Shown one piece after another: positions 1 to 64,000 of a stretch of DNA of 64,000 nt; position 1 is the stretch's first letter, and each line of letters starts with the position of its first letter. The notes below the pieces were generated by a model, which ran no database searches, was not told the DNA's origin, and saw only the letters and a list, made by a program, of their open reading frames with translations. A program made the position numbers and the translations under genes. Source of the stretch: Chloroflexota bacterium (GTDB lineage: Bacteria; Chloroflexota; Limnocylindria; Limnocylindrales; CSP1-4); contig DAOTUU010000054.1 of the NCBI GenBank assembly GCA_034436555.1, forward strand, positions 94,793 to 158,792, given 5' to 3'.

Positions 1-99
1 ATCGCGCGCACCGCCGCGACCGTGGCCACCGTCGCGGTGGTCGCCAACGGTGTCGATCGGCGGATGGACCGCCGCGACGATCGCCGAGATCGCCGCTGA
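1..99 (+). CDS. 3' end of an upstream gene truncated by the window start (C-terminal fragment ...TAATVATVAVVANGVDRRMDRRDDRRDRR*)
   Basis: The frame is open from position 1 with strong GC3 bias and a stop at 97-99. Two perfect hairpins follow. It is absent from the ORF track because it has no start codon inside the window. Confidence 0.3.
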   Translation: MARTAATVATVAVVANGVDRRMDRRDDRRDRR

Positions 100-120
100 G
101 GATCACCTCTCCGGCGGATG

Positions 121-195
121 CGCGAAGGCCGCGGGGCGATGCGTCCCGCGGCCTTCGCGATTCGTTCTGGGGGCCCCGCGAGGGACCCCCAGAAC
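121..195. terminator. Two tandem perfect inverted repeats between convergent genes; putative intrinsic terminators
   Basis: The first is a perfect 15-bp stem (cgcgaaggccgcggg / cccgcggccttcgcg) with a 9-nt loop at 121-159, followed by attcgttct. The second is a perfect 10-bp stem (gttctggggg / cccccagaac) with a 12-nt loop at 164-195, followed by gtttgt. Confidence 0.45.
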
Positions 196-258
196 GTTTG
201 TCAGTGATGATGCGGCCGGGCGAGCCTCAGGCCCGCGCGCGAGTCGGCCGGAAGAGCC

Positions 259-768
259 TCAGGCCTGCGCGGGAGTCGCCGCGCTGCCGCCCTCGAGCGC
301 CTCGTTGATGGCCGCCTCGGCGTCCGCGGACAGGGAGCTCTTGAGCACGTGGCCGCCGTACGGGGCCAGCGCCTCCAGCGTCTTGTCCGGGGTGGCCTTG
401 CGGTACATGATCACGAGGCCCGCCATGCCCGGCTTGAGCACGTCCCGCACCTGCGAGATGAACTCCTGCTTGATGCCCGTGTCGCCCATCTTGCCGAACA
501 GCGCGCCCATCACGCCACCGATCACGAGGCCCGCGACCGGGATGAGGAACAGCAGCCCGAAGATCATGCCCCACAGGGCGCCGCTCGCCGCGCCCGCGCC
601 GGTGGCGTGGGTGGGCGTGCTCATCTTGTACTTGCCCTCGGCGTCGCAGGTCACGACCGCCGCTCCGGCGAGGTCGACCACGAGGTCCTTCTGCAGCTGA
701 CCAAGGGTCCCCAGCGCCTGGTTGGCGGTGGGCTCGTCCTTGTAGCCGATGACGACCAGTTCTGCCAT
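259..768 (-). CDS. DUF1269-family membrane protein (general-stress-type; Gly-zipper transmembrane region GLLFLIPVAGLVIGGVMGALFG)
   Basis: The protein architecture matches the DUF1269 family. It has GC3 bias and is a paralogue of the protein at 1742..2227. Confidence 0.8.
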   Translation of the reverse strand: MAELVVIGYKDEPTANQALGTLGQLQKDLVVDLAGAAVVTCDAEGKYKMSTPTHATGAGAASGALWGMIFGLLFLIPVAGLVIGGVMGALFGKMGDTGIKQEFISQVRDVLKPGMAGLVIMYRKATPDKTLEALAPYGGHVLKSSLSADAEAAINEALEGGSAATPAQA

Positions 769-802
769 GTCTGCTCCGTGATTCGGGGGATGCGGGGTGG
801 GG

Positions 803-1168
803 TCAGGACGCGAGGATGGCGGCCTTCTGCGCCGCGAACTCCGCCTCGGTCAGGATGCCTGCCTTCTGGAGCTCGCCCAGCTTGGTCAGCTGGGCCATCT
901 TCTCGTCCATCGACAGGCCGGCCGGCGCGGGTGCCGCCGCCGGGGCGGGTGCCGCGGCGGCGGCCGCCTGCTGTGCCTGCATCGCCGCGATCTGCTGCTG
1001 CTGGGCCTCCATCTGGGCGGCCATCTGCTGCTGCTCGTACGACTGCTGCTGCTCGTACGCCTGGTTCGCGTACTTCTGCTGCTGTCGGTGCTGGACGGCG
1101 CCGGCGGTGCCGGCGACAACCGCGGTGCCCACCGCCAGCCGGGCGATGCCGGGTCCTCGTCGAAGCAT
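803..1168 (-). CDS. SHOCT-domain protein (Gln/Ala-rich linker, C-terminal LTKLGELQKAGILTEAEFAAQKAAIL)
   Basis: It carries a C-terminal SHOCT motif and a low-complexity Q/A-rich middle region. Confidence 0.75.
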   Translation of the reverse strand: MLRRGPGIARLAVGTAVVAGTAGAVQHRQQQKYANQAYEQQQSYEQQQMAAQMEAQQQQIAAMQAQQAAAAAAPAPAAAPAPAGLSMDEKMAQLTKLGELQKAGILTEAEFAAQKAAILAS

Positions 1169-1178
1169 GGGAGATCTC

Positions 1179-1607
1179 CTACTTGTTGGCTTCGTAGTAC
1201 TCGAGCGCGGCCTTCACGGCCGACGCCGGGATCCGCTCGTTGGCGAGCAGGATGCCGTCCGCGTTCATGACCGCCTCGGCGAAGCGGGCCGACCAGACGT
1301 TCTCCCACACGATGAGGCCCGCGGTCGTCTGGAGCGGCAGCTCCGCGGCGATGTCCTCGATGTCATCGGTGTTGAACAGGCCGTCAACCTCGTACGGCAG
1401 GCCGTCGAAGATGGACCGCTCCTCGTGCGACAGGGAGCTCAGCTCCACCGCCTCCACGTTGCCGTCGCCGTCCTTCTTGACGACGACGAGGTCAAGGATC
1501 CGGACCAGGCCGCGGTCGACCAGGTCCTTGATGGCGGGGATGATCTCCCCCTTGAAGTTGTTGCCCGGGAACGCGATGACCGCGTATTCCACGGATCCGA
1601 CCGCCAT
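1179..1607 (-). CDS. Small acidic conserved hypothetical protein (142 aa, MAVGSVEYAVIAFPGNNFKGE...)
   Basis: I chose the internal ATG because a GGAGG Shine-Dalgarno sequence precedes it. The longer 309-aa form has an Arg/Pro-rich junk N-terminus. Confidence 0.65.
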   Translation of the reverse strand: MAVGSVEYAVIAFPGNNFKGEIIPAIKDLVDRGLVRILDLVVVKKDGDGNVEAVELSSLSHEERSIFDGLPYEVDGLFNTDDIEDIAAELPLQTTAGLIVWENVWSARFAEAVMNADGILLANERIPASAVKAALEYYEANK

Positions 1608-1741
1608 GCGCGTGATTCCTCCTGGGTGTGTGCTGGGTGGGTTGATGGCACGGGCCACCGGGCCGCCGACAGGGGGCGGGCGGCGTCGTCGATGCGAACG
1701 ATAGCCGATGATGGCCGAGGGGCCCGGCGGGCCCGCGGAGG

Positions 1742-2227
1742 TCAGCTCTCGTCGCCCAGCTGGGCCTTCAGCTGCTGCTCGAGGTCCGGGTTCACCGTGG
1801 TCAGATAGACCTTGCCCTGGTAGTTGCCGAACAGGCTGCTGAGCGCTGACGCTGAACCGCTCACGAGGATGAACAGCGCGGACGACCCGGGTGTCAGGTC
1901 CGCGGTCACGTCCTTGACCAGCTGCTTGTCCACGCTGTGACCCAGGCTCTTGCCGATGAGTCCGCCCGCGATGGCCCCGATGGCGAGGCCGATGACCGGG
2001 AAGAACACGAGGCCGATGAGCAACCCCAGGAAGCCGCCGCCGACGGCGCCCGCCTTGGTGGTCTTGTCCACATCGCCGACGTGATGGATCTTGCCGTCCG
2101 CGTCGCACTCGACCATCTCGAGGTCATCCAGCGCGATGCCGCCGTCGCGCTGGAGCTGCCGCACGTCCGCCATGGCGCGACGCGCGTCCTCCGTGTTCCT
2201 GAAGGTCACCACGATCAGATCTGCCAT
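1742..2227 (-). CDS. DUF1269-family membrane protein (second paralogue; MADLIVVTFRNTEDARRAM...)
   Basis: A family-typical N-terminal domain is followed by a Gly-zipper transmembrane region. A GGAGG precedes the chosen ATG, and the 225-aa upstream extension looks non-genic. Confidence 0.75.
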   Translation of the reverse strand: MADLIVVTFRNTEDARRAMADVRQLQRDGGIALDDLEMVECDADGKIHHVGDVDKTTKAGAVGGGFLGLLIGLVFFPVIGLAIGAIAGGLIGKSLGHSVDKQLVKDVTADLTPGSSALFILVSGSASALSSLFGNYQGKVYLTTVNPDLEQQLKAQLGDES

Positions 2228-2448
2228 CGTCTCGTCACTCCTCCCGCCTCCCTGTCTGGGCGCGCCGGTGCATGGCGCGCCACGCACAGCATGCACCGTG
2301 AGGCTCCGGGGCGCATCCCCCGAACCGGATGGATGTGAATCCGCCGGGCGAGGCGCTCCGGCAGGATGCAGGCACCGGGCCGTGCCGTCATCATCAGACA
2401 TCGTCCGCGCGTGGGGCATCCGGCGGCGCGGCGGCAGCGGAGGTCGTG

Positions 2449-3234
2449 ATGAAGGTCCTGGGCTGGGTGGCCATGGCGGCCGCCATCGTCGCCATCGTGA
2501 TCGGGCTGGTGGCAGCGGTGGGGGTCTGGGTCGCGAAGCCCGGGCTCGAGGCGCGCGTCCAGGATCTGCTCGTCTCCGCGGCTGACGGGCTCGTGCGTGC
2601 CGACGAGCTGCTCGACCGGACGGAGGCCTCGGTCGCCGTGGCGAGTGACGCGGTGGCGCGCATCGACACGCTGGCGCGGTCCGTGGCCGAGGACCCGGTC
2701 ATCTCGGAACAGACCCGCACCGACCTCGCCACCAGCATCGAGTCGTTCATCACCGGCCCCTACGCGGACCTCCAGGAGACCTATGCGGGCCTCGCGGAGC
2801 GCGTGGTGGCCGTGTCGCAGGCGCTGGTCATGGTCGACCGGCTGCTGCCGGGCGTGAGCCTGCCCGGCGACGTCGCCCAGTCGCTGACCTCCATCGACGA
2901 GGCGGTGACCCAGCTGGACGCGACGATCACGGGCGGTGCCGGGCTCGTGACCGAGTCGCTCACCGGGCCCTCGCCCGCCGCTCGCGTCGCCGAGCGGACG
3001 CAGCAGGTGGCCGCCACGCTGACCACGGTCCAGGGTCTGATCCCCGGCATCGACGATCGGCTGTCCGCGGCGCAGACGCACGTGGCTGACGCGCAGGCAC
3101 AGCTCTCCACCTGGGCGAACGTGCTCGCGGTGGTGGTGACGCTGCTGGGCCTGTACCTGGCGGGCCTCAACGTGCTGCTGTTCCAGAAGGGTCGCCAGTG
3201 GGCCGGGCGATCAGGGGCGTCCGCCGCGGGCTGA
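2449..3234 (+). CDS. Hypothetical membrane protein (transmembrane helix at each end, long Ala/Val/Thr-rich central region)
   Basis: A GGAGG lies 7 nt upstream of the ATG at 2449 (MKVLGWVAMAAAIVAIVIGL). The upstream 40 aa of the ORF lack coding character. Confidence 0.6.
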   Translation: MKVLGWVAMAAAIVAIVIGLVAAVGVWVAKPGLEARVQDLLVSAADGLVRADELLDRTEASVAVASDAVARIDTLARSVAEDPVISEQTRTDLATSIESFITGPYADLQETYAGLAERVVAVSQALVMVDRLLPGVSLPGDVAQSLTSIDEAVTQLDATITGGAGLVTESLTGPSPAARVAERTQQVAATLTTVQGLIPGIDDRLSAAQTHVADAQAQLSTWANVLAVVVTLLGLYLAGLNVLLFQKGRQWAGRSGASAAG

Positions 3235-3275
3235 CCGCCGTCCCGTCCGGCCGCGGGCCGTCCAGCCGCGGGCCG

Positions 3276-4154
3276 TCAGGCCGCCGGCGCCTCGACGAGC
3301 TCGTCCGCGAGATCCGGGAAGAACCACGCGAACGCATCGAGGATGCCCGTCTCGCCGGACGGCGGCACCACGATGTCCGAGCTGGCCCGGATGTCGTCGG
3401 AGGCATCGCCCATGGCGGCGGACCAGCCGGCGGTCGCCAGGAGCTCTCGGTCGTTGGATCCGTCGCCCACCGCGGCGACCTCTGCGATGGGGATGCCCAG
3501 GTGGTCGGCATACCAGGTCAGCGCCGATCCCTTGTGGACCCCGGGGGCCACGAACTCGAGGCCCGCTCCGTCGCTCCAGACCACCGACGTGAGGCCGTCC
3601 GCCCATGCGAGCGCGGCGTCCCGGACCCGTCCGAAGACACCCGGGTCGAGCGGCAGGAACACCCGCATCGCCCCCTCGCCGGCGAGCGCGCGCAGGTCGG
3701 GGATGCGACGCAGCGCGGGACCATCCTCCGGCGCGTAGCCGTACGCGTGCCACGTCACGCCGTGCCCTGCGCGATGTCCGTCCAGCAGCGACACGATGGG
3801 GTCGACCGCATGCGCCTCGGCGAACTGGAGCGCGTGGAGGTAGCCCGCCGCGGACAGCGAGGTGCGTCGCAGCACGGTGCCGCTCACGGGGTCGGAGATG
3901 AGCGCGCCCTGCATCGTGATCTGGTGCCCGCTCAGGCCCAGCTCGGCCGCGATGTCGGCGACGTTCGTCCAGGGCGAGCGGCCGGTGCACAGGATGACCT
4001 GCGCACCCGAGCGGCGGACGGCCGCCACGGCCCGGACGACCGCGGGGCGGAGCACGCCCAGGTGATCCAGGAGCGTGCCGTCGATGTCGCACGCGACCAG
4101 ACGTGGACGGGGACGGAAGCTGGTCTCGGCCGTGCGCCGGGCGACGCGATCCAT
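3276..4154 (-). CDS. HAD-superfamily hydrolase, Cof-type (HAD-IIB)
   Basis: It has the DIDGTLL motif I and a C-terminal GDGSND motif. The start is set at MDRVARR because the upstream extension is junk. Confidence 0.8.
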   Translation of the reverse strand: MDRVARRTAETSFRPRPRLVACDIDGTLLDHLGVLRPAVVRAVAAVRRSGAQVILCTGRSPWTNVADIAAELGLSGHQITMQGALISDPVSGTVLRRTSLSAAGYLHALQFAEAHAVDPIVSLLDGHRAGHGVTWHAYGYAPEDGPALRRIPDLRALAGEGAMRVFLPLDPGVFGRVRDAALAWADGLTSVVWSDGAGLEFVAPGVHKGSALTWYADHLGIPIAEVAAVGDGSNDRELLATAGWSAAMGDASDDIRASSDIVVPPSGETGILDAFAWFFPDLADELVEAPAA

Positions 4155-4325
4155 GGGGTCTGGGGAGTCCTCCGAGCCTGCGGGTGGAAGCGCGATTGTC
4201 GCCCAGCCAGGTCGAACATGCCCTGACCGACTGCAACCCTTCGACCCGACGGTGCCTCTGGGATGGTGAGACGTGACCCCCGATCCGCCACCCGGCGGAG
4301 CGCGTCGACAGCAAGGAGCCATCCG

Positions 4326-4892
4326 ATGACCCACCTGCGATCACCCCTCGGCATCCGCGCTCGGCGCGTCGGCCTGCTGGCCGTGGCCACGGCGTACGCC
4401 GCGCTCGGGCCGGGCGCCGCGGTCGTCGCGGCCGGCAGCCAGCAGCCCGTGATGCACCGTGAGATCGCGCTGAAGCGCCTGGATGCGGACGATGCGGATG
4501 TCCTCATCGTCAGCGACGACGACGATGATGACGACGACGCCACCACGACCGCCTTCGGGGCCACGGCCACCCGAAACCTCGACGGCGACGCCACGCGCGG
4601 CAACGACGGCACGAACGGCGCCGCCACCCGGACGAGCAACGCGGACGGCGACGCCACGCGCGGCAACGACGGCACGGGCTCGGGCGACGGCGGCACGCGC
4701 ACCTCGAACGCGGACGGCGACACCACGCGCGGTAACGACGGCACGAACGGCGCCGCCACCCGGACGAGCAACGCGGACCACGACGACACCCGCGGCAACG
4801 ACCGGACGGGGGACGGCGACGACACGAAGGGCGAGGACGGCACCGACGGCGGTGACAACACCGGCCCCGGCGCCACCTCCTTGGACGACTGA
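4326..4892 (+). CDS. Secreted acidic tandem-repeat protein (signal peptide, an Asp8 run, four 21-aa repeats ATRGNDGTNGAATRTSNADGD)
   Basis: AAGGAG lies 8 nt upstream. There is a signal peptide MTHLRSPLGIRARRVGLLAVATAYAALGPGAAVVAAG, high GC3, and Ca-binding-like DxDxDG repeats encoded by 63-bp tandem DNA repeats. Confidence 0.6.
   Translation: MTHLRSPLGIRARRVGLLAVATAYAALGPGAAVVAAGSQQPVMHREIALKRLDADDADVLIVSDDDDDDDDATTTAFGATATRNLDGDATRGNDGTNGAATRTSNADGDATRGNDGTGSGDGGTRTSNADGDTTRGNDGTNGAATRTSNADHDDTRGNDRTGDGDDTKGEDGTDGGDNTGPGATSLDD
4590..4850 (+). repeat. 63-bp tandem DNA repeat (about 4 copies) inside the repeat-protein gene
   Basis: The unit cgacgccacgcgcggcaacgacggcacgaacggcgccgccacccggacgagcaacgcggacggcga recurs. 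Confidence 0.7.
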
Positions 4893-5056
4893 CCGGCACC
4901 AGCACGGACCCGTGGTCGTTCGGACCGCGGGATTGACCGATCAGGACCCACGGGCGCGCACTCCCTGACCGCGCCCGCGGGTCCTGTCCGCGTGGTCACG
5001 CCGGCCACCGGCCCCCCATCTCCTCCACCCTCCCGGCCCAGCTATCGTGAGGTCTC

Positions 5057-5944
5057 ATGACGACCACCTCCGCCCGCGCCGCATCCTGGGGCTTCGCTCC
5101 CGGCACCGACCTGGGCGAGGGCCGGGCGGCGGTGCGCCTGCTGGGTGGCGGTGACCGATACGAGGCATGGCTGGGATGGGACGACCATCTGTGCTCCCCG
5201 GTGGTGCTCAAGATCGTCCGTCCGGACCAGGTGGACGATCCGCGCGCGAGGTCCGCCGCAGGGCGCGAGGCGGCCGTCCTCCGGGGCCTGGCACACCCCG
5301 GGATCGTGCGCTGCTTCGGCGCCGATCTCGACGGCCCCCGGCCGTACCTGGTGCTCGAGTTCCTGGACGGACCGCGCCTGTCCACGCTGCTGCGCCGCTA
5401 CGGGCCGCTGACGCACGAACAGCTCGTGCCGCTCGCGACGGAGCTCGGGTCGGCGCTGGCGTACCTCCACCACGAGGGCCTGGTCCACCTGGACGTGAAG
5501 CCGCAGAACCTGATCATGGGCGCGCCGCCCAGGCTCATCGACCTGTCCATCGCCCGCCCCATCAGCGAGTCGGACCGGCTCACCGGACCGCTGGGCACGG
5601 AGGCATACATGGCCCCGGAGCAGTGCGACGTCGGGCTCCTGCCCACCATCGGGCCGGCGACCGATGTCTGGGGCCTCGGCGCGACGCTGTACGAGGCGGC
5701 CAACGGCCACCGCCCGTTCCCTCGGCGCGACGGGCCCGGTGCGCCCTACCCGCAGCTCTCCTGTGCGCCGGCGCCGTTCCATCCCAGGGTGCCCGCGGTG
5801 TTGCGAGCGGCGATCGCGGCCTGCCTCGCGACCGACCCGCGCGATCGGCCCACTCTCGGGGAGCTCATGGATGCCGTGGAGGCGCTCCAGGCGGATGCCC
5901 GGGACGTCGCCCTGAGCCGCTTGCGGCGGCGCGTCCGCTGGTGA
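5057..5944 (+). CDS. Serine/threonine protein kinase (kinase domain only, about 295 aa)
   Basis: It has the catalytic loop HLDVKPQN, an APE motif (YMAPEQ), and VLKIV around the VAIK lysine. Confidence 0.85.
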   Translation: MTTTSARAASWGFAPGTDLGEGRAAVRLLGGGDRYEAWLGWDDHLCSPVVLKIVRPDQVDDPRARSAAGREAAVLRGLAHPGIVRCFGADLDGPRPYLVLEFLDGPRLSTLLRRYGPLTHEQLVPLATELGSALAYLHHEGLVHLDVKPQNLIMGAPPRLIDLSIARPISESDRLTGPLGTEAYMAPEQCDVGLLPTIGPATDVWGLGATLYEAANGHRPFPRRDGPGAPYPQLSCAPAPFHPRVPAVLRAAIAACLATDPRDRPTLGELMDAVEALQADARDVALSRLRRRVRW

Positions 5945-6007
5945 GCGCCGAGACGGGCGGCCTCCCGGCTCGGCCCCGCGCTCCGCGCCCCGCCCGCGCC
6001 GCTCGCG

Positions 6008-6889
6008 ATGGGTACGCTTCACGCCATGTCGACCACCGACCTGCTCGCCGCGTGTTGGACCTCCGCCGGGGCCTGCGACGCCCGTCCCGACACGCCCGAC
6101 GACCGCTCGCCGCTCCCCATCCGGCGGCGCGTGGAGGCGGTCGCCGCAGCCGGGTTCACCGGGTTCGGCATCCGTCACGGGGACCTGCTGCGGGTGGAGG
6201 CGGATCCGGGCTTCCCCGCGTTCCGGCGGATGCTCGACGACCACGGACTGCGCATCCTGGAGCTCGAGTTCCTGGAGGGCTGGTTCCTGCCCCCGGGTGA
6301 GCCACGCGCCGCGTCCGATCGAGCCCGGGCCGATCTCCTGCGGGCGGCGGAATCCCTGGGCGCTCGACACATCAAGGTCGGCGCCGACTTCGCAGGCGGC
6401 CCCTTCGAGGCCGAGCGGATGGCGCCGCACCTCGCGGAGCTGGCGCGGCAGGCGGCCGATGCAGGGACGCGGATCGCCTTGGAGCCGATGCCGTTCACGG
6501 ACGTGCGCACGCCCTTCCAGGGTCTGGAGCTGGTGGACCTGGTCGATCACCCGGCAGCCGGGCTGTGCCTCGACATCTGGCATGTCGAGCGGGCCGGGGT
6601 GCGGGTCGCGGCCGTCGCGAGCATCCCGGGACACCGGATCGTGGCGGTGGAGCTGGACGATGCACCGCGCCAGCCGGAGCAGGCGCTGCTGCCCGACACG
6701 TTCGCGGGTCGGCGGTTCCCGGGCGAGGGCGACTTCGATGTGTCGGGGTTCGTGGCCGCCATCCGCGCCACCGGCTTCGACGGCGCGTTCGGGGTGGAGA
6801 TGCTGTCGACCGCGTTCCGTGCGCTCCCCGTGGAGGAGGCCACGCGCCACGCGTACGAGACCGCCGCGCGATTCGTCCTGGCCGACTGA
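6008..6889 (+). CDS. Sugar phosphate isomerase/epimerase (xylose-isomerase-like TIM barrel)
   Basis: The AP-endonuclease-2/TIM-barrel family pattern is present (HIKVGADFAG...LEPMPF...CLDIWH). The start may be 6026. Confidence 0.8.
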   Translation: MGTLHAMSTTDLLAACWTSAGACDARPDTPDDRSPLPIRRRVEAVAAAGFTGFGIRHGDLLRVEADPGFPAFRRMLDDHGLRILELEFLEGWFLPPGEPRAASDRARADLLRAAESLGARHIKVGADFAGGPFEAERMAPHLAELARQAADAGTRIALEPMPFTDVRTPFQGLELVDLVDHPAAGLCLDIWHVERAGVRVAAVASIPGHRIVAVELDDAPRQPEQALLPDTFAGRRFPGEGDFDVSGFVAAIRATGFDGAFGVEMLSTAFRALPVEEATRHAYETAARFVLAD

Positions 6890-6905
6890 CGGCGCCGCCG
6901 GCCGA

Positions 6906-7961
6906 TCAGCCTCCCTCCCAGCCCGTCCCCTCCGCGGCCCGCCGCAGCCGGTCCATCACGGCGCGGCCGATGCCGGTCTCCGGCACGCCCTCGACCACGA
7001 GGTCCGTCACGCCGGCAGTCTCCGCGTCGCGCAGGGCCTGGTACAGCCGCGCCGCCAGGTCCTCGGCGCCGGCGGTCCTGGCGACCCCCACGACCCCGGC
7101 GGGAACCGCGCCCGGCCCCACCAGGCCGACCCGTCGCCCGGGGCTGGCCGCCGCCGGCCTGGCCGCCGCTGGCCGTTCCGCCACCAGCCGTTCCGCCACC
7201 AGCCGTTCCGCCACCGCGGGTCCGTCGCCGACCGGGGCGATGACCACCCGGCACCTCGGCGCGTAATGACGGTGCCGCGTCCCGGGGGACGCCGCCAGGT
7301 CCCCTGCCCGCGTCGCATGCACCACGTCGTCCACCCCGGCGACGGCCCGCAGCTGTTCTCGTGGCACGCCGCCCTCGCGCAGCACGATCGGAACGGCCCC
7401 CCGTGCATCGACGACCGTCGACTCCACGCCCACCCGACACGGCCCGCCGTCCACGACCACGTCGACCTCGTCGGCCAGATCGTCCAGGACGTGCCCCGCG
7501 GTCGTGGGTGAGGGCCGCCCGGACCGGTTCGCCGACGGCGCCGCGATGGGCAGGCCCGCCGCCCGCAACAGGGCGAGGGCGACCGGATGGTCGGGCACCC
7601 GCACCGCCACGCTGGGCAGTCCGGCGGTCACCGATCGCGGCAGACCCTCGACCGCCGTCAGCACCAGGGTCAGCGGTCCCGGCCAGAATGCATCGGCCAG
7701 CCGGAGCGCCAGGGGGGTCGGGCCAGTCGTCACCCGCCAGGCGGTCTCCGCGTCGGGCGCGTGCACGATCACCGGATTGTCGACCGGGCGGCCCTTCCTC
7801 GCGAAGATGCGCGCCACCGCCGCCGGGTCGAGGGCATTCGCCCCCAGCCCGTAGACCGTCTCGGTGGGGAACGCGACCAGCCCGCCCGCCCGGAGCGCGC
7901 TGGACGCCTCCGCCAGGTCCGCCTCCGTCACTCGCGCCGGGTCCACCACGATCAGCCGCAT
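6906..7961 (-). CDS. L-threonylcarbamoyladenylate synthase (Sua5/YrdC/TsaC family, with a C-terminal Sua5 domain)
   Basis: The YrdC fold motifs are present (AFPTETVYGLGANALD, KGRPVDNPVIVH). A linker repeat VAERLVAERLVAER is also seen. Confidence 0.85.
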   Translation of the reverse strand: MRLIVVDPARVTEADLAEASSALRAGGLVAFPTETVYGLGANALDPAAVARIFARKGRPVDNPVIVHAPDAETAWRVTTGPTPLALRLADAFWPGPLTLVLTAVEGLPRSVTAGLPSVAVRVPDHPVALALLRAAGLPIAAPSANRSGRPSPTTAGHVLDDLADEVDVVVDGGPCRVGVESTVVDARGAVPIVLREGGVPREQLRAVAGVDDVVHATRAGDLAASPGTRHRHYAPRCRVVIAPVGDGPAVAERLVAERLVAERPAAARPAAASPGRRVGLVGPGAVPAGVVGVARTAGAEDLAARLYQALRDAETAGVTDLVVEGVPETGIGRAVMDRLRRAAEGTGWEGG

Positions 7962-8005
7962 CAGGCGCACCTTACCCGCGTCGGGTCCGCGCGGCGCGGC
8001 CTACG

Positions 8006-8851
8006 ATGCCGGGCATGACCCGGACCATCGCGACACCCGACGGGACGACCCTCCTCACCCGCGACTGGACCCCCGACGCCGATCCCTGGCTGCACCTGCT
8101 GCTCGTCCATGGCGTCGGCGAGCACAGCGGCCGATACGACCGGACGGGCCGTCTGCTCGCGGAGGCGGGCGTCATGGTGACGGCCTACGACCATCGCGGA
8201 CACGGCAGATCGAGCGGACGGCGCGGCGACGTCGAGCGCTGGGCCGACCTGATCGACGATGCTGGCCGCGTGCTCGCGGATGTGCGCGGCCGGGCCGGCA
8301 CCGGGCCGGTCGCGATGCTGGCCCATTCGATGGGCGGCCTCGTCGCGCTCGACCTCGTCGCGGCGGACCGGCCGACGCCCGACCTGCTGGTGCTCAGCGC
8401 GCCGGGCCTGGGTGATGCGCTGCCGGGATGGCAGCACCGGCTGGCGCCGCTGCTCGCGCGCGTCCTGCCCACGTTCCCGGTGTCCAACGCCTGGGACGGC
8501 TCGGTGCTGTCGCGGGACCCCGCCGTGGGTGCGGCGGCGGCCGCCGACCCGCGGTGCACGTCGGCCACGACCGCGCGGCTGGGTGCGGCGGCGTTCAGCG
8601 CGCAGGACCGGGTGAACGCGTGGATCGCCGGGCTGGCGGCGATGCCCCTGCCCACGCTGCTGCTCCACGGCACGGACGACGGCCTCGTCCCGGCGAGCGC
8701 CACCGAGGCGCTGGGCCGGGTCGCGGGCGTGGAGCGGCGGACCCACCCGGGCCTCCGACACGAGCTGCTCAACGAGCCCGAGGGCCCCTCGATCGTGGCG
8801 GAGATCGTCGACTGGCTGCGCACCCGGACGGCGGAGCCGGTGCCGCGCTGA
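8006..8851 (+). CDS. Alpha/beta hydrolase (lysophospholipase/monoacylglycerol-lipase-like)
   Basis: It has HGVGEHSGRY, a nucleophile elbow GHSMGG and a C-terminal HGTDD...H triad. The 5' 215 aa of the listed 496-aa ORF are antisense junk. The start could be 8015. Confidence 0.8.
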   Translation: MPGMTRTIATPDGTTLLTRDWTPDADPWLHLLLVHGVGEHSGRYDRTGRLLAEAGVMVTAYDHRGHGRSSGRRGDVERWADLIDDAGRVLADVRGRAGTGPVAMLAHSMGGLVALDLVAADRPTPDLLVLSAPGLGDALPGWQHRLAPLLARVLPTFPVSNAWDGSVLSRDPAVGAAAAADPRCTSATTARLGAAAFSAQDRVNAWIAGLAAMPLPTLLLHGTDDGLVPASATEALGRVAGVERRTHPGLRHELLNEPEGPSIVAEIVDWLRTRTAEPVPR

Positions 8852-8852
8852 G

Positions 8853-9938
8853 TCAGCGGCCGGGGACGCTGCCGGCGCGGACCAGGTGCTCAGGCCGCCA
8901 GGCGTCCGCGCGCGGGATGCCGCTGAGGGCCAGCCCCCGGTCGATCTCCTCGCGCAGCAGGTCCAGGGCGTGGCCCACGGCCGCCTCGCCGCCCAGCGGC
9001 AGCGCGAACAGGATCGGCCGCCCCACGAACACCGCGCGACAACCCAGGGCGAGCGCGGTCAGCACGTCCGTGCCCCGACGGATGCCGCTGTCCATGAGCA
9101 CGATCCCGTCATCGCCGACCGCGTCCGCGATCGCGGGCACGCCGTCGATGGCCGCGATCGCGACATCCTGCTGGCGCCCGCCGTGGTTGCTCACGATGAT
9201 GCCCGCGGCGCCCATGGCGATGGACCGACGCGCATCGTCCGGATGCAGGATGCCCTTGATGAGCAGGGGCAGCCGCGTGTTCGCGAGCACCCACGCCACG
9301 TCCTCCCAGTCGTAGCTGAGCTGGAACTGGTCGTCCAGGGAGCTGACGCCGCGCTGGTTGCTGGAACGCCGGATGAGCGCGTACAGGACGCCCTCGGGGA
9401 CCTTGAAGCCGTCCCGGATGTCGCGTTCGCGGAGGCCGGTCATGGGCGTGTCCATGGTCAGCACGATCGCCTCGTGACCGGTCGCCTCCGCCTGCTCCAG
9501 GAGCTCCCTGCTGCGCCCGCGGTCGCTCAGCAGGTAGAGCTGGAACCAGCGCGGCGTGCCCGTCGCGGCGACCTCCTCGAAGGACGCGCTGGCGCACGTG
9601 GACAGGACATAGGTCAGGCCGCGCGCGGCGGTGGCGCGGGCCACAGCCACCTCACCGTCGGGATGTCCCAGCCGCTGGAGGGCCATCGGGGCGATGCCCA
9701 CGGGCATGGGCCAGCGGCGACCCAGCACCTCCACCGACGCGTCGCGATGCGCGTTGGGGACCATCATCCGGGGCACGATGCGGTACCGCTCGAATGCCGC
9801 CTGGTTGTCGCGCAGCGTCACCTCGTCCGCGGCGCCTCCCTCGTAGTAGGCGCGGATGCCGACCGGCAGCAGCGGCGCACCAGCCACTTCGAGCTCGCGC
9901 AGGGTGAGGCACGCGGTCCAAGGTGTCGCGGCGGTCAT
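8853..9938 (-). CDS. FMN-dependent alpha-hydroxy-acid dehydrogenase/oxidase (L-lactate dehydrogenase / lactate monooxygenase family)
   Basis: It has the SNHGGRQ catalytic motif and a glycolate-oxidase-like TIM barrel. Confidence 0.85.
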   Translation of the reverse strand: MTAATPWTACLTLRELEVAGAPLLPVGIRAYYEGGAADEVTLRDNQAAFERYRIVPRMMVPNAHRDASVEVLGRRWPMPVGIAPMALQRLGHPDGEVAVARATAARGLTYVLSTCASASFEEVAATGTPRWFQLYLLSDRGRSRELLEQAEATGHEAIVLTMDTPMTGLRERDIRDGFKVPEGVLYALIRRSSNQRGVSSLDDQFQLSYDWEDVAWVLANTRLPLLIKGILHPDDARRSIAMGAAGIIVSNHGGRQQDVAIAAIDGVPAIADAVGDDGIVLMDSGIRRGTDVLTALALGCRAVFVGRPILFALPLGGEAAVGHALDLLREEIDRGLALSGIPRADAWRPEHLVRAGSVPGR

Positions 9939-10006
9939 GCTGTCACCGTACCGCGGTCACGCCCGCGGTGCACGACGATGGCGCGGAGTGGCCGCGCGGT
10001 CCTTCT

Positions 10007-11323
10007 TCAGCCGACGCCCCGGATGCGCACCGCGTTCGCGTGGGCCGGGAAGCCCTCGTGATCGGCGAGCGCGGTGATGGACGTGGCGATCGACGCCAGC
10101 CCCGCCTCGCTCAGGCGCGCCACGGACATCGTCGTCAGGAACGTCTTCGCGGTCACGCCGCCGTTGATCTTCGCGAACCCCCCGGTCGGCAGGGTCGCGG
10201 GCACGCCCAGGGAGAAGTTGCCCGCGCTGATGGGCGTGTCCTGGCCCAGCAGCACCTCGCCCGCGTAGGCGAGTCGGGCGAGGTCCGCCTCGGGGTCGCG
10301 GGTCGCGATCTGGAGGTGTTCCGGAGCGTATTCGCCGGTCCAGGCGACCGCATCGGCCATCGTCGGCACCAGCATCACGCCGCCCAGGACCGTCAGCGAT
10401 GACCGCGCATACGCCGCCCGCTGCTCGGGCAGCGCCTCGATCTGCCTGGCCGCCTCCGCGTCCACCGCCTCGGCGAGCGCCCGGGAATCGGTGACCAGGG
10501 TCGCCGCGGAGTCGTGCCCGTGCTCGGCCTCGTTGAGCAGGTCAGCCGCCAGGCGCACCGGATCGGCCGAGTCGTCGGCGATGATCACCGACTCGCTCGG
10601 CCCGCACAGCATGTTGGTCGCCACGCCGTGGGCCTGTGCGATGACCTGTGCCGCGGTGACCGCGGGTGAGCCCGGTCCCACGATCTTGGCCACGCGCGCC
10701 ACCGACGCGGTGCCCAGCGCGGCCGCGGCCACGCCCGCGGGTCCGTTCGCGCGCACGATCCGCGTCAGGCCCAGCTCATGGGCGACGGCCAGCACCGCGG
10801 GATCGACCAGGCCGGTACCCGGCACGGGCGGCACGATGACCGTGATCTGGGGCACGCCCGCGACGAGCGCGGGCACCCCGATCATGACCATCACCGACGG
10901 GAACGAGCCCTTCCCGCAGGGCACGAACAGGCCGACCGACGGGATGGGCCGGTGCTCCTCGCCCACCAGGATGCCGTCCCCGATCGTCTCGCGCCAGGCG
11001 GGCATCGCCGCGACCTGCGCCTCGTTGAAGGCCCGGACCTGTCGGATGGCCACCCTGATCGCGTCCAGGAGCGCCGGACCCAGCGACGCGTGCGCCCGGG
11101 CGATCTCGTCTTCCGGCACCAGCACCGTATCGATGCCCACGCCGTCGAACCGCCGGGTCGCGTCGATGACGGCCGCGTCGCCGCGCTCCTTGACGTCCGC
11201 GAAGATCGTGGAGATGGACGCCATGAGGCCCGGGTCGAAGATGGCGCTCGTGGCGCGGGCCAGGATGCGCTGCCGCTCCGCCGCCTCGAGCTCCGACCAG
11301 ACGCGCAGGGACAACAGCTTCAT
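10007..11323 (-). CDS. hisD: Histidinol dehydrogenase family protein (HisD paralogue, 438 aa)
   Basis: HisD family signatures are present (Zn-binding motifs, NEAEHGHDSAA). The start is placed where GGGAGG is correctly spaced, and the upstream 66 aa are junk. It sits outside any his operon. Confidence 0.8.
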   Translation of the reverse strand: MKLLSLRVWSELEAAERQRILARATSAIFDPGLMASISTIFADVKERGDAAVIDATRRFDGVGIDTVLVPEDEIARAHASLGPALLDAIRVAIRQVRAFNEAQVAAMPAWRETIGDGILVGEEHRPIPSVGLFVPCGKGSFPSVMVMIGVPALVAGVPQITVIVPPVPGTGLVDPAVLAVAHELGLTRIVRANGPAGVAAAALGTASVARVAKIVGPGSPAVTAAQVIAQAHGVATNMLCGPSESVIIADDSADPVRLAADLLNEAEHGHDSAATLVTDSRALAEAVDAEAARQIEALPEQRAAYARSSLTVLGGVMLVPTMADAVAWTGEYAPEHLQIATRDPEADLARLAYAGEVLLGQDTPISAGNFSLGVPATLPTGGFAKINGGVTAKTFLTTMSVARLSEAGLASIATSITALADHEGFPAHANAVRIRGVG

Positions 11324-12108
11324 GCGGACCTCCCGCCGTCGACGATGACGGCCGAACCGGTGATGTAGGACGCCTCGCTCGACGCGAGGAAGGCGATGGT
11401 GGCGGCGAGCTCGTCGGGGTCGCTGACCCGCCCGAGCGGGATGTGCCGCACGATCTCCGCCAGTGTGGCGGGGTCCGCGAGATACGGCTCCGTCATGGGG
11501 GTCCGGACGTAGCCCGGACACAGCGCGTTCACCCGGATGCCCCGATCCGCGAGGTCGATGGCGAGGCTCCGCGCCAGCAGCACCGCGGCGCCCTTGGACG
11601 CGTTGTAGTCGGCGAAGCGCCTCTCGGTCTGGAACGCGTTGACGCTGGCCACGAGCACGACCGACCCACCTGAGCCGTCTGCGGTCATCACCCGGGCGGC
11701 CGACTGGGTGGCGACCAGCAGGCCCCGGACGTTGATGTCCATGAGCCGGGAGAAGAAGGACGGATCGAGCTCCAGCGCGTCCTTGCCCTCCCCATCGATG
11801 CCCGCGGCGGCCACCAGCACGTCCAGCCGCCGCCCGCCCAGGGCCACCGCCGCCGCCACGGCGGCGTCCATCGCCCCCACGTCGGTGACATCGGCGATGC
11901 CGCCGTCCGCGACCGAACCCGGCAGCGCCACGGCCCGCACCTCCTCGATCGCGCGGGCGACCTTCCAGGGGTCGCGGCCCACGAGGTACACGCAGGCCCC
12001 CTCCGCCGCGAGCCGCCGCGCGGCACCCAGCCCGATGCCCGACGAGCCGCCCGTGACGAGCGCCGTCCGGCCCCGGAATCGCCGACCATCACCCAGCTCC
12101 ATGGGCAT
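11320..12108 (-). CDS. SDR-family NAD(P)-dependent oxidoreductase
   Basis: It has TGGSSGIG, NAxxG and a YxxxK triad (YNASK). Its stop overlaps the hisD paralogue start (ATGA). Confidence 0.8.
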   Translation of the reverse strand: MPMELGDGRRFRGRTALVTGGSSGIGLGAARRLAAEGACVYLVGRDPWKVARAIEEVRAVALPGSVADGGIADVTDVGAMDAAVAAAVALGGRRLDVLVAAAGIDGEGKDALELDPSFFSRLMDINVRGLLVATQSAARVMTADGSGGSVVLVASVNAFQTERRFADYNASKGAAVLLARSLAIDLADRGIRVNALCPGYVRTPMTEPYLADPATLAEIVRHIPLGRVSDPDELAATIAFLASSEASYITGSAVIVDGGRSA

Positions 12109-12117
12109 CCCCAGGGC

Positions 12118-12513
12118 TCACGCGACGGCGCGGACGATGCCGACATCGTAGGCATCGAACGCGTGATCGGCGGTCACGATCGCGATCCCCTCGATCTGCG
12201 CCTGCGCGATCAGCATCCGGTCGAACGGATCGCGGTGATGCTGCGGCAGCGCGGCGACGCGCGCGGCGTGGACATGCTCCACCGCGAGGCCCTCCGCGCC
12301 GGTGCGCTGCATCCGAGAGGGGATGTAGGTCGTGGGCGGCTCGGGGAGCGGCAGGCGATCGAGCGTCCACTTGATGGCGATCTCCCAGGAGCTGGCCGCG
12401 GACAGCAACAGCCGCGTCCGGCCATCCCGAAGCTCCGCCAGCAGATCGGGTCGGATGCGCGCGGAATCGCTCAGCAGCCAGAGCCAGACGTGCGTGTCGA
12501 GCAGGTAGGTCAT
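12118..12513 (-). CDS. vapC: Type II toxin-antitoxin system, VapC-family PIN-domain toxin
   Basis: The PIN domain (LLDTHVWLW...D...TAD) is present, with a 4-nt overlap to the upstream antitoxin. Confidence 0.85.
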   Translation of the reverse strand: MTYLLDTHVWLWLLSDSARIRPDLLAELRDGRTRLLLSAASSWEIAIKWTLDRLPLPEPPTTYIPSRMQRTGAEGLAVEHVHAARVAALPQHHRDPFDRMLIAQAQIEGIAIVTADHAFDAYDVGIVRAVA

Positions 12514-12740
12514 CCTTCGAACGCGTCACCGATCGATGCGGGCAGCGGCTCATCGAAATCGTCCGGGACCACCACGACGCCCCGGTCCAGGTCGAACTCC
12601 CGCTGGGCCGGGGCCCCGACGGGCACGAGGCGCGCGGCCGGACGCCCACCGCTGGTGATCACGATCTCCTCACCCGCGGCCACGCGCCGAAGCAGCCGCG
12701 AGAGATGCGTCTTCGCCTCGTGGACCCCGACCTGTGCCAT
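12510..12740 (-). CDS. Phd/YefM-family antitoxin (partner of VapC)
   Basis: A 76-aa protein MAQVGVHEAKTHLSRLL fits the Phd/YefM fold. It overlaps vapC (ATGA). Confidence 0.8.
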   Translation of the reverse strand: MAQVGVHEAKTHLSRLLRRVAAGEEIVITSGGRPAARLVPVGAPAQREFDLDRGVVVVPDDFDEPLPASIGDAFEG

Positions 12741-12775
12741 GCCGCGGACCCTACCACGACGAGGCGCGATGCTGT

Positions 12776-12812
12776 CAGGACTTAGTCAAGGACTTAGTCA
12801 AGGACTTAGTCT
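12776..12812. promoter_or_regulatory. AT-rich 12-mer direct repeat (ggacttagtcaa, 3 copies) upstream of the antitoxin gene; candidate TA operator/promoter
   Basis: A low-GC island sits in a 72% GC genome, 36-72 bp upstream of the antitoxin start. The TTGACT -35-like hexamer is iterated. Confidence 0.55.
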
Positions 12813-12917
12813 GACCGTGGAGGTTGCCCATCCGCGAGGCAGGACCCGCCGAAGCGCTCGTACGATGGTCGAGGCGCCCGGCGCGCCGACGATGAGACGA
12901 CCCTGGAGGCGGCGCGC

Positions 12918-13931
12918 ATGACGGACCTGCTCGAGACCCGATTCCGTGACGGCGAGGTGGTGCACGGCACATACCAGCTGCCGTTCTCCACGAACACGGG
13001 CGGCTGGTCCAACCTGGTCATCCCGGTCACCACGGTCGCGAACGGCGACGGTCCGACCGTGCTGCTGCTGGCCGGCAACCACGGCGATGAGCACGAGGCG
13101 GAGCTGATCCTGCTGGACCTCGCCTCGTCGGTCGAGGCGGCCCGGGTCCGGGGCCGGCTGATCATCGTGCCGCGCCTGTCCGTGGACGCGGGCATGGCCG
13201 ACACCCGGCTGTGGCCCGACGGCACGAACCTCAACCGGGTCTTCCCGGGTTCGCCGACCGGGTCGATCCAGGAGCGCCTCGCGCACTTCCTCAGCACGCG
13301 CCTGTTCCCCATGGCGGACGTGGTGATGGACCTCCACTCCGGCGGCCGGAGCCTCCGGTTCGTGCCCATGGCCCACATGCGCCTCGTGGCGGATGCCCGG
13401 CAGCGGGGCGCGATGCTGGACGCGATGCTCGCCTTCAACACCGACCTGCACATGCTGTACTCGGACGCGACCGGCGTGGGCATCCTGGTCGCGGAGGCGG
13501 AGCGCCAGGGCAAGATCGTGGTCAGCACGGAGCTCGCGGGCGGCGGCATCGTGTCCCGGACCAGCGTGGACGTGGGCCGGAACGGCCTGCGCAACTGCCT
13601 GCGCCACCTGGGGGCGCTCACGGGGAACGTCGAGACGCGCGCGTCGCTGGGGCTGCCGCCCGCGGTCATCGCGTCGGCGCTGAGCGAGGCGTGCTACGCC
13701 CGGGCGCCCATCTCCGGCCTGTACGAGCCACGCGTGGAGCCGGGCGACCGGGTGACGGCCGGCGACGTCGTGGGTCTGGTCTACCGGCCGGAGGAGCCCC
13801 ACCGGCGCCCCGAGGTGGTGCGCGCCCAGCAGGGCGGCGTGGTCTGCGGCGTCCGGCCGCTGGCGGTCACGCGTCAGGGGGACATGCTCACGGTGGTGGG
13901 CGAGGCGGTCTCGTCCGACTCGATCCGCTGA
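12918..13931 (+). CDS. Succinylglutamate desuccinylase/aspartoacylase (AstE/AspA) family Zn-hydrolase (DoeB/N-acyl-amino-acid deacylase-like)
   Basis: It has GNHGDEHEAE and a ...HSGG... Zn-ligand pattern. Confidence 0.8.
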   Translation: MTDLLETRFRDGEVVHGTYQLPFSTNTGGWSNLVIPVTTVANGDGPTVLLLAGNHGDEHEAELILLDLASSVEAARVRGRLIIVPRLSVDAGMADTRLWPDGTNLNRVFPGSPTGSIQERLAHFLSTRLFPMADVVMDLHSGGRSLRFVPMAHMRLVADARQRGAMLDAMLAFNTDLHMLYSDATGVGILVAEAERQGKIVVSTELAGGGIVSRTSVDVGRNGLRNCLRHLGALTGNVETRASLGLPPAVIASALSEACYARAPISGLYEPRVEPGDRVTAGDVVGLVYRPEEPHRRPEVVRAQQGGVVCGVRPLAVTRQGDMLTVVGEAVSSDSIR

Positions 13932-13937
13932 GCGGGT

Positions 13938-14705
13938 TCAGGCGCTGGCGGACAGCGTCGCCGAGACCGCGAACCCGAACGCCGTCGCCAGGCCCACGGC
14001 GCGGCCGCCCTTGCTGAACGCCTCGGGGACCATCGATTCGGCGAGCATCGCGAGGATCGCGCCGCCCGCGAACAGCTGGACCGCGAGCACGACCGCGTGG
14101 GGTGCCCCGCCCAGCACGAGATAGCCCAGGCCGGCCGCCGCGCCGCTGGCCAGTGCCACCACGACCCACAGCGCCAGGATGCGCCGCCGCGGCATGCCGT
14201 CCCGCTCCAGGTCCGCCGACGCGCCCAGCGCCTCGGGCAGGTTGGAGATGAAGATCGCGGCCATCACCGGGACGCTGATGGTGCTGCCGCCCAGCAGCGA
14301 GAGGCCCAGCACCACCGACTCGGGGATGCCGTCCAGGACCGCGCCCAGGACGATGGTCATGCCGGCGCTGCGACGGGCACGCTGTGAATCGAGCCGCGGC
14401 GATCGCGCGTCCGCCGCACCGTCGGCGTCAGACCCCGTGTCTCCCTGGGTGCGCGCCAGCAGCTCGCTGCCCACGAAGAACGTGACGGCGCCGCCCGAGA
14501 ACGCCGCGGCATAGAGCAGCACCGCCGACGCGTCCGCCACCGCCTCGCCCACCAGCTCGTAGGCGACCGTGCTCATCAGCACGCCCGAGCCGAACCCCAG
14601 CACCAGCCCCAGCGCCCGGTCGGTGACGGGCAGCAGGAACGCGAGAATCGCGCCGATCACGAGCGACGAGGCGGCAAGGAATCCCCAGGTCGCAGCCTCA
14701 AGCAT
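13938..14705 (-). CDS. ZIP-family divalent metal (Zn) transporter
   Basis: There are eight predicted transmembrane segments and a His/Asp-rich cytoplasmic loop between TM3 and TM4. Confidence 0.85.
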   Translation of the reverse strand: MLEAATWGFLAASSLVIGAILAFLLPVTDRALGLVLGFGSGVLMSTVAYELVGEAVADASAVLLYAAAFSGGAVTFFVGSELLARTQGDTGSDADGAADARSPRLDSQRARRSAGMTIVLGAVLDGIPESVVLGLSLLGGSTISVPVMAAIFISNLPEALGASADLERDGMPRRRILALWVVVALASGAAAGLGYLVLGGAPHAVVLAVQLFAGGAILAMLAESMVPEAFSKGGRAVGLATAFGFAVSATLSASA

Positions 14706-14711
14706 CGGCGG

Positions 14712-15122
14712 TCACGGCGAGGGCTCACCGGCGGGGACGACATGGGAGACGAGCCAGGCCGTCAGCTCAGGCTCGCTGACGCTCCCTGCGGCGAGCTCCA
14801 GGAAGACGGCCGCGGCTTCCGATTCGGGCGCCGCAAGGTGGAGTCCGTTGCGCCGCAGGAACGCGACCGTCACGATCAGGCCGACGCGCTTGTTGCCATC
14901 GACGTACGGATGGTTGCGCACCAGCCCGTACGCGTACGCGGCGGCAAGCTCGAGGAGGCCCACGGTCGGGTCGTACGTCCAGCGTTGGCGCGGTCGAGCG
15001 AGGGCGGATTCCAGCAGGTGCTCATCGCGGGTGCCCGGTCGCCCGCCCTGATCGCGGATCGTCAGATGATGGGCGGCGTCGACCACCAGCCGGCCGAGCC
15101 ACCGTGGCTCGGCCTCGCTCAC
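14712..15122 (-). CDS. doc: Type II toxin-antitoxin system, death-on-curing (Doc/Fic) toxin
   Basis: The Fic/Doc core HPYVDGNKRVG is present. It overlaps the upstream antitoxin by 4 nt. Confidence 0.85.
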   Translation of the reverse strand: MSEAEPRWLGRLVVDAAHHLTIRDQGGRPGTRDEHLLESALARPRQRWTYDPTVGLLELAAAYAYGLVRNHPYVDGNKRVGLIVTVAFLRRNGLHLAAPESEAAAVFLELAAGSVSEPELTAWLVSHVVPAGEPSP

Positions 15123-15346
15123 TTCGCGAGCTCACGCAGCGCATTCCGGAACTGGCGCATTGCCGCCCGGACCGCGTCCAGGTCGGCGTCGAGGTCCGCG
15201 GCGTACGGGCTGAGCAGGATGCCGTGTTCTGTCTCGATGGCCAGCACCCGGTCGCCAGGCGCGAGGTCGTATCGATCCACGAGCTCCTTGGGAAGGGTGG
15301 TCCCCACCGATCCACCCACCCGCCGAAGCGTCACCGCGCGAGCCAT
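15119..15346 (-). CDS. Phd/AbrB-MazE-type antitoxin (partner of Doc)
   Basis: A 75-aa protein MARAVTLRRVGGSVGTTLPKELVDRYDL has a SpoVT/AbrB swapped-hairpin fold. The remainder of the 394-aa ORF is junk. Confidence 0.75.
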   Translation of the reverse strand: MARAVTLRRVGGSVGTTLPKELVDRYDLAPGDRVLAIETEHGILLSPYAADLDADLDAVRAAMRQFRNALRELAK

Positions 15347-15369
15347 GGCCGAACAGTAGCACGGTCGTG

Positions 15370-16395
15370 CTACGGCGCCAGGAGGCGGCGCGGGTTGTCC
15401 ACCACCAGCCGCCGGTGGACCTCGTCCGGTACGCCGGCCTCGCGCAGCAGGTCCGGCACCCCGGTCAGGATGTGGTCGTAGCCGTGCCCGCCGTGCATCC
15501 GCAGCTGGGTCTTCGTGCACACGTCCTGGGCGACGAGCAGCTGGTGCGACCAGCCGTGCTCGCACGCCCGCCGGACCGCCGCGGCGCGCTCCCGGTCCGT
15601 GGGCATGCCGCGGCCGCCGTAGGCGTCCTCGTCGCCCCAGATGTCGATGCCCACCCAGGCACCGCGCGCCGCCAGGCTGCCGATCCATCCCGGACGCGTC
15701 CCGAGCGAGGGATCGAGGTGACACAGCGCGACCTTCTCGAGCGGCACGCCGGCCGCCTCCACGCGGTCCAGCACCGCGTGCCCGTTCCAGCCCCACGGGT
15801 CCAGGTGCACGAACAGCGCGGCGCCCGTCGCCAGCTGGGCCACACAGGCGGCCTCCAGCACCCTGGCCTCGGCGGGGGTCAGCGGGTCGGAGGTGCCGAT
15901 CTCGCCGATGACCCCGGCGCGGATGCCGGTGCCGCGCACGCCCACGGTCAGGTCGCGCACGAGCTCCGCGGCGAGCGCCTCGACGGATGCCTCGCGGACC
16001 CATGCGGGATGCGCCACCGCGATGTAGTGGCCGCAGCCCATCACGACCTGCACACCGGTCTGCGCTGCCAGCATCCGCAGCCGGAGCGGGTCGCGGCCCA
16101 GGTCGTCGGGCGTGAGGTCCACGATCGTGCGGCCCCCCGCGGCCCGGAATCGACCCATCTCCGCCGCCGCCAGGTCCAGGTCGTCGAGCACCAGGTTGGC
16201 ACGCACCGCGAAGGGGTTGGCACGCACGATCGCCTCGGTCGCCGGGTTCACGGTCAGCGCCGCCACGCGGGCGGCCTCGGCGTCGGCGGGCGCGTCGAAC
16301 CACACGGACAGGTCGATGAGCAGGTGCTCGTGGATGCTCGTGGGGCCCAGGTCGGCCGGGTCGATCGGCCCGCAGACCGTCTGGATCGGGGCCAC
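15370..16395 (-). CDS. Phosphotriesterase-related protein (PTER / aryldialkylphosphatase-like amidohydrolase, possible lactonase)
   Basis: The PTER family pattern is present (SIHEHLLID, GCGHY, the metal-ligand set His/His/Lys/His/His/Asp). Confidence 0.85.
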   Translation of the reverse strand: MAPIQTVCGPIDPADLGPTSIHEHLLIDLSVWFDAPADAEAARVAALTVNPATEAIVRANPFAVRANLVLDDLDLAAAEMGRFRAAGGRTIVDLTPDDLGRDPLRLRMLAAQTGVQVVMGCGHYIAVAHPAWVREASVEALAAELVRDLTVGVRGTGIRAGVIGEIGTSDPLTPAEARVLEAACVAQLATGAALFVHLDPWGWNGHAVLDRVEAAGVPLEKVALCHLDPSLGTRPGWIGSLAARGAWVGIDIWGDEDAYGGRGMPTDRERAAAVRRACEHGWSHQLLVAQDVCTKTQLRMHGGHGYDHILTGVPDLLREAGVPDEVHRRLVVDNPRRLLAP

Positions 16396-16404
16396 GGTCC
16401 GGCC

Positions 16405-17259
16405 TCAGGACCCGCCTGCCGTCATCCCGGGCTCCATGGCCACGGCCTCCTCGCGGATGCTCGCCAGGATGCGATGTCGCAGCGCCAGGAACTCGGGCGT
16501 CTCCTGGACGGCCAGGGTGCGCGGTCGCGGCAACGGGATGGGCACCTCGTCCTTGATCCGGCCGGGTCGATTGGACATCACGAGGACGCGGTCGGAGATG
16601 GTCACGGCCTCCTCCACGTCGTGGGTCACGAACAGCACCGTGAGCCGGTGGGATTCCCAGACGCGCACCAGCAGCTCCTGCATCAGCAGGCGCGTCTGGG
16701 CGTCGAGCGCACCGAACGGTTCATCCATGAGCAGGATGCGCGGCCGATAGCAGAGGGCCCGGGCGATCGCCACGCGCTGCTTCATGCCGCCCGACAGCTG
16801 GCGCGGGAACGCGTCCGCGAACGCGGACAGGCCCACCAGCGCGAGGTGCTCCGCGGCCACCCGCCGGCGCTCATCCCGGCTCATGCCCCGCTCGCCGTCC
16901 AGCGCGAACTCGATGTTCTGGCGCGCCGTCAGCCAGGGCAGCAGGGTGTACGTCTGGAACACGACGCCGCGGTCTCGTCCCGGCCCCGTCACCGGTCGAC
17001 CGTCCACCAGCACGAGGCCAGCGGTGGGCTCCACCAGCCCGGCCACGATGCCCAGCAGCGTGGACTTGCCGCAGCCGCTCGTGCCCACCAGCGACACGAA
17101 CTCATTGTCCGCGAGCGCCACGTCCACGGGCGTCAGCGCCTGGACCGGCGGCCGGCCCGCGAACGTCTTGGTCACGCCCCGCAGGACCAGCCGCGGACCA
17201 CCCGGTGCCGCGGCATCCGCCGGCCCGGTGGTGACTCCCGAGGCGCCCACGAGGCTCAT
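16405..17259 (-). CDS. ABC transporter ATP-binding protein (NitT/TauT nitrate/sulfonate/bicarbonate family)
   Basis: It has Walker A GTSGCGKST, LSGGMKQRVAIARAL and Walker B LLMDEPFGALD. The start is set at MSLVGAS, and the upstream 215 aa of the ORF are junk. It overlaps the permease (ATGA). Confidence 0.85.
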   Translation of the reverse strand: MSLVGASGVTTGPADAAAPGGPRLVLRGVTKTFAGRPPVQALTPVDVALADNEFVSLVGTSGCGKSTLLGIVAGLVEPTAGLVLVDGRPVTGPGRDRGVVFQTYTLLPWLTARQNIEFALDGERGMSRDERRRVAAEHLALVGLSAFADAFPRQLSGGMKQRVAIARALCYRPRILLMDEPFGALDAQTRLLMQELLVRVWESHRLTVLFVTHDVEEAVTISDRVLVMSNRPGRIKDEVPIPLPRPRTLAVQETPEFLALRHRILASIREEAVAMEPGMTAGGS

Positions 17260-18095
17260 CGCTCCGCCCACCGGAACATGACCCGACCCGCGGCCTTCAT
17301 CACCTGGTCCGTGATGAGGCCCAGGATGCCCAGCACGATGAGGTAGCCGATGATCGTGTCGGTGTTGAAGAAGCGCTGTGCCGCGGAGATGCGGTAGCCC
17401 AGGCCCGTGTTCGCGGCGACCAGCTCCGCGAGCACGATCCACGTCCACGCCCAGCCGAGCGAGATCCGGAGCGTGTCCCAGATGCCCGGCGCGGATGCCC
17501 GCAGCACGATGCGCCGCAGGATGCCGGCATCGTCCATGCCCAGCGTCTGGCCGATGTCCACGAGCTCCCTGGGGACGCGCTTCACGTTGTCCATCACCAG
17601 CAGCACCTCCTGGAAGAACGTGCCGATGAACACGATCGACCACTTCTGGGAATCGCCGATGCCGATCCAGATGATGGTCAGCGGCACGAACCCCACGACG
17701 GGCATGTACCGGATGAAGTCGACCAGCGGCTCGATGAGCGCCTCCAGGCCGCGGTAGATGCCGATGAGGATGCCGATGGGCACGGCCAGCACGGTCGCCA
17801 GGGCGAAGCCCCACGCGATGCGCCCGACGGACGCCCAGACGTCCTCCCACAGGGTCCCGTTCGAGGCCATCGTGCCGAGCTGGCCGACCACCTCCGTGGG
17901 CCATGGCAGGAACCGCGCGTCGACCACGTCCAGCAGCCGGATGAGCAGCCAGACGGCGAGCACGATGAGGAACCCGATGGCCGCCAGCGCGACGTAGTCG
18001 CGCGGCCGGATCGAGCCGAGGATGGCAAGCGACGACGGGCGGCGCCGACGCTTCGGCACCGCCCGCTCGGTGTGCACCAGGTCGGGTCCCGCCAC
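17256..18095 (-). CDS. ABC transporter permease (NitT/TauT family, BPD-transporter fold)
   Basis: It has six transmembrane segments and an EAA-like loop. Confidence 0.85.
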   Translation of the reverse strand: MAGPDLVHTERAVPKRRRRPSSLAILGSIRPRDYVALAAIGFLIVLAVWLLIRLLDVVDARFLPWPTEVVGQLGTMASNGTLWEDVWASVGRIAWGFALATVLAVPIGILIGIYRGLEALIEPLVDFIRYMPVVGFVPLTIIWIGIGDSQKWSIVFIGTFFQEVLLVMDNVKRVPRELVDIGQTLGMDDAGILRRIVLRASAPGIWDTLRISLGWAWTWIVLAELVAANTGLGYRISAAQRFFNTDTIIGYLIVLGILGLITDQVMKAAGRVMFRWAER

Positions 18096-18142
18096 GCCGT
18101 CAGTCGGCGGCGCGAGACCCGGCAGCGAGGGTCATGCGCGGG

Positions 18143-19192
18143 TCAGGGGACCAGCGTCGTGATGTAGCTCGTGTCGATGATCGTGGCCGGGTCCACATCG
18201 GTCGTCATCATGCCCGCGTCGAGCGCGATGTCCTTCACCTCGGCGATCGTGGCGTCGTAGTCGCCGCCGGTCATGAGCGCCTTCGCCTCGTCCAGCGAGT
18301 AGAGGTCCACGCCGTCGAACGCGGTCTTGAGCGACCCGACCTCGGCACCCACGGCCTCCTCGATGATCGCCTGGCCCGCCGCGGGATCCGCGTCGTAGTC
18401 GGCCATGGCGTCACCCCATGCCTGGATGAGCGCGTAGACCTGGCCCGGGTGCTCCGCGAGGTAGTCGTTCTGGACCACGAACACGTCACCGATGAGCCCG
18501 GGCTTCTCGGCCGCGGTGTACAGCAGCCTGAGGTCGGGGTTCGCACCCAGGGCGCCCGTGATGTACGGCTCATAGGTGACCGCGACCGGCACCTGGCCCG
18601 CGGTGATGGCGGTCCCCGCGTCCGCCGCGCCCATGAGCACCGGCTCCACGTCGTCGATGGTGAGACCGGCCTGGCCCAGCGCGTAGCGCAGCAGGATGTC
18701 GGAGGTGGTGCCCTCCTCGTATGCGACCTGCTTGCCCGCGAGGTCCGTGATGCCCGCGACGTCCGCGCCGGACAGGATCGCGTCCGCCGCGTTGGACTGG
18801 TCCAGCAGCAGCACGATCGTGATGGGCGTCCCCTCGGAGGCAAGGCGGAGCGCCGTGTGCGTGGCGATGTTCGCGCCGTTGATGGCGCCGGACATGAGCG
18901 CCGCGTTGATGTCCGCGTCGGTGTTGAAGTTCGTGACGACGGTGTCCACGCCGTTCGCCGCGAAGTGGCCGTTCTTGTCGGCGATCCACCAGGGGCCGTA
19001 GCCGATCCACGGCTCCACGCCCATCTGGAACGTGCCCTCCTCGACGGGCGGCAGGGCGGCCGCGCTGGGCGACTGGGCGACCGCGCCTCCGGCCAGGCTC
19101 GCCGCGATGCCTGCGGCCGCGACCAGCGCGAACGCCGAACGGGCCGCGCGCGCCCGGTGCCGCGGGCGCATGCGCGTGGTGGTGATGCTCAT
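18143..19192 (-). CDS. ABC transporter substrate-binding protein (NMT1/THI5-like, sulfonate/nitrate type) with signal peptide
   Basis: It has an N-terminal signal peptide followed by an NMT1-like periplasmic-binding fold. Confidence 0.85.
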   Translation of the reverse strand: MSITTTRMRPRHRARAARSAFALVAAAGIAASLAGGAVAQSPSAAALPPVEEGTFQMGVEPWIGYGPWWIADKNGHFAANGVDTVVTNFNTDADINAALMSGAINGANIATHTALRLASEGTPITIVLLLDQSNAADAILSGADVAGITDLAGKQVAYEEGTTSDILLRYALGQAGLTIDDVEPVLMGAADAGTAITAGQVPVAVTYEPYITGALGANPDLRLLYTAAEKPGLIGDVFVVQNDYLAEHPGQVYALIQAWGDAMADYDADPAAGQAIIEEAVGAEVGSLKTAFDGVDLYSLDEAKALMTGGDYDATIAEVKDIALDAGMMTTDVDPATIIDTSYITTLVP

Positions 19193-19387
19193 GGGTGCGT
19201 CTCCCTCCGCCTTCTCGAGGTCGAGCCAGGTCCCGACCGGGCCACAAGGATAGCGAGACGTGTCTCTCGGGCGGGAGTGCGGGGTGCCTGGGCGGCCGGG
19301 GCGGCCTGGGCGGGCCGGGTGCGCGTCGGATGCCCGGCCCGCGGGTGCCCGTGTCGCGGGTGTCCGGGGGCGATCCCGGCGACCCGC

Positions 19388-19795
19388 CTACCGGGCGCGC
19401 ATCCGATTGTTCTTCGGCTCGTGGGTCAGCTCGGCCAGGCCCAGCATCTCCAGCAGCGGCGGCAGGTAGACGCCGAATCGACCCCGGTAGCCCGCGCGCA
19501 GTCCGTACCAGCCGCCGACCGGGTTGGACGGCGATCGACCCCACGCCTCGACCGACCCCGGCGGCGCCGGTCTCTGCTCGTCGGTCCCGCCCAGCGCCAT
19601 CCAGTCGCCGTGGGCCAGGAGCATCGCGTGCAGGTCCTCGATCGCGCGCAGGTGGTAGGTCAGCCTCGTCGAGCCCGCCTGACACACCAGCTGGGGAGGG
19701 TCAGCCGATCCATCGCGGAACATCGTGAAGGCCGAGGTGCGGGGTGCGGTCACCAATTGCCAGGGGTCATCCCTGGTTCCGTCTCCAGCAGCCAT
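19388..19795 (-). CDS. Conserved hypothetical protein (135 aa, MAAGDGTRDDPWQLVTAPRTSAFTMF...)
   Basis: Only the C-terminal 135 aa of the 232-aa ORF have coding character, and I did not recognise the family. Confidence 0.5.
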   Translation of the reverse strand: MAAGDGTRDDPWQLVTAPRTSAFTMFRDGSADPPQLVCQAGSTRLTYHLRAIEDLHAMLLAHGDWMALGGTDEQRPAPPGSVEAWGRSPSNPVGGWYGLRAGYRGRFGVYLPPLLEMLGLAELTHEPKNNRMRAR

Positions 19796-20163
19796 GCGGC
19801 GAACCTCCCACGAGCGACGCGGCCCCCTGGTGAGTGTGGCATGCCCCGGCCGCGCCGGGGGCGCTGCCGCGGACCCCGTCGTGGGCTGCGCCTCGCTGCC
19901 ACGCTGCGCGCGATGGACCGCCGATCGGGCCGTGCGCCTGGGACCATCGGCATCGACGCGGTGTTGCGGTTTCTTCACCTTCGGTCGGTTGGAATGGCTC
20001 CCACGGGCTGGTAGTCTTGTGCGTGGCCGAACCTCTTCATCGAGGGCGGGGGAACCATCCTCCACCGGGGCGAATCGCGGACCCACCGCGAAGGCACGAG
20101 CCGTACACCGCCTAGCCCGTCAGCTCACCTCGCAGGCCCCTACGGTGCAGTCCGAGGTTCGCG

Positions 20164-21447
20164 TTGGGCTCCCCCGGCTTCGCTCCCGGCCCCACGCCAT
20201 CGTCGCTGCGCCGCAACCTGTCGCTGGATCTGACCGCGGCGGTGGGCGTTGGCATCACGATGGCCCTGATGGGGTCCATCCTGCCGTCCGTCGCGCGCCG
20301 CGAGGGGATCGACCCTCTGGGTCTCGCCGTCCTTGCGGCATCGCCCTTCCTGGCGAACCTGCTGGGGGCGTTCGCGGGTCGCGTCGGGCCGCGCAGCCAG
20401 CGCCAGTTCGGCGTGATGCGGGCGGTGGGCGCGCTGTGCCTCGTGTTGATGGTGTTCCTGCCGGTGCCCACGCTGCTCGCCGTGGTCGCCTTCGGGTACT
20501 GGCTCACGAGCGCGTTCGGGGTGCCCATCCAGCATCGGCTGTGGGGTTCCATGTACCCGGCGACGGAGCGCGGTCGACTGCTGGGCGTCGTGGCCACCGG
20601 CCGGACCGCGGCGGCGGGCGTCGCGGCGCTGGTCGGCGGGATCATCGCCGATCGCATCGGCGGCCTCGGCGCGATCGCCATCGGGGGCCTCATCGGCGCG
20701 CTGCTCGCGCTGTCCTCCACGCGCATCCGCGCCACCCTCCCGTCCGCGGGCGCCACGTACTCCTTCAGGGACACCTGGTCCGCCTACAAGCAGGTGCCCG
20801 CACTGCGCCGCGTGGCGTGGGCCCAGGTGTTCTACGGCGGCGGCCTCATCGCGGCCGGGCCGCTGTACGCCCTCGTGATGGTGGACCGGCTGTCACTGTC
20901 GATGGGTGAGATCGGGACCGTCGGCGTCGTCGCCGCGATCGCCGCGACTGGCTCGTGCCTCGCCTGGGGTCACCTCGCGGACCGGCTCGGGGGCATCTCG
21001 GTGATCCAGCTCGGCGCCGTCCTGGGCGCCCTCTCGGTGCTGTTCTACGCGGTCGCGCCGTCGATCGCGTTCGTGTGGCTGGGCGCCGCGCTCATCGGGC
21101 TGGCCAACTCGGCCATGGAGATGGGCTGGCCGAACATGCTCGCGGAGCACACCAGCCTCGCCGATCGGGCCAAGGCCGCGGCCGGCCTGAACGCGCTGAC
21201 CGGCGCCCGGGGTCTCATCGCGCCGTTCCTGGGCACCCTGGCCGTCCAGGCGGGCGTGATCAGTGTCACCGCCGCGCTCGTGCTGTGCGCCATGGCGACG
21301 GCGGTCGGGGCGCTGCTGTACCTGGGCATGCGGCCGTCGGGAGAGGCGCGCCCCTGGTTCGAGCGGGTGGACTCCACCGCCCATGGCGGCATCCGCCGGG
21401 CACGCTCCCTGGTGCTGAACGCGGGGCTGCCCGGTCTGCGCGGCTGA
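20164..21447 (+). CDS. MFS transporter (12 transmembrane segments)
   Basis: It has MFS topology with a Gly-rich TM2-TM3 loop, preceded by a roughly 370-bp leader. Confidence 0.85.
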   Translation: MGSPGFAPGPTPSSLRRNLSLDLTAAVGVGITMALMGSILPSVARREGIDPLGLAVLAASPFLANLLGAFAGRVGPRSQRQFGVMRAVGALCLVLMVFLPVPTLLAVVAFGYWLTSAFGVPIQHRLWGSMYPATERGRLLGVVATGRTAAAGVAALVGGIIADRIGGLGAIAIGGLIGALLALSSTRIRATLPSAGATYSFRDTWSAYKQVPALRRVAWAQVFYGGGLIAAGPLYALVMVDRLSLSMGEIGTVGVVAAIAATGSCLAWGHLADRLGGISVIQLGAVLGALSVLFYAVAPSIAFVWLGAALIGLANSAMEMGWPNMLAEHTSLADRAKAAAGLNALTGARGLIAPFLGTLAVQAGVISVTAALVLCAMATAVGALLYLGMRPSGEARPWFERVDSTAHGGIRRARSLVLNAGLPGLRG

Positions 21448-21504
21448 CCCGCGTCGTCCCTGACCGGCGTCGTCCCGATCGGGGACGCGCCCAGGAAGCG
21501 GGAG

Positions 21505-21558
21505 CGCGCCCCGGAATCGAGAGAGCGCCCCGGAATCGAGAGCGCCCCGGAATCGGGA
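21505..21558. repeat. 17-18-bp tandem repeat (gcgccccggaatcgagag, about 3 copies)
   Basis: The repeats lie directly 5' of the terminator hairpin. Confidence 0.6.
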
Positions 21559-21583
21559 ACGCCCCGCCGGATCGGCGGGGCGT
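21559..21583. terminator. Bidirectional intrinsic terminator hairpin (acgccccgccg-gatc-cggcggggcgt)
   Basis: A perfect 11-bp GC stem with a 4-nt loop lies between the convergent MFS and yeaQ-like genes. Confidence 0.6.
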
Positions 21584-21618
21584 CGTCATGCCCCACGGGC
21601 CCGATCAGGCCCCACGGG

Positions 21619-21939
21619 TCACTTCTTCTTGGGCTTGATCGCGGTGTTCTTGCCGGCTGGAGCGGCCGGGGCGCTGTTCGCGCGGAGGCGGTCACGGACC
21701 GGGCCGTAGATGAGCAGGACCACGATGGCGCCCACGATCGAACCGATGAGGCCCGACGGGCGCAGCGTGAGCAGGTCCCCGCCCTCGATGAAGCTGCCGA
21801 TGGCGCCGCCCACGAACGAGCCGATCATGCCCACGACGAACAGCTCCCAGCGTTCGTACTGCCGGCTGCGGCCCACGAGGTAGTCGGCGATGAAGCCGGC
21901 CACGAGGGCGATGACGATCCACGCCAGGAGGATGTACAT
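21619..21939 (-). CDS. GlsB/YeaQ/YmgE-family stress-response membrane protein (transglycosylase-associated protein)
   Basis: It has the three-helix Gly-zipper pattern MYILLAWIVIALVAGFIADY...GMIGSFVGGAIG. Confidence 0.85.
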   Translation of the reverse strand: MYILLAWIVIALVAGFIADYLVGRSRQYERWELFVVGMIGSFVGGAIGSFIEGGDLLTLRPSGLIGSIVGAIVVLLIYGPVRDRLRANSAPAAPAGKNTAIKPKKK

Positions 21940-22136
21940 GAAGCTGGGCTCCCCGATGCGATGTCCGCGGTGATGGTGCGCCGCATCCTAGCGCGCTCCC
22001 GCGTGCGGGGTCAGCCCGCGACGTCCTCGACGTCCTCGACGCCGGCGGTCGCGTGGGAGCGTGGGTGGGGGCGGGGAGGGCAGCGCGGCCCGCGCCGGCG
22101 GAGGAATCGCATCGACCACCCCATAGACTGGCCGGC

Positions 22137-23618
22137 ATGCCCCACACCGACCGCGCCTCCACCCACGACCTCGCCGGTGCCATCGAGCGGCTGCTCCCGG
22201 CGCTCGAGCGATTCCTGGCGTTCGAGGGTCCCGATCCGGCGCGCGCCCGCTCCCGCTGGCGGGCACGGCTCGAGGTGCCCCTGCCGGCCGAGGGTGTGGG
22301 ACGGGACGCGGTCCTCGCGGAGCTCGCGGACGTGGTCGTCGCGAACGGGCTGCGGGTGGGCCATCCCGGCTTCAGCGGCTGGGTGACCACGGGGCCCACC
22401 GACGTGGCCGCGGCGGCCGACCTGGCACAGGCGGTGGCGGTCCCGCAGCGCTGGTGGGCCACGGCCGGCAACCTGGTGGACGACCTGGCGATGCGCTGGC
22501 TCATCGCGCTGCTGGGGTTTCCCGGCACCTTCGTGGGCACGTTCACGGCGGGTGGCTCCACGGCCAACCTGGTGGGCATGGGCGCGGCGCGCCAGCACGC
22601 CGGCGAGCGGCTCGGCTTCAGCCCGTCCCGGGACGGCAACGGCGGGTTCCGCGAGCCCCGGGTCTACTGCTCCACGGAGACGCACCACGTCGTGGGCCGC
22701 GCGCTGGGCGTGCTGGGGCTGGGTCGCACGGCGCTCCGCGAGATCCCCCTCGACGCGGGCGGCACGATCGATCTGTCGCTGCTCCAGGCGGCGCTGGACG
22801 AGGACGCCGCGGCCGGGCGCACCCAGGTGGCCATCGTGGGCTGCGCCGGGGACGTGAACACCGGGCGCATCGATCCGCTGCCGGCGCTGGCCCGCATCGC
22901 GGCGGAGCGCGGCATCTGGTTCCACGTGGACGGCGCGTACGGCGGCTGGGGTGTCCTGGACGAGCGGGTGGCCGACCGGTTCGGCGATGTGGCCACGTAT
23001 GACTCGTTCGCGATCGACCCCCACAAGTGGCTGGCGGCGCCCGTCGGCACGGGTGCCGCGATCGTGCGCGACGCGGGCATCCTGGGCCGCGCGTTCGAGA
23101 TCGAGACGGGCGCCTACGACCGGGAGCGGACCGCACCCGTCGGCACCGGCGACACCGGCTCGCCGTTCGACGAGCTGGGTCTCGGGACGCCCGACTTCGG
23201 GGTGGACTTCTCGACGCCCGCCCGGGGTCTCGCGGTGTGGGCGATCCTGCGCGAGATCGGCGCGGCCGGGGTGCGGGAGCGGATCGTGCGCCATGTCGAC
23301 TGTGCGCGGCGCGTCGCGGAGCACGCGCGGACGCACCCGGAGCTGGAGCTGCTCGCGGAGCCGGTGCTGTCGATCTGCTGCTTCCGCTATCGGCCCGCCG
23401 ATTGGACCGACGAGAAGCGACTGGATGCCCTCAACGACGCGGTCGTCCACGGCGTCCGGGCGCGCGGGCGGTGTGTCACCTCCGCGACGCGCGTGGATGG
23501 GCGCCTCGCGATCCGGCCCTGCTACGTCAATCCGCGGTCCACGCTGGACGACGCGGACGCGCTCATCGACGAGGTCCTCGAGGTGGGTCGCGCGCTCGTG
23601 GCAGGCGGCGCCCGCTGA
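22137..23618 (+). CDS. Pyridoxal-phosphate-dependent group II decarboxylase (amino-acid / L-2,4-diaminobutyrate decarboxylase-like)
   Basis: It has a PLP lysine in DPHKW and GGSTANLVGM. The start is set at MPHTDRA, and the antisense 650-aa ORF is rejected. Confidence 0.85.
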   Translation: MPHTDRASTHDLAGAIERLLPALERFLAFEGPDPARARSRWRARLEVPLPAEGVGRDAVLAELADVVVANGLRVGHPGFSGWVTTGPTDVAAAADLAQAVAVPQRWWATAGNLVDDLAMRWLIALLGFPGTFVGTFTAGGSTANLVGMGAARQHAGERLGFSPSRDGNGGFREPRVYCSTETHHVVGRALGVLGLGRTALREIPLDAGGTIDLSLLQAALDEDAAAGRTQVAIVGCAGDVNTGRIDPLPALARIAAERGIWFHVDGAYGGWGVLDERVADRFGDVATYDSFAIDPHKWLAAPVGTGAAIVRDAGILGRAFEIETGAYDRERTAPVGTGDTGSPFDELGLGTPDFGVDFSTPARGLAVWAILREIGAAGVRERIVRHVDCARRVAEHARTHPELELLAEPVLSICCFRYRPADWTDEKRLDALNDAVVHGVRARGRCVTSATRVDGRLAIRPCYVNPRSTLDDADALIDEVLEVGRALVAGGAR

Positions 23619-23709
23619 GCCTCGGAGGTCGATCGCGGCGAGCTGTTCGGACACCGGCCGGACGGCCGCGAAGCCGTGCCCGATCATGGCGCGCCTATGA
23701 TGCCCACCC

Positions 23710-24714
23710 ATGAGCACCTCGGCCAGCCGACCCCGGATCCTCGTGTGCAAGCCCGTGCCGGTCGCCGGCCTGGAGGCCCTTCGCTCGACCTGCGAGCTGG
23801 AGGTGTGGCCGGGCCCGCAGGCGATGACCCGGCCGGAGCTGCTGGCCCGGGTCGCAGGCGTCAGCGGGATCATCGTGGTCGGTGACCGGGTCGCCGATGA
23901 CCTGCTGGATGCCGCCGGACCGTCCCTGCGCGGCATCGCCGTGTTCGGGGTCGGCCATGACAACGTGGACCTCGCCGCCTGCGCCCGACGCGGGATTCCC
24001 GTGGGCTACACGCCGGGGGCCCTGTCGACGACGACCGCGGAGCTCGCCTGGGCGCTCCTCATGGCCGCCGCCCGACGCATCCCGGAGGCCGAGCGATACG
24101 TGCGCGGCGGCCGCTGGACGAGCGCCTCGTTCGGGGACCTGCCGGGTGTGGACGTGAGCGGGGCCACGCTGGGCATCGTGGGCCTGGGCCGCATCGGCCA
24201 GGCGATGGCGCGCCTGTCCCTGGGATTCGGGATGACCGTCCTGTACAGCGGGCGGCAGCGCGTGGATGTGGCGGTGGAGCGGGCGCTGGGCGCCACGCAC
24301 GTCCCGCTCGAGGACCTGCTCGAGCGATCGGACTTCGTGAGCCTCCACGCCCCCGCCACGCCCCAGACGCATCACCTCATCGATGCCGCGGCACTCGCCC
24401 GGATGAAGCCGTCGGCGATCCTCGTGAACACCTCCCGGGGCACGCTCGTGGACCAGGAGGCGCTCCTCGCCGCGCTGGACGCAGGGCGGCTGCGGGCCGC
24501 CGCCCTGGACGTGACGGACCCGGAGCCCCTCCCGGTGGACCATCCGCTGGTGGGGCGCGATGATGTCATCGTGATCCCGCACATCGGCTCCAACACGCAC
24601 GCGACCCGCGTGAGGATGGGCCGGATGTGCGCGGAGAATCTGCTCGCCGCGTTCCGGGGAGAGCCGATGCCCCGGGCCGTCCCGGGCGCTGCTGCGACGG
24701 TGGGCGGCTCATGA
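23710..24714 (+). CDS. D-isomer-specific 2-hydroxyacid dehydrogenase (glyoxylate/hydroxypyruvate reductase-like)
   Basis: It has GIVGLGRIGQAMA, and a catalytic R/E/H triad (SRG...E...H). Confidence 0.85.
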   Translation: MSTSASRPRILVCKPVPVAGLEALRSTCELEVWPGPQAMTRPELLARVAGVSGIIVVGDRVADDLLDAAGPSLRGIAVFGVGHDNVDLAACARRGIPVGYTPGALSTTTAELAWALLMAAARRIPEAERYVRGGRWTSASFGDLPGVDVSGATLGIVGLGRIGQAMARLSLGFGMTVLYSGRQRVDVAVERALGATHVPLEDLLERSDFVSLHAPATPQTHHLIDAAALARMKPSAILVNTSRGTLVDQEALLAALDAGRLRAAALDVTDPEPLPVDHPLVGRDDVIVIPHIGSNTHATRVRMGRMCAENLLAAFRGEPMPRAVPGAAATVGGS

Positions 24715-26105
24715 CACAGGACGGGCGCTCGGCGACGCGGGTGGAGCGCGCGGTCCGCTTCCCGGCGGGCTTCATCTGGGGTTCGGGCACCTCGGCCTAC
24801 CAGGTCGAGGGGGCGGTGGCGGAGGACGGACGCACGCCGTCCATCTGGGACACGTTCTGCCGCCGACCCGGCGCCGTGCTCAACGGTGATGACGGCTCGA
24901 TCGCCGCCGACCAGTACCACCGCTACCGTGATGACGCCGCGCTGCTGCGCGAGCTGGGACACCGGATGTACCGATTCTCGATCGCCTGGCCGCGCATCCA
25001 GCCGGACGCGTCGGGTGTGCCGAACCAGCGTGGCCTGGACCACTACCGGCGGCTCGTCGACGCGCTGCTGGAGCAGGGCATCCAGCCGAACATCACGCTC
25101 TACCACTGGGACCTGCCGCAGTGGCTCCAGGATGCGGGCGGCTGGCCCGGCCGGGACGTCGCGGCGCGGTTCGCGGAGTACGCCGCGGTCGTGTTCCGGG
25201 CGCTCCATGACCGCGTGGCCTGGTGGGCGACCATCAACGAGCCGTGGTGCGTCTCGCTGCTGTCACACGCGGCGGGCGTCCACGCGCCGGGCGAGCGTGA
25301 CGCGGGACGCGCGCTGCGCGCGATCCACCACGTGCTGCTGGCCCACGGCCTGGGCATCCGCGCGATGCGCGCCATCGACGCCTCGCCGCACCTGGGCATC
25401 GTGCTCAACCCGGCGCCCGTCGTCGCGGCGCCGGGGGCCCACGGCCCGGAGCTCGAGGATGGCATCCGCGCCGTCGACGGTTACCGCAACCGGGTCTGGC
25501 TCGACACGCTGCTGGCGGGCGCCTACCCGTCGGACGTCCGGGAGCGGGCCGCACCGTTCGGGGGGTTCCCCGTGGAGGACGGGGACCTGGCGTCGATCGG
25601 CGCCCCCCTGGACTGGCTGGGCGTCAACTACTACCACGACCTCATCCTGGGCCCGGCGGATGTCGATGACGCGCTCCACCCCGGGGCGGGGCGGGTGCGC
25701 GAGGATCCGCCCGCGGGCGCGCGCACCTCGATGGGCTGGCCGATCACGCCCCATGGCCTCACCGACCTGCTGCTGCGCATCCGGACGGACTGGCCGCGGG
25801 TGCCGCCCCTGCTCGTCTCCGAGAACGGGGCGGCGTGGGACGACCCCATCGGTCCCGACGGGACGATCGACGATGAGCGGCGTCTGCGCTACCTGCGCGA
25901 CCACCTCGCGGCCACCGCCGCGGCCATCGAGCAGGGCGTGGATGTGCGGGGCTATCTCGTCTGGTCGCTGCTGGACAACTTCGAGTGGGCCTGGGGATAC
26001 CAGGAGCGGTTCGGGATCGTGCACGTCGATTACGCCACGCAGGTCCGCACGCCGCGGCGCAGCGCGTGGTGGCTGCGTGATGTCATCGCCGCCGACGGGT
26101 TCTGA
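24711..26105 (+). CDS. GH1 family beta-glucosidase
   Basis: It has TSAYQVEG, the acid/base TINEP, the nucleophile VSENG and the DNFEW signature. Its ATG overlaps the upstream stop. Confidence 0.9.
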   Translation: MTQDGRSATRVERAVRFPAGFIWGSGTSAYQVEGAVAEDGRTPSIWDTFCRRPGAVLNGDDGSIAADQYHRYRDDAALLRELGHRMYRFSIAWPRIQPDASGVPNQRGLDHYRRLVDALLEQGIQPNITLYHWDLPQWLQDAGGWPGRDVAARFAEYAAVVFRALHDRVAWWATINEPWCVSLLSHAAGVHAPGERDAGRALRAIHHVLLAHGLGIRAMRAIDASPHLGIVLNPAPVVAAPGAHGPELEDGIRAVDGYRNRVWLDTLLAGAYPSDVRERAAPFGGFPVEDGDLASIGAPLDWLGVNYYHDLILGPADVDDALHPGAGRVREDPPAGARTSMGWPITPHGLTDLLLRIRTDWPRVPPLLVSENGAAWDDPIGPDGTIDDERRLRYLRDHLAATAAAIEQGVDVRGYLVWSLLDNFEWAWGYQERFGIVHVDYATQVRTPRRSAWWLRDVIAADGF

Positions 26106-26140
26106 GCGTCCAGAGGGTTCCAGAGGCTCCGGGGGGAAGC

Positions 26141-27040
26141 ATGCGCACCATCACCACCACGCCGGTCTCCGTCCACGGCATCGATGCGCTGCGCCTGGAC
26201 GGCGCCGCGGTCTCGGTGACGGTCACCACGTCGATGGGCCCGCGCATCCTGGGCCTGGCCGGTCCAGACGGGCGCAACCTGCTGGCGGAGCTGCCCGACG
26301 CGATCATCGACCTGCCCGGACTGCCCGCGTATCGGATGCTGGGCGGGCATCGACTGTGGCACACGCCGGAGGTCCCGGCATCCACCTACCGCCCGGACGA
26401 GGGGGCGGTCACGGTCACCGAGCTGGCGGACGGGGTCGACCTGATGGGCGCCGATGACCCGGTCCAGGGGGTGCGCAAGCGGATCGGGGTGCGGCTGGCG
26501 GGCGCGGGCGTCCTCCATGTGGAGCATGAGGTGCGCAACACGTCCGCGGCACCCGTGGCGACCGCGGCGTGGGCGATCACGCAGGTGCCGCCTCGAGGTG
26601 AGGCGTGGATCCCGGTGGTGACGGGGCCGCAGCGCGGTCCCTACCTGCCCAACCGCGCCCTGGTGCTGTGGCCGTACAGTTCGGTGTCGGATCCGCGGCT
26701 GACGCTGGGCGACGACCTGCTGGTGGTGCGCGGCGTGGCCGGGTCCGATGGCCGCGTCAAGGTGGGCACGCAGCGCGGCCGGGGCTGGATCGCGTGGCGG
26801 GATGGCGGCACGCTCCTCGTCATCGAGGCGGCCGAGGAGCCGGGCGCGTACGGGGACATGGGCGCGGGCACCCAGTGCTATGCCTGCGGCGACTTCGTGG
26901 AGCTGGAGACCATCTCCCCGACCGCGTCGCTCGCGCCGGGTGAGGCAGTCGTCCACCGGCAGACGTGGCGGATCGTGGCGGTCGACCCGGCTGCGGATCG
27001 ACGCGACGTCATCCGGACGCTGGGTCTGGCCGCGGTCTGA
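26141..27040 (+). CDS. Hypothetical protein (299 aa, possibly a mutarotase-like beta-sandwich)
   Basis: It has coding GC3 bias and lies between the GH1 gene and the LacI regulator. No family was recognised. Confidence 0.55.
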   Translation: MRTITTTPVSVHGIDALRLDGAAVSVTVTTSMGPRILGLAGPDGRNLLAELPDAIIDLPGLPAYRMLGGHRLWHTPEVPASTYRPDEGAVTVTELADGVDLMGADDPVQGVRKRIGVRLAGAGVLHVEHEVRNTSAAPVATAAWAITQVPPRGEAWIPVVTGPQRGPYLPNRALVLWPYSSVSDPRLTLGDDLLVVRGVAGSDGRVKVGTQRGRGWIAWRDGGTLLVIEAAEEPGAYGDMGAGTQCYACGDFVELETISPTASLAPGEAVVHRQTWRIVAVDPAADRRDVIRTLGLAAV

Positions 27041-27077
27041 CGGCGGACGGACGGGCGGTCGGTGCCGCGCCGCGCGG

Positions 27078-28106
27078 TCAGGGTGGGCTCTCGCCGGAGC
27101 CTCGTGCGATCAGCCGGGTGGGGATGACGATGCGCTGTGGCGGGCGCGCATCTCCGGCCAGGCGCGCGAACAGCAGCTCCGCGCCGGCGCGACCGATCTC
27201 GCCCGGGTCGTAGGCCATCACGCTCACCGGGACCCGCGCCAGGTCGGCCAGCTCGAAGTCGTCGAAGCCCACCACCGCGCAGCGCGCGTCCTCCGCGGCG
27301 AGCGCCCGCAGCACCCCCAGGCAGTTGCGGTTGTTCTGGGCCAGGATCGCGGTCGCCGGATCGGCGAGCCCGAGGAGCGCACGGGTCGCGGCGATGGACG
27401 TGTCGCTGCCCGTCGGGCTGATGCGCACGAGGTCCGGATCGGCAGGCAGGCCCGCGGCCGCATGTGCCGCCTGGTAGCCCCGCAGCCGTTCCAGCGAGGG
27501 CGACACGGACAGCGCATCGCCGACGTACCCGATGCGCCGGTGGCCATGCGCGATGAGGTGTGCCGTCGCCCGCCGCGCGCCATCCTCGTTGTCCAGGACC
27601 ACGGTGTCCGCCGCCACGCCTCCCGGCGCCCGGTCGAGGAACACGACCGGCACGCCCGGTCGGACGAGACCCGCGAGGTAGCGATGGTCCTGGCCCGCGG
27701 GCACGAGCAGCAGGCCCTCCACGCCCCGCCCGACCAGCCCGGCGACGAGATCCCGCTCCCGCGCGGCATCCTCGCCCGACGAGGTGAGCATGAGCGCCCG
27801 CCCGTGGCGCAGTGCCACCTGCTCCACGGCGCCCGCCAGGCTGGCGTAGAAGGGGTTGGCGAGGTCCTCGATGATGAGCCCGACGGTGGGCAGGGACAGG
27901 CCCTTGCGCAGGTTGCGGGCGGCATCGTTGCGGCGATAGCCGAGCGTCCGGATGGCCTCCTCCACGCGCGCCGCGGTGGCGGGACGCACACCCGGCTCCG
28001 CGTTCACGACGCGCGACACGGTCTTCGCGCTCACGCCGCTCCGGCGCGCCACATCCTCGAGGGTGATCGTGGGATGGACCGTTGACATCGTTGACATGCT
28101 ACTCAA
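27078..28106 (-). CDS. LacI-family transcriptional regulator
   Basis: It has an N-terminal HTH (TLEDVARRSGVSAKTVSRVVN) and a periplasmic-binding-like effector domain. Confidence 0.85.
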   Translation of the reverse strand: MSSMSTMSTVHPTITLEDVARRSGVSAKTVSRVVNAEPGVRPATAARVEEAIRTLGYRRNDAARNLRKGLSLPTVGLIIEDLANPFYASLAGAVEQVALRHGRALMLTSSGEDAARERDLVAGLVGRGVEGLLLVPAGQDHRYLAGLVRPGVPVVFLDRAPGGVAADTVVLDNEDGARRATAHLIAHGHRRIGYVGDALSVSPSLERLRGYQAAHAAAGLPADPDLVRISPTGSDTSIAATRALLGLADPATAILAQNNRNCLGVLRALAAEDARCAVVGFDDFELADLARVPVSVMAYDPGEIGRAGAELLFARLAGDARPPQRIVIPTRLIARGSGESPP

Positions 28107-28269
28107 CCCGGACGTGGCAGTGTGATCGCTCCCGCTCGGTCACCACGTGGCGACGGGGGATGACAGCGTTGACAGGCTCGACGCACGCCCTCTACGATGG
28201 GTCCGGACGGTTACCGGGACCGTCGCCGGGGCCCCATGTGACGGGCCGCATGATCGGAGGAGTGGAATC
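28107..28269. promoter_or_regulatory. Divergent promoter/operator region between lacI and the sugar ABC operon
   Basis: The gttgaca heptamer is iterated (gttgacatcgttgacatg; gacagcgttgacagg), and GGAGG precedes the GTG start of the substrate-binding-protein gene. Confidence 0.35.
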
Positions 28270-29598
28270 GTGACCTCACGCACCACGGCCGCGCACACGG
28301 GACAGCCGGCGCGTCGCAGCCGTCGCGCGCTCGCAGCCGCGTGCCTCGCGGGCGCCACGCTGCTGGGCACCTCGCTGGGCGGCGCCACGGCGCTCGCCCA
28401 GGAGCCCTCGGGCGACATCTCGTTCTTCGGCTGGGACGTCGCGGACGTCACGTCCGGCCTGGGCAAGGGTTTCGAGGCGGCCCGCGTCGCGTTCCAGGAC
28501 GCCAATCCGGGCGTGACCGTCACGTTCGACGCGGTCCCGTTCGGCGACTTCGTGTCCGCGGCCACCACCCGCGCCCGCGCGGGCGAGCTGGGCGACGTCG
28601 TGGAGATGCTCCCCGGTCTCAACCATGCGCCCGTGTTCGACGCGCTCGCGCCGACCACGAAGGCCGACTGGGGCGCGCTCGGGGATGAGCTGACCGGCTG
28701 GGCCGGCGGCGTCATCGACCCGGCGGACCCGGACACGTTCGCGGGCGTGCCGATCGGTGGCCAGGGCGTCATCTGGTACTACAACAAGGCGCTGTTCGAG
28801 CAGGCGGGCCTGGACCCGGCCGCCCCGCCCCAGACGTGGGCGGAGTTCGCGGATGCCGCGAACAAGCTCAAGGAGGCGGGCATCACGCCGATCGCGGCGT
28901 CCGGTGTGGACTCGTTCCTCGCCTGGTGGGCCTGGTCCAGCTTCTCGCCCCAGTACTTCACCGCGGATGACGTGCTCAAGATCCGCTCCGGCGAGATCCC
29001 GCTGAACGATCCGCGCGTGCTCGCGTCGCTCCAGCCGGTCCAGGAGATGTTCGCCAACGGCTGGTGGAACGCGGACTATGCGGACAAGGCGTTCACGGAC
29101 ATGGAGTCGGCGTTCATCAACGGCCAGGTCGCGATGATCCCGGGCATCATCACCTCGATCGTGAACTGGAACGTGTGGGACGCCCAGATGGGCAAGGACG
29201 CGTACGGCGTGTTCGGCGCCCCCAAGCGGGACGACGCCACGAGCGACGGGCAGTTCTTCAACCCGACCCTCATCTACGGCGTCAACGCGGCGTCCAAGAA
29301 CCCCGACACCGCGAAGGCGTTCATCGCCTTCCTCGCGTCCAAGGAGGGGCAGGAGATCCTGCTCACCAACAGCGGCCAGTTCCCCAACCGCGCGGACATC
29401 GACCTCGCGGCGGTGGCCGGCAGCGCAGGCGCGCAGGCGATCCAGGCCGTCATCGACGCGCGCGGCGCGTCGGACGTCATCCAGAACCAGTTCTCCGCGG
29501 CGGCCCAGGGTGAGGCGTTCCAGAAGCTGACCCAGGCCATCGTGTCCGGCGACCTCCAGGGCCTCCTGGACGGCATGCAGGCGCAGCAGGGGAGCTGA
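28270..29598 (+). CDS. ABC sugar transporter substrate-binding protein (family 1) with signal peptide
   Basis: The GTG start follows GGAGG, and there is a lipoprotein-like signal peptide (AAACLAGATLLGTSLGG). Confidence 0.85.
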   Translation: MTSRTTAAHTGQPARRSRRALAAACLAGATLLGTSLGGATALAQEPSGDISFFGWDVADVTSGLGKGFEAARVAFQDANPGVTVTFDAVPFGDFVSAATTRARAGELGDVVEMLPGLNHAPVFDALAPTTKADWGALGDELTGWAGGVIDPADPDTFAGVPIGGQGVIWYYNKALFEQAGLDPAAPPQTWAEFADAANKLKEAGITPIAASGVDSFLAWWAWSSFSPQYFTADDVLKIRSGEIPLNDPRVLASLQPVQEMFANGWWNADYADKAFTDMESAFINGQVAMIPGIITSIVNWNVWDAQMGKDAYGVFGAPKRDDATSDGQFFNPTLIYGVNAASKNPDTAKAFIAFLASKEGQEILLTNSGQFPNRADIDLAAVAGSAGAQAIQAVIDARGASDVIQNQFSAAAQGEAFQKLTQAIVSGDLQGLLDGMQAQQGS

Positions 29599-29622
29599 TC
29601 GGCGGCCGCTCCGGCGGTCCCC

Positions 29623-30552
29623 ATGACCCGATCGGTCGAGCCGGCCACCCGCCAGGGTGGCCGGCTCCGTTCACGGCTCCGGCTCGGCGCAGGACGCAGG
29701 GATGCGCTGCTGTTCGTGCTGCCCCTGGCGGTGCTGCTGCTGGTGTTCGTGTATGCACCCATGGCGCGCCTGGTGGCCTACTCCTTCACGGAGTACAACG
29801 GCCTCCGCCCCGCGGAGTGGGTGGGCCTCGACAACTTCCGGTTCCTGCTCGACTGGCCGGACTTCCGGCGCGCCGTCGCCAACACGGTGGTGCTCGCGTT
29901 CGGCCTGCTCGTGTGGGTCGGGCTGCCGTTCCTGCTCGCGGTGGTCCTGTTCGGCCGGCGCGGCTCGAACCTGGTGCGGGCCATCCTGTTCCTGCCCGCG
30001 CTGCTGCCCGCGCTCATCGTGGGCCGCTCGTTCCGGCTCGTGCTGGCGGAGAACGGGCCCATCAACTCGGCGCTGCACGGCATCGGCGCGGACGCGCTCG
30101 CCCAGCCCTGGCTGTCGTCCGAGACGTGGGTGCTGCCCACGCTCATCGCGGTCATCGCCTGGGCGACCATGGGCACCGGCACGCTGCTGTACTCCGCGGG
30201 GCTGGCGTCCCTCTCGCGGGACTACGTGGAGGCGGCCGTGGTGGACGGCGCGCGCTGGCATCAGCTGGTGTGGCACATCTATCGCCCCGCGCTCACACCC
30301 GTAACCCGCTTCTGGGTGCTGCTGCTGACGATCGGCACGGTGACCTCCTTCTTCCCCTGGATCCTGGGCCTGACCCAGGGCGGCCCGGGCATCGCGTCGG
30401 TGACCATCGACTACCAGGTCTATCGCTCCGGCGTCCAGACCAGCCGGCTGGGCCTCGCATCGGCGATCGCGGTCGTGGGCGTCGTCGTCATCGCGATCCT
30501 GCTCGCGGGCCAGCTGGCGCTGCGCCGCATCCGCGGCCAGGACGACTGGTGA
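29623..30552 (+). CDS. ABC sugar transporter permease (MalF/UgpA-type)
   Basis: It has six transmembrane segments and an EAA motif region. Confidence 0.85.
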   Translation: MTRSVEPATRQGGRLRSRLRLGAGRRDALLFVLPLAVLLLVFVYAPMARLVAYSFTEYNGLRPAEWVGLDNFRFLLDWPDFRRAVANTVVLAFGLLVWVGLPFLLAVVLFGRRGSNLVRAILFLPALLPALIVGRSFRLVLAENGPINSALHGIGADALAQPWLSSETWVLPTLIAVIAWATMGTGTLLYSAGLASLSRDYVEAAVVDGARWHQLVWHIYRPALTPVTRFWVLLLTIGTVTSFFPWILGLTQGGPGIASVTIDYQVYRSGVQTSRLGLASAIAVVGVVVIAILLAGQLALRRIRGQDDW

Positions 30553-30562
30553 GCGACGTGGC

Positions 30563-31390
30563 ATGAAGGAGGGGCGCGCGCTCCGCTGGGGCTCCCGCAT
30601 CGTGATGGCCGTGGCGGTCGTCGCGGTGCTGTTCCCGCTCATCTGGGTGGTGCGGGTCGCGACCAAGACCGAGGACGGCTTCATCTCCGACCCGGCCAGC
30701 CTGGGCGGCGGCTTCACCCTGGACAACTTCGGGCGTGCCTGGGATGCGGTGGACCTGGGCGGCGCCATCCTCGATTCGCTGTCCATCACGCTGCCCGGCG
30801 CCGCGCTCGCCACGTTCGTGGGGGTGCTGGCGGGCTACGCCTTCGCGAAGCTGCCGGTCCCGGCGCGTCGCCTGCTGCTGGTGCTGGCGGTGGGCGGCCT
30901 GACCATCCCCATCGCGGCGCTGGTCATCCCCCAGTTCGACCAGGCGCTGATCCTGGGCTACCTGGACACGCGCTGGGGCGTGATCCTGGTCTACGGCAGC
31001 TTCTTCGCGAGCTGGAGCAGCCTGTTCTTCTTCAGCTACTTCAAGGACCTGCCGGGCGACCTGCTGGAGGCCGCCTCGCTGGATGGTGCGAGCGCGTCCC
31101 GCGCGTTCTGGGCGGTCGCCCTGCCGCTCGCGGGACCGGCCGTGGCGGTGGGCTTCGTGCTCAACGTGTTCCTCCAGTGGAGCGAGCTGCTGCTGGGCCT
31201 CATCCTGCTGCCCGGCGGCGATGTGACCACCGCGATGACCGCCATCGCCACGTTCTCCACCCAGTTCCGCACCGGCGGCCCGCTCACCGCGGCGGCCACG
31301 GTCATCGTGGCGCTGCCCATCTTCCTGCTGTTCATCGGCGCCCAGCGGTATCTCCGGACGGAGATCTTCGGCGGCTCGATCAAGGGCTGA
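30563..31390 (+). CDS. ABC sugar transporter permease (MalG/UgpE-type)
   Basis: It has six transmembrane segments and an EAAxLDGA motif. Confidence 0.85.
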   Translation: MKEGRALRWGSRIVMAVAVVAVLFPLIWVVRVATKTEDGFISDPASLGGGFTLDNFGRAWDAVDLGGAILDSLSITLPGAALATFVGVLAGYAFAKLPVPARRLLLVLAVGGLTIPIAALVIPQFDQALILGYLDTRWGVILVYGSFFASWSSLFFFSYFKDLPGDLLEAASLDGASASRAFWAVALPLAGPAVAVGFVLNVFLQWSELLLGLILLPGGDVTTAMTAIATFSTQFRTGGPLTAAATVIVALPIFLLFIGAQRYLRTEIFGGSIKG

Positions 31391-31402
31391 GAAAGGACCA
31401 CG

Positions 31403-33886
31403 ATGACCGCACCCACCTTCCGCAACCTGCTGGACCACCCGCTGTCGGTGCCCGACTGGGAGCTCGTCCCGGCCTCGCCCATCCGGACCGACGGTCGGTC
31501 GATGTGGCGCACGGTGGACGGTGATGCGTCGGCCGACCGGATCGTCCATGCGCGCGCGGTGCAGGGGGTGTCGGGGCCGCTGCGCCTGGAGCGGGTCGGC
31601 CTGCGCCGGGGGGTCGGCTACCACAAGTGCGCCAGCTCCCAGGAGTGGGATGCGCCGGCGCGCGTGCGCCTCCTGGCCCACCGGGACGGCGCGCTCCACG
31701 AGGTCGGGGCCTGGACGCTCGACGCGCCGCCCGCACCGGATGAGATTCGCTGGTTCGACGCGTCGGTCACCTCCGAGCTGCTGATCGCGATCGTGGAGGA
31801 TGCGTTCATCGATCGGGGCTGGCCCTCGTGGAACCTGGCGCGGACCGGGTTGGTGCTCGACGGGGCCGCCACGACCCCTTGGCGGCGCCCGGCGTACGGG
31901 CTGCTGGAACCGGTCGGATCGGCCACGGGGGAGGTGGCGCCGGGGGTCCACGCCGAGATGCGCCACGACGAGATCCGCTTCCGCACGCGCTTCCTGGAGG
32001 TGGGCTTCCGCCTGCGCAGCGCCGCCCTGTCGTTCCTGTCGCTGGACGTGGACGGGGCCGGGCGGACCGAACGCAACCTCGTGCAGCTGCCGCGGTCGAT
32101 GGACATCGTGCGCACCGGACTCTATCCGGCGGGGGTCTATCCGGTGCTGCGCGACGCCCAGGCGGGCTACCTCGCGAACGGGCCGCGGCTCACGCTTCTC
32201 GACGGTCGCGAGCCGGCGGGCTTCCTGGCGACCGAGACGCGGGGCACGGTCAGCCTGGACGGGGCGAGCGTCACGTACGACCTGGCGCTGGGGGACGCAG
32301 GCGTGCGCTACCGGCTGCGCTGGACGGTCGCCGAGGACGGTCTCCGGCTGGACCTGGAGCGTGATGTGGATGCGCCGCTGATGGCGTGGCAGAGCGCGGC
32401 GTGGCAGGTGCCGCTGAACAACCGGATGGCGATGTCCACCCTCCTGGGGCCGCTGGTGCGAGAGGGGCAGACCGGGCTCGTGGCGGCCCCCGCCACGTGG
32501 CACGTCCCGGCGTTCGGGTCGTTCGTGATCGAGGCGGACGGGGACGTGCGGCTGCGCAGCGATTCGGTGCGGCCGCTGGACACGAACACGCTCGAGATCA
32601 GGCTCGCGGAGGCGCCCCGGCCGGACGGGAGCGTCGCCATCGCCGCGGGTCGCGCGACCGGGTCGGTGCGGTTCGCGGTGCGCACGCCCCGGCTCGTCGC
32701 CACGAAGGCCGGCACGCCCGGGACCGTGGCGCGGGCGCTGGACCGACACCTCGCCACCGCGCTGGCGTTCCGCGCGGACACGGCGACGCTGTCCAACAAC
32801 GGTGCCTCGATGCACTGCGCAGGCACGCTCAACCCGATCGGAGACGTCATCGCGGCGGCGCCCGCGGGCCGGGACGGCATCGACCCCGTGGCGATCCTGG
32901 AGTCGTCGCTGTCGCGCTGGCTGTCCGGGGCGCCGGGCTACGGATCGGGGAACACCTCGCGCGGCGACTTCACGATCGAGGACGAGTACCTGATGCTGGG
33001 CGCGGACGCGCTCTACGGCCTGGGCCGGCTGCTGGGCGTCACGTCGGCGGGGTGGTTCGACGCGCACGAGGAGCGGATCGGCCGTGCCATCGGGGCGATG
33101 CGCGCCCGCGACCTGGACGGGGACGGCCTGGTGGAGAGCCCCCACCGACGGGGTGTGACCGGCGAGCACCAGTGGAGCACCACCTGGGCGGACGTCGTGT
33201 CGATGGGCTGGAAGGACGCCTGGTCGAACGCCGTGCTGTACGCGGCGCTGGGACTGCTGGCCGCGGGGTTCCGGCGCTTCGGGCGGGAGGCCGCGGCGGC
33301 CGACCTGGACCGCTGGGCGGGGCGGCTGCGCGCGGCCTATGCACCGACGTTCCTGGATGATCGCACCGGCTGGCTCATCGGGTGGCGCTCGCCGGACGGC
33401 ACGCCCCATGACTCCTGCCACGTCCAGCTCAACGGGGACGCGGTGGCGGCCGGGCTGCTGGACCCTGCGCCGGCGCGGCGTGTGATGGAGCGGGTGTGGG
33501 CCGAGCTGGAGCGGGTGGGCTACACCGACCTCGCGAACGGACTGCCGATCAACCTCCACCCGGTGGCGGAGGATGACCTGGGCGGGGTGGTGTTCGGGCT
33601 GCCCATCGGCGGGTACCTCCAGGGCGGGGCCTCGCACCACCGCACGGGCGGGTTCGTGCAGGCGCTGTACGACGTGGGCATGACCGCCGAGGGGGACCGG
33701 CTGCTGGAGGCGCTGTGCTCGTCGGTGGCGGACGACTCCTCGTTCGGGGGGATCGGCACGGGACGTGACTGGCGGCTGTGGGACGGCACGCCGAGCGGCT
33801 ACGAGGGGCTCCTGGCGGAGGGGTTCGGGTTCCTCGCGGTGGCCGTGCGGCGCTGGGGTGAGGTGGCGGAGGGCGCCGCGCGCTGA
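31403..33886 (+). CDS. Large hypothetical protein (827 aa), putative glycoside hydrolase of the sugar-utilisation operon
   Basis: It is in operon position after the permeases and has GC3 bias. No family was recognised. The 1165-aa antisense ORF is rejected. Confidence 0.6.
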   Translation: MTAPTFRNLLDHPLSVPDWELVPASPIRTDGRSMWRTVDGDASADRIVHARAVQGVSGPLRLERVGLRRGVGYHKCASSQEWDAPARVRLLAHRDGALHEVGAWTLDAPPAPDEIRWFDASVTSELLIAIVEDAFIDRGWPSWNLARTGLVLDGAATTPWRRPAYGLLEPVGSATGEVAPGVHAEMRHDEIRFRTRFLEVGFRLRSAALSFLSLDVDGAGRTERNLVQLPRSMDIVRTGLYPAGVYPVLRDAQAGYLANGPRLTLLDGREPAGFLATETRGTVSLDGASVTYDLALGDAGVRYRLRWTVAEDGLRLDLERDVDAPLMAWQSAAWQVPLNNRMAMSTLLGPLVREGQTGLVAAPATWHVPAFGSFVIEADGDVRLRSDSVRPLDTNTLEIRLAEAPRPDGSVAIAAGRATGSVRFAVRTPRLVATKAGTPGTVARALDRHLATALAFRADTATLSNNGASMHCAGTLNPIGDVIAAAPAGRDGIDPVAILESSLSRWLSGAPGYGSGNTSRGDFTIEDEYLMLGADALYGLGRLLGVTSAGWFDAHEERIGRAIGAMRARDLDGDGLVESPHRRGVTGEHQWSTTWADVVSMGWKDAWSNAVLYAALGLLAAGFRRFGREAAAADLDRWAGRLRAAYAPTFLDDRTGWLIGWRSPDGTPHDSCHVQLNGDAVAAGLLDPAPARRVMERVWAELERVGYTDLANGLPINLHPVAEDDLGGVVFGLPIGGYLQGGASHHRTGGFVQALYDVGMTAEGDRLLEALCSSVADDSSFGGIGTGRDWRLWDGTPSGYEGLLAEGFGFLAVAVRRWGEVAEGAAR

Positions 33887-33953
33887 GCCCCGGCCCCGGC
33901 CCCGGCCCCCCGGCCCCCCGGTCCCGGCCCTGATGCCCTCGCTCGCCGCGGGC

Positions 33954-34439
33954 CTACTCCCGGTCGCGCTCCCGCTCGATGTCACGGCGTGACCGCACGA
34001 CCATCACCGGCACGGTGCTGTTGCGGACGACGAAGTCGGACGTGGAGCCCATCAGCATCCGGCCCACGCCGCCGCGCCCGGTGGTCCCCATCACGATGAT
34101 GTCGGCCGACTCCGCCTCTGCTGCCGCGATGATGGTCTCGCCGGGGTCGCCCTCCCAGATGATGGACTGCGCCTCCACGCCCCACTCGCTCGCGTGCTCC
34201 AGCACCGAATCGGTGGTCTCCTGCGCCTCGGTGATCTCTTCGTCCTCCTCTCGCGAGGAGGACCGACGACTGTCGGGTTCGTCTGGGGATTCCCCGTCCT
34301 CGGTGGTCCCTTCCGGGACGACGCTCAGGACCAGGAGTCTGGCGCCGGTGTCGTGCGCCAGGTCCAGGGCCGCCTCGACCGCACCATCCGAATCGCTGGT
34401 GCCGTCGGTCGCCACAAGGACCGTCTGGAAGCGTGTCAT
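33954..34439 (-). CDS. Universal stress protein (UspA family)
   Basis: It has VLVATDGSDSDGAVEAA...ADIIVMGTTGRGG and an acidic disordered insert. The start is set at MTRFQTV. Confidence 0.8.
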   Translation of the reverse strand: MTRFQTVLVATDGTSDSDGAVEAALDLAHDTGARLLVLSVVPEGTTEDGESPDEPDSRRSSSREEDEEITEAQETTDSVLEHASEWGVEAQSIIWEGDPGETIIAAAEAESADIIVMGTTGRGGVGRMLMGSTSDFVVRNSTVPVMVVRSRRDIERERDRE

Positions 34440-34554
34440 GCCTGCCTCGTGCGTGCGGGGCGGCGATGACTGCGGTGCGCCCCGCGAGGCGCCATCGTCC
34501 CACCTCGCGGCCTTCCGCGTCGAGGGGTGCCGCAGGCCGCGTCGCGCTGCTCCG

Positions 34555-35155
34555 GGGGTCGGACGACATGTCGACCGCGCTGGACCGCGGCGCCGCCCCC
34601 CGCCGCCCGGCCGCCGCGCCGCCCCGGCGACCGGACGACATGTCGACCGCGGTGGACCGCGGGGGACCCTGGCGCCGCCCCGCGCCGCCCGGCCGCCGCG
34701 CACCCCCGGCGACCGGACGACATGTCGACCGCGGTGGGCCGCGGCGCCGCCCCGCGCCGCCCGGCCGCCGAGCTACCCCGCGGGTCGGTCGACATGTCGA
34801 CCGCGGGGGGACCGCGCTGGACCGCGGCGCCGCCCCCCGCCGCCCGGCCGCCGCGCCGCCCCCGGCGACCGGACGACATGTCGACCGCGGTGGGCCGCGG
34901 CGCCGCCCCGCGCCGCCCGGCCGCCGAGCCACCCCGCGGGTCGGTCGACATGTCGACCGCGGGGGGACCGCGCTGGACCGCTGCGCCGCCCGGCCGCCGC
35001 GCACCCCCGGCGACCGGACGACATGTCGACCGCGGTGGGCCGCGGCGCCGCCCCCCTCCGCCGGGCCGCGGTGGGCCGCGGCGCCGCCCCCCTCCGCCCG
35101 GCCGCGCTGGACCGCGGCGCCGCCCCCCGCCGCCCGGCCGCGGTCACCCGAGATC
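34555..35155. repeat. Tandem repeat array of about 600 bp, with alternating units of about 72 and 83 bp (about 4 dimers), each carrying a GTCGACATGTCGAC-type palindromic core; MIRU/VNTR-like
   Basis: The core acatgtcgaccgcgg recurs at 34566, 34638, 34720, 34792, 34876, 34948 and 35021. The perfect palindrome ggtcgacatgtcgacc alternates with the imperfect ggacgacatgtcgacc. Confidence 0.8.
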
Positions 35156-35250
35156 CCGCTACCGGTCGCGCGCGTTCTGCACTACCATCGGGCCGCGCTC
35201 CCTGCCGGGACCGCCGTCATCGTCAACGCGCGGAGCCAGAGCCCGGACCG

Positions 35251-36270
35251 ATGCCGAACCTGCCCATCTCCCGACCGCACATGCCCCGCCCGGTCCGTCT
35301 GCGCTCGCACCGCGCATCGACGGAGCCGGCAGCCGCCCCTGCCGTGCGACGGGATGTCGTGGCCAGTTCCGCGCTGCGCTGGATCAACATCGAGCGACCC
35401 CAGGCGGCGGACGGCGAGTGGCTGCTCAAGGAGTTCGGGTTCCACCCGCTGGACCTGGAGGACGTGTTCTCCCGAAACCAGCGTCCCAAGCTGGACACGT
35501 ACGATGAGTACCTGTTCCTCGTGATGCAGTTCCCGACCTATGAGAAGGCGCGTCGTCGACTCATCAGCGTCGAGCTGGACGTGTTCATCGGGCCCGACTA
35601 CCTGGTCACGCTGCCGAACCACGAGCTGCCCCCGCTGGAGGCGCTGTTCGAGCGATTCGGGGAGCGGGAGGACCTGCGCGACAGCACGTTCGCCAAGGGC
35701 TCCGGCTACCTGCTGTATCGCATCATCGACGCGTGTGTGGATTCGAGCTTCCCGATGCTGCGCAAGATGGGCCTCCGCCTGGACGGCATGGAGGATGACA
35801 TCTTCGAGCAGGAGCGCACCGAGCAGAACGTGCGGGAGCTCAACGACCTGAAGCTGGAGATCATCTCATTCCGGCGCATCGTGCGTCCCCAGCGCGCGGT
35901 GCTGCGCGACCTGGAGCGCTCCAAGCAGCGCTATCTCGCAGAGGAGATGGACATCTACTTCGATGACATCTCGGACGCGGCAGAACGGATCTGGGACATC
36001 CTGGAGAACTACAAGGAGGTCATCGAGTCGCTCGAATCCACCAACGAGTCGGTGCTGTCCCATCGCCTCAACGACGCCATCAAGGTGCTGAACGCGGTGA
36101 GCGTGCTGGTGCTGCCCGCAACGCTCATCGCGAGCATCTGGGGCATGAACGTGTGGCTGCCCGGCGGCACGGACAACGGGTCGCTCGACAGCTTCGTGCT
36201 CCTGATGGTGGTGATGCTGGGCACGATCGTGTTCACGGTCGTGTTCATGCGCCGAAAGGGCTGGCTGTAA
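35251..36270 (+). CDS. corA: CorA-family magnesium/cobalt transporter
   Basis: It has the GMN signature (IWGMNVW), two C-terminal transmembrane segments and an acidic N-terminal domain. The start is set after the repeat array. Confidence 0.85.
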   Translation: MPNLPISRPHMPRPVRLRSHRASTEPAAAPAVRRDVVASSALRWINIERPQAADGEWLLKEFGFHPLDLEDVFSRNQRPKLDTYDEYLFLVMQFPTYEKARRRLISVELDVFIGPDYLVTLPNHELPPLEALFERFGEREDLRDSTFAKGSGYLLYRIIDACVDSSFPMLRKMGLRLDGMEDDIFEQERTEQNVRELNDLKLEIISFRRIVRPQRAVLRDLERSKQRYLAEEMDIYFDDISDAAERIWDILENYKEVIESLESTNESVLSHRLNDAIKVLNAVSVLVLPATLIASIWGMNVWLPGGTDNGSLDSFVLLMVVMLGTIVFTVVFMRRKGWL

Positions 36271-36273
36271 CCC

Positions 36274-37512
36274 TTGACCGCTGCCGAGCCGGTCGCAGGT
36301 CCCGGACCAGGCCCGGACCAGCCCCAGGTCGAGCTGCTGGGTGTGCCACCGGGCACGCCTCGCTTCGCGCCGCTCCGGCTGCCCAGCGCCCCATTCTGGG
36401 TGGTGGTCATCGGCGTCCTCGCGGCGAGCGTCGTGCTGGTCCTGTCGGTGCACGCCCTGTTCGTGTTCATGATCGGCGCCGCGCTCTCGTTCTTCCTCGT
36501 GCCGGTCGTGAACTGGCTCCAGGCGAAGGGCGTGCCGCGCATCGGGGCGGCCATCCTGGTGGTGGCGACGCTGGTGATCGTGACGCTCGTGGGACTGGCC
36601 GTGATCACCATCATCCTCGTGGATCAGGGGACCGCGTTCCTTGCGGCGCTGCCCACCCTCCTTGCGGACATCGAGGCGCAGCTGGGGTCGGCCGACCTCC
36701 CCGCCTGGCTGGAGGATGCCCTCGCGTCGATCAGCGCGAGCCTCCAGGCCTCAACCTCGCAGGCGACCGCGGGGACGCTGATCCTCGGGGTGCTTCAGGG
36801 CGTGCTGGGCATGCTCGGGTTCCTGTTCAGCCTCATGCTGCTGCCGTTCTTCCTGTTCTACCTGCTCAAGGACCAGCCGAAGATGGCGCACACCTTCTAC
36901 GCGAAGGTGCCGCTGCCATGGAAGGCGGACGTGAGCCGGATGATCACGATCTTCGTCGAGGACTTCGCGACCTATTTCAAGGCGGAGCTGATGGTCGGGT
37001 CCATCATGTTCTGCATCGTGTCGATCGGCATGTTCGCGATCGGGACGATCATCCCGGATGCGCACATCCTCGTGGAGTTCGCGCTGCTGCTGGGGCTCGC
37101 CGCGTTCGTGTTCGAGCTCATCCCCCAGATCGGCCCGATCCTGTCCTATATCCCGGCCCTGCTCCTCGCCCTGACGGTGAGCCCCGTGGCGGTGGTCGTG
37201 GTGTCCGTGTTCTATTTCATCGCGTTCAACATCGAGGGGTCGATCCTGGTGCCCACGTTCCAGGGGCGGATGATCAGCTTCAGCGGTGCCAGCGTGCTCG
37301 TGCTCATCGCCATCGGGTTCGCCCTGGCAGGGATCATCGGGGCGATCATCGCGCTTCCCGTGGCGGCCATCACCCGCGACATCTTCGGGTTGTTCTTCGT
37401 GCGCGCCCAGGAGTTCGCGGGGCTGCCGCCGACCCCCGATGCGCTCCCCGTGGCGATGCAGGATGCGGCGGCTGCCGCGACCGACGGCGGACTCGCTCCG
37501 GCCGGCGGCTGA
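36274..37512 (+). CDS. AI-2E-family transporter (PerM/YdiK-like permease)
   Basis: It has eight transmembrane segments and the family motif LPFFLFYLLKD. There is a TTG/alternative start. Confidence 0.8.
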   Translation: MTAAEPVAGPGPGPDQPQVELLGVPPGTPRFAPLRLPSAPFWVVVIGVLAASVVLVLSVHALFVFMIGAALSFFLVPVVNWLQAKGVPRIGAAILVVATLVIVTLVGLAVITIILVDQGTAFLAALPTLLADIEAQLGSADLPAWLEDALASISASLQASTSQATAGTLILGVLQGVLGMLGFLFSLMLLPFFLFYLLKDQPKMAHTFYAKVPLPWKADVSRMITIFVEDFATYFKAELMVGSIMFCIVSIGMFAIGTIIPDAHILVEFALLLGLAAFVFELIPQIGPILSYIPALLLALTVSPVAVVVVSVFYFIAFNIEGSILVPTFQGRMISFSGASVLVLIAIGFALAGIIGAIIALPVAAITRDIFGLFFVRAQEFAGLPPTPDALPVAMQDAAAAATDGGLAPAGG

Positions 37513-37696
37513 CCCGATCCCTCCCCGCGGCGGGCCCGAGCTCCCCGCGGCGGGCCCCATCGTCCCCTGCGGCGGACCCCATCGTCCCCGCGGCGGACCC
37601 GGCCCCTGCGGGACATCGCCACCGCGCCGTCCCGCGCGATGGACGCGACAGGGTACGCTTGCCTGGTCGCGCCCACGAGACGGGAGGATCAGCACC

Positions 37697-39589
37697 GTGA
37701 CGTCGACCCGGCGGATGACCGTCGCCCAGGCCGTGGTGGCGTTCCTGCGCGCCCAGCACATCGAGCGGGACGGTGAGCGCGGCAGATTCATCGCGGGCGT
37801 GTTCGGCATCTTCGGGCACGGCAACGTGGCGGGCCTGGGCGAGGCGTTGGAGGCGGAGGCCGCCGCCCACGGTCCGGACGCCCTGCGCTATCTCCAGGCG
37901 CGCAACGAGCAGGGCATGGTCCATGCCGCCGCCGCGTTCGCCAAGCAGCGCCGGCGCCTGCGGACGTTCGCGTGCACCACGTCGATCGGACCGGGCGCCA
38001 CGAACATGCTCACGGGCGCGGCCATGGCCACGGTCAACCGGCTGCCGGTGCTGCTGCTGCCCGGCGACCTGTTCGCGACTCGCCGCGTGATCCCGGTGCT
38101 CCAGCAGCTGGAGCGCCCGGAGTCGCAGAACCTGAGCGTGAACGACGCCTTCCGGCCGGTCAGTCGGTACTGGGACCGGATCGAGCGCCCGGAGCAGCTG
38201 CTGACCGCGCTGCCGGCGGCCTTCCGCGTGCTCACCTCGCCCGCGGAGACCGGCGCCGTGACCCTCGCGCTGCCCCAGGACGTCCAGGCGGAGGCGTTCG
38301 ACGTGCCCGGCCACCTGCTCGAGGAGCGTGTCTGGGTGGTCCCTCGACCACGACCGGACCGCGACCTGCTCGTCCGTGCGGCAGACCTCCTGGTCGGTGC
38401 GCGCCGTCCCATGATCGTGTGCGGCGGCGGCGTCCTGTATGCGCAGGCGGAGGACGAGCTCGCCGCGTTCGCCACCCGCTTCGGCATCCCCGTGACCGAG
38501 ACGCAGGCGGGCAAGGGCGCGCTGTCCTGGGACCACCCGCTGAACCTGGGCGCGCTGGGTGCCACGGGCGGATCGGCTGCGAACGCCGTGGCCCGCGACG
38601 CGGACCTCGTGCTGGCCATCGGCACCCGGCTGTCGGACTTCCCGACCGCGAGCTGGACCGCGTGGCAGGACCCCGGGGTGCGCTTCGTGGCGCTCAACGT
38701 GGCCGAGCTGGACGCGGCCAAGGCCCGCGCGCTGCCGCTGGTCGGCGATGCCCGCGTGACCCTCGAGGAGTTGTCGGAAGCCCTGGGTGCGCGTGCCTGG
38801 ACGGGCGTGCCCGCGGAGCGCCGGGCCCACCAGGAGCGCCTGCGCCAGGCGTGGAACGCCGAGGTGGACCGGGTGCTGCATCTCCGGACGCCGCGCCACG
38901 TGTCCCAGCCGGAGGCGATCCGGCTGACGATGGAGGCGGCCGGGGAGGACGGCATCGTGGTGTGCGCCGCGGGCTCCCTGCCGGGCGACCTGCACAAGCT
39001 GTGGCGGACGCCGCGTGCGGGTGGCTACCACCTGGAGTACGGCTACTCCACGATGGGCTACGAGGTGGCGGGCGGCATGGGCGTGGCCATGGCGGAGCCG
39101 GATCGGCGCGTGTTCGTGCTGGTGGGGGACGGGTCGTGGCTGATGCTCTCCGCGGAGATCGCGACGGCCGTCCAGGAGGCAATCCCGATGACCGTGGTGC
39201 TGCTGGACAACCACGGGTTCCGGTGCATCCGGAACCTGTCGGGCGCATGCGGCGGCGCGGGGACGTTCCAGGACTTCCGCCTGCGCGACCCCGCCACGGG
39301 CCAGCTCACCGGTGACGTGCTGCCCATCGACTTCGTGGCGAGTGCGCGCAGCCTGGGCGCCCACGTGATCCCGGCGCACGACCCCGAGGAGCTGGCCGCC
39401 GCGCTCGCGGCGTCCGGCCACATCCCCGGCCCGGTGGTCGTGATCACCGAGACCGACACGTCGGAGGAGGTGCCGGGATACGACGGCTGGTGGGACGTGC
39501 CGGTCGCGGCGGTGTCGGACAAGCCCGCCGTGCGTGAGGCGCACGCCGCGTACATCCGGGGAGTGGCCAGGAATCGACAGGCGCATTGA
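37697..39589 (+). CDS. iolD: 3D-(3,5/4)-trihydroxycyclohexane-1,2-dione acylhydrolase (IolD, ThDP-dependent)
   Basis: It is collinear with B. subtilis IolD (QGMVHAAAAFAKQ, PVSRYWDRIERPEQL, CAAGSLPGDLHKLW...YHLEYGYSTMGYEVAGGMG, DGWWDVPVAAVS). The GTG start has GGGAGG 9 nt upstream. Confidence 0.85.
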   Translation: MTSTRRMTVAQAVVAFLRAQHIERDGERGRFIAGVFGIFGHGNVAGLGEALEAEAAAHGPDALRYLQARNEQGMVHAAAAFAKQRRRLRTFACTTSIGPGATNMLTGAAMATVNRLPVLLLPGDLFATRRVIPVLQQLERPESQNLSVNDAFRPVSRYWDRIERPEQLLTALPAAFRVLTSPAETGAVTLALPQDVQAEAFDVPGHLLEERVWVVPRPRPDRDLLVRAADLLVGARRPMIVCGGGVLYAQAEDELAAFATRFGIPVTETQAGKGALSWDHPLNLGALGATGGSAANAVARDADLVLAIGTRLSDFPTASWTAWQDPGVRFVALNVAELDAAKARALPLVGDARVTLEELSEALGARAWTGVPAERRAHQERLRQAWNAEVDRVLHLRTPRHVSQPEAIRLTMEAAGEDGIVVCAAGSLPGDLHKLWRTPRAGGYHLEYGYSTMGYEVAGGMGVAMAEPDRRVFVLVGDGSWLMLSAEIATAVQEAIPMTVVLLDNHGFRCIRNLSGACGGAGTFQDFRLRDPATGQLTGDVLPIDFVASARSLGAHVIPAHDPEELAAALAASGHIPGPVVVITETDTSEEVPGYDGWWDVPVAAVSDKPAVREAHAAYIRGVARNRQAH

Positions 39590-39622
39590 CGGCGCGTCGA
39601 TGCCGGGATGGGAGGCGATGGG

Positions 39623-40462
39623 ATGAGCGATCGGATCCGCGCCGCGGGAGCCGCGGTCGCCCTCTCGGTGGCGGCGCTCTGCGCGGGTGGCGCGGTCGTG
39701 CTCGGCGCGGTGCCCATCGACTGTGACGCTCCGAATCTCGACGCGGTCGAGGCCCAGCTCACGATCGCGCGGGTCCACGGCATGGCGGGCGACAGCGATG
39801 GGGTGCGCGCCGCGATCGACGCCGCCCGGGCGGAGCTTGACGCGATCGCGCGGACCTGCTGGGGGCCCGTCCCCTCACCCGAGCCCTCGATCCCGATCGT
39901 GACGCTGGGCGGTTCGAGGACGATCGGCGGCCGGGCGCTCTCCTACCCCGCCGACCTCGTGGAGCTGGAGGATGGGTTGCTGCGCCCCGTCGACGACGGC
40001 GGCCTGCGCGCAGATGTCCTGACGCTGGGGGACTCCATCGCGGCGGCCGAGGTGATCGGCTCCGACCTCGACGAGCCGGTGCCCCCGGGATTCCGGGTCA
40101 TCAGCCTCGCGGTGGGCGATCCATCGGCGGTGCTCGCGACGGTGGGCACGACGGACCCCGAGGCGGAGACTCCGACCGATCCGGTCCGGGCGCTCGGCCA
40201 GCTCGTGGAGGCCATCGACGTGGACGACATCGACTTCGGCGACGTGGGTCCGTTCGTGTTCCCCGACGGCGCGTCCGGCGCGGCGGCGGACTTCACGGGA
40301 CTCGGCGAGGACCGGGCGGTCCTGCTGGATGGATCGTTCCTGGTGCGACCGATGCCCGACGGTGACTGGGCGCTCGGCGTGGCGCTTGCCGCGCCCGGCG
40401 GCATGGACCGGCTGCGAGCGGAGCTGGCCGCGACGCTCCTGTCGATCGGCCCCGAGGGCTGA
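39623..40462 (+). CDS. Hypothetical secreted protein (signal peptide, Asp/Gly/Ala-rich)
   Basis: A signal peptide is present (MSDRIRAAGAAVALSVAALCAGGAVVLGA), with GC3 bias. Confidence 0.55.
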   Translation: MSDRIRAAGAAVALSVAALCAGGAVVLGAVPIDCDAPNLDAVEAQLTIARVHGMAGDSDGVRAAIDAARAELDAIARTCWGPVPSPEPSIPIVTLGGSRTIGGRALSYPADLVELEDGLLRPVDDGGLRADVLTLGDSIAAAEVIGSDLDEPVPPGFRVISLAVGDPSAVLATVGTTDPEAETPTDPVRALGQLVEAIDVDDIDFGDVGPFVFPDGASGAAADFTGLGEDRAVLLDGSFLVRPMPDGDWALGVALAAPGGMDRLRAELAATLLSIGPEG

Positions 40463-40491
40463 GCCACGTTCGGCATCACGCCGGTCCCCTG

Positions 40492-41448
40492 ATGGGCGAC
40501 CTGCCTCGCGTCGGGTTCCAGGTCTGGGGGCAGTTCACGACCTGGCCGGCGCTGGCGGCGACAGCCAGGGACATCGAGCGCCTGGGCTTCGATTCGCTGT
40601 GGGCGAACGACCACCTGTTCCCGGCGGCGGGCGCCCAGGCGGCCACCCCGGACGGCCTGGACGGGCCGTTCCTGGAGGGCTGGATGACCGCCGCGGGCTT
40701 CGCGCTGGTGACGCGGCGGATCCCCGTGGGCGTGCTCGTGTCCGGTGCCGGCTACCGCAACCCCGGGCTGCTCCTGAAGCAGGCGACCGCGCTCGACCAT
40801 CTGTCGGGAGGTCGGGCCTGGCTGGGGCTGGGCGCGGGCTGGCACCAGCGCGACCATGCCGCGTTCGGGTTCGCGCTGCCCGCGCTGCGCGAGCGACTGG
40901 ACCGGTTCGACGAGCAGTCGGCCGCGGTCCGCGCCATGCTCGACGGTGGCCCGGTGTCCGTCGACGGCACCTGGGTGCGCCTGGACCGGGCGGTCAACGC
41001 ACCACCGCCCATCGGCCGCCTGCCACTGATGCTGGGCGGCTCCGGCGAGCAGCGGACGCTGCGCATCGTGGCGCGCGATGCGGACGCCTGGAACGGCGAG
41101 GGGACCCCGCAGGAGTGGGCCCGACGGTCAGCCATCCTGGATGGACACTGTCGTGCGACCGGACGGGACCCGGCGTCGATCGTGCGGACCGCGGGCGTGC
41201 CGCCGCTCCACGTCCGGTCGACGCGCGCGGAGGCGCGCCGGTCGCTGGCGGCGGTCCTGAGGGCGAACGGGATCGGCGCCGAGGAGGCGGCCGGGATCGC
41301 CGAGGCGGACCCGTTCGCGGGATCGCCGGACGACGTCCTGTCGGCGCTCGACGCGTGGGCGGCCGCCGGCGCCGCGGAGCTCATCTTCGACTGGCCGGCC
41401 CCGTTCGATGGCGAGTCCCTGGAGCGACTGGCCGGCGTCCGACGCTGA
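40492..41448 (+). CDS. LLM-class (luciferase-like) F420/flavin-dependent oxidoreductase
   Basis: It has a bacterial luciferase TIM-barrel pattern (FDSLWANDHL...GLGAGW). Confidence 0.8.
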   Translation: MGDLPRVGFQVWGQFTTWPALAATARDIERLGFDSLWANDHLFPAAGAQAATPDGLDGPFLEGWMTAAGFALVTRRIPVGVLVSGAGYRNPGLLLKQATALDHLSGGRAWLGLGAGWHQRDHAAFGFALPALRERLDRFDEQSAAVRAMLDGGPVSVDGTWVRLDRAVNAPPPIGRLPLMLGGSGEQRTLRIVARDADAWNGEGTPQEWARRSAILDGHCRATGRDPASIVRTAGVPPLHVRSTRAEARRSLAAVLRANGIGAEEAAGIAEADPFAGSPDDVLSALDAWAAAGAAELIFDWPAPFDGESLERLAGVRR

Positions 41449-41590
41449 CGCGCCGGCCGCATGCGCCAGGGCGCGCGGGACCCGGCCGACCGTTCCGGAC
41501 CGCCGCGACGCCTGCCGGCCCCGGGTCGGTCGGTCGGCGGGCGCCCTGCGCGCGCCCTGCGCGCGGGACCCTGCCGCCCGCCGGGACACG

Positions 41591-41650
41591 GTTGACGGCC
41601 ATGGTAGAGTGCTGCGTAATCGGTTGCATAAATCGGTTGCATGGAGTGGC
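41591..41650 (+). promoter_or_regulatory. Putative promoter/operator upstream of the DegT-family gene
   Basis: It contains TTGACG, TAGAGT/TAATCG and a 12-bp direct repeat aatcggttgcat x2 in a locally AT-richer stretch. The start of the real aminotransferase ORF follows GAGGAG. Confidence 0.35.
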
Positions 41651-41675
41651 GGGCCGCCAGCACGAGGAGCAGACG

Positions 41676-42908
41676 ATGCCGGGTCCGGGACTCGACCTGA
41701 TCGGCGAGGAGGAGCTCGCGGAGGTCGCCGACGTCATCCACGCACGCCATCTGAGCCGCTACGGCCCGGATGACGCGTCGTTCCCGGCGAAGGTGCGCCG
41801 GTTCGAGGAGGAGGTGGCGGCGCGCGCCGGGGTGACCCACGCGCTCGCCCTGAACGCAGGCACGAGCGCCCTCATGCTGGCGCTGATGGGGCTGGGTGTG
41901 GGTCCGGGGGATGAGGTCATCGTGCCCGGGTTCACGTTCGTGGCCACGCTCTCGTCGGTCATCTACGCGGGTGCCACGCCGGTCCTCGCGGAGGTGGACG
42001 AGACCCTGAACCTGGACCCGTCGGACGTGGAGGCGCGCATCACGCCCCGCACCCGGGCCATCCTGGTCGTCCACATGCTGGGCAATCCGGCGCGCCTCGC
42101 GGAGCTGAAGGCGGTCGCGGACCGCCACCGCGTCGCGCTCGTCGAGGATGCCGCGCAGGCGTTCGGAGCCACCTATCGTGGCGCCTGGGTGGGCGGCCAG
42201 GGCGCCGCGGGCGCGTACAGCTTCAACGAGTTCAAGACGATCACCTGTGGCGACGGCGGGATGCTCGTGACGAACGACGAGGCGCTCTACCGCCGCTGCT
42301 TCGCGATGCACGACCAGGGCCACAGCCCCAACCGCAGGGGGATCGAGGTGGGTCGCCGACCCATGCTCGGCATCAACCTCCGGATGACCGAGCTCGAGGG
42401 TGCCGTGCTCCTGGCGCAGCTGCGCAAGCTCGACCACATCCGGCGACACCTGACCGCGCAGCGCGACCTGGTGCGCTCGATCATCGGCCAGGTGCCGGGT
42501 GTGGGCTTCCGGACCCTGCCCGACCCTGATGGCGATCTCGCGACGCACCTGGTGGTGATGCTCCCCGACGCGTCGTCGGCGGCGGCGATCGCAGCGGAGA
42601 TCGGGGCGATCACCCTCGACCACTCGGGCTGGCACGTGTACAGCCACATGGAGCACTTCCTGGCACAGCGCACCATCACGGACCAGCGCTGCACCTGTGG
42701 CTGTGACCGCACCCACCCCGGGCGGGCCGAGTACCGTCCGGGCATGCTCCCGGCGACCGACGCGTTCCTGGCGCGCTCGATGAGCTTCGCGATCGGCGTC
42801 GTCGACCCGAACCTCGCCCCGTTCGGCCTGCGCATGCGCGATGGGTCGGATGTCGCGCGCGAGCGTGCGGAGCGGTTCGCGACCGTGGCCCGGTCGCACC
42901 TCGCCTGA
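41676..42908 (+). CDS. DegT/DnrJ/EryC1/StrS-family PLP-dependent aminotransferase (sugar/inosose aminotransferase-like)
   Basis: It has a PLP lysine in AYSFNEFKTITCGDGG and the type-I aminotransferase fold. The start is set at MPGPG with GAGGAG 6 nt upstream. Confidence 0.85.
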   Translation: MPGPGLDLIGEEELAEVADVIHARHLSRYGPDDASFPAKVRRFEEEVAARAGVTHALALNAGTSALMLALMGLGVGPGDEVIVPGFTFVATLSSVIYAGATPVLAEVDETLNLDPSDVEARITPRTRAILVVHMLGNPARLAELKAVADRHRVALVEDAAQAFGATYRGAWVGGQGAAGAYSFNEFKTITCGDGGMLVTNDEALYRRCFAMHDQGHSPNRRGIEVGRRPMLGINLRMTELEGAVLLAQLRKLDHIRRHLTAQRDLVRSIIGQVPGVGFRTLPDPDGDLATHLVVMLPDASSAAAIAAEIGAITLDHSGWHVYSHMEHFLAQRTITDQRCTCGCDRTHPGRAEYRPGMLPATDAFLARSMSFAIGVVDPNLAPFGLRMRDGSDVARERAERFATVARSHLA

Positions 42909-42910
42909 CG

Positions 42911-44035
42911 TTGGGGCGGATGCGGACGATGCGCGAGGGACCGCCCGCACGGCGTGTCACGCTCGCCGACGTGGCGGCGCGCGCGGGAGTCTCGCGGGCC
43001 ACCGCATCCCGGGCCCTCGTCGATGACGAGCGCATCAGCGCCGGCACGCGGGCCGTCGTCCAGGAGGCCGCCGAGGCGCTCAAGTACGTGCCCAACGCGG
43101 CGGCCCGCAGCCTCCGGCGACGGCGCACCGGCATCCTGGGCCTGCTGCTCGCGGACCTGGGCGACCCGGTCCACGGCCAGGTCGCAGCGGGCTTTGAGCA
43201 GGCCGCGGCCGCCGACGGCTACACCGTGGTCATCGTGGCCGCGTCCAACGTGCCGGACCACGAGCGCGCCGCCATCGACGTGTTCGTGGAGCACGCCACC
43301 GACGGCATCGCGCTCGTGTCCAGCGTGCTGGAGCCCGCCGAGGCGCGCGAGCGGGCGGGCCCGGGGCGCCCGGTCGTCATCGTCCAGCCCGACGCCCCCG
43401 GCATCCTCCGCGAGCAGGGCGCCCCTCCCGACGGGCTCATCCAGACCGACGATGTGGGTGGCGTGACCGCGGCCGCCCGGCATCTCGTCGAGACCGGGCA
43501 CCGCCGGGTGCTGTACCTGGGGGCCGGCGGCCGATCCTCGGATGAGGTGCGGCGCGAGGCGGCGTCCCGGGTGATCCGCGAGGCCGGACTGGAGCCGCTG
43601 TCCACGACGTCCCTGCCGGACGACGCGTGGCGCACTCCGACGCTGGTGGCGGACGCGGTGGCCCACCCGCTCCCCGATGCGGTGCTGTGCTACGACGACA
43701 AGCTCGCCCTGGCCCTGCTCGACGGCCTGCGTGCGCGGGGCCTGCGGGTGCCTCGGGACGTGTCCGTCGTGGGCTTCGACGACATCCCCTTCGCGGCGAT
43801 CTCCAACCCGCGGCTGACCACGGTGTCGACCCCCACCGACGAGCTGGGCAGGCTCGCCGCCCGGGGGCTCGTCCAGGCCATCCGCGACGGGCGCCTGCCG
43901 CCGGGACGGGTCCTGCCCACGCGGCTCGCGACGCGCGAGAGCGTGCGAACGCGAAACGCCGCGCACCGCGCGGACATCCCCCCGATGGACGCCGCGGTCG
44001 CGCCGAGCGAGGCGATCGCCGGGAGCGCCGGATGA
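42911..44035 (+). CDS. LacI-family transcriptional regulator
   Basis: It has an N-terminal HTH (TLADVAARAGVSRATASRAL) and a sugar-binding-type effector domain. Confidence 0.8.
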   Translation: MGRMRTMREGPPARRVTLADVAARAGVSRATASRALVDDERISAGTRAVVQEAAEALKYVPNAAARSLRRRRTGILGLLLADLGDPVHGQVAAGFEQAAAADGYTVVIVAASNVPDHERAAIDVFVEHATDGIALVSSVLEPAEARERAGPGRPVVIVQPDAPGILREQGAPPDGLIQTDDVGGVTAAARHLVETGHRRVLYLGAGGRSSDEVRREAASRVIREAGLEPLSTTSLPDDAWRTPTLVADAVAHPLPDAVLCYDDKLALALLDGLRARGLRVPRDVSVVGFDDIPFAAISNPRLTTVSTPTDELGRLAARGLVQAIRDGRLPPGRVLPTRLATRESVRTRNAAHRADIPPMDAAVAPSEAIAGSAG

Positions 44036-44090
44036 GCGCCGGGAGCGCCGGATGAGCGCCGGGAGCGCCGGGATGAGCGCCGGGATGAGC
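44018..44090. repeat. 20-bp tandem repeat (gagcgccgggagcgccggat, about 3 copies) at the lacI / ABC-ATPase junction
   Basis: It yields the iterated MSAGSAGMSAGMSTGM N-terminus and makes the ATPase start ambiguous. Confidence 0.6.
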
Positions 44091-45209
44091 ACCGGGATGC
44101 CCGCCATCGAGCTGGTCGCCGCCACCAAGCGATACGGCGACGCGGTCGCCCTCGACGCGGTGTCCCTGGCCATCGAGTCGGGGGAGTTCTTCTGCCTCCT
44201 GGGTCCGTCGGGCTGCGGCAAGACCACGACCCTCAACCTCATCGGCGGATTCCTGCCGCTCACCTCCGGCGAGCTGCGCATCGAGGGTCGCGTGGTCAAC
44301 GACCTGCCGCCCCATCGGCGCAACGTCAACACCGTGTTCCAGAGCTACGCCCTGTTCCCGCACATGACGGTCGCGGACAACGTCGCGTTCGGGCTGCGCA
44401 TGGAGGGCCTGGACCGACGGGAGGTGTCCTCACGGGTGGGCGAGTACCTCTCGCTCGTCGGCCTCGAGGGGTACGCGGACCGCCACCCCGGCCAGCTCTC
44501 CGGCGGCCAGCAGCAGCGGGTGGCGCTCGCCCGGGCCCTCGCCAAGCGCCCCGCGGTGCTGCTGCTCGATGAACCCCTGGGCGCGCTCGACCTCAAGCTC
44601 CGGCGGGCGATGCAGCTGGAGCTGTCGCGCATCCACCGCCAGGTCGGCACCACGTTCGTGTTCGTGACCCACGACCAGGAGGAGGCGCTGTCGATGGCGA
44701 CCCGCATCGCCGTGATGTCCGGCGGGCGCGTGGTCCAGGCCGGCACGCCCCAGGAGATCTACCTGCGCCCCCGGACCCGGTTCGTGGCCGACTTCATCGG
44801 CGAATCGAACTTCCTCGACGGCACGGTCGCGGGCGGCGATGGCGACGCGGGGCTCCAGCTCCCGGACGGGCAGCGCCTGCCGGTGCCCGCCGGCACGGCG
44901 CCCGGTCCCGCCACGCTGATGGTGCGGCCGGAATCGGTGGAGCTGCGCGCGCCCGATGCCGGGGCACCGATCCACCTGCGCGGTCGCGTGCGCCACGCGG
45001 CGTTCATGGGAACCCACACCCGGATCACGGTCGACACGACGGCGGGCGCCCTCGTCGTGCTGCGACATCACCACAGCGGCGTCGGGGAGGTCGCACCCCT
45101 GGAGCGACCGGGACAGGAGGCCGGCATCTGGTGGGCAGCTGAGACAGCCACGATCCTGGAGCGAGACAGTGGAGGAGGCATCGATGGACCCGATCAGGCA
45201 GCTACTTGA
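44052..45209 (+). CDS. ABC transporter ATP-binding protein (PotA/spermidine-putrescine-type, with TOBE C-terminal domain)
   Basis: It has Walker A GPSGCGKTT, LSGGQQQRVALARAL and Walker B LLLDEPLGALD. The likely true start is MPAIELV (44097). Confidence 0.8.
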   Translation: MSAGSAGMSAGMSTGMPAIELVAATKRYGDAVALDAVSLAIESGEFFCLLGPSGCGKTTTLNLIGGFLPLTSGELRIEGRVVNDLPPHRRNVNTVFQSYALFPHMTVADNVAFGLRMEGLDRREVSSRVGEYLSLVGLEGYADRHPGQLSGGQQQRVALARALAKRPAVLLLDEPLGALDLKLRRAMQLELSRIHRQVGTTFVFVTHDQEEALSMATRIAVMSGGRVVQAGTPQEIYLRPRTRFVADFIGESNFLDGTVAGGDGDAGLQLPDGQRLPVPAGTAPGPATLMVRPESVELRAPDAGAPIHLRGRVRHAAFMGTHTRITVDTTAGALVVLRHHHSGVGEVAPLERPGQEAGIWWAAETATILERDSGGGIDGPDQAAT

Positions 45210-46290
45210 GAACCAGCTGACGCGGCGCAGGTTCCTGCAGGCGTCGGCCGCGACCGCGGGCGCGATGGCCATGGGCGGCCACCTCGCCACACGGGTGCGC
45301 GCCCAGGGCGGCACCTTCAACTGGATGACCTGGAGCGACCACTTCTACCAGGAGCAGCTGGACGCGATCAAGGAATCGTCCGGCATCGTGCCCAGCATCA
45401 GCGAGCTGGCCGCCAACGAGGACGGCTTCGCCAAGCTCCAGCAGGGCGGCTCCGGCCTGGACATGATCTCGGGCGACGCGCTGTGGGTGCCCGCGTACCG
45501 TCAGAACGGGCTCATCGACGCCTGGGACATCAACGAGCTGGAGGTCGCCAAGACCCTCTACCCGGTCGCCCGCGAGTTCCAGATCTGGACCACTCCGGAG
45601 GGCTACCTCGGCTACCCGTTCGGCTGGTCGCCGGTCCTCATCTACTACAACAAGGAGCACGTGACGCCCACGGACTCCTATGAGATCCTGCTCGACCCGG
45701 CGTTCGCGGGCAAGATCATCATGGAGAACCAGCCCACCGACGTGGTGGCCCACATGGGCATCCTGGCGGGTGCCGCGGATCCCTACAACATGACCGACGA
45801 CGAGCTGGCCGCCGCCAAGGACCTGCTCTGGAAGCTCAAGCCGAACATCCTCCGATTCGCCCAGCAGAACACCGACTCGGTCAACGCGCTGGCCACCGGC
45901 GAGGCGTGGCTGGCGACCGTCAACCTGGGCACCGAGGAGCGCGTCAAGGAGGCTGGCGGACCGGACATCGGGGTGATCACGCCCAAGGAGGGCACGATCG
46001 GCTGGATGGACGCCGAGATGATCGTGACCGGCGGCGCCAACACCGCGCTCATCCGGCCGTTCCTGGAGCTGGCACAGCAGCCGGAGCACATCGCGGAGAA
46101 CTTCCTGCGCTACGGCCGGCCGCTGTTCAACGAGGGCGCCTACAAGATCCTCGTGGACAACGGTCACCAGGAACGCGCTGACCGCTATCTGTTCAACAAG
46201 CCGGAGACGGTCCTGACGATGGCCCTCAAGGGTCCCGGACAGTCCACCGGCGGCGCCATCGAGGCGTTCAACGAGGTGTTCGCCGCCTAG
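45184..46290 (+). CDS. ABC transporter substrate-binding protein (PotD/PotF-like) with Tat signal
   Basis: It has the twin-arginine motif TRRRFLQASAATAGAMA and the PotD fold. The substrate is probably not a polyamine. Confidence 0.8.
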   Translation: MDPIRQLLENQLTRRRFLQASAATAGAMAMGGHLATRVRAQGGTFNWMTWSDHFYQEQLDAIKESSGIVPSISELAANEDGFAKLQQGGSGLDMISGDALWVPAYRQNGLIDAWDINELEVAKTLYPVAREFQIWTTPEGYLGYPFGWSPVLIYYNKEHVTPTDSYEILLDPAFAGKIIMENQPTDVVAHMGILAGAADPYNMTDDELAAAKDLLWKLKPNILRFAQQNTDSVNALATGEAWLATVNLGTEERVKEAGGPDIGVITPKEGTIGWMDAEMIVTGGANTALIRPFLELAQQPEHIAENFLRYGRPLFNEGAYKILVDNGHQERADRYLFNKPETVLTMALKGPGQSTGGAIEAFNEVFAA

Positions 46291-46314
46291 GCGCATCCCG
46301 GAGTCCGGGAAGCC

Positions 46315-47235
46315 ATGAGCGGAACCGGGGCCGGTCCGGCGTCCACGCCGGTGCCGGCCGCCTCCGCCCGCGCCCTGCCGGGCCGCTCGTACGGGCGGCT
46401 CCTGCCGGCGCTGCCCGCGGGCATGGTGCTGATCGTCCTGTTCCTGGGCTCGATGGTGTTCATGACGCTGTTCAGCTTCTGGCAGGTGAACTCGTCGTTC
46501 GTCATCGAGCCCGACTGGACCCTCGAGAACTACACCCGATTCTTCACGTCCGCGGCGTACCTCCGGACGTTCGGCAAGACGCTGGTCATGGCGGGCGTGG
46601 TGACCCTGACCTGCCTGTCCCTGGCCATCCCGTTCTGCTACTTCCTGGTGCGCTACCTGACCCCCCGCTGGGCGCGCATCGTGCTGCTCGCGGTGATCAT
46701 CCCGTTCTGGACCAGCTACCTCCTCCGGGTGTACGCGTGGCAGGCGATCCTGGGCGAGTTCGGGGCGCTCAACCAGGCACTCATGTGGCTGGGGGTCATC
46801 GACGAGCCGTCGCGCCTGCTGGTCTACAACGACCTGGGCGTGTTCATCGTGCTCAGCTACGTCCAGTTCCCGTTCGCGGCGCTCGCCATCTACGCGTCGA
46901 TGGAGCGTTTCGACTTCAGCCAGTTCCTGGCCGCCCAGGACCTGGGCGCGCGCCCCGACCAGGCCTTCCGGCGCATCCTGCTGCCGCAGCTGCGGCCCGG
47001 CATCATCACGGCCTGCATCTTCGTGTCCGTGCCCATCCTGGGCGAGTTCCTCACGCCCACCATCGTGGGCGGGGTCCAGGGCGTGCTCATCGCCAACCTC
47101 GTGGTCAACTTCTTCAAGGGTGCCCAGATCCCCCAGGGCGCGGCGATGGCCATCATCATCGCGGCGTTCGTCACGGCTGTGCTCATCGTGTTCCGGCGCT
47201 ACCTGCGGGTGGAGGACGTGGTCACCCGTGGCTGA
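46315..47235 (+). CDS. ABC transporter permease (PotB-like)
   Basis: It has six transmembrane segments and a BPD-transporter fold. Confidence 0.8.
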   Translation: MSGTGAGPASTPVPAASARALPGRSYGRLLPALPAGMVLIVLFLGSMVFMTLFSFWQVNSSFVIEPDWTLENYTRFFTSAAYLRTFGKTLVMAGVVTLTCLSLAIPFCYFLVRYLTPRWARIVLLAVIIPFWTSYLLRVYAWQAILGEFGALNQALMWLGVIDEPSRLLVYNDLGVFIVLSYVQFPFAALAIYASMERFDFSQFLAAQDLGARPDQAFRRILLPQLRPGIITACIFVSVPILGEFLTPTIVGGVQGVLIANLVVNFFKGAQIPQGAAMAIIIAAFVTAVLIVFRRYLRVEDVVTRG

Positions 47236-48121
47236 GCGTGTCGACCCCATCGCGATGATGCCGGTGAGCCCGCACGCGCGGCTCACGCGTCGCCTGCTGT
47301 GGCTGCTGGCGGCGGTCATCCTGGGCGTGCTGTATCTGCCCATCGCGTTCCTGGTGCTGCTCTCGTTCAACGAGCCGCGCAACGTGGGCCTGCCTATCAC
47401 CGGGCTGACGCTCCACTGGTACCAGACCGCCCTGGGCAACCGGCTGCTGCTCGACGCGGTCTGGAACTCCGTCGTCGTCGCGCTCGTCGTGGCGGTCCTC
47501 GCCACGATCATCGGCACGATGGCGGCCTTCCCGCTCGTGCGCGGCCACCTGCGCTACCCGGGTGCGACGCGCATCGTGGCCACGCTGCCGATCATGCTGC
47601 CGGGGTTCCTGCTGGGCCTCGGCGTGCTCATCTTCCTGCGCCGCGTGCTGGACATGCAGCTGTCACTGCTCACGGTCGTGGCCGGGCACCTGGTGTTCAC
47701 GGTGCCGTTCGTGATCCTCATCGTGGCGGCTCGGCTCCAGGGCTTCGACCGACGACTCGAATGGGCGGCCGCGGACCTGGGCGCGGACCCCCGCCAGACC
47801 GTCCGCCACATCATCCTGCCGCTCATCTGGCCCGCCATCCTCGCGGGCGCCCTCATCAGCGTGACGCTGTCCATCGATGAGTTCGTGATCACGTTCTTCA
47901 CGGTGGGCCCGCAGCTGACGCTGCCCATCTACATCTACACCCAGATCAAGTTCGGCGTGACCCCGGAGGTCAACGCGATCGCGACCCTCATGCTGGGCGC
48001 GACGCTCGTCCTCCTGGTCGCGGGCGGCGTGGCGCTGTCCCTCGGACGGCGCGTGCGTCGGCCCCGGGCGGGCCCGGCCGGACGTCCTGGTTCCACGCAC
48101 GGAGGGGGGTCTCGAACATGA
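47228..48121 (+). CDS. ABC transporter permease (PotC-like)
   Basis: It has six transmembrane segments. The GTG start overlaps the upstream stop (GTGGCTGA), and an alternative ATG is at 47255. Confidence 0.75.
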   Translation: MAERVDPIAMMPVSPHARLTRRLLWLLAAVILGVLYLPIAFLVLLSFNEPRNVGLPITGLTLHWYQTALGNRLLLDAVWNSVVVALVVAVLATIIGTMAAFPLVRGHLRYPGATRIVATLPIMLPGFLLGLGVLIFLRRVLDMQLSLLTVVAGHLVFTVPFVILIVAARLQGFDRRLEWAAADLGADPRQTVRHIILPLIWPAILAGALISVTLSIDEFVITFFTVGPQLTLPIYIYTQIKFGVTPEVNAIATLMLGATLVLLVAGGVALSLGRRVRRPRAGPAGRPGSTHGGGSRT

Positions 48122-49068
48122 CCAGCGGACGCACGGCGGATCTGCCGCGGATGCGCATCGCGAATGCGCCCTGCTCGTTCGGGGTGGACGAGGTGCTCAA
48201 GGACGACGCCTGGATGCCCGGACCGGACGAGATGCTCGACTGGATGCTGGGCATCGGCTACCTGGGCACGGAGCTGGGCCCGCCGGGGTTCCTGGGAGCG
48301 GGCGCGGCGGCGCGGGAGCGTCTCGAGCGACGCGGGCTGGCGCTCGTCGGGGCGTTCCTGCCGCAGCACTTCTCGCGCGCCGACCGCGCCCCGGCCGATC
48401 GCGAGTGGCTGCGCACGCAGCTGGGGCTGCTCCGGGAGGCGACCCCCGCGGGCTCCGACCCGTTCGCGGTCCTGTGCGAGGCGATCGACGAGCCCGAGCG
48501 CCTGCGCTGGACCGGACGCGCGGAGCGCCATCCGGAGGCGCAGCTGGACGCGGCCCGCTTCGCGACGATGATGGACAACCTGCATCGGGCCGGGGAGCTG
48601 GTCCGCTCCATGGGGTTCCGGGCGGTCATCCATCCCCACGCGGGCACCTACATCGAATCGGATGCGGAGATCGCGCGCATGGTGGACGCGCTCGACGCCT
48701 CGCTCGTGGGACTGTGCCTGGACACCGGGCACTTCCGCTACGGCGGCGCCATCCCGGCCCAGCGCATCCGGGACTACCGGTCGGTCATCCACCACGTGCA
48801 CCTCAAGGACTGCGACCGGTCGATCCTGGACGGGGTCATCGCCCAGGACGGGGACCTGTCGATGGCGCTCCAGCGGGGTGTGTTCGCGCCGCTGGGGCGA
48901 GGGAGCGCCGACATCGCGGCGGTCGTGGAGGCGCTCCACGAGATCGGATACGCGGGGTGGCTGGTGGTGGAGCAGGACCAGTTCCTGGACGCCGGGGTGA
49001 CCCGCGCCGACCTCGTCGGCGGGCAGCGCCGCAACCTCGCCTACCTGCACGGCCTGGGGCTGGCCTGA
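48118..49068 (+). CDS. Xylose-isomerase-like TIM-barrel enzyme (sugar phosphate isomerase/epimerase; IolE/MocC-like candidate inosose dehydratase/isomerase)
   Basis: The AP-endonuclease-2 TIM barrel is present (HPHAGTYIE...CLDTGH...HVHLKD...WLVVEQD). Its ATG overlaps the permease stop. Confidence 0.8.
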   Translation: MTSGRTADLPRMRIANAPCSFGVDEVLKDDAWMPGPDEMLDWMLGIGYLGTELGPPGFLGAGAAARERLERRGLALVGAFLPQHFSRADRAPADREWLRTQLGLLREATPAGSDPFAVLCEAIDEPERLRWTGRAERHPEAQLDAARFATMMDNLHRAGELVRSMGFRAVIHPHAGTYIESDAEIARMVDALDASLVGLCLDTGHFRYGGAIPAQRIRDYRSVIHHVHLKDCDRSILDGVIAQDGDLSMALQRGVFAPLGRGSADIAAVVEALHEIGYAGWLVVEQDQFLDAGVTRADLVGGQRRNLAYLHGLGLA

Positions 49069-49084
49069 AGGGAGGTCGGCCATC

Positions 49085-50011
49085 ATGAAGCTGGCGCTCG
49101 ATCCGCACATGATCCGCCACCTGCCGCTGCCCGACGTGGTGCGGGCGGTGGCGGACCTGGGATACGAACACCTGGAGCTGACGCCCCGCCCGGACTTCCT
49201 GCCGTTCTACATCCACCCGCGCGCGGATGACGCGGTCGTGTCGGCGTTCAGGGCGGCGCTCGCGGAGACGGGCGTCAGCATGGTCGCGGCGTCCTTCGGG
49301 GACTACCGCTGGTCCTCCCCGGACGAGGCGCTCCGGACCGCGGCGGTGCGCTACTGGCTGGCGGCCCTGGACGTGCTCGCGGAGGTGGGCTGCACCACCG
49401 TCATGACCGAGCTGGGCGGCGACCCTCGGACCCCCGAGGCGTGTGAGGCCGCGCTCTGGCGGTCGCTGGAGGATCTGCTGCCGCGCCATGAGCAGCTGGG
49501 CATCGGGATGAACATCCAGGTGCACCCGTTCAACTTCCTGGTGAGCAACACCGCGGGTGTGGACCTGGTGCGCGGCATCCGACACCCGCTGGTGGGCTAC
49601 TGCTACGTGGCGGCGCACACGTTCCACCTGGGCGACGATGTGGTGGAGATGGTGCGGTACGCGGGGCCGGACCTGCGGCACGTGCTCATCGCGGACAGCG
49701 GCGACCATCGCGCGTCCTCGGGGCTGCGGTTCCTGGTCAATCCGCATGGCTCCCCGGTCACGGTCCACCAGCACCTCGCCATCGGTCGGGGTGACGTGGA
49801 CTTCCGGGCGCTGTTCCGGGCGCTGCACGAGGTCGGATTCGACGGCATCCTCACCTCCAACGTGTACGGCGAGGAGGAGCGGGCGATGGAGGTCTATGCG
49901 GCGGACCGGGCCGCCGTGCTGGGATTGATGGCGGAGGCCGCCGGAGGCGGTGGGGGAGGCGCGCACGCCGGTGGGGGCGAGGGCGCCGGACGTGACGGGG
50001 GAGGCGCCTGA
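49085..50011 (+). CDS. Xylose-isomerase-like TIM-barrel enzyme (second paralogue) with Gly-rich tail
   Basis: It has the same fold (HLELTP...TELGG...HLGDD) and a C-terminal GGGGGGAHAGGGEGAG tail. Confidence 0.8.
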   Translation: MKLALDPHMIRHLPLPDVVRAVADLGYEHLELTPRPDFLPFYIHPRADDAVVSAFRAALAETGVSMVAASFGDYRWSSPDEALRTAAVRYWLAALDVLAEVGCTTVMTELGGDPRTPEACEAALWRSLEDLLPRHEQLGIGMNIQVHPFNFLVSNTAGVDLVRGIRHPLVGYCYVAAHTFHLGDDVVEMVRYAGPDLRHVLIADSGDHRASSGLRFLVNPHGSPVTVHQHLAIGRGDVDFRALFRALHEVGFDGILTSNVYGEEERAMEVYAADRAAVLGLMAEAAGGGGGGAHAGGGEGAGRDGGGA

Positions 50012-50012
50012 G

Positions 50013-51017
50013 ATGCGTGCCGTGGTGTTCGCGGGAGACGGCCGGATGGTCCTGGAGGACCGTCCATCGCCCCAGGTCACGCTGCCCGATGACGTGCTGG
50101 TCGCGGTGGAGGCGTGCGGCATCTGCGGCACCGACGTCCAGATCCTCAACGTGCCGCCGGGCCATCCGGCCACGCCCGGCACGATCATGGGCCACGAGTT
50201 CGTGGGTCGCGTGGAGGCGGTGGGACCCGCCGCCGACCCCGCGCTGGTCGGGACGCGCGTGGTCGTGGACCCGGATCCCAAGTGCGGCGCGTGCCCATCC
50301 TGCCGCGCCGGCCGCCCCGCGACGTGTTCCAACGTGGTCGCGCTGGGGATCTTCCGAGACGGGGCCCTGGCGTCGCACGTGGTCGCGCCGGCGTCGGCGT
50401 GTCATCCCCTGAGGGACGGCGTGCCCAGCGAGATCGCCGCGCTCGTCGAGCCGCTCGCATGCGTCATGAACGGCACCGGGCGCGCCGCGGTCCGACCGGG
50501 GGAGAGCGCGGTGGTGTTCGGCGCAGGGGCGATCGGGTGCCTGTTCACGGCGGTCCTCGCGGCATCCGGAGCGCGGCCCGTGATCGTGGTGGAGCCGCGG
50601 CCGGAGCGCGCGCCGGTGGCACTCGCCCTGGGCGCGACAGCGGTGGTCACGCCCGACGACCTCACGCAGCGCCGCGCGGAGCTGCTGCCGACCGGTGCGG
50701 ACGTGGTCGTGGACGCGGTTGGTTCCGTGCTGGACCGGTGCATCGACGTCGCGGCGCAGAGCGGCCGGCTGGTCATCTTCGGCATGAACGACAACGCCCG
50801 GCCGTCCATCCGCCAGGTGGACATCACCCTGAAGGGCCTCGCGATCCTGGGCTCCTACATCACCGACTTCACGTTCCCGGCCGCCATCCGCTTCGTGGAG
50901 GCGGGACTGGTGGACCTGACTCCGATGATCAGCGCGATGCTGCCGCTCGAACGGACGGCGGAGGGCATCGCCCTGCTGCGCGCCGGGACCGCCACGAAGG
51001 TGGTCATCACGCCCTGA
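50013..51017 (+). CDS. Zn-dependent medium-chain alcohol dehydrogenase (sorbitol/threonine-dehydrogenase-like)
   Basis: It has a catalytic Zn site (CGICGTD...GHEFVG), a structural Zn site (CxxCxxC...C) and a Rossmann motif GAGAIG. Confidence 0.85.
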   Translation: MRAVVFAGDGRMVLEDRPSPQVTLPDDVLVAVEACGICGTDVQILNVPPGHPATPGTIMGHEFVGRVEAVGPAADPALVGTRVVVDPDPKCGACPSCRAGRPATCSNVVALGIFRDGALASHVVAPASACHPLRDGVPSEIAALVEPLACVMNGTGRAAVRPGESAVVFGAGAIGCLFTAVLAASGARPVIVVEPRPERAPVALALGATAVVTPDDLTQRRAELLPTGADVVVDAVGSVLDRCIDVAAQSGRLVIFGMNDNARPSIRQVDITLKGLAILGSYITDFTFPAAIRFVEAGLVDLTPMISAMLPLERTAEGIALLRAGTATKVVITP

Positions 51018-51124
51018 CGGACGCCCGGCGCGGATCGCGGGTTCGCGGACGCTGGGCATCGACCAGCCCGGCCCCGCGAGCCCGGCCAGCCCAGCCAGCC
51101 CGGCCCCCGCCCAGGGTCGCCGCG

Positions 51125-52867
51125 TCAGTCCGGGAAGGGGTCGGGGATGCCCTGCTCGCGACAGTACGCGTCCACGCCCTCGTGGACCGTCTCATACAGG
51201 TGGCCCGCGTCCACCGCCTCCAGCACGCCCGACTCCGCCATCCAGCGCTCCACGGCCGTGGGCAGCTCCGCGAACGCGAGGTGGATGCCCTTCGCGTTCA
51301 GCTCCATGTCCAGGTCCACCAGCATCTCGCTCGCGGTCGTGTCCACGTCGGTGATCGGCTCGCCCGCGACGAGCACCCAGGTCGGTGGCTCGGGTGCCGC
51401 GGCGACCAGCTCGCGGACGCGGTTGCGGAACAGGTTGGCGTTCGCGAAGAAGAGCGGTGCCGACCAGCGCAGGATGATCAGCCCGGGCACCTGCCGTGCC
51501 TCCTCATGGTGGGTCACGTCATGCCAGCCGCGCTTGGCGGGATCCTTGCCCAGCACCGTGGAGTAGGGCTGCCAGGCGCGCTTGAAGGTCCACAGCACGG
51601 ACAGCGCGATGGCCACCACGATGCCCTGGAGCACGCCGATGAACGCGACGCTGAGGCCGCACGCGAGCGCCAGCCAGAACTCCGCGGGAGCGAGGATGCG
51701 CAGGCGGCGCAGCTCGGGCAGGTCGAACAGGCTGATGGACGCCGCGATGACCACCGCGCCGAGCACGGGCTCGGGCATCGCCTTCACCAGGCCGGGCGCC
51801 AGGACCAGCATCACCAGCACCGCCGCCGCGGCCACGAGACCCGCCACCTGGGACATCGCGCCGGACTGGCGGGCCACCGCTGAGCGTGACCCGGACATGC
51901 TCACGGGGAACCCGCTGAACAGGCCCGCCGCCACGTTCGCGCTGCCGATGCCCACCAGCTCCTGGTTCGCGTCCACCTCGTAGCCGCCGCGCGAGGCGAA
52001 CGCGCTGGACAGGGAGATCGTGTCGCCGATGGCTACCAGCGAGATGCCCAGGGCGGCACCCAGCAGGATCGGGATGTCCTCCAGGGACACCGTGGGGATC
52101 GATGGGCTGGGGAATCCCTGGGGCAGCACGCCGATGGTCTCCACGCCGTGTGCCGGCAGGTCCAGCACGATGGACAGGGCGATCGATCCGACGACCGCCA
52201 CGAGGATGCCCGGCACCCGCGGCACGAACCGGTTGATGCCCAGGATCGTGAGGAGCGCCCCCGCACCGATCGCGAGCGCCCACACGTTCGTCTGGTCCAG
52301 CCCGCGCAGGAACGCCCCGGCCTCCGCGAGCAGCCCATCCGCGTCGGTGGAGAACCCGAACAGCTTGGGCAGCTGGCCGATGAAGATGACCACCGCCAGG
52401 CCCGCCAGGTAGCCGGTCCGCACGGGGCTCGACAGCAGGTCGGCCACGAAGCCCAGCTTGAGCAGGCCCGCCCCGATGGTCACGGCGCCGACCAGCAGGG
52501 CCAGCATCCCGGCGAGGGCGATCGCCTCGGGCTCGTTCGCGGCGAGCGGCAGGATGACCGCGGCGATCATGGGCCCCAGCGAGGAGTCGGGGCCCAGCAC
52601 GAGGATGGGCGACGGACCCACGAACGCGTACGCGAGCAGACACAGGACCGTGGTGTAGAGCCCGGTGATTGCGGGCAGGCCGGCCAGCTCCGCGTACGCC
52701 ATGCCCTGCGGCACGAGCAGGGTCACGAGCACGATGCCTGCGATGAGGTCCTTGGGCAGCCAGCCACGCTGATAGGTGCGGATGGTGCGCAGGCCGGGGG
52801 CCCATCGCTCCAGGGTGGCGCGCCGCGGCGAGACGGGCCCTGTCGTCCCGGCCGCCGCCACGGTCAT
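51125..52867 (-). CDS. SulP-family inorganic anion transporter with C-terminal STAS domain
   Basis: It has the SulP transmembrane core and STAS domain. The start is set at MTVAAAG after GAGGAGGG, and the 201-aa upstream extension consists of repeat-derived junk. Confidence 0.85.
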   Translation of the reverse strand: MTVAAAGTTGPVSPRRATLERWAPGLRTIRTYQRGWLPKDLIAGIVLVTLLVPQGMAYAELAGLPAITGLYTTVLCLLAYAFVGPSPILVLGPDSSLGPMIAAVILPLAANEPEAIALAGMLALLVGAVTIGAGLLKLGFVADLLSSPVRTGYLAGLAVVIFIGQLPKLFGFSTDADGLLAEAGAFLRGLDQTNVWALAIGAGALLTILGINRFVPRVPGILVAVVGSIALSIVLDLPAHGVETIGVLPQGFPSPSIPTVSLEDIPILLGAALGISLVAIGDTISLSSAFASRGGYEVDANQELVGIGSANVAAGLFSGFPVSMSGSRSAVARQSGAMSQVAGLVAAAAVLVMLVLAPGLVKAMPEPVLGAVVIAASISLFDLPELRRLRILAPAEFWLALACGLSVAFIGVLQGIVVAIALSVLWTFKRAWQPYSTVLGKDPAKRGWHDVTHHEEARQVPGLIILRWSAPLFFANANLFRNRVRELVAAAPEPPTWVLVAGEPITDVDTTASEMLVDLDMELNAKGIHLAFAELPTAVERWMAESGVLEAVDAGHLYETVHEGVDAYCREQGIPDPFPD

Positions 52868-53039
52868 CCGTCCCTCCTCGCCCCCAGCGCCACTCGTTGC
52901 AGGGGGCATGGTGCCAGCGTCGCCGCACGCGCGCACGCCCGTCGCGCCGGACCCGGGTCCGGTCGTCGGTGATGCGGTCAGGGCCGGCCGCTCCCGCGGT
53001 GCCGCTCTGATCGTCCTGTGTGCGCCGGCGCCGGGCCGG

Positions 53040-53460
53040 TCGCCCGCGGTGCGGGGGACGAACCACCGGGCGGTCGCCGGTGCCCCGCGCCCCGGTCCAC
53101 CCGCCGGTCGGTGCTCCCCATGCACCGATCGGCCGCCGGGACGTCGGTCGGTGCACCCGGCGCACCGTTCGACCGCCGGCACCTCCCCCGGCCGCCCGGT
53201 GGTGCACCGGGTGGGCCAGGCGCGGAGGACGGGCCAGGGCGGAGCGCGGGCAAGAGCGCGGGCAAGAGCGCGGGCCGGGCGCGGTGCGCGGGCCGGGAGC
53301 GCGCGCCCGCGGCGTCGGTCATCTGATGACGAACCGTCATGGCGGGACCCCACCTCCAGCCCGGCGCACGCCCCCCGGCGCACGCCTTCCGGAACGCCCG
53401 CCGGCGCACGCCCCCCGGCGCACGCCCCCCGGCGCACGCCCGCCAGCCGGCGGGACCGAC
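53040..53460. repeat. Repeat-rich GC intergenic region (ccggcgcacgcccc x5; gggcaagagcgc x2; other short iterated motifs)
   Basis: It lies between the sulP start and iolB and generates spurious ORFs on both strands. Confidence 0.5.
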
Positions 53461-53510
53461 GCGCCATCACACCCCCCAGCGACTACGCTGGCGGGACACG
53501 GAGGTCGCCC

Positions 53511-54350
53511 ATGAACCCTGCGTCGTCGCTCCTGCGCCGGCCGTCCGCGCCCGACCCGCGCGACGGCGCGGTCCACCGCCTCACCCCGGCCACGGCCGGC
53601 TGGCGGCATGTCTCGTTCAGCGTCCACCGGCTCGCGCCCGGCCAGGGCCTGGAGCGCACCCCGGACGGCCAGGAGTCGGCCGTGATCATCGCGGAGGGGA
53701 GCGCCGGGGTGGTCGCCGGCGCCCGACGCTGGAGCAGCCTGGGGAGTCGGTCGGGCATCTTCGACGGTCCGGTCGCGCCGGTCGTGCTCGTCCAACCCGG
53801 CGATCCGATCGCCGTCACCGCGGAGACCCCCGCCACGGTCCTGGTCGCGGCCGCTCCCACCGCGGGCCGCGGCGTCCCCACGCGCTACCTCGATCCGGCC
53901 ACCCGCCGCGTGGAGCATCGCGGCAGCGGCCAGACCGCGCGCACGGTCCACCATCTGCTGCCGCCCGACGAGCCCGCGGCCCAGCTGATCCTCGTGGAGG
54001 TCTACACGCCCGGCGGCAACTGGAGCTCCTATCCGCCCCACAAGCACGACACTGAATCACCGCCCGCGGAGGCGTACCTCGAGGAGCTCTACTGGTATCG
54101 CTTCGCGAGGCCCGCGCAGGCGTTTGCACTCGCGCGCGTCTACACGCCCGACCGGGACCTGGACCAGTCGCTGGCGCCCACGGACGGCGACGTGGTGCTG
54201 GTGCCGCGGGGCTACCACCCGGTCGGGATGCCCGCTGGCTATGACGGCTACTACCTGAACGTGATGGCCGGGCCGAACCGCGTCTGGGCGTTCACGGTCG
54301 ACCCTGACCACGCCTGGCTGATGGACTGGACCCCCACGACGGGACGGTAG
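53511..54350 (+). CDS. iolB: 5-deoxy-glucuronate isomerase (IolB, KduI/IolB cupin family)
   Basis: It has the GGNWSSYPPHKHD signature. The start has GGAGG 8 nt upstream, and the 524-aa ORF extension is rejected. Confidence 0.8.
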   Translation: MNPASSLLRRPSAPDPRDGAVHRLTPATAGWRHVSFSVHRLAPGQGLERTPDGQESAVIIAEGSAGVVAGARRWSSLGSRSGIFDGPVAPVVLVQPGDPIAVTAETPATVLVAAAPTAGRGVPTRYLDPATRRVEHRGSGQTARTVHHLLPPDEPAAQLILVEVYTPGGNWSSYPPHKHDTESPPAEAYLEELYWYRFARPAQAFALARVYTPDRDLDQSLAPTDGDVVLVPRGYHPVGMPAGYDGYYLNVMAGPNRVWAFTVDPDHAWLMDWTPTTGR

Positions 54351-54360
54351 GCGAGGCGGG

Positions 54361-55488
54361 TCAGCCCTTCCGGTCGGGGTCCGGCAGCAGCGCGTCGGTG
54401 ACGAGTGCCAGCAGCTCGTGCCAGGACGCGGTGAACTGGCGCAGCGTGCGCACGGTGGGCGGCCACGCGTCGAACTCGTCCAGGGACAGGCCGTCGGGCT
54501 CGTGGGCTCGGATGAAGTCGGGGAAGTGGCGCTCCAGCTGCGCCACGACCGCGGGGTCCACCGGAACGTGCGACCGCGGCACCACCTCGATGTCGGAGCC
54601 GTTGAACCGCTTCTGCCACGCGGACGGCAGCGTCAGCACGCATTCGCCACCGATGAACTGCGACCAGTGGAGATGGGAGCGGATGGCCGCCGCCAGCACG
54701 CGCGCCCGATACCGTCGCTCGTCGAAGATCGCCATCGCCCGCTTGAACACCGCCACGCCGGACCACGCCGTCGCGTCCGGATCCACGATGATCCCATCGC
54801 GCGCGGCGAGCACGTTCAGCCAGTCCTCGATGCGCCCGACCATGATGGTGATGACCGGACCCATGTCGTGGGTGGGCAGGCCCTCCGCCTCCCGACGCGC
54901 CATGCCCCGCTCCACCGCCTCGGCGGCCGCGACCGCCTGGGCCACGGAGAACGACACGGTGCAGTTGATCGAGACGCCCCGGCAGGTCGCCTCCTCCATC
55001 GCCGCGATGCCCGCCCGGGTGGCCGGGATCTTGACCACGATGTTGGGCGCGAGCGAGGCGAACCCGACGGCCTGCTCCACGAGCCGGTCGGCGTCCCGGA
55101 AGAAGGTGGGGCTGGTCTGCATCGACAGTCGGCCCTTGCGCCCCCCGGTGCGCGTGAACGTGGGCAGCAGCAGCGGCGCGGCCTTCAGCGACAGGTCCTC
55201 CACCATCGCCCAGGCCAGCTCGTCCTCGGTCGCGGTCGGTCGCGCTGCGGCCAGCTCGCGGACGCGCGCGCGATTCCCGACCGGGTCCTTCTTCCAGACG
55301 TCCACCACGATCGTGGGATTCGCCGTGGCGCCCACCGCCCCGAACGAGAGGGCGTATGACAGCTCGTCCACCGCGCAGGAGTCGTTCCAGATGTCCGTGG
55401 GGCCCAGGGCCACGGTGCGGCCCAGCGGCGAGTCCGCGAGCGGCAGCGGAGCGAGGGCGACGGAGTCGGGATCGGTCGTCACGGTCAA
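54361..55488 (-). CDS. tal: Transaldolase (actinobacterial MipB/TalAB-type, about 375 aa)
   Basis: It has the Schiff-base lysine context IVVKIPAT and GVSINCTVSFS. The TTG start follows GGGGAGGG, and the longer ORF N-terminus is junk. Confidence 0.75.
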   Translation of the reverse strand: MTVTTDPDSVALAPLPLADSPLGRTVALGPTDIWNDSCAVDELSYALSFGAVGATANPTIVVDVWKKDPVGNRARVRELAAARPTATEDELAWAMVEDLSLKAAPLLLPTFTRTGGRKGRLSMQTSPTFFRDADRLVEQAVGFASLAPNIVVKIPATRAGIAAMEEATCRGVSINCTVSFSVAQAVAAAEAVERGMARREAEGLPTHDMGPVITIMVGRIEDWLNVLAARDGIIVDPDATAWSGVAVFKRAMAIFDERRYRARVLAAAIRSHLHWSQFIGGECVLTLPSAWQKRFNGSDIEVVPRSHVPVDPAVVAQLERHFPDFIRAHEPDGLSLDEFDAWPPTVRTLRQFTASWHELLALVTDALLPDPDRKG

Positions 55489-55639
55489 GGGGCCCTCCCC
55501 GGAGACGAGGCCGGCCGGGCACGGGATGGGCTCGCCCGGGACGTCGACGCTCGCCGGTGCCCATGGTACCGGCGGGGCGCGGGGTCCAGCTGTCCGTGTG
55601 GTCTCGCCGGCCGTCCGGCAGGGCGGGTTGGACCGGGCT

Positions 55640-55760
55640 CCGCCTGGCCGACACGATCGCCCGGACGACACGTCCGACCCCGGACGACACGCCAGGGCCC
55701 GCAGCGCCACCCAGGCCCGGACGACCCGACCCCGGACGACACATCCAGGCCCGTACGGCC
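55640..55760. repeat. Short tandem/dispersed repeat gaccccggacgacacRtcc (about 4 copies) in the tal / channel intergenic region
   Basis: It shares the 10-mer CCGGACGACA with the 34555..35155 array. Confidence 0.5.
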
Positions 55761-55787
55761 CTGCCCCGAGGCGGATGAGGCGGGCGC

Positions 55788-57713
55788 TCAGTCCTCCGCG
55801 ATGACCACGACCCGGTCTTCCGGCAACCAGCTCCGGCTGACCGACTTGGGCGGGTTGAGCACCACCCGCACGTCCGACCGGCCCCCCGGCTCGGCGCGGG
55901 TCCGATAGCCGATGGCCACCTCGCCGCGGTCACGCGCGGCGACCACGACGGTGGCCCAGGTGGTCGACGCGCCGGTCCGCACGTAGTCCGCGGCGGGCTT
56001 CAGGTAGATCTCCGAGCCCTCGCTGTCGAAGATGTCGCTGAACACCGCGGCCAGCCGCTTCTCCTCCGCGACCTGGGCCATGTACAGGCTCACCAGGCGG
56101 TCGCTCACGATGAAGTCGTCCGCCCGGGTGACCACCGCGAGGTCCCGGTTCCGCACGTCCAGCATCTCGCTCACGATGGAGAACCGCCGTCCCGAGATCG
56201 AGGCGATGTCGCGCAGGTGCAGCAGCGAGATGAGGGTCCGCGCGTCCGCGCGCTGCGCGTCCATGCCGTCGCTGTGGCTGAGCAGGACGACGTGGTCGTA
56301 GGAGGGCACGTCCAGGGCGTCCAGGACCGCGCGCGACGTGGTCTCGCCGGGCTGGAAGTCGAGCCGCGTGGCCAGCCCGTCGGTGGTCATCCGGTTCAGC
56401 GCGTCGCCGGCCTCCTGGAGGTGGGTCACCACGCTGACCAGCGAGCCCGGTGCGAGATAGTGGTCCAGCTCCGTGATGATGGTCGGGGCCAGCCGATTCC
56501 AGCCCAGGATGAGCGTCCGCTCCGGTGCCCGCGGCCGCGGCACGGGCTCCACGATGGCGTCCCGGTCGATCGCCGCGACCTGTGTCGTCGCGCGGATGGT
56601 GTCGTCGTCGGCGCTGATCGCGATGATCCGGTCGTCCGGCCCGATGGGCGTGTCCATGGGCGGGTTGAGACGCGGCTCGCCGCCCGCCGGGAGCACCCCG
56701 ATGAGCGTCGAATCCTCGAACGCGAGCAGCGACTCCCCGAACGTCCGACCCGTCAGGCCGGGCTCGCCCGCGAGGTAGATCTCGTCGCCCTCGAAGTCGA
56801 GCAGCTCCTGGTACACGAGCGACAGGCCGGGCTGGCGGCACGCCTGGGCGGTCACCCGCGCGATGAGGTCATCGACCATCACGATCGCCACCTCGTCCCG
56901 GGCGACCATCCGGGCCACGTCGGCGTTGCGCGGGTCGGTCAGCTCCACGACCACGTGGTACGGCTCCGCACGGCGGTCGGGATCGTTGGTGATGGCGAGC
57001 AGCGTCTTGATGACGTCCGCGTCGGCGTCATCCGTGTCAGGCGCGAGGACGATCACGGCGCGCGAGGTCTGGTGGCTCGCGATGTCGATCTCGTCGACGT
57101 CGATGGGGGACCCGGTGCGGCACACGATGGTGGTCGTGCGTCGATCCGGGACGCGGTCGCGGAGCTCGTCCTCCATCTCCACCTTGTCGCGCTCGGCGAG
57201 GATGACGATGCGCTGGCGGCGCTTGTTGGCGTTCGCCGCGATGAGCTCCTCCACGACCGTGAACACGGCCTGGCTCCAGCCGAGGATGACCGTGTGGCCC
57301 TCCTCGATCACGCGCGAGCGACCCTTGCGCAGCTCGTCGAGACGCCCCTCGATGCCCGTGGAGATGATGCCGATGAGGATGGCGACCATGAAGATGCCGC
57401 CCATCGTGATGAGGAACATCGCGACCAGGAAGCCCGGCCGACCCGAGTCGCCGCCCATGGTCCCCGGGTCCAGGGTGCGCAGCAGGGTCCACCACACGGT
57501 CGTGAAGAAGCCCGGATCGGCCGGCTGTCCGGTGGTCGGGTCGATGGCGTCGTTGGCGCCGTTCACCTCGCCCACCAGCCAGATCACCGCGGACACCGAG
57601 AGGATCATCACCACCGACGCCAGGAACAGGCCCGCGATGAGCGCGATGGTGCCGCGCGACATGAACGCGTCGAACCGGTACCGCAGCCGCTCGCGGAGTG
57701 TGGGCTCCCTCAT
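55788..57713 (-). CDS. CASTOR/POLLUX-related putative ion channel (2 transmembrane segments, pore region, tandem RCK/TrkA-N domains)
   Basis: It has N-terminal transmembrane helices plus a selectivity-filter-like TMGG segment (FLITMGGIFMV), followed by two Rossmann RCK domains (TVILGWS..., LILGWNR...). Confidence 0.75.
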   Translation of the reverse strand: MREPTLRERLRYRFDAFMSRGTIALIAGLFLASVVMILSVSAVIWLVGEVNGANDAIDPTTGQPADPGFFTTVWWTLLRTLDPGTMGGDSGRPGFLVAMFLITMGGIFMVAILIGIISTGIEGRLDELRKGRSRVIEEGHTVILGWSQAVFTVVEELIAANANKRRQRIVILAERDKVEMEDELRDRVPDRRTTTIVCRTGSPIDVDEIDIASHQTSRAVIVLAPDTDDADADVIKTLLAITNDPDRRAEPYHVVVELTDPRNADVARMVARDEVAIVMVDDLIARVTAQACRQPGLSLVYQELLDFEGDEIYLAGEPGLTGRTFGESLLAFEDSTLIGVLPAGGEPRLNPPMDTPIGPDDRIIAISADDDTIRATTQVAAIDRDAIVEPVPRPRAPERTLILGWNRLAPTIITELDHYLAPGSLVSVVTHLQEAGDALNRMTTDGLATRLDFQPGETTSRAVLDALDVPSYDHVVLLSHSDGMDAQRADARTLISLLHLRDIASISGRRFSIVSEMLDVRNRDLAVVTRADDFIVSDRLVSLYMAQVAEEKRLAAVFSDIFDSEGSEIYLKPAADYVRTGASTTWATVVVAARDRGEVAIGYRTRAEPGGRSDVRVVLNPPKSVSRSWLPEDRVVVIAED

Positions 57714-58002
57714 GGGGGCGGAGTCTACCCAGTCCGGTGCGTCGCGCCCGCCCGCCGCGGCGCCCCCTCCTCGTCTCCCGCCGCGCCCCGCGCCGCGCCC
57801 CGCGCCTCGCCTCGCCGCGCCTCGCCGCCGCTGCGGACCGAACGCGCGACTCCACCCAGAGTACCCTTGCCCGTGGCGCCGGATTCCCGTGCCGGCGTCC
57901 CAGCGATGGGGAGACATCGATGGACGCACGCGATGCTGGGAGGATCGGCGTGCGAGGGCACGGTGCCGGGGACGGGATGGTCGAGATCGAGAAGGGAGTG
58001 GG

Positions 58003-61000
58003 ATGAAGCGACGGCTGCTCATGGTCGCCGGTCTGTCGGCGCTGCTCGTCGCGAGCGTGGCGCCGGCGCCGGGCATGGCCCGGACCCCCGAGCGATTCGG
58101 GAAGGTCGATGTCAAGCTGCGCAAGGCGAACCTGGACGTCCTCGACGGTGCCCGGGTCCGCAACCGCTGGGTCGTGGTGGGCGTGGAGCTGGAGGGCCGG
58201 CCGGTCGCCGCCTACCAGGGCGCCGCACTGGCCAGCGGGTCGGAGCTGAGCGCCGCGCGCAAGGCCAACCTGCGCACCCTCATCAGCCGCCGTCAGGCGG
58301 TGACCCAGGCTCGCATCGAGCGCCAGGGCGCCCGCGTGCAGTCGAGCTACACGGACGTGTTCAACGGGTTCCGGGTGCGCGTCCGCGCGAACAAGCTCGA
58401 CGAGCTCGCCGCCACGCCCGGCGTCAAGGCGATCGTCCCGGTCGTCAGGCACGATCGCGACAACGCCAACACGGTCGCGCTGCTGGGCGCGGACAAGACC
58501 TGGGCGCAGACCGGGTTCACCGGCAAGGGCGTCAAGATCGCCATCATCGACACCGGCATCAACTTCTATCACGCCGACTTCAACGGCGCGGGCTACGACG
58601 CCTGGAAGGCGGACGACGGCCTGACCCGGGGCGGCAACTTCCCGACCAGCAAGGTGGTCGGCGGCTGGGACCTCGCGGGTGACGACTACAACGCCGACGA
58701 CGCCGTTCCCAACCGCAATCCGGATCCCAATCCGCTCGACTGCAAGGCGGCGGACGCCGACTCGACCCAGCATGGGACGCACGTCGCGGGGACCGCGGCG
58801 GGTGTGGGCGTGACCGCGGCGGGCAAGGCCTACAAGGGCCCCTACACGCCGTCGGCGCTGAAGGCCGCGAACCTGCGCATCTGGCCGGGTGTCGCCCCGG
58901 AGGCGAAGCTGATGGCGTTCCGGGTGTTCGGCTGCACCGGCACCACGTATCTCGTGGTGGACGCCATCGAGATGGCGGTCCGGGACGGCGCGGACGTCAT
59001 CAACATGTCGCTCGGCTCCGATTTCGGCAACCCCGGCTCGCTCGACGCGATCGCCTCGGACAACGCGGCGCTGGCGGGCGTGACGGTCGTCGCGTCGTCC
59101 GGCAACTCCGGCGCGTCGGCGTACATCACGGGTTCGCCCGGGTCCTCCCAGCGCACCATCGCGGTGGGCGCGGTGGACGCCCAGAAGGACTTCCCGGGCG
59201 CCAAGATCGACATGGCCACGGGGAATGCCATCAAGGCCATCAACGCCAACGACGGCCCGCTGCCGGTGACCGGCAAGCTGCGCTACTTCCGGGACGACCC
59301 GAACACGCCCGGCGACACCAGCACCGGCGAGGGCCTCGAGCAGTCCGGCTGCACGGCCGACGCCTACGCCTTCAACGGTTTCCAGGCGGGTGAGATCGCC
59401 GTGGTCCAGCGCGGCTTCTGTGCCCGCATCGACAAGGCCAAGGCGGGCCAGAAGAAGGATGCCGCCGCGGTCATCCAGATCAACAACGCGGAGACCCTGC
59501 CGCCGTTCGAGAACGCCATCGCGGGTGTGACCATCCCGTTCATCGGCGTCAGTGGCGCGGACGACGGGCGCTTCCAGACCGACGACGGCAAGAGCGCCAC
59601 CATCAAGGGCGCGTCCGTCATCGGCAACGGCGACTACCGGTACGTGTCGGACTTCTCGTCGCAGGGCCCGGGTCGCATCCGACAGCTGCTGAAGCCCGAC
59701 GTCGTGGCGCCCGGCGTGTCCGTGTTCTCGGCGGACGGGGCCACCGTCCAGCAGGGCAAGAACCTGGGCGGCACGTCCATGGCCGCACCGGCCATCGCGG
59801 GTGTCGCGGCGCTGGTGAAGCAGGCCAACCCGGGCTGGAGCCCGCGGAGCATCAAGGGCGCCATCATGGCCACCGCCACGACGGGCAAGGTCAAGGGCTA
59901 CGACCTGCGCGCCGCGGGCGCCGGCCTCGCGCAGCCCCGTCTGGCGGTCGATACCAAGGCGCTCATCCAGGCGCGCCTGGGTTCGTCGTCGCTGACCTTC
60001 GGCTACCAGCAGGCGGGCAACGCGCCCGGCACCAGCACCTCGTTCACGTCACGGGACGCGTTCACCATCGTGAACACGTCGAACAAGGCCATCACCTACG
60101 ACCTCCAGAACCGCTTCCGGACCGACGCCCGCGGACTCCGGGTGACCTATCCCCGCAGCGTCCGCGTGCCCGCCAGGGGCCGCAAGGACGTCACCGTCAC
60201 GGTGTCCATGAGCGACGCGTCCGCGGGGGCCCTGCCGCTGTCCGCGCCGGGCCACTCGGCGCCCCTCGCCGTGGACCGGTACGGCCAGCTGTTCACGGAC
60301 ATCACCACCATCGGCGGCACCGTGGTCGCCACGCCGCGCGGTTCGGGCGCGGGCCTGTATCCGCTCGGCGTGCCGTGGACGGTCGTGCCGCGCGGCCTGT
60401 CGCGCATCCAGGACCTGCCGAGCTCCCGGAAGCCCTGGAAGTCGGCCGACGGCCTGCTCAAGAGCGCCGTCTCGATGCGCAACTACGGCGTCCACGATGG
60501 CTACGCGGACGTGTTCGCGTGGGGCCTGGAGGACGGCGAGGAGTCGGTGGATCGCGTCGACATGCGTGCCGGCGGCGTCCAGTCGCTGCCCGCCGACGTG
60601 TGCGACGAGTCCGCGGCCGCGAGCGATCGCTGCCTGATCTTCGCGATCAACCTGTGGGGCACCTTCAACAACGCCTCGGAGGCGCTGTACGAGGTCGCCA
60701 TCGACCTTGACGGCGACGAGAATCCGGACGTGTACGTCTCCGCCATCGATCTCGGCCTCGTGTTCGGCGACTACTACGGCGTGACCGGGTCGCTGGTCAA
60801 CACCCCCGGTGGCCAGGTTCTGGCCGCCTACTTCGCGGGTGCGAGCCCGAACGGGTCCACGATCCTGCTGCCCGTGCTGGCTAGCGACCTGGGTCTCACC
60901 GTCAAGCCGAGCGCTCGCAAGGGGGTCAAGGCCAAGGGGGGCGTCAAGGCGGATCCCGGGTTCGGCTACACCGCCGAGTCATACGTCATGTATGACGACT

Positions 61001-61281
61001 TCGGGCCGGCGGGTGTCGTCGCGTACTACGACGTCATGACGACCGGCCTCCGGGCCGGGGGCGCCTGGGCCCGGTTCGATCCCTTCGATCCCGTCATCAG
61101 CAACGGCGGCAACCTCAAGACGATCAAGGCGGGTGCCACCAAGTCCATCCCGCTGGCCATCGATCCGAGCCGCTACGACCCCGAGAACAAGGGTCAGAAG
61201 GGCTGGATGATCGTCAGCCTGGACGACGAGAACGGCCGCTACCAGGCCGAGCTCATCCCGGTGGGCGCGCTGCCCAGCTGA
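58003..61281 (+). CDS. Secreted S8-family (subtilisin-like) serine peptidase with PA domain and long C-terminal beta-rich extension (1092 aa)
   Basis: There is a signal peptide MKRRLLMVAGLSALLVASVAPAPGMA, the catalytic triad in IIDTGI (Asp), HGTHVAG (His) and GTSMAAP (Ser), and a PA insert. GGGAG is present before the ATG, and the 380-aa upstream extension of the ORF is rejected. Confidence 0.85.
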   Translation: MKRRLLMVAGLSALLVASVAPAPGMARTPERFGKVDVKLRKANLDVLDGARVRNRWVVVGVELEGRPVAAYQGAALASGSELSAARKANLRTLISRRQAVTQARIERQGARVQSSYTDVFNGFRVRVRANKLDELAATPGVKAIVPVVRHDRDNANTVALLGADKTWAQTGFTGKGVKIAIIDTGINFYHADFNGAGYDAWKADDGLTRGGNFPTSKVVGGWDLAGDDYNADDAVPNRNPDPNPLDCKAADADSTQHGTHVAGTAAGVGVTAAGKAYKGPYTPSALKAANLRIWPGVAPEAKLMAFRVFGCTGTTYLVVDAIEMAVRDGADVINMSLGSDFGNPGSLDAIASDNAALAGVTVVASSGNSGASAYITGSPGSSQRTIAVGAVDAQKDFPGAKIDMATGNAIKAINANDGPLPVTGKLRYFRDDPNTPGDTSTGEGLEQSGCTADAYAFNGFQAGEIAVVQRGFCARIDKAKAGQKKDAAAVIQINNAETLPPFENAIAGVTIPFIGVSGADDGRFQTDDGKSATIKGASVIGNGDYRYVSDFSSQGPGRIRQLLKPDVVAPGVSVFSADGATVQQGKNLGGTSMAAPAIAGVAALVKQANPGWSPRSIKGAIMATATTGKVKGYDLRAAGAGLAQPRLAVDTKALIQARLGSSSLTFGYQQAGNAPGTSTSFTSRDAFTIVNTSNKAITYDLQNRFRTDARGLRVTYPRSVRVPARGRKDVTVTVSMSDASAGALPLSAPGHSAPLAVDRYGQLFTDITTIGGTVVATPRGSGAGLYPLGVPWTVVPRGLSRIQDLPSSRKPWKSADGLLKSAVSMRNYGVHDGYADVFAWGLEDGEESVDRVDMRAGGVQSLPADVCDESAAASDRCLIFAINLWGTFNNASEALYEVAIDLDGDENPDVYVSAIDLGLVFGDYYGVTGSLVNTPGGQVLAAYFAGASPNGSTILLPVLASDLGLTVKPSARKGVKAKGGVKADPGFGYTAESYVMYDDFGPAGVVAYYDVMTTGLRAGGAWARFDPFDPVISNGGNLKTIKAGATKSIPLAIDPSRYDPENKGQKGWMIVSLDDENGRYQAELIPVGALPS

Positions 61282-61348
61282 CCGCCCGTCACACACGACG
61301 CCACGCGAGGCCCCCGGCGACCGCCGGGGGCCTCGGTGTTCCCGGACG

Positions 61349-62098
61349 TCAGTCGAACAGGGTCGCCTGGACCGCGCCGGGATCCGGGGCGGACGTCGCG
61401 CCGGGTGCCGGATCGGTCGGGCTCGCGATGGGCACCACCAGGTCCGGAGCGTCGTTGCGCACGCTGTTCACGGCCTTGCTCACCGGCACCATCGCGAGCA
61501 CGTCATCGGGCGCGGGCACGAGCAGGCCCAGCAGCTCGGCTGCGTCCGGCGTCGTCGGGTCCAGCCACATCGTCCACGCGTCGCGCGGCAGCAGCACCGG
61601 CATCCGGTCGTGGATCCGGCCCACCGTGCCGTTCGCCTCGGTGGTGATGACCGCCGCGGACGGCACCCACAGGCCGGTCGCGGGGTCCTTCCAGACGGAC
61701 CACAGGCCGGCCATGGCCAGCACGCCGTCCCCCGGCGGCCGCAGCAGGTAGGGTTGCCGCGTGCCCCCCCCGCGATCCCACTCGTAGAAGCCGTCCGCGG
61801 GCACGATGCAGCGCCGCCTGGCGAACGCCGTCCGGAACGCCGGGCTGGATGCGACGGTCTCCGCCCGGGCATTGATCATCCGGGCCCCGTCGGAGGCCTT
61901 CTTGGCCCACGCTGGGATGAGACCCCAGCGGATCCGCTCCACCGCGCGTCCGTCCTCGCGCTGGAGGACGGCGGTCACGCGGTCCGTGGGCGCCACGTTG
62001 TAGCGCGGCCGGAACGGCTCGTCAGGCTCCCGGACCTCCGCGTCGAAGATGTCCGCGATGACCGCCGGGTCGGTCTGCTGGGTCATCCGTCCGCACAT
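61349..62098 (-). CDS. SOS-response-associated peptidase (SRAP/YedK/HMCES family abasic-site processing protein)
   Basis: It has the MCGR N-terminus (catalytic Cys2) and the family pattern YNVAPT...WGLIP.W...INARAET...FYEW. Confidence 0.85.
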   Translation of the reverse strand: MCGRMTQQTDPAVIADIFDAEVREPDEPFRPRYNVAPTDRVTAVLQREDGRAVERIRWGLIPAWAKKASDGARMINARAETVASSPAFRTAFARRRCIVPADGFYEWDRGGGTRQPYLLRPPGDGVLAMAGLWSVWKDPATGLWVPSAAVITTEANGTVGRIHDRMPVLLPRDAWTMWLDPTTPDAAELLGLLVPAPDDVLAMVPVSKAVNSVRNDAPDLVVPIASPTDPAPGATSAPDPGAVQATLFD

Positions 62099-62139
62099 GG
62101 GCGCATGGTGGCACACGGCCGGCCGCACCCGCCGGTACA

Positions 62140-62574
62140 GTGGCGGGCATGGAGGGACCGCGCCGCCCGGTGGGCATCTGGATGATCGTGGGCCTCGCGA
62201 TGTTCAACGCGATCATCGTGCTGGGAGACATGGTGATCGGCACCACCATCGCCGATGCGCGCCTGCGGCAGCTGCTGGGGGATGGCCAGCCGGTGCGGGT
62301 GCTCATCGTGTGCTGGGCCCTGCTGGTGATCGCGGCGTCGCTCCTGCTGTGGCGCATGGAGCGCCGCGGGTGGGCGCTCATGATGGTCCTCGCGGGCGTC
62401 GGCCTCGCCAGCAACCTCGCGGTCTGGTGGCTGATGCCGGACCGCACCGACTGGCTGTCGATGGCCGTGTCGGTCGCGACGGCCTTCTACCTCAACTCCT
62501 CGGCGGTGCGGACCCGGTTCCAGGAGCGCCACGAGGTCTCCCGCATCACGCTCAGCGATCGGAGCGGAGGGTGA
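62140..62574 (+). CDS. Small hypothetical membrane protein (4 transmembrane segments)
   Basis: It is divergent from the SRAP gene and has hydrophobic helices. It is translationally coupled (GTGA) to the downstream gene. Confidence 0.5.
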   Translation: MAGMEGPRRPVGIWMIVGLAMFNAIIVLGDMVIGTTIADARLRQLLGDGQPVRVLIVCWALLVIAASLLLWRMERRGWALMMVLAGVGLASNLAVWWLMPDRTDWLSMAVSVATAFYLNSSAVRTRFQERHEVSRITLSDRSGG

Positions 62575-64000
62575 CGGGGCTCGATCAGGGAGCCGCCGCG
62601 CCGGCGCCGCTGCACGAGGACGACCCGGACCTGGAGCTGCTGCGCGCGTTCGAGCCGGTCATCCGGTACAACGAGGGGGAGCTGTTCTTCCCGGCGTCGG
62701 TGGAGGGCTACCTCGCCGCGTGCGACCTGCTCCAGGGCACGTCCGAGCGCGATCGCCGGGTCGTGGTGCCGCGCGGTGCCGTGACCAAGGACGTGATCGC
62801 GACGTGGGTCGCGCCGCCGGGCGAATCGCTCTATCTCCGGTATGTCCAGGCGCCGCTGTCCGGCGTCGCGCTCGCGCGCTGGCAGACGCGGCCCGATCGA
62901 CCCCACTTCCGGGCCCCCGGCCGGCTGGCGCGCGTGGGGCTGTTCGGTCGGCTGGTGGACGCCGGGTTCAACCTGTCGCTGCTGGCGCGGGGCACCGTGC
63001 CCGGCGGCACCACCGCGGCCGCCCAGATCGCCTATGCGGCGCATCGGGCGTCCGATCCGCGGTACGTGTACCACGGTCGCGTGGTGCGTCGGAACGGCTG
63101 GATCGTGCTCCAGTACCTGTTCTTCCACTACATGAACGACTACCGCTCCACGTTCAACGGTGCCAACGACCACGAGGCGGACTGGGAGCAGGTGTTCGTC
63201 TACCTGGAGGATCGGCCCGAGGGCGTGCGCCCGGTCTGGATCGCGGCGGCCGCGCATGACTACATCGGCGACCAGCTGCGCCGGCGCTGGGACGACCCGA
63301 CCCTGGTCAAGGACGGCGATCATCCGGTCATCTTCGCGGGCGCCGGGTCCCACGCCAGCTACTTCGAGCAGGGCGAGTACCTCACGAGCGTGCCGCTCGC
63401 GGCGTTCCGCGGCCTGGCCGACCTGCTGGATGTGGCCCGCTCGTTCTGGGCGAACACGCTCCGACAGCCCGACCCGGGGGACCTGGGCGCGCGCCTGGAG
63501 ACCGCCCTCTCCGCCTCGTTCGTGGACTACGCCCGCGGTGACGGCGTGGCCGTGGGGCCCGGCCAGGGCGCCACCTGGAGCCCCGTGCTCATCTCCGATG
63601 CGGATGGGTGGGTGGACGGCTATCGCGGCCTGTTCGGCCTGGACACCCACGACCGGTTCGGTGGCGAGCGGTCGCCCGCGGGGCCCAAGTACAACCGCAA
63701 CGGCACGCAGCGCCTCTCCTGGCACGACCCGCTGGGGTTCGCGGGACTGGACAAGGCGGCGCCACCGGCGCGCTGGCCGGAGGTGCTGGGCGAGCAGGAG
63801 GCGTCGCTCGCGGCGCAGCGCGCGGACGTCGACGGGCGGATCGCCGAGCAGGTCTCCCGGCTGCCCGGCCTGGCGCTGGAGGTCCAGGCCCTCTCGGCCG
63901 ACGGTGGCATGGAACGACTGAGGACGCCGCGGGCGCAGGACCTGGGCACGGGCGAGCTGGAGCTGCGCGGCCTGCGGGCGGAGGCGGCCGCGCTCGACGA
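62571..64000 (+). CDS. Hypothetical protein, 3'-truncated by the window end (more than 476 aa), absent from the ORF track because no stop codon is present in the window
   Basis: The frame is open from GTG 62571 to the window end with strong GC3 bias (gtg acg ggg ctc gat cag gga gcc...). It contains ...YLFFHYMNDYRSTFNGANDHEADWEQVFVYLEDR...HPVIFAGAGSHASYFEQGEY... and I did not recognise the family. Confidence 0.5.
   Translation, partial: MTGLDQGAAAPAPLHEDDPDLELLRAFEPVIRYNEGELFFPASVEGYLAACDLLQGTSERDRRVVVPRGAVTKDVIATWVAPPGESLYLRYVQAPLSGVALARWQTRPDRPHFRAPGRLARVGLFGRLVDAGFNLSLLARGTVPGGTTAAAQIAYAAHRASDPRYVYHGRVVRRNGWIVLQYLFFHYMNDYRSTFNGANDHEADWEQVFVYLEDRPEGVRPVWIAAAAHDYIGDQLRRRWDDPTLVKDGDHPVIFAGAGSHASYFEQGEYLTSVPLAAFRGLADLLDVARSFWANTLRQPDPGDLGARLETALSASFVDYARGDGVAVGPGQGATWSPVLISDADGWVDGYRGLFGLDTHDRFGGERSPAGPKYNRNGTQRLSWHDPLGFAGLDKAAPPARWPEVLGEQEASLAAQRADVDGRIAEQVSRLPGLALEVQALSADGGMERLRTPRAQDLGTGELELRGLRAEAAALD

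What the first reader, a model, noticed from the sequence alone, without database searches (positions are those of the whole stretch)
37697..51017. A 13.5-kb co-directional cluster combining IolD, a DegT-family aminotransferase, an LLM oxidoreductase, LacI, a PotABCD-like importer, two IolE/MocC-like TIM-barrel enzymes and a Zn-ADH: candidate aminocyclitol (inosamine-type) catabolic locus
Thirteen genes lie on one strand with short or overlapping junctions. IolD (the ThDP-dependent ring-cleaving hydrolase of myo-inositol catabolism) is not accompanied by iolG/iolC/iolJ/iolA. Instead it sits with a DegT/StrS-type PLP aminotransferase (the family that interconverts scyllo-inosose and scyllo-inosamine), two xylose-isomerase-like TIM barrels (the IolE inosose dehydratase / MocC fold), an MDR dehydrogenase, a Tat-exported PotD-like binding protein with its own ATPase and two permeases, and a dedicated LacI repressor. 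IolB lies 2.5 kb further on. Known rhizopine (moc) and inositol systems use different transporter and dehydrogenase families. This combination therefore looks like an uncharacterised route that imports an amino-cyclitol or amino-polyol, deaminates it to an inosose and feeds it into the IolE-IolD-IolB trunk. The secreted hypothetical protein and the LLM oxidoreductase are unexplained extras.
Basis: partly seen in the sequence, partly recalled or inferred. Interest (0 to 1): 0.72.

Follow-up and report, generated by a model that had tools for sequence, protein, structure and literature searches.

The report
Variant inositol/aminocyclitol breakdown gene cluster
This is a real, repressor-controlled gene cluster, conserved in soil Actinomycetota and Chloroflexota, that most likely imports and breaks down an inositol-like ring compound carrying an amino group, using an unusual importer, an aminotransferase and a transaldolase-like enzyme in place of the textbook kinase and aldolase steps.

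Summary
There are 12 co-directional genes, not 13. They form two blocks: iolD–hypothetical–LLM, then after a 227-bp gap aminotransferase–LacI–PotABCD-like importer–IolE-like TIM–IolH-like TIM–Zn-ADH. No iolG, iolC, iolJ or iolA lies in the window.

The cluster is not a chance juxtaposition. The LacI–importer–ADH–IolE-like core recurs in dozens of Chloroflexota and Actinomycetota contigs. There it sits with the same aminotransferase or a class-III one, the LLM, IolD, IolB and IolG-like dehydrogenases.

One palindromic operator, TGCAAYCGRTTGCA, lies upstream of the aminotransferase, LacI, importer and iolD genes across phyla. The window has two tandem copies just before the aminotransferase gene.

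The aminotransferase is closest to KdnA, which acts on a free sugar, not to cell-wall NDP-sugar enzymes. The binding protein is far from characterised polyamine binders.

New here: the divergent transaldolase-like gene beside iolB is paired with iolB in every context examined. It, or a split transketolase in other genomes, probably replaces IolC/IolJ.

The substrate is not shown; an inosamine-type aminocyclitol is the best inference. Verdict: new variant of a known kind, worth testing experimentally.

The parts
37697..39589 (+). IolD, the ThDP-dependent 3D-(3,5/4)-trihydroxycyclohexane-1,2-dione hydrolase (630 aa)
   Evidence: TIGR04377 equivalog, 854 bits against a cutoff of 715. 53% identical to IolD of a canonical Amycolatopsis iol operon. 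The same start is called in the public collection.
39608..40462 (+). Hypothetical protein (284 aa) with an N-terminal hydrophobic segment; a lineage-specific accessory
   Evidence: No Pfam or NCBIfam hit. The only homologue found (38-40% identity) is in the close relatives L087/L088, where it lies after the TIM-barrel genes rather than after iolD. Absent from all other related loci.
40492..41448 (+). Luciferase-like (LLM) oxidoreductase, probably F420-dependent (318 aa)
   Evidence: PF00296, 129 bits; TIGR03560 207 bits against a cutoff of 231. Orthologues at 49-67% identity lie between potC and the ADH gene, or next to the cluster, in L004, L006, L018, L032, L092, L114, L116, L124, L126, L130, L132, L134 and L135.
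41615..41641 (.). Two tandem LacI-type operators (CGTAATCGGTTGCA and ATAAATCGGTTGCA, 13 bp apart), 35-60 nt upstream of the aminotransferase start
   Evidence: A 12-nt direct repeat. These are the only matches in the cluster to the LacI-family consensus TGNAANCGNTTNCA. The orthologous site TGCAATCGGTTGCA sits upstream of the aminotransferase gene in L087, L004, L035, L099-L106 and others. In 1.86 Mb of related loci, 60 of 71 sites lie within 300 bp upstream of cluster genes.
41676..42908 (+). DegT/DnrJ/EryC1/StrS-family PLP aminotransferase (410 aa), KdnA-like
   Evidence: PF01041, 280 bits; no NCBIfam equivalog is met. Best solved relative is KdnA 5k8b, E 1e-79 over residues 4-374; a conserved lysine (K187), taken to be the PLP lysine, lies in SFNEFKTITCGDGG. 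The family is 70-85% identical and 410 aa long across phyla.
42911..44035 (+). LacI-family repressor (start may be 42929)
   Evidence: PF00356 plus PF13377. Orthologues at 50-77% identity follow the aminotransferase gene or precede potA in related loci. A public gene call gives 368 aa.
44052..45209 (+). ABC ATPase, PotA-like, with a TOBE_2 domain
   Evidence: PF00005 plus PF08402. PotA model 359 bits against a cutoff of 482, so below the equivalog level.
45184..46290 (+). Tat-signal solute-binding protein, distantly PotD/PotF-like (368 aa)
   Evidence: PF13416/PF13343; TIGR01409 Tat signal; PotD model 62 bits against 582. Best PDB hit E 3e-19. Positions W50, D52, H53, D98, Q183, D/E186, N247, W/F274 and D276 are near-invariant in 67 orthologues.
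46315..47235 (+). ABC permease, PotB-like
   Evidence: PF00528; PotB model 172 bits against 348.
47255..48121 (+). ABC permease, PotC-like (start may be 47228)
   Evidence: PF00528; PotC model 197 bits against 326.
48118..49068 (+). Xylose-isomerase-like TIM barrel, a divergent IolE-like putative inosose dehydratase (316 aa)
   Evidence: PF01261. IolE model TIGR04379 138 bits against a cutoff of 290. PDB IolE 9zmu E 6.6e-17 and 3cny E 1e-14. 30% identical to a canonical actinobacterial IolE. Orthologues at 55-76% identity follow the ADH gene in most importer loci.
49085..50011 (+). Xylose-isomerase-like TIM barrel of the IolH family (308 aa); biochemical function unknown
   Evidence: PF01261, 135 bits. 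Homologues are named IolH by JGI. 53% identical to the IolH-position gene of the canonical Amycolatopsis iol operon. No close solved structure.
50013..51017 (+). Zn-dependent MDR dehydrogenase (334 aa)
   Evidence: PF08240 plus PF00107. Best NCBIfam hits are IolM scyllo-inosose 3-dehydrogenase (193 bits against 450) and L-threonine 3-dehydrogenase (172 bits). PDB 4ej6 E 1.5e-45 and Tdh E 9e-43. Orthologues at 62-87% identity follow potC in nearly all importer loci.
53511..54350 (+). IolB, 5-deoxy-glucuronate isomerase (279 aa)
   Evidence: TIGR04378 equivalog, 283 bits against a cutoff of 205; PF04962. Lies inside or beside the importer operon in L104, L114, L116, L132, L134, L166 and L168.
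54361..55488 (-). Divergent transaldolase/FSA-family protein (375 aa), tail-to-tail with iolB; proposed replacement for IolC plus IolJ
   Evidence: PF00923, 128 bits, but the housekeeping tal model TIGR00876 gives 75 bits against a cutoff of 234. VVKIPAT and INCTVSFS motifs are present. Adjacent to iolB in L089-L091, L005, L166, L167 and L168, and directly after the IolE-like gene in L134/L135.

Best explanation
The locus is a LacI-repressed catabolic regulon for an imported cyclitol that is handled through an amino group. The most likely substrate is an inosamine-type aminocyclitol such as scyllo-inosamine or a related (di)aminocyclitol.

Proposed route, with each step marked as shown or inferred:
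1. A Tat-exported PotD-fold binding protein with a PotA/B/C-like ABC transporter imports the compound. The family is shown; the substrate is inferred.
2. The KdnA-like DegT aminotransferase removes the amino group to give an inosose. Inferred.
3. The Zn-MDR dehydrogenase and the F420-type LLM oxidise or epimerise ring hydroxyls, taking the place of the IolG present in related loci. Inferred.
4. The IolE-like TIM barrel dehydrates the inosose to trihydroxycyclohexane-1,2-dione. The IolH-family barrel has an unknown auxiliary role. Inferred.
5. IolD opens the ring to 5-deoxy-glucuronate, and IolB isomerises it to 2-deoxy-5-keto-gluconate. Both enzyme identities are shown at equivalog level.
6. 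The divergent transaldolase-like enzyme next to iolB then transfers the dihydroxyacetone unit to an acceptor such as glyceraldehyde-3-phosphate, releasing malonate semialdehyde. This replaces the ATP-dependent IolC kinase and IolJ aldolase. Inferred, by analogy with the sulfo-TAL and sulfo-TK routes.

The LacI protein binds the tandem TGCAAYCGRTTGCA-type operators at 41615-41641. The operator is shown by cross-phylum conservation; binding itself is inferred.
For: Gene identities.

Conserved synteny.
- Anchored on the aminotransferase: 13 of 39 loci carry IolD, 13 PotA, 11 LacI, 10 the binding protein and 7 IolB.
- Anchored on the binding protein: LacI-PotA-SBP-PotB-PotC-(LLM)-ADH-IolE-like recurs in nearly all contigs long enough to show it.

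Shared operator. Of 71 sites in 1.86 Mb of related loci, 60 lie within 300 bp upstream of the metallohydrolase (23), aminotransferase (20), LacI (14), potA (13) or iolD (7) genes. An internal control worked: the window's other LacI gene has its own different operators in its own intergenic region.

Transamination looks integral.
- The DegT orthologue lies directly upstream of LacI in L099-L108.
- Loci without it (L116, L128, L134) carry a class-III aminotransferase at the operon end.
- Others carry a more distant DegT protein.

The aminotransferase probably works on an inosose.
- It is frequently adjacent to GFO-family dehydrogenases; those scanned in L004, L035 and L038 score 308-345 bits against the IolG cutoff of 355.
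- IolG makes scyllo-inosose, and a DegT enzyme (MosB) is known to transaminate it (PMC6668481).
- Its closest solved relative, KdnA, acts on a free sugar.

The binding protein keeps three carboxylates and two tryptophans at positions that bind spermidine amines in PotD. It replaces the other aromatic positions compared (Y37, Y85, W229) with His, Leu and Asn.

TAL-like/IolB pairing holds in every independent context examined. In L167, an otherwise ordinary IolG-IolE-IolD cluster has TAL-IolB, no PfkB kinase or aldolase, and the same type of operator between the two operons. A split transketolase lies between iolD and iolB in L001, L004 and L035, and beside iolB in L114 and L116.
Against: - No substrate has been identified by any test here.
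- The closest solved aminotransferase, KdnA, works on a terminal aldehyde rather than a ring ketone. Known inosose aminotransferases score lower (126-158 bits against 272).
- About half of the importer loci have no DegT orthologue within range.
- The binding-protein pocket (Asp, Trp, His, Asn, Gln) would also suit a neutral polyol.
- In this window no operator is detectable upstream of iolD or of iolB/TAL, so co-regulation of those genes here rests on relatives such as L087 and L167.
- Many related loci encode an ~860-aa CehA/McbA-type metallohydrolase under the same operator. It is absent from the window. The natural substrate elsewhere may therefore be a conjugate.
- No enzyme for malonate semialdehyde (IolA) is in the window.
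Confidence: 0.5

Rival explanations
1. The system is a variant inositol regulon for neutral cyclitols: myo-, scyllo- or D-chiro-inositol, deoxy-inositols such as quercitol, or O-methyl-inositols. The PotD-fold protein binds a polyol. The MDR dehydrogenase and LLM stand in for IolG. The aminotransferase is an accessory side branch, for example interconverting inosose and inosamine, and not the entry step.
For: - IolD, IolB, IolE-like and IolH-family genes are classical inositol genes.
- IolG-like dehydrogenases are common in related loci.
- Several importer loci show no DegT orthologue within reach.
- The closest TAL-IolB relative, L167, uses an ordinary ribose-type inositol transporter and has no aminotransferase.
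- The pocket residues of the binding protein are also typical of sugar binders.
Against: - An aminotransferase of one class or another accompanies most long importer loci.
- The DegT gene is the first gene of the operator-controlled operon.
- The transporter components are most similar to amine and aminophosphonate importers, not to sugar importers.
Confidence: 0.22
2. The aminotransferase acts at the bottom of the pathway on an aldehyde. It would convert malonate semialdehyde (transaldolase variant) or malate semialdehyde (transketolase variant) into beta-alanine or 4-amino-3-hydroxybutyrate, or run in reverse, instead of deaminating the imported ring compound.
For: - KdnA, the closest solved relative (E 1e-79, full length), transaminates a terminal aldehyde.
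- In some loci the DegT enzyme appears to be replaced by class-III aminotransferases. From general knowledge, that class contains the beta-alanine:pyruvate and GABA transaminases.
- No IolA is present in the window.
- In L168 the DegT gene directly follows TAL-IolB.
Against: - Making beta-alanine is not a productive end for a carbon catabolic pathway.
- The aminotransferase is often adjacent to IolG-like dehydrogenases, which make ring ketones.
- It does not explain the amine-type importer.
Confidence: 0.13
3. The cluster is a chance juxtaposition of unrelated modules: a polyamine importer, a cell-wall amino-sugar aminotransferase and remnants of an inositol operon.
For: - There is a 227-bp gap between the two blocks.
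- No operator is detected upstream of iolD in this window.
- The canonical iolG, iolC, iolJ and iolA are absent.
Against: - The same gene set recurs across two phyla in many arrangements.
- It shares a conserved operator.
- The binding protein is far below the PotD and PotF cutoffs.
- The aminotransferase's neighbours are never cell-wall genes at 60% identity or above. Polysaccharide, NRPS or other biosynthetic contexts appear only at 35-42% identity.
Confidence: 0.03
4. The cluster makes, rather than degrades, an aminocyclitol: inositol to inosose to inosamine, as in rhizopine or aminoglycoside biosynthesis.
For: A DegT aminotransferase paired with an inositol-type dehydrogenase is the biosynthetic pair in rhizopine synthesis (PMC6668481). 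From general knowledge, the same holds for 2-deoxystreptamine synthesis.
Against: The ring-opening IolD and IolB, an importer with an exported binding protein, and a LacI repressor are hallmarks of catabolism. The Pfam/NCBIfam scans of the window genes found no glycosyltransferases, kinases, amidinotransferases or resistance genes.
Confidence: 0.04

Closest known systems
Canonical myo-inositol catabolic operon (B. subtilis iolABCDEFGHIJ; the actinobacterial form is seen here in Amycolatopsis, locus L163)
   Same: IolD and IolB at equivalog level, an IolH-family barrel (53% identity), an IolE-like barrel, and a LacI-family repressor in the actinobacterial form.
   Different: - No IolG, IolC (PfkB), IolJ/Cgl0159-type aldolase, IolA or MFS IolT in the window.
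- A PotABCD-type importer, a DegT aminotransferase, an MDR dehydrogenase, an LLM and a transaldolase-like enzyme are present instead.
- The IolE-like protein is only 30% identical to a canonical IolE and scores below the equivalog cutoff.
- A published survey defined iol clusters by the core IolBCDE (PMC9430895), so IolC-less clusters like this one would presumably fall outside it.
Rhizopine (scyllo-inosamine) system of Sinorhizobium meliloti L5-30: catabolic mocCABRDEF and the biosynthetic aminotransferase MosB
   Same: An inosamine/inosose chemistry is proposed for both. MosB is a DegT-family scyllo-inosose:glutamate aminotransferase that works together with IolG (PMC6668481). Both systems use a dehydrogenase and a TIM-barrel protein.
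   Different: The moc system has MocB, a putative ABC-transporter substrate-binding protein, and the regulator MocR; from general knowledge MocB is a ribose-type binding protein, MocR is a GntR-type regulator, and MocDE is a Rieske-type component. Here the binding protein is PotD-fold, the regulator is LacI, and there is no Rieske oxygenase. The deaminating step of rhizopine catabolism is not assigned in the paper text examined. Sequence relatedness of this aminotransferase to MosB was not tested.
KdnA/KdnB of Shewanella oneidensis (8-amino-3,8-dideoxy-octulosonate synthesis)
   Same: KdnA is the closest solved relative of the aminotransferase, aligned over the full length with the conserved lysine in the same motif. 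It acts on a free sugar, not an NDP-sugar.
   Different: KdnA is biosynthetic, for lipopolysaccharide, and acts on a terminal aldehyde. Here the context is catabolic and the enzyme sits next to inositol-type dehydrogenases.
Sulfoquinovose sulfo-TAL and sulfo-TK pathways (general knowledge)
   Same: The logic is the same: a 6-carbon ketose-like acid is cleaved by a transaldolase or a split transketolase instead of a kinase plus aldolase. Both alternatives occur in this regulon family.
   Different: The donor would be 2-deoxy-5-keto-gluconate, a carboxylate, rather than sulfofructose. The TAL-like protein is a ~370-aa divergent form, only weakly similar to BmSF-TAL (E about 1e-6). No biochemical data exist.
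PotABCD/PotFGHI polyamine importers of E. coli
   Same: Same architecture: ATPase with a TOBE domain, two permeases and a cluster-D binding protein. W34, W255 and D257 of PotD are retained, and T35, E36 and E171 are conservatively replaced by Ser, Asp and Asp.
   Different: All four proteins fall below the equivalog cutoffs, the binding protein by far (62 bits against 582). Y37, S83, Y85, D168 and W229 are replaced by H, D, L, Q and N. The genomic context is cyclitol catabolism.
Thermotoga maritima IolG/IolM/IolN/IolO inositol pathway
   Same: The MDR dehydrogenase's best family hit is IolM, and the IolH-like barrel weakly hits IolO.
   Different: The scores are far below cutoff (193 against 450; 23 against 300). 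IolD and IolB are present here and define the classical ring-opening route instead.

Membership tests
IolD (TIGR04377) | Whole-protein score above the curated equivalog cutoff; three ThDP-enzyme domains | tested here: met
   854 bits against 715; PF02776, PF00205 and PF02775 all present.
IolB (TIGR04378) | Score above the curated equivalog cutoff; KduI/IolB fold | tested here: met
   283 bits against 205; PF04962 284 bits.
IolE inosose dehydratase (TIGR04379) | Score above the curated equivalog cutoff | tested here: not met
   The 48118-49068 protein scores 138 bits against 290. It is related to solved IolE proteins at E 1e-14 to 7e-17 and is 30% identical to a canonical IolE. It is IolE-like but not a demonstrated IolE.
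IolH family | Orthology to the iolH gene of canonical iol operons | tested here: met
   The 49085-50011 protein is 53% identical over the full length to the IolH-position gene of the Amycolatopsis iol operon. Homologues are named IolH by JGI. The family's biochemical function is unknown.
Canonical iol operon | Presence of iolG, iolC, iolJ (or the Cgl0159 type) and iolA with iolBDE | tested here: not met
   None was found among the 41 ORFs scanned across the 64-kb window. The rest of the genome was not available.
DegT/DnrJ/EryC1/StrS aminotransferases (PF01041) | Pfam score above gathering; conserved lysine in the motif taken to carry PLP | tested here: met
   280 bits against 19.8. K187 is invariant in 18 orthologues and aligned with the lysine of KdnA in the same motif.
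Inosose aminotransferases (StsC, BtrS, NeoB, MosB type) | Closest relationship to characterised inosose aminotransferases; activity on scyllo-inosose or 2-deoxy-scyllo-inosose | tested here: inconclusive
   Solved inosose aminotransferases score 126-158 bits against 272 for KdnA. MosB was not compared. Activity cannot be tested with these tools.
Cell-wall NDP-sugar aminotransferases (perosamine, viosamine, ArnB, WecE, PseC) | Equivalog score and a polysaccharide-biosynthesis context | tested here: not met
   All NCBIfam equivalogs are far below cutoff, for example ArnB at 180 bits against 631. At 60% identity or above, no polysaccharide-biosynthesis genes were seen among the neighbours examined, and many of these loci carry catabolic and transport genes.
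PotD/PotF polyamine-binding proteins | Equivalog score; the full set of amine-binding and aromatic-box residues | tested here: not met
   62 bits against 582 for PotD and 50 against 636 for PotF. Five of eleven PotD ligand positions are non-conservatively replaced (residue roles recalled from the PotD literature).
Transaldolase/FSA family (PF00923) | Pfam score above gathering; Schiff-base lysine motif | tested here: met
   128 bits against 27. VVKIPAT and INCTVSFS are present (motif roles from general knowledge).
Housekeeping actinobacterial transaldolase (TIGR00876) | Score above the curated equivalog cutoff | tested here: not met
   75 bits against 234. Its conserved partner is iolB, not pentose-phosphate genes.
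LacI/GalR repressors | N-terminal LacI HTH plus a periplasmic-binding-protein-like effector domain; a palindromic operator with a central CG | tested here: met
   PF00356 plus PF13377. TGCAAYCGRTTGCA-type sites are conserved upstream of regulon genes. Binding itself was not tested.
F420-dependent LLM oxidoreductases (TIGR03560) | Score above the subfamily cutoff; use of F420 | tested here: inconclusive
   207 bits against 231, just below cutoff. Cofactor use cannot be tested with these tools.
Rhizopine moc catabolic locus | MocB-type (ribose-type) binding protein, MocR (GntR/MocR) regulator, MocDE Rieske system, MocA, MocC | tested here: not met
   No Peripla_BP_4 transporter, GntR/MocR regulator or Rieske protein is in the cluster. 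The component list is and general knowledge.

The most novel reading that the evidence does not exclude
This locus represents a widespread, undescribed pathway in soil Chloroflexota and Actinomycetota with two new features. One is a dedicated entry route for aminocyclitols: a PotD-fold importer plus a KdnA-like or class-III aminotransferase. The other is an ATP-independent lower inositol pathway, in which a specialised transaldolase, or a split transketolase, cleaves 2-deoxy-5-keto-gluconate in place of IolC/IolJ. All of it would be governed by one LacI regulon with the operator TGCAAYCGRTTGCA.
Probability: 0.35. Interest if true: 0.8.

Novelty: new variant of a known kind. Interest (0 to 1): 0.66.

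Why it matters
Inositols and their derivatives are major soil and plant carbon sources. Current genome surveys recognise inositol use by the IolBCDE core (PMC9430895), so clusters without IolC, like this one, would presumably be missed.

If the model is right, three things follow:
- It adds a transaldolase- or transketolase-based lower branch to a textbook pathway, parallel to what was found for sulfoquinovose.
- It assigns a catabolic role to a very conserved DegT aminotransferase family that is now annotated as a dTDP-sugar enzyme.
- It gives the first genetic handle on how bacteria outside the rhizobia consume aminocyclitols. This is relevant to rhizopine-based plant-microbe engineering and to the fate of aminoglycoside cores in soil.

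The conserved operator and repressor could also serve as a new inducible switch.

Tried and rejected
- The 827-aa unknown protein at 31403-33886 was suspected to match the ~860-aa protein conserved in related loci. An HMM of that family finds nothing in the window, so the two are unrelated.
- A hairpin after the LLM gene, as a possible terminator, folds no better than shuffled sequence (z -0.23). The consensus scan found no promoter in 37.2-56 kb and only two chance-level terminator-like sites, both inside genes (44163-44184, 45655-45669), none in an intergenic gap.
- No Rfam family reaches its gathering score in 36.0-56.5 kb.
- A tblastn of the aminotransferase against plasmids returned only 35-45% relatives. 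The two annotated contexts examined were biosynthetic (radical-SAM/heptose, polysaccharide/NRPS) and uninformative.
- Aminotransferase orthologues in Terriglobia, Spirochaetota and Asgard archaea (47-57% identity) lack the iol context. Their neighbours gave no common theme beyond GFO dehydrogenases, TIM barrels and sugar-type transporters.
- Literature searches found nothing describing this system. The terms covered transketolase or transaldolase with inositol or iol genes, inosamine with IolD, and aminocyclitol degradation.
- No structure predictions were run. Sequence-level assignments were sufficient, and sequences taken from loci could not be submitted.

Full report
**1. What is in the sequence**

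The window is about 73% G+C, so genes were called from third-position GC and stop-to-stop frames.

They are:
- IolD (37697-39589)
- a 284-aa hypothetical protein (39608-40462)
- a luciferase-like oxidoreductase, LLM (40492-41448)
- a 227-bp gap
- a DegT-family aminotransferase (41676-42908)
- LacI (42911-44035)
- a PotA-like ATPase (44052-45209)
- a Tat-signal PotD-fold binding protein (45184-46290)
- PotB- and PotC-like permeases (46315-47235, 47255-48121)
- two xylose-isomerase-like TIM barrels (48118-49068, 49085-50011)
- a Zn-MDR dehydrogenase (50013-51017)

All other junctions range from a 26-nt overlap to a 29-nt gap. The family calls come from Pfam and NCBIfam. IolD passes its equivalog cutoff (854 bits against 715).

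Downstream lie a SulP permease on the minus strand, IolB (53511-54350; 283 bits against 205), and, tail-to-tail with IolB, a divergent transaldolase-family gene (54361-55488). Scans of 41 ORFs across the window found no iolG, iolC, iolJ, iolA or transketolase. Four starts (IolD, SBP, TIMb, IolB) coincide with genes already called in public collections.

**2. Is it one system? Conserved synteny**

The aminotransferase belongs to a strikingly conserved family: 410 aa and 70-85% identity among the best 120 hits. Those that carry a name come from Chloroflexota and Limnocylindrales MAGs.

Contexts of individual homologues already showed the pattern. A Chloroflexota contig (L004) reads LLM | IolG-like | IolH-like TIM | 858-aa protein, then divergently IolD | split transketolase | IolB | aminotransferase | LacI | PotA | binding protein.

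A scan of one genome per species gave 39 loci with full-length orthologues. Of these, 13 carry IolD, 13 the PotA-like ATPase, 11 the LacI orthologue, 10 the binding protein and 7 IolB.

I then anchored on the binding protein in metagenome contigs. The order LacI-PotA-SBP-PotB-PotC-(LLM)-ADH-IolE-like recurs in essentially every contig long enough to show it. The aminotransferase often lies directly upstream of LacI, and IolB, IolD, IolG-like genes and a split transketolase lie nearby.

Close relatives behave as follows:
- L087/L088 (aminotransferase 85% identical) have IolD | LLM | AT | LacI | PotABCD | ADH | TIM | TIM. The hypothetical gene is not between iolD and LLM there, but a 38-40% homologue lies after the TIM genes. 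It is a lineage-specific accessory.
- L089-L091 and L166 show importer | ADH | TIM | SulP | IolB | TAL, the same downstream layout as the window.

**3. Is it one system? A shared operator**

The only A+T-rich patch of the 227-bp gap carries a tandem 12-nt repeat. Read as 14-mers, CGTAATCGGTTGCA (41615) and ATAAATCGGTTGCA (41628) match the LacI-family consensus TGNAANCGNTTNCA. They are the only such sites in the cluster.

As an internal control, the same scan picked out two different operator-like sites next to the window's other LacI gene (28083, 28161).

In related loci the near-perfect palindrome TGCAA[T/C]CG[G/A]TTGCA lies upstream of the aminotransferase gene, of LacI, of iolD, and between potA and the divergent 860-aa gene. 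Across 1.86 Mb of fetched loci there are 71 sites with two or fewer mismatches. My own rough calculation, assuming uniform base composition, expects about 12. Sixty of the 71 lie within 300 bp upstream of cluster genes.

In L087 the site is present upstream of both iolD and the aminotransferase gene. In L167 a site of the same type sits between the IolD operon and the TAL-IolB operon.

In the window itself no site is detectable upstream of iolD, where GC-rich repeats occupy the region, or near iolB/TAL. Direct LacI control is thus inferred here only for the aminotransferase-to-ADH block. Regulon membership of iolD and iolB/TAL rests on relatives.

**4. What the individual proteins say**

Aminotransferase:
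- The best solved relative by far is KdnA (5k8b, E 1e-79, residues 4-374), with a conserved lysine (K187), taken to be the PLP lysine.
- KdnA acts on a free sugar. NDP-sugar enzymes and the solved inosose aminotransferases score lower (126-192 bits).
- No cell-wall equivalog is approached.
- Biosynthetic contexts appear only at 35-42% identity.

Binding protein:
- It scores 62 bits against a PotD cutoff of 582; the best PDB hit is E 3e-19.
- Aligned to E. coli PotD, it keeps W34, W255 and D257, with T35 replaced by Ser, E36 by Asp and E171 by Asp. It replaces Y37, S83, Y85, D168 and W229 with H, D, L, Q and N.
- These positions are almost invariant in 67 orthologues, whether or not an aminotransferase gene is nearby.
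- I read this as a pocket for a cationic but polar ligand. The residue roles are recalled from the PotD literature, and a neutral polyol is not excluded.

First TIM barrel: IolE-like, at 138 bits against a cutoff of 290, E about 1e-16 to solved IolE, and 30% identity to a canonical IolE.

Second TIM barrel: IolH-family. JGI names its homologues IolH, and it is 53% identical to the IolH-position gene of a canonical Amycolatopsis operon.

Dehydrogenase: the best hits are IolM (193 bits against 450) and threonine dehydrogenases.

LLM: just under an F420-LLM subfamily cutoff (207 bits against 231). It is a recurrent operon member, not an extra.

**5. An aminotransferase step appears integral**

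Importer loci that lack the DegT orthologue (L116, L128, L134) carry a class-III aminotransferase at the operon end, next to a GFO dehydrogenase in L116 and L128. Others carry a more distant DegT protein (L128, L129, L142-L145).

The DegT gene is often adjacent to GFO-family dehydrogenases. Those scanned (L004, L035, L038) score 308-345 bits against the IolG cutoff of 355. IolG produces scyllo-inosose, and a DegT enzyme, MosB, is experimentally known to transaminate it (PMC6668481).

This is the main support for an inosamine/inosose step. It is circumstantial.

**6. The missing lower pathway**

The transaldolase-family protein next to iolB is not the housekeeping enzyme (75 bits against 234 for the actinobacterial tal model). 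It keeps the VVKIPAT lysine motif.

Its family is well conserved: 67-85% identity among the best 120 hits. In every context examined it sits beside iolB or inside the operon:
- the window
- L089-L091
- L005
- L134/L135, directly after the IolE-like gene
- L166
- L167, an otherwise ordinary LacI/ribose-type ABC/IolG/IolE/IolD cluster with TAL-IolB and no PfkB kinase or aldolase
- L168, with the order TAL-IolB-DegT

Other members of the regulon family instead have a split transketolase between iolD and iolB (L001, L004, L035) or beside iolB (L114, L116). A few carry a PfkB kinase.

I infer that 2-deoxy-5-keto-gluconate, which has fructose-like stereochemistry at the keto end and an anionic group where fructose-6-phosphate has its phosphate, is cleaved by transaldolase to malonate semialdehyde plus a transferred dihydroxyacetone unit. 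In the other variant, transketolase would cleave it. This parallels the sulfo-TAL and sulfo-TK routes (general knowledge). No paper in the searchable library describes it. The large iol survey used IolBCDE as its core and does not mention these enzymes.

**7. What remains unexplained**

- Many related loci encode, under the same operator, an ~860-aa protein whose C-terminal half is a CehA/McbA-type (PHP-like) metallohydrolase. It has no solved relative by sequence and is absent from the window. It suggests that elsewhere the natural substrate is a conjugate needing hydrolysis.
- The role of IolH-family proteins is unknown.
- The fate of malonate semialdehyde is not encoded in the window.

**8. 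Verdict**

The cluster is a real, conserved, LacI-controlled cyclitol catabolic system. I put that at about 0.85 confidence.

That it handles an amino-substituted cyclitol through the aminotransferase is the best-supported reading but is unproven: about 0.5 for the whole model. The main rivals are a neutral-cyclitol regulon with an accessory aminotransferase (0.22) and an aminotransferase acting on a pathway aldehyde (0.13).

It is a new variant of a known kind. I rate interest at 0.66, mainly for the transaldolase/transketolase lower branch, the aminotransferase entry step and the cross-phylum regulon.

Noticed in passing
window 27081-28106 (-), with sites at 28083 and 28161; neighbours 24627-33886: A second LacI-family gene has two operator-like palindromes of its own (TGACATCGTTGACA, TGACAGCGTTGACA), one straddling its start codon and one in the divergent intergenic region. 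It faces a sugar ABC transporter (28126-31390) followed by an 827-aa protein with no family hit (31403-33886). A GH1 glycosidase (24627-26102) and a DUF4380 protein lie on the other side. This looks like a separate glycoside-utilisation locus.
   Followed up: partly
related loci, e.g. L004:2533-5106 (-), L134:6177-8765 (-): An ~860-aa protein is conserved in about 20 related loci. It is transcribed divergently from potA under the same operator. Its C-terminal half matches the CehA/McbA metallohydrolase domain (NF038032, 141 bits); its N-terminal ~470 aa have no family or solved relative. It is absent from the window.
   Followed up: partly
window 37521-37611 and 52868-53510: G+C-rich short tandem repeats fill the regions upstream of iolD and between SulP and iolB: CCCCGCGGCGGGCCC four times at about 21-nt spacing, and several 12-40-nt direct repeats. 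In the relative L087 the iolD upstream region instead carries the LacI operator, so the repeats may have displaced it.
   Followed up: partly
window 44020-44100: A short tandem repeat (GAGCGCCGGGA/T-type units) spans the LacI stop codon and the first codons of the potA-like gene. It creates several in-frame ATG codons, so the true potA start is uncertain.
   Followed up: no
window 51125-52867 (-): A SulP-family anion permease with a STAS domain sits between the cluster and iolB/TAL. It keeps this position in relatives (L087, L089-L091, L166). Whether it has a role in the pathway, such as export or import of an organic anion, is unknown.
   Followed up: no
L091:1-247 and 362-1396: In a close relative (IolB 89% and ADH 87% identical), the gene upstream of the importer's LacI is a 390-aa MDR dehydrogenase rather than the aminotransferase. 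There the LacI is only 32% and the binding protein 52% identical to the window's proteins. This may be a paralogous version of the system with a different entry step.
   Followed up: no
L092:17542-19488 (-): A gamma-glutamyltranspeptidase gene lies directly after the IolE-like gene in one importer locus that has no aminotransferase within 10 kb. It hints at a gamma-glutamylated amine in some variants.
   Followed up: no
window 55791-57701 (-): A Castor/Pollux-type ion-channel homologue with RCK domains lies next to the TAL-like gene. The same neighbour is present in relative L089. It is probably unrelated to the pathway.
   Followed up: no
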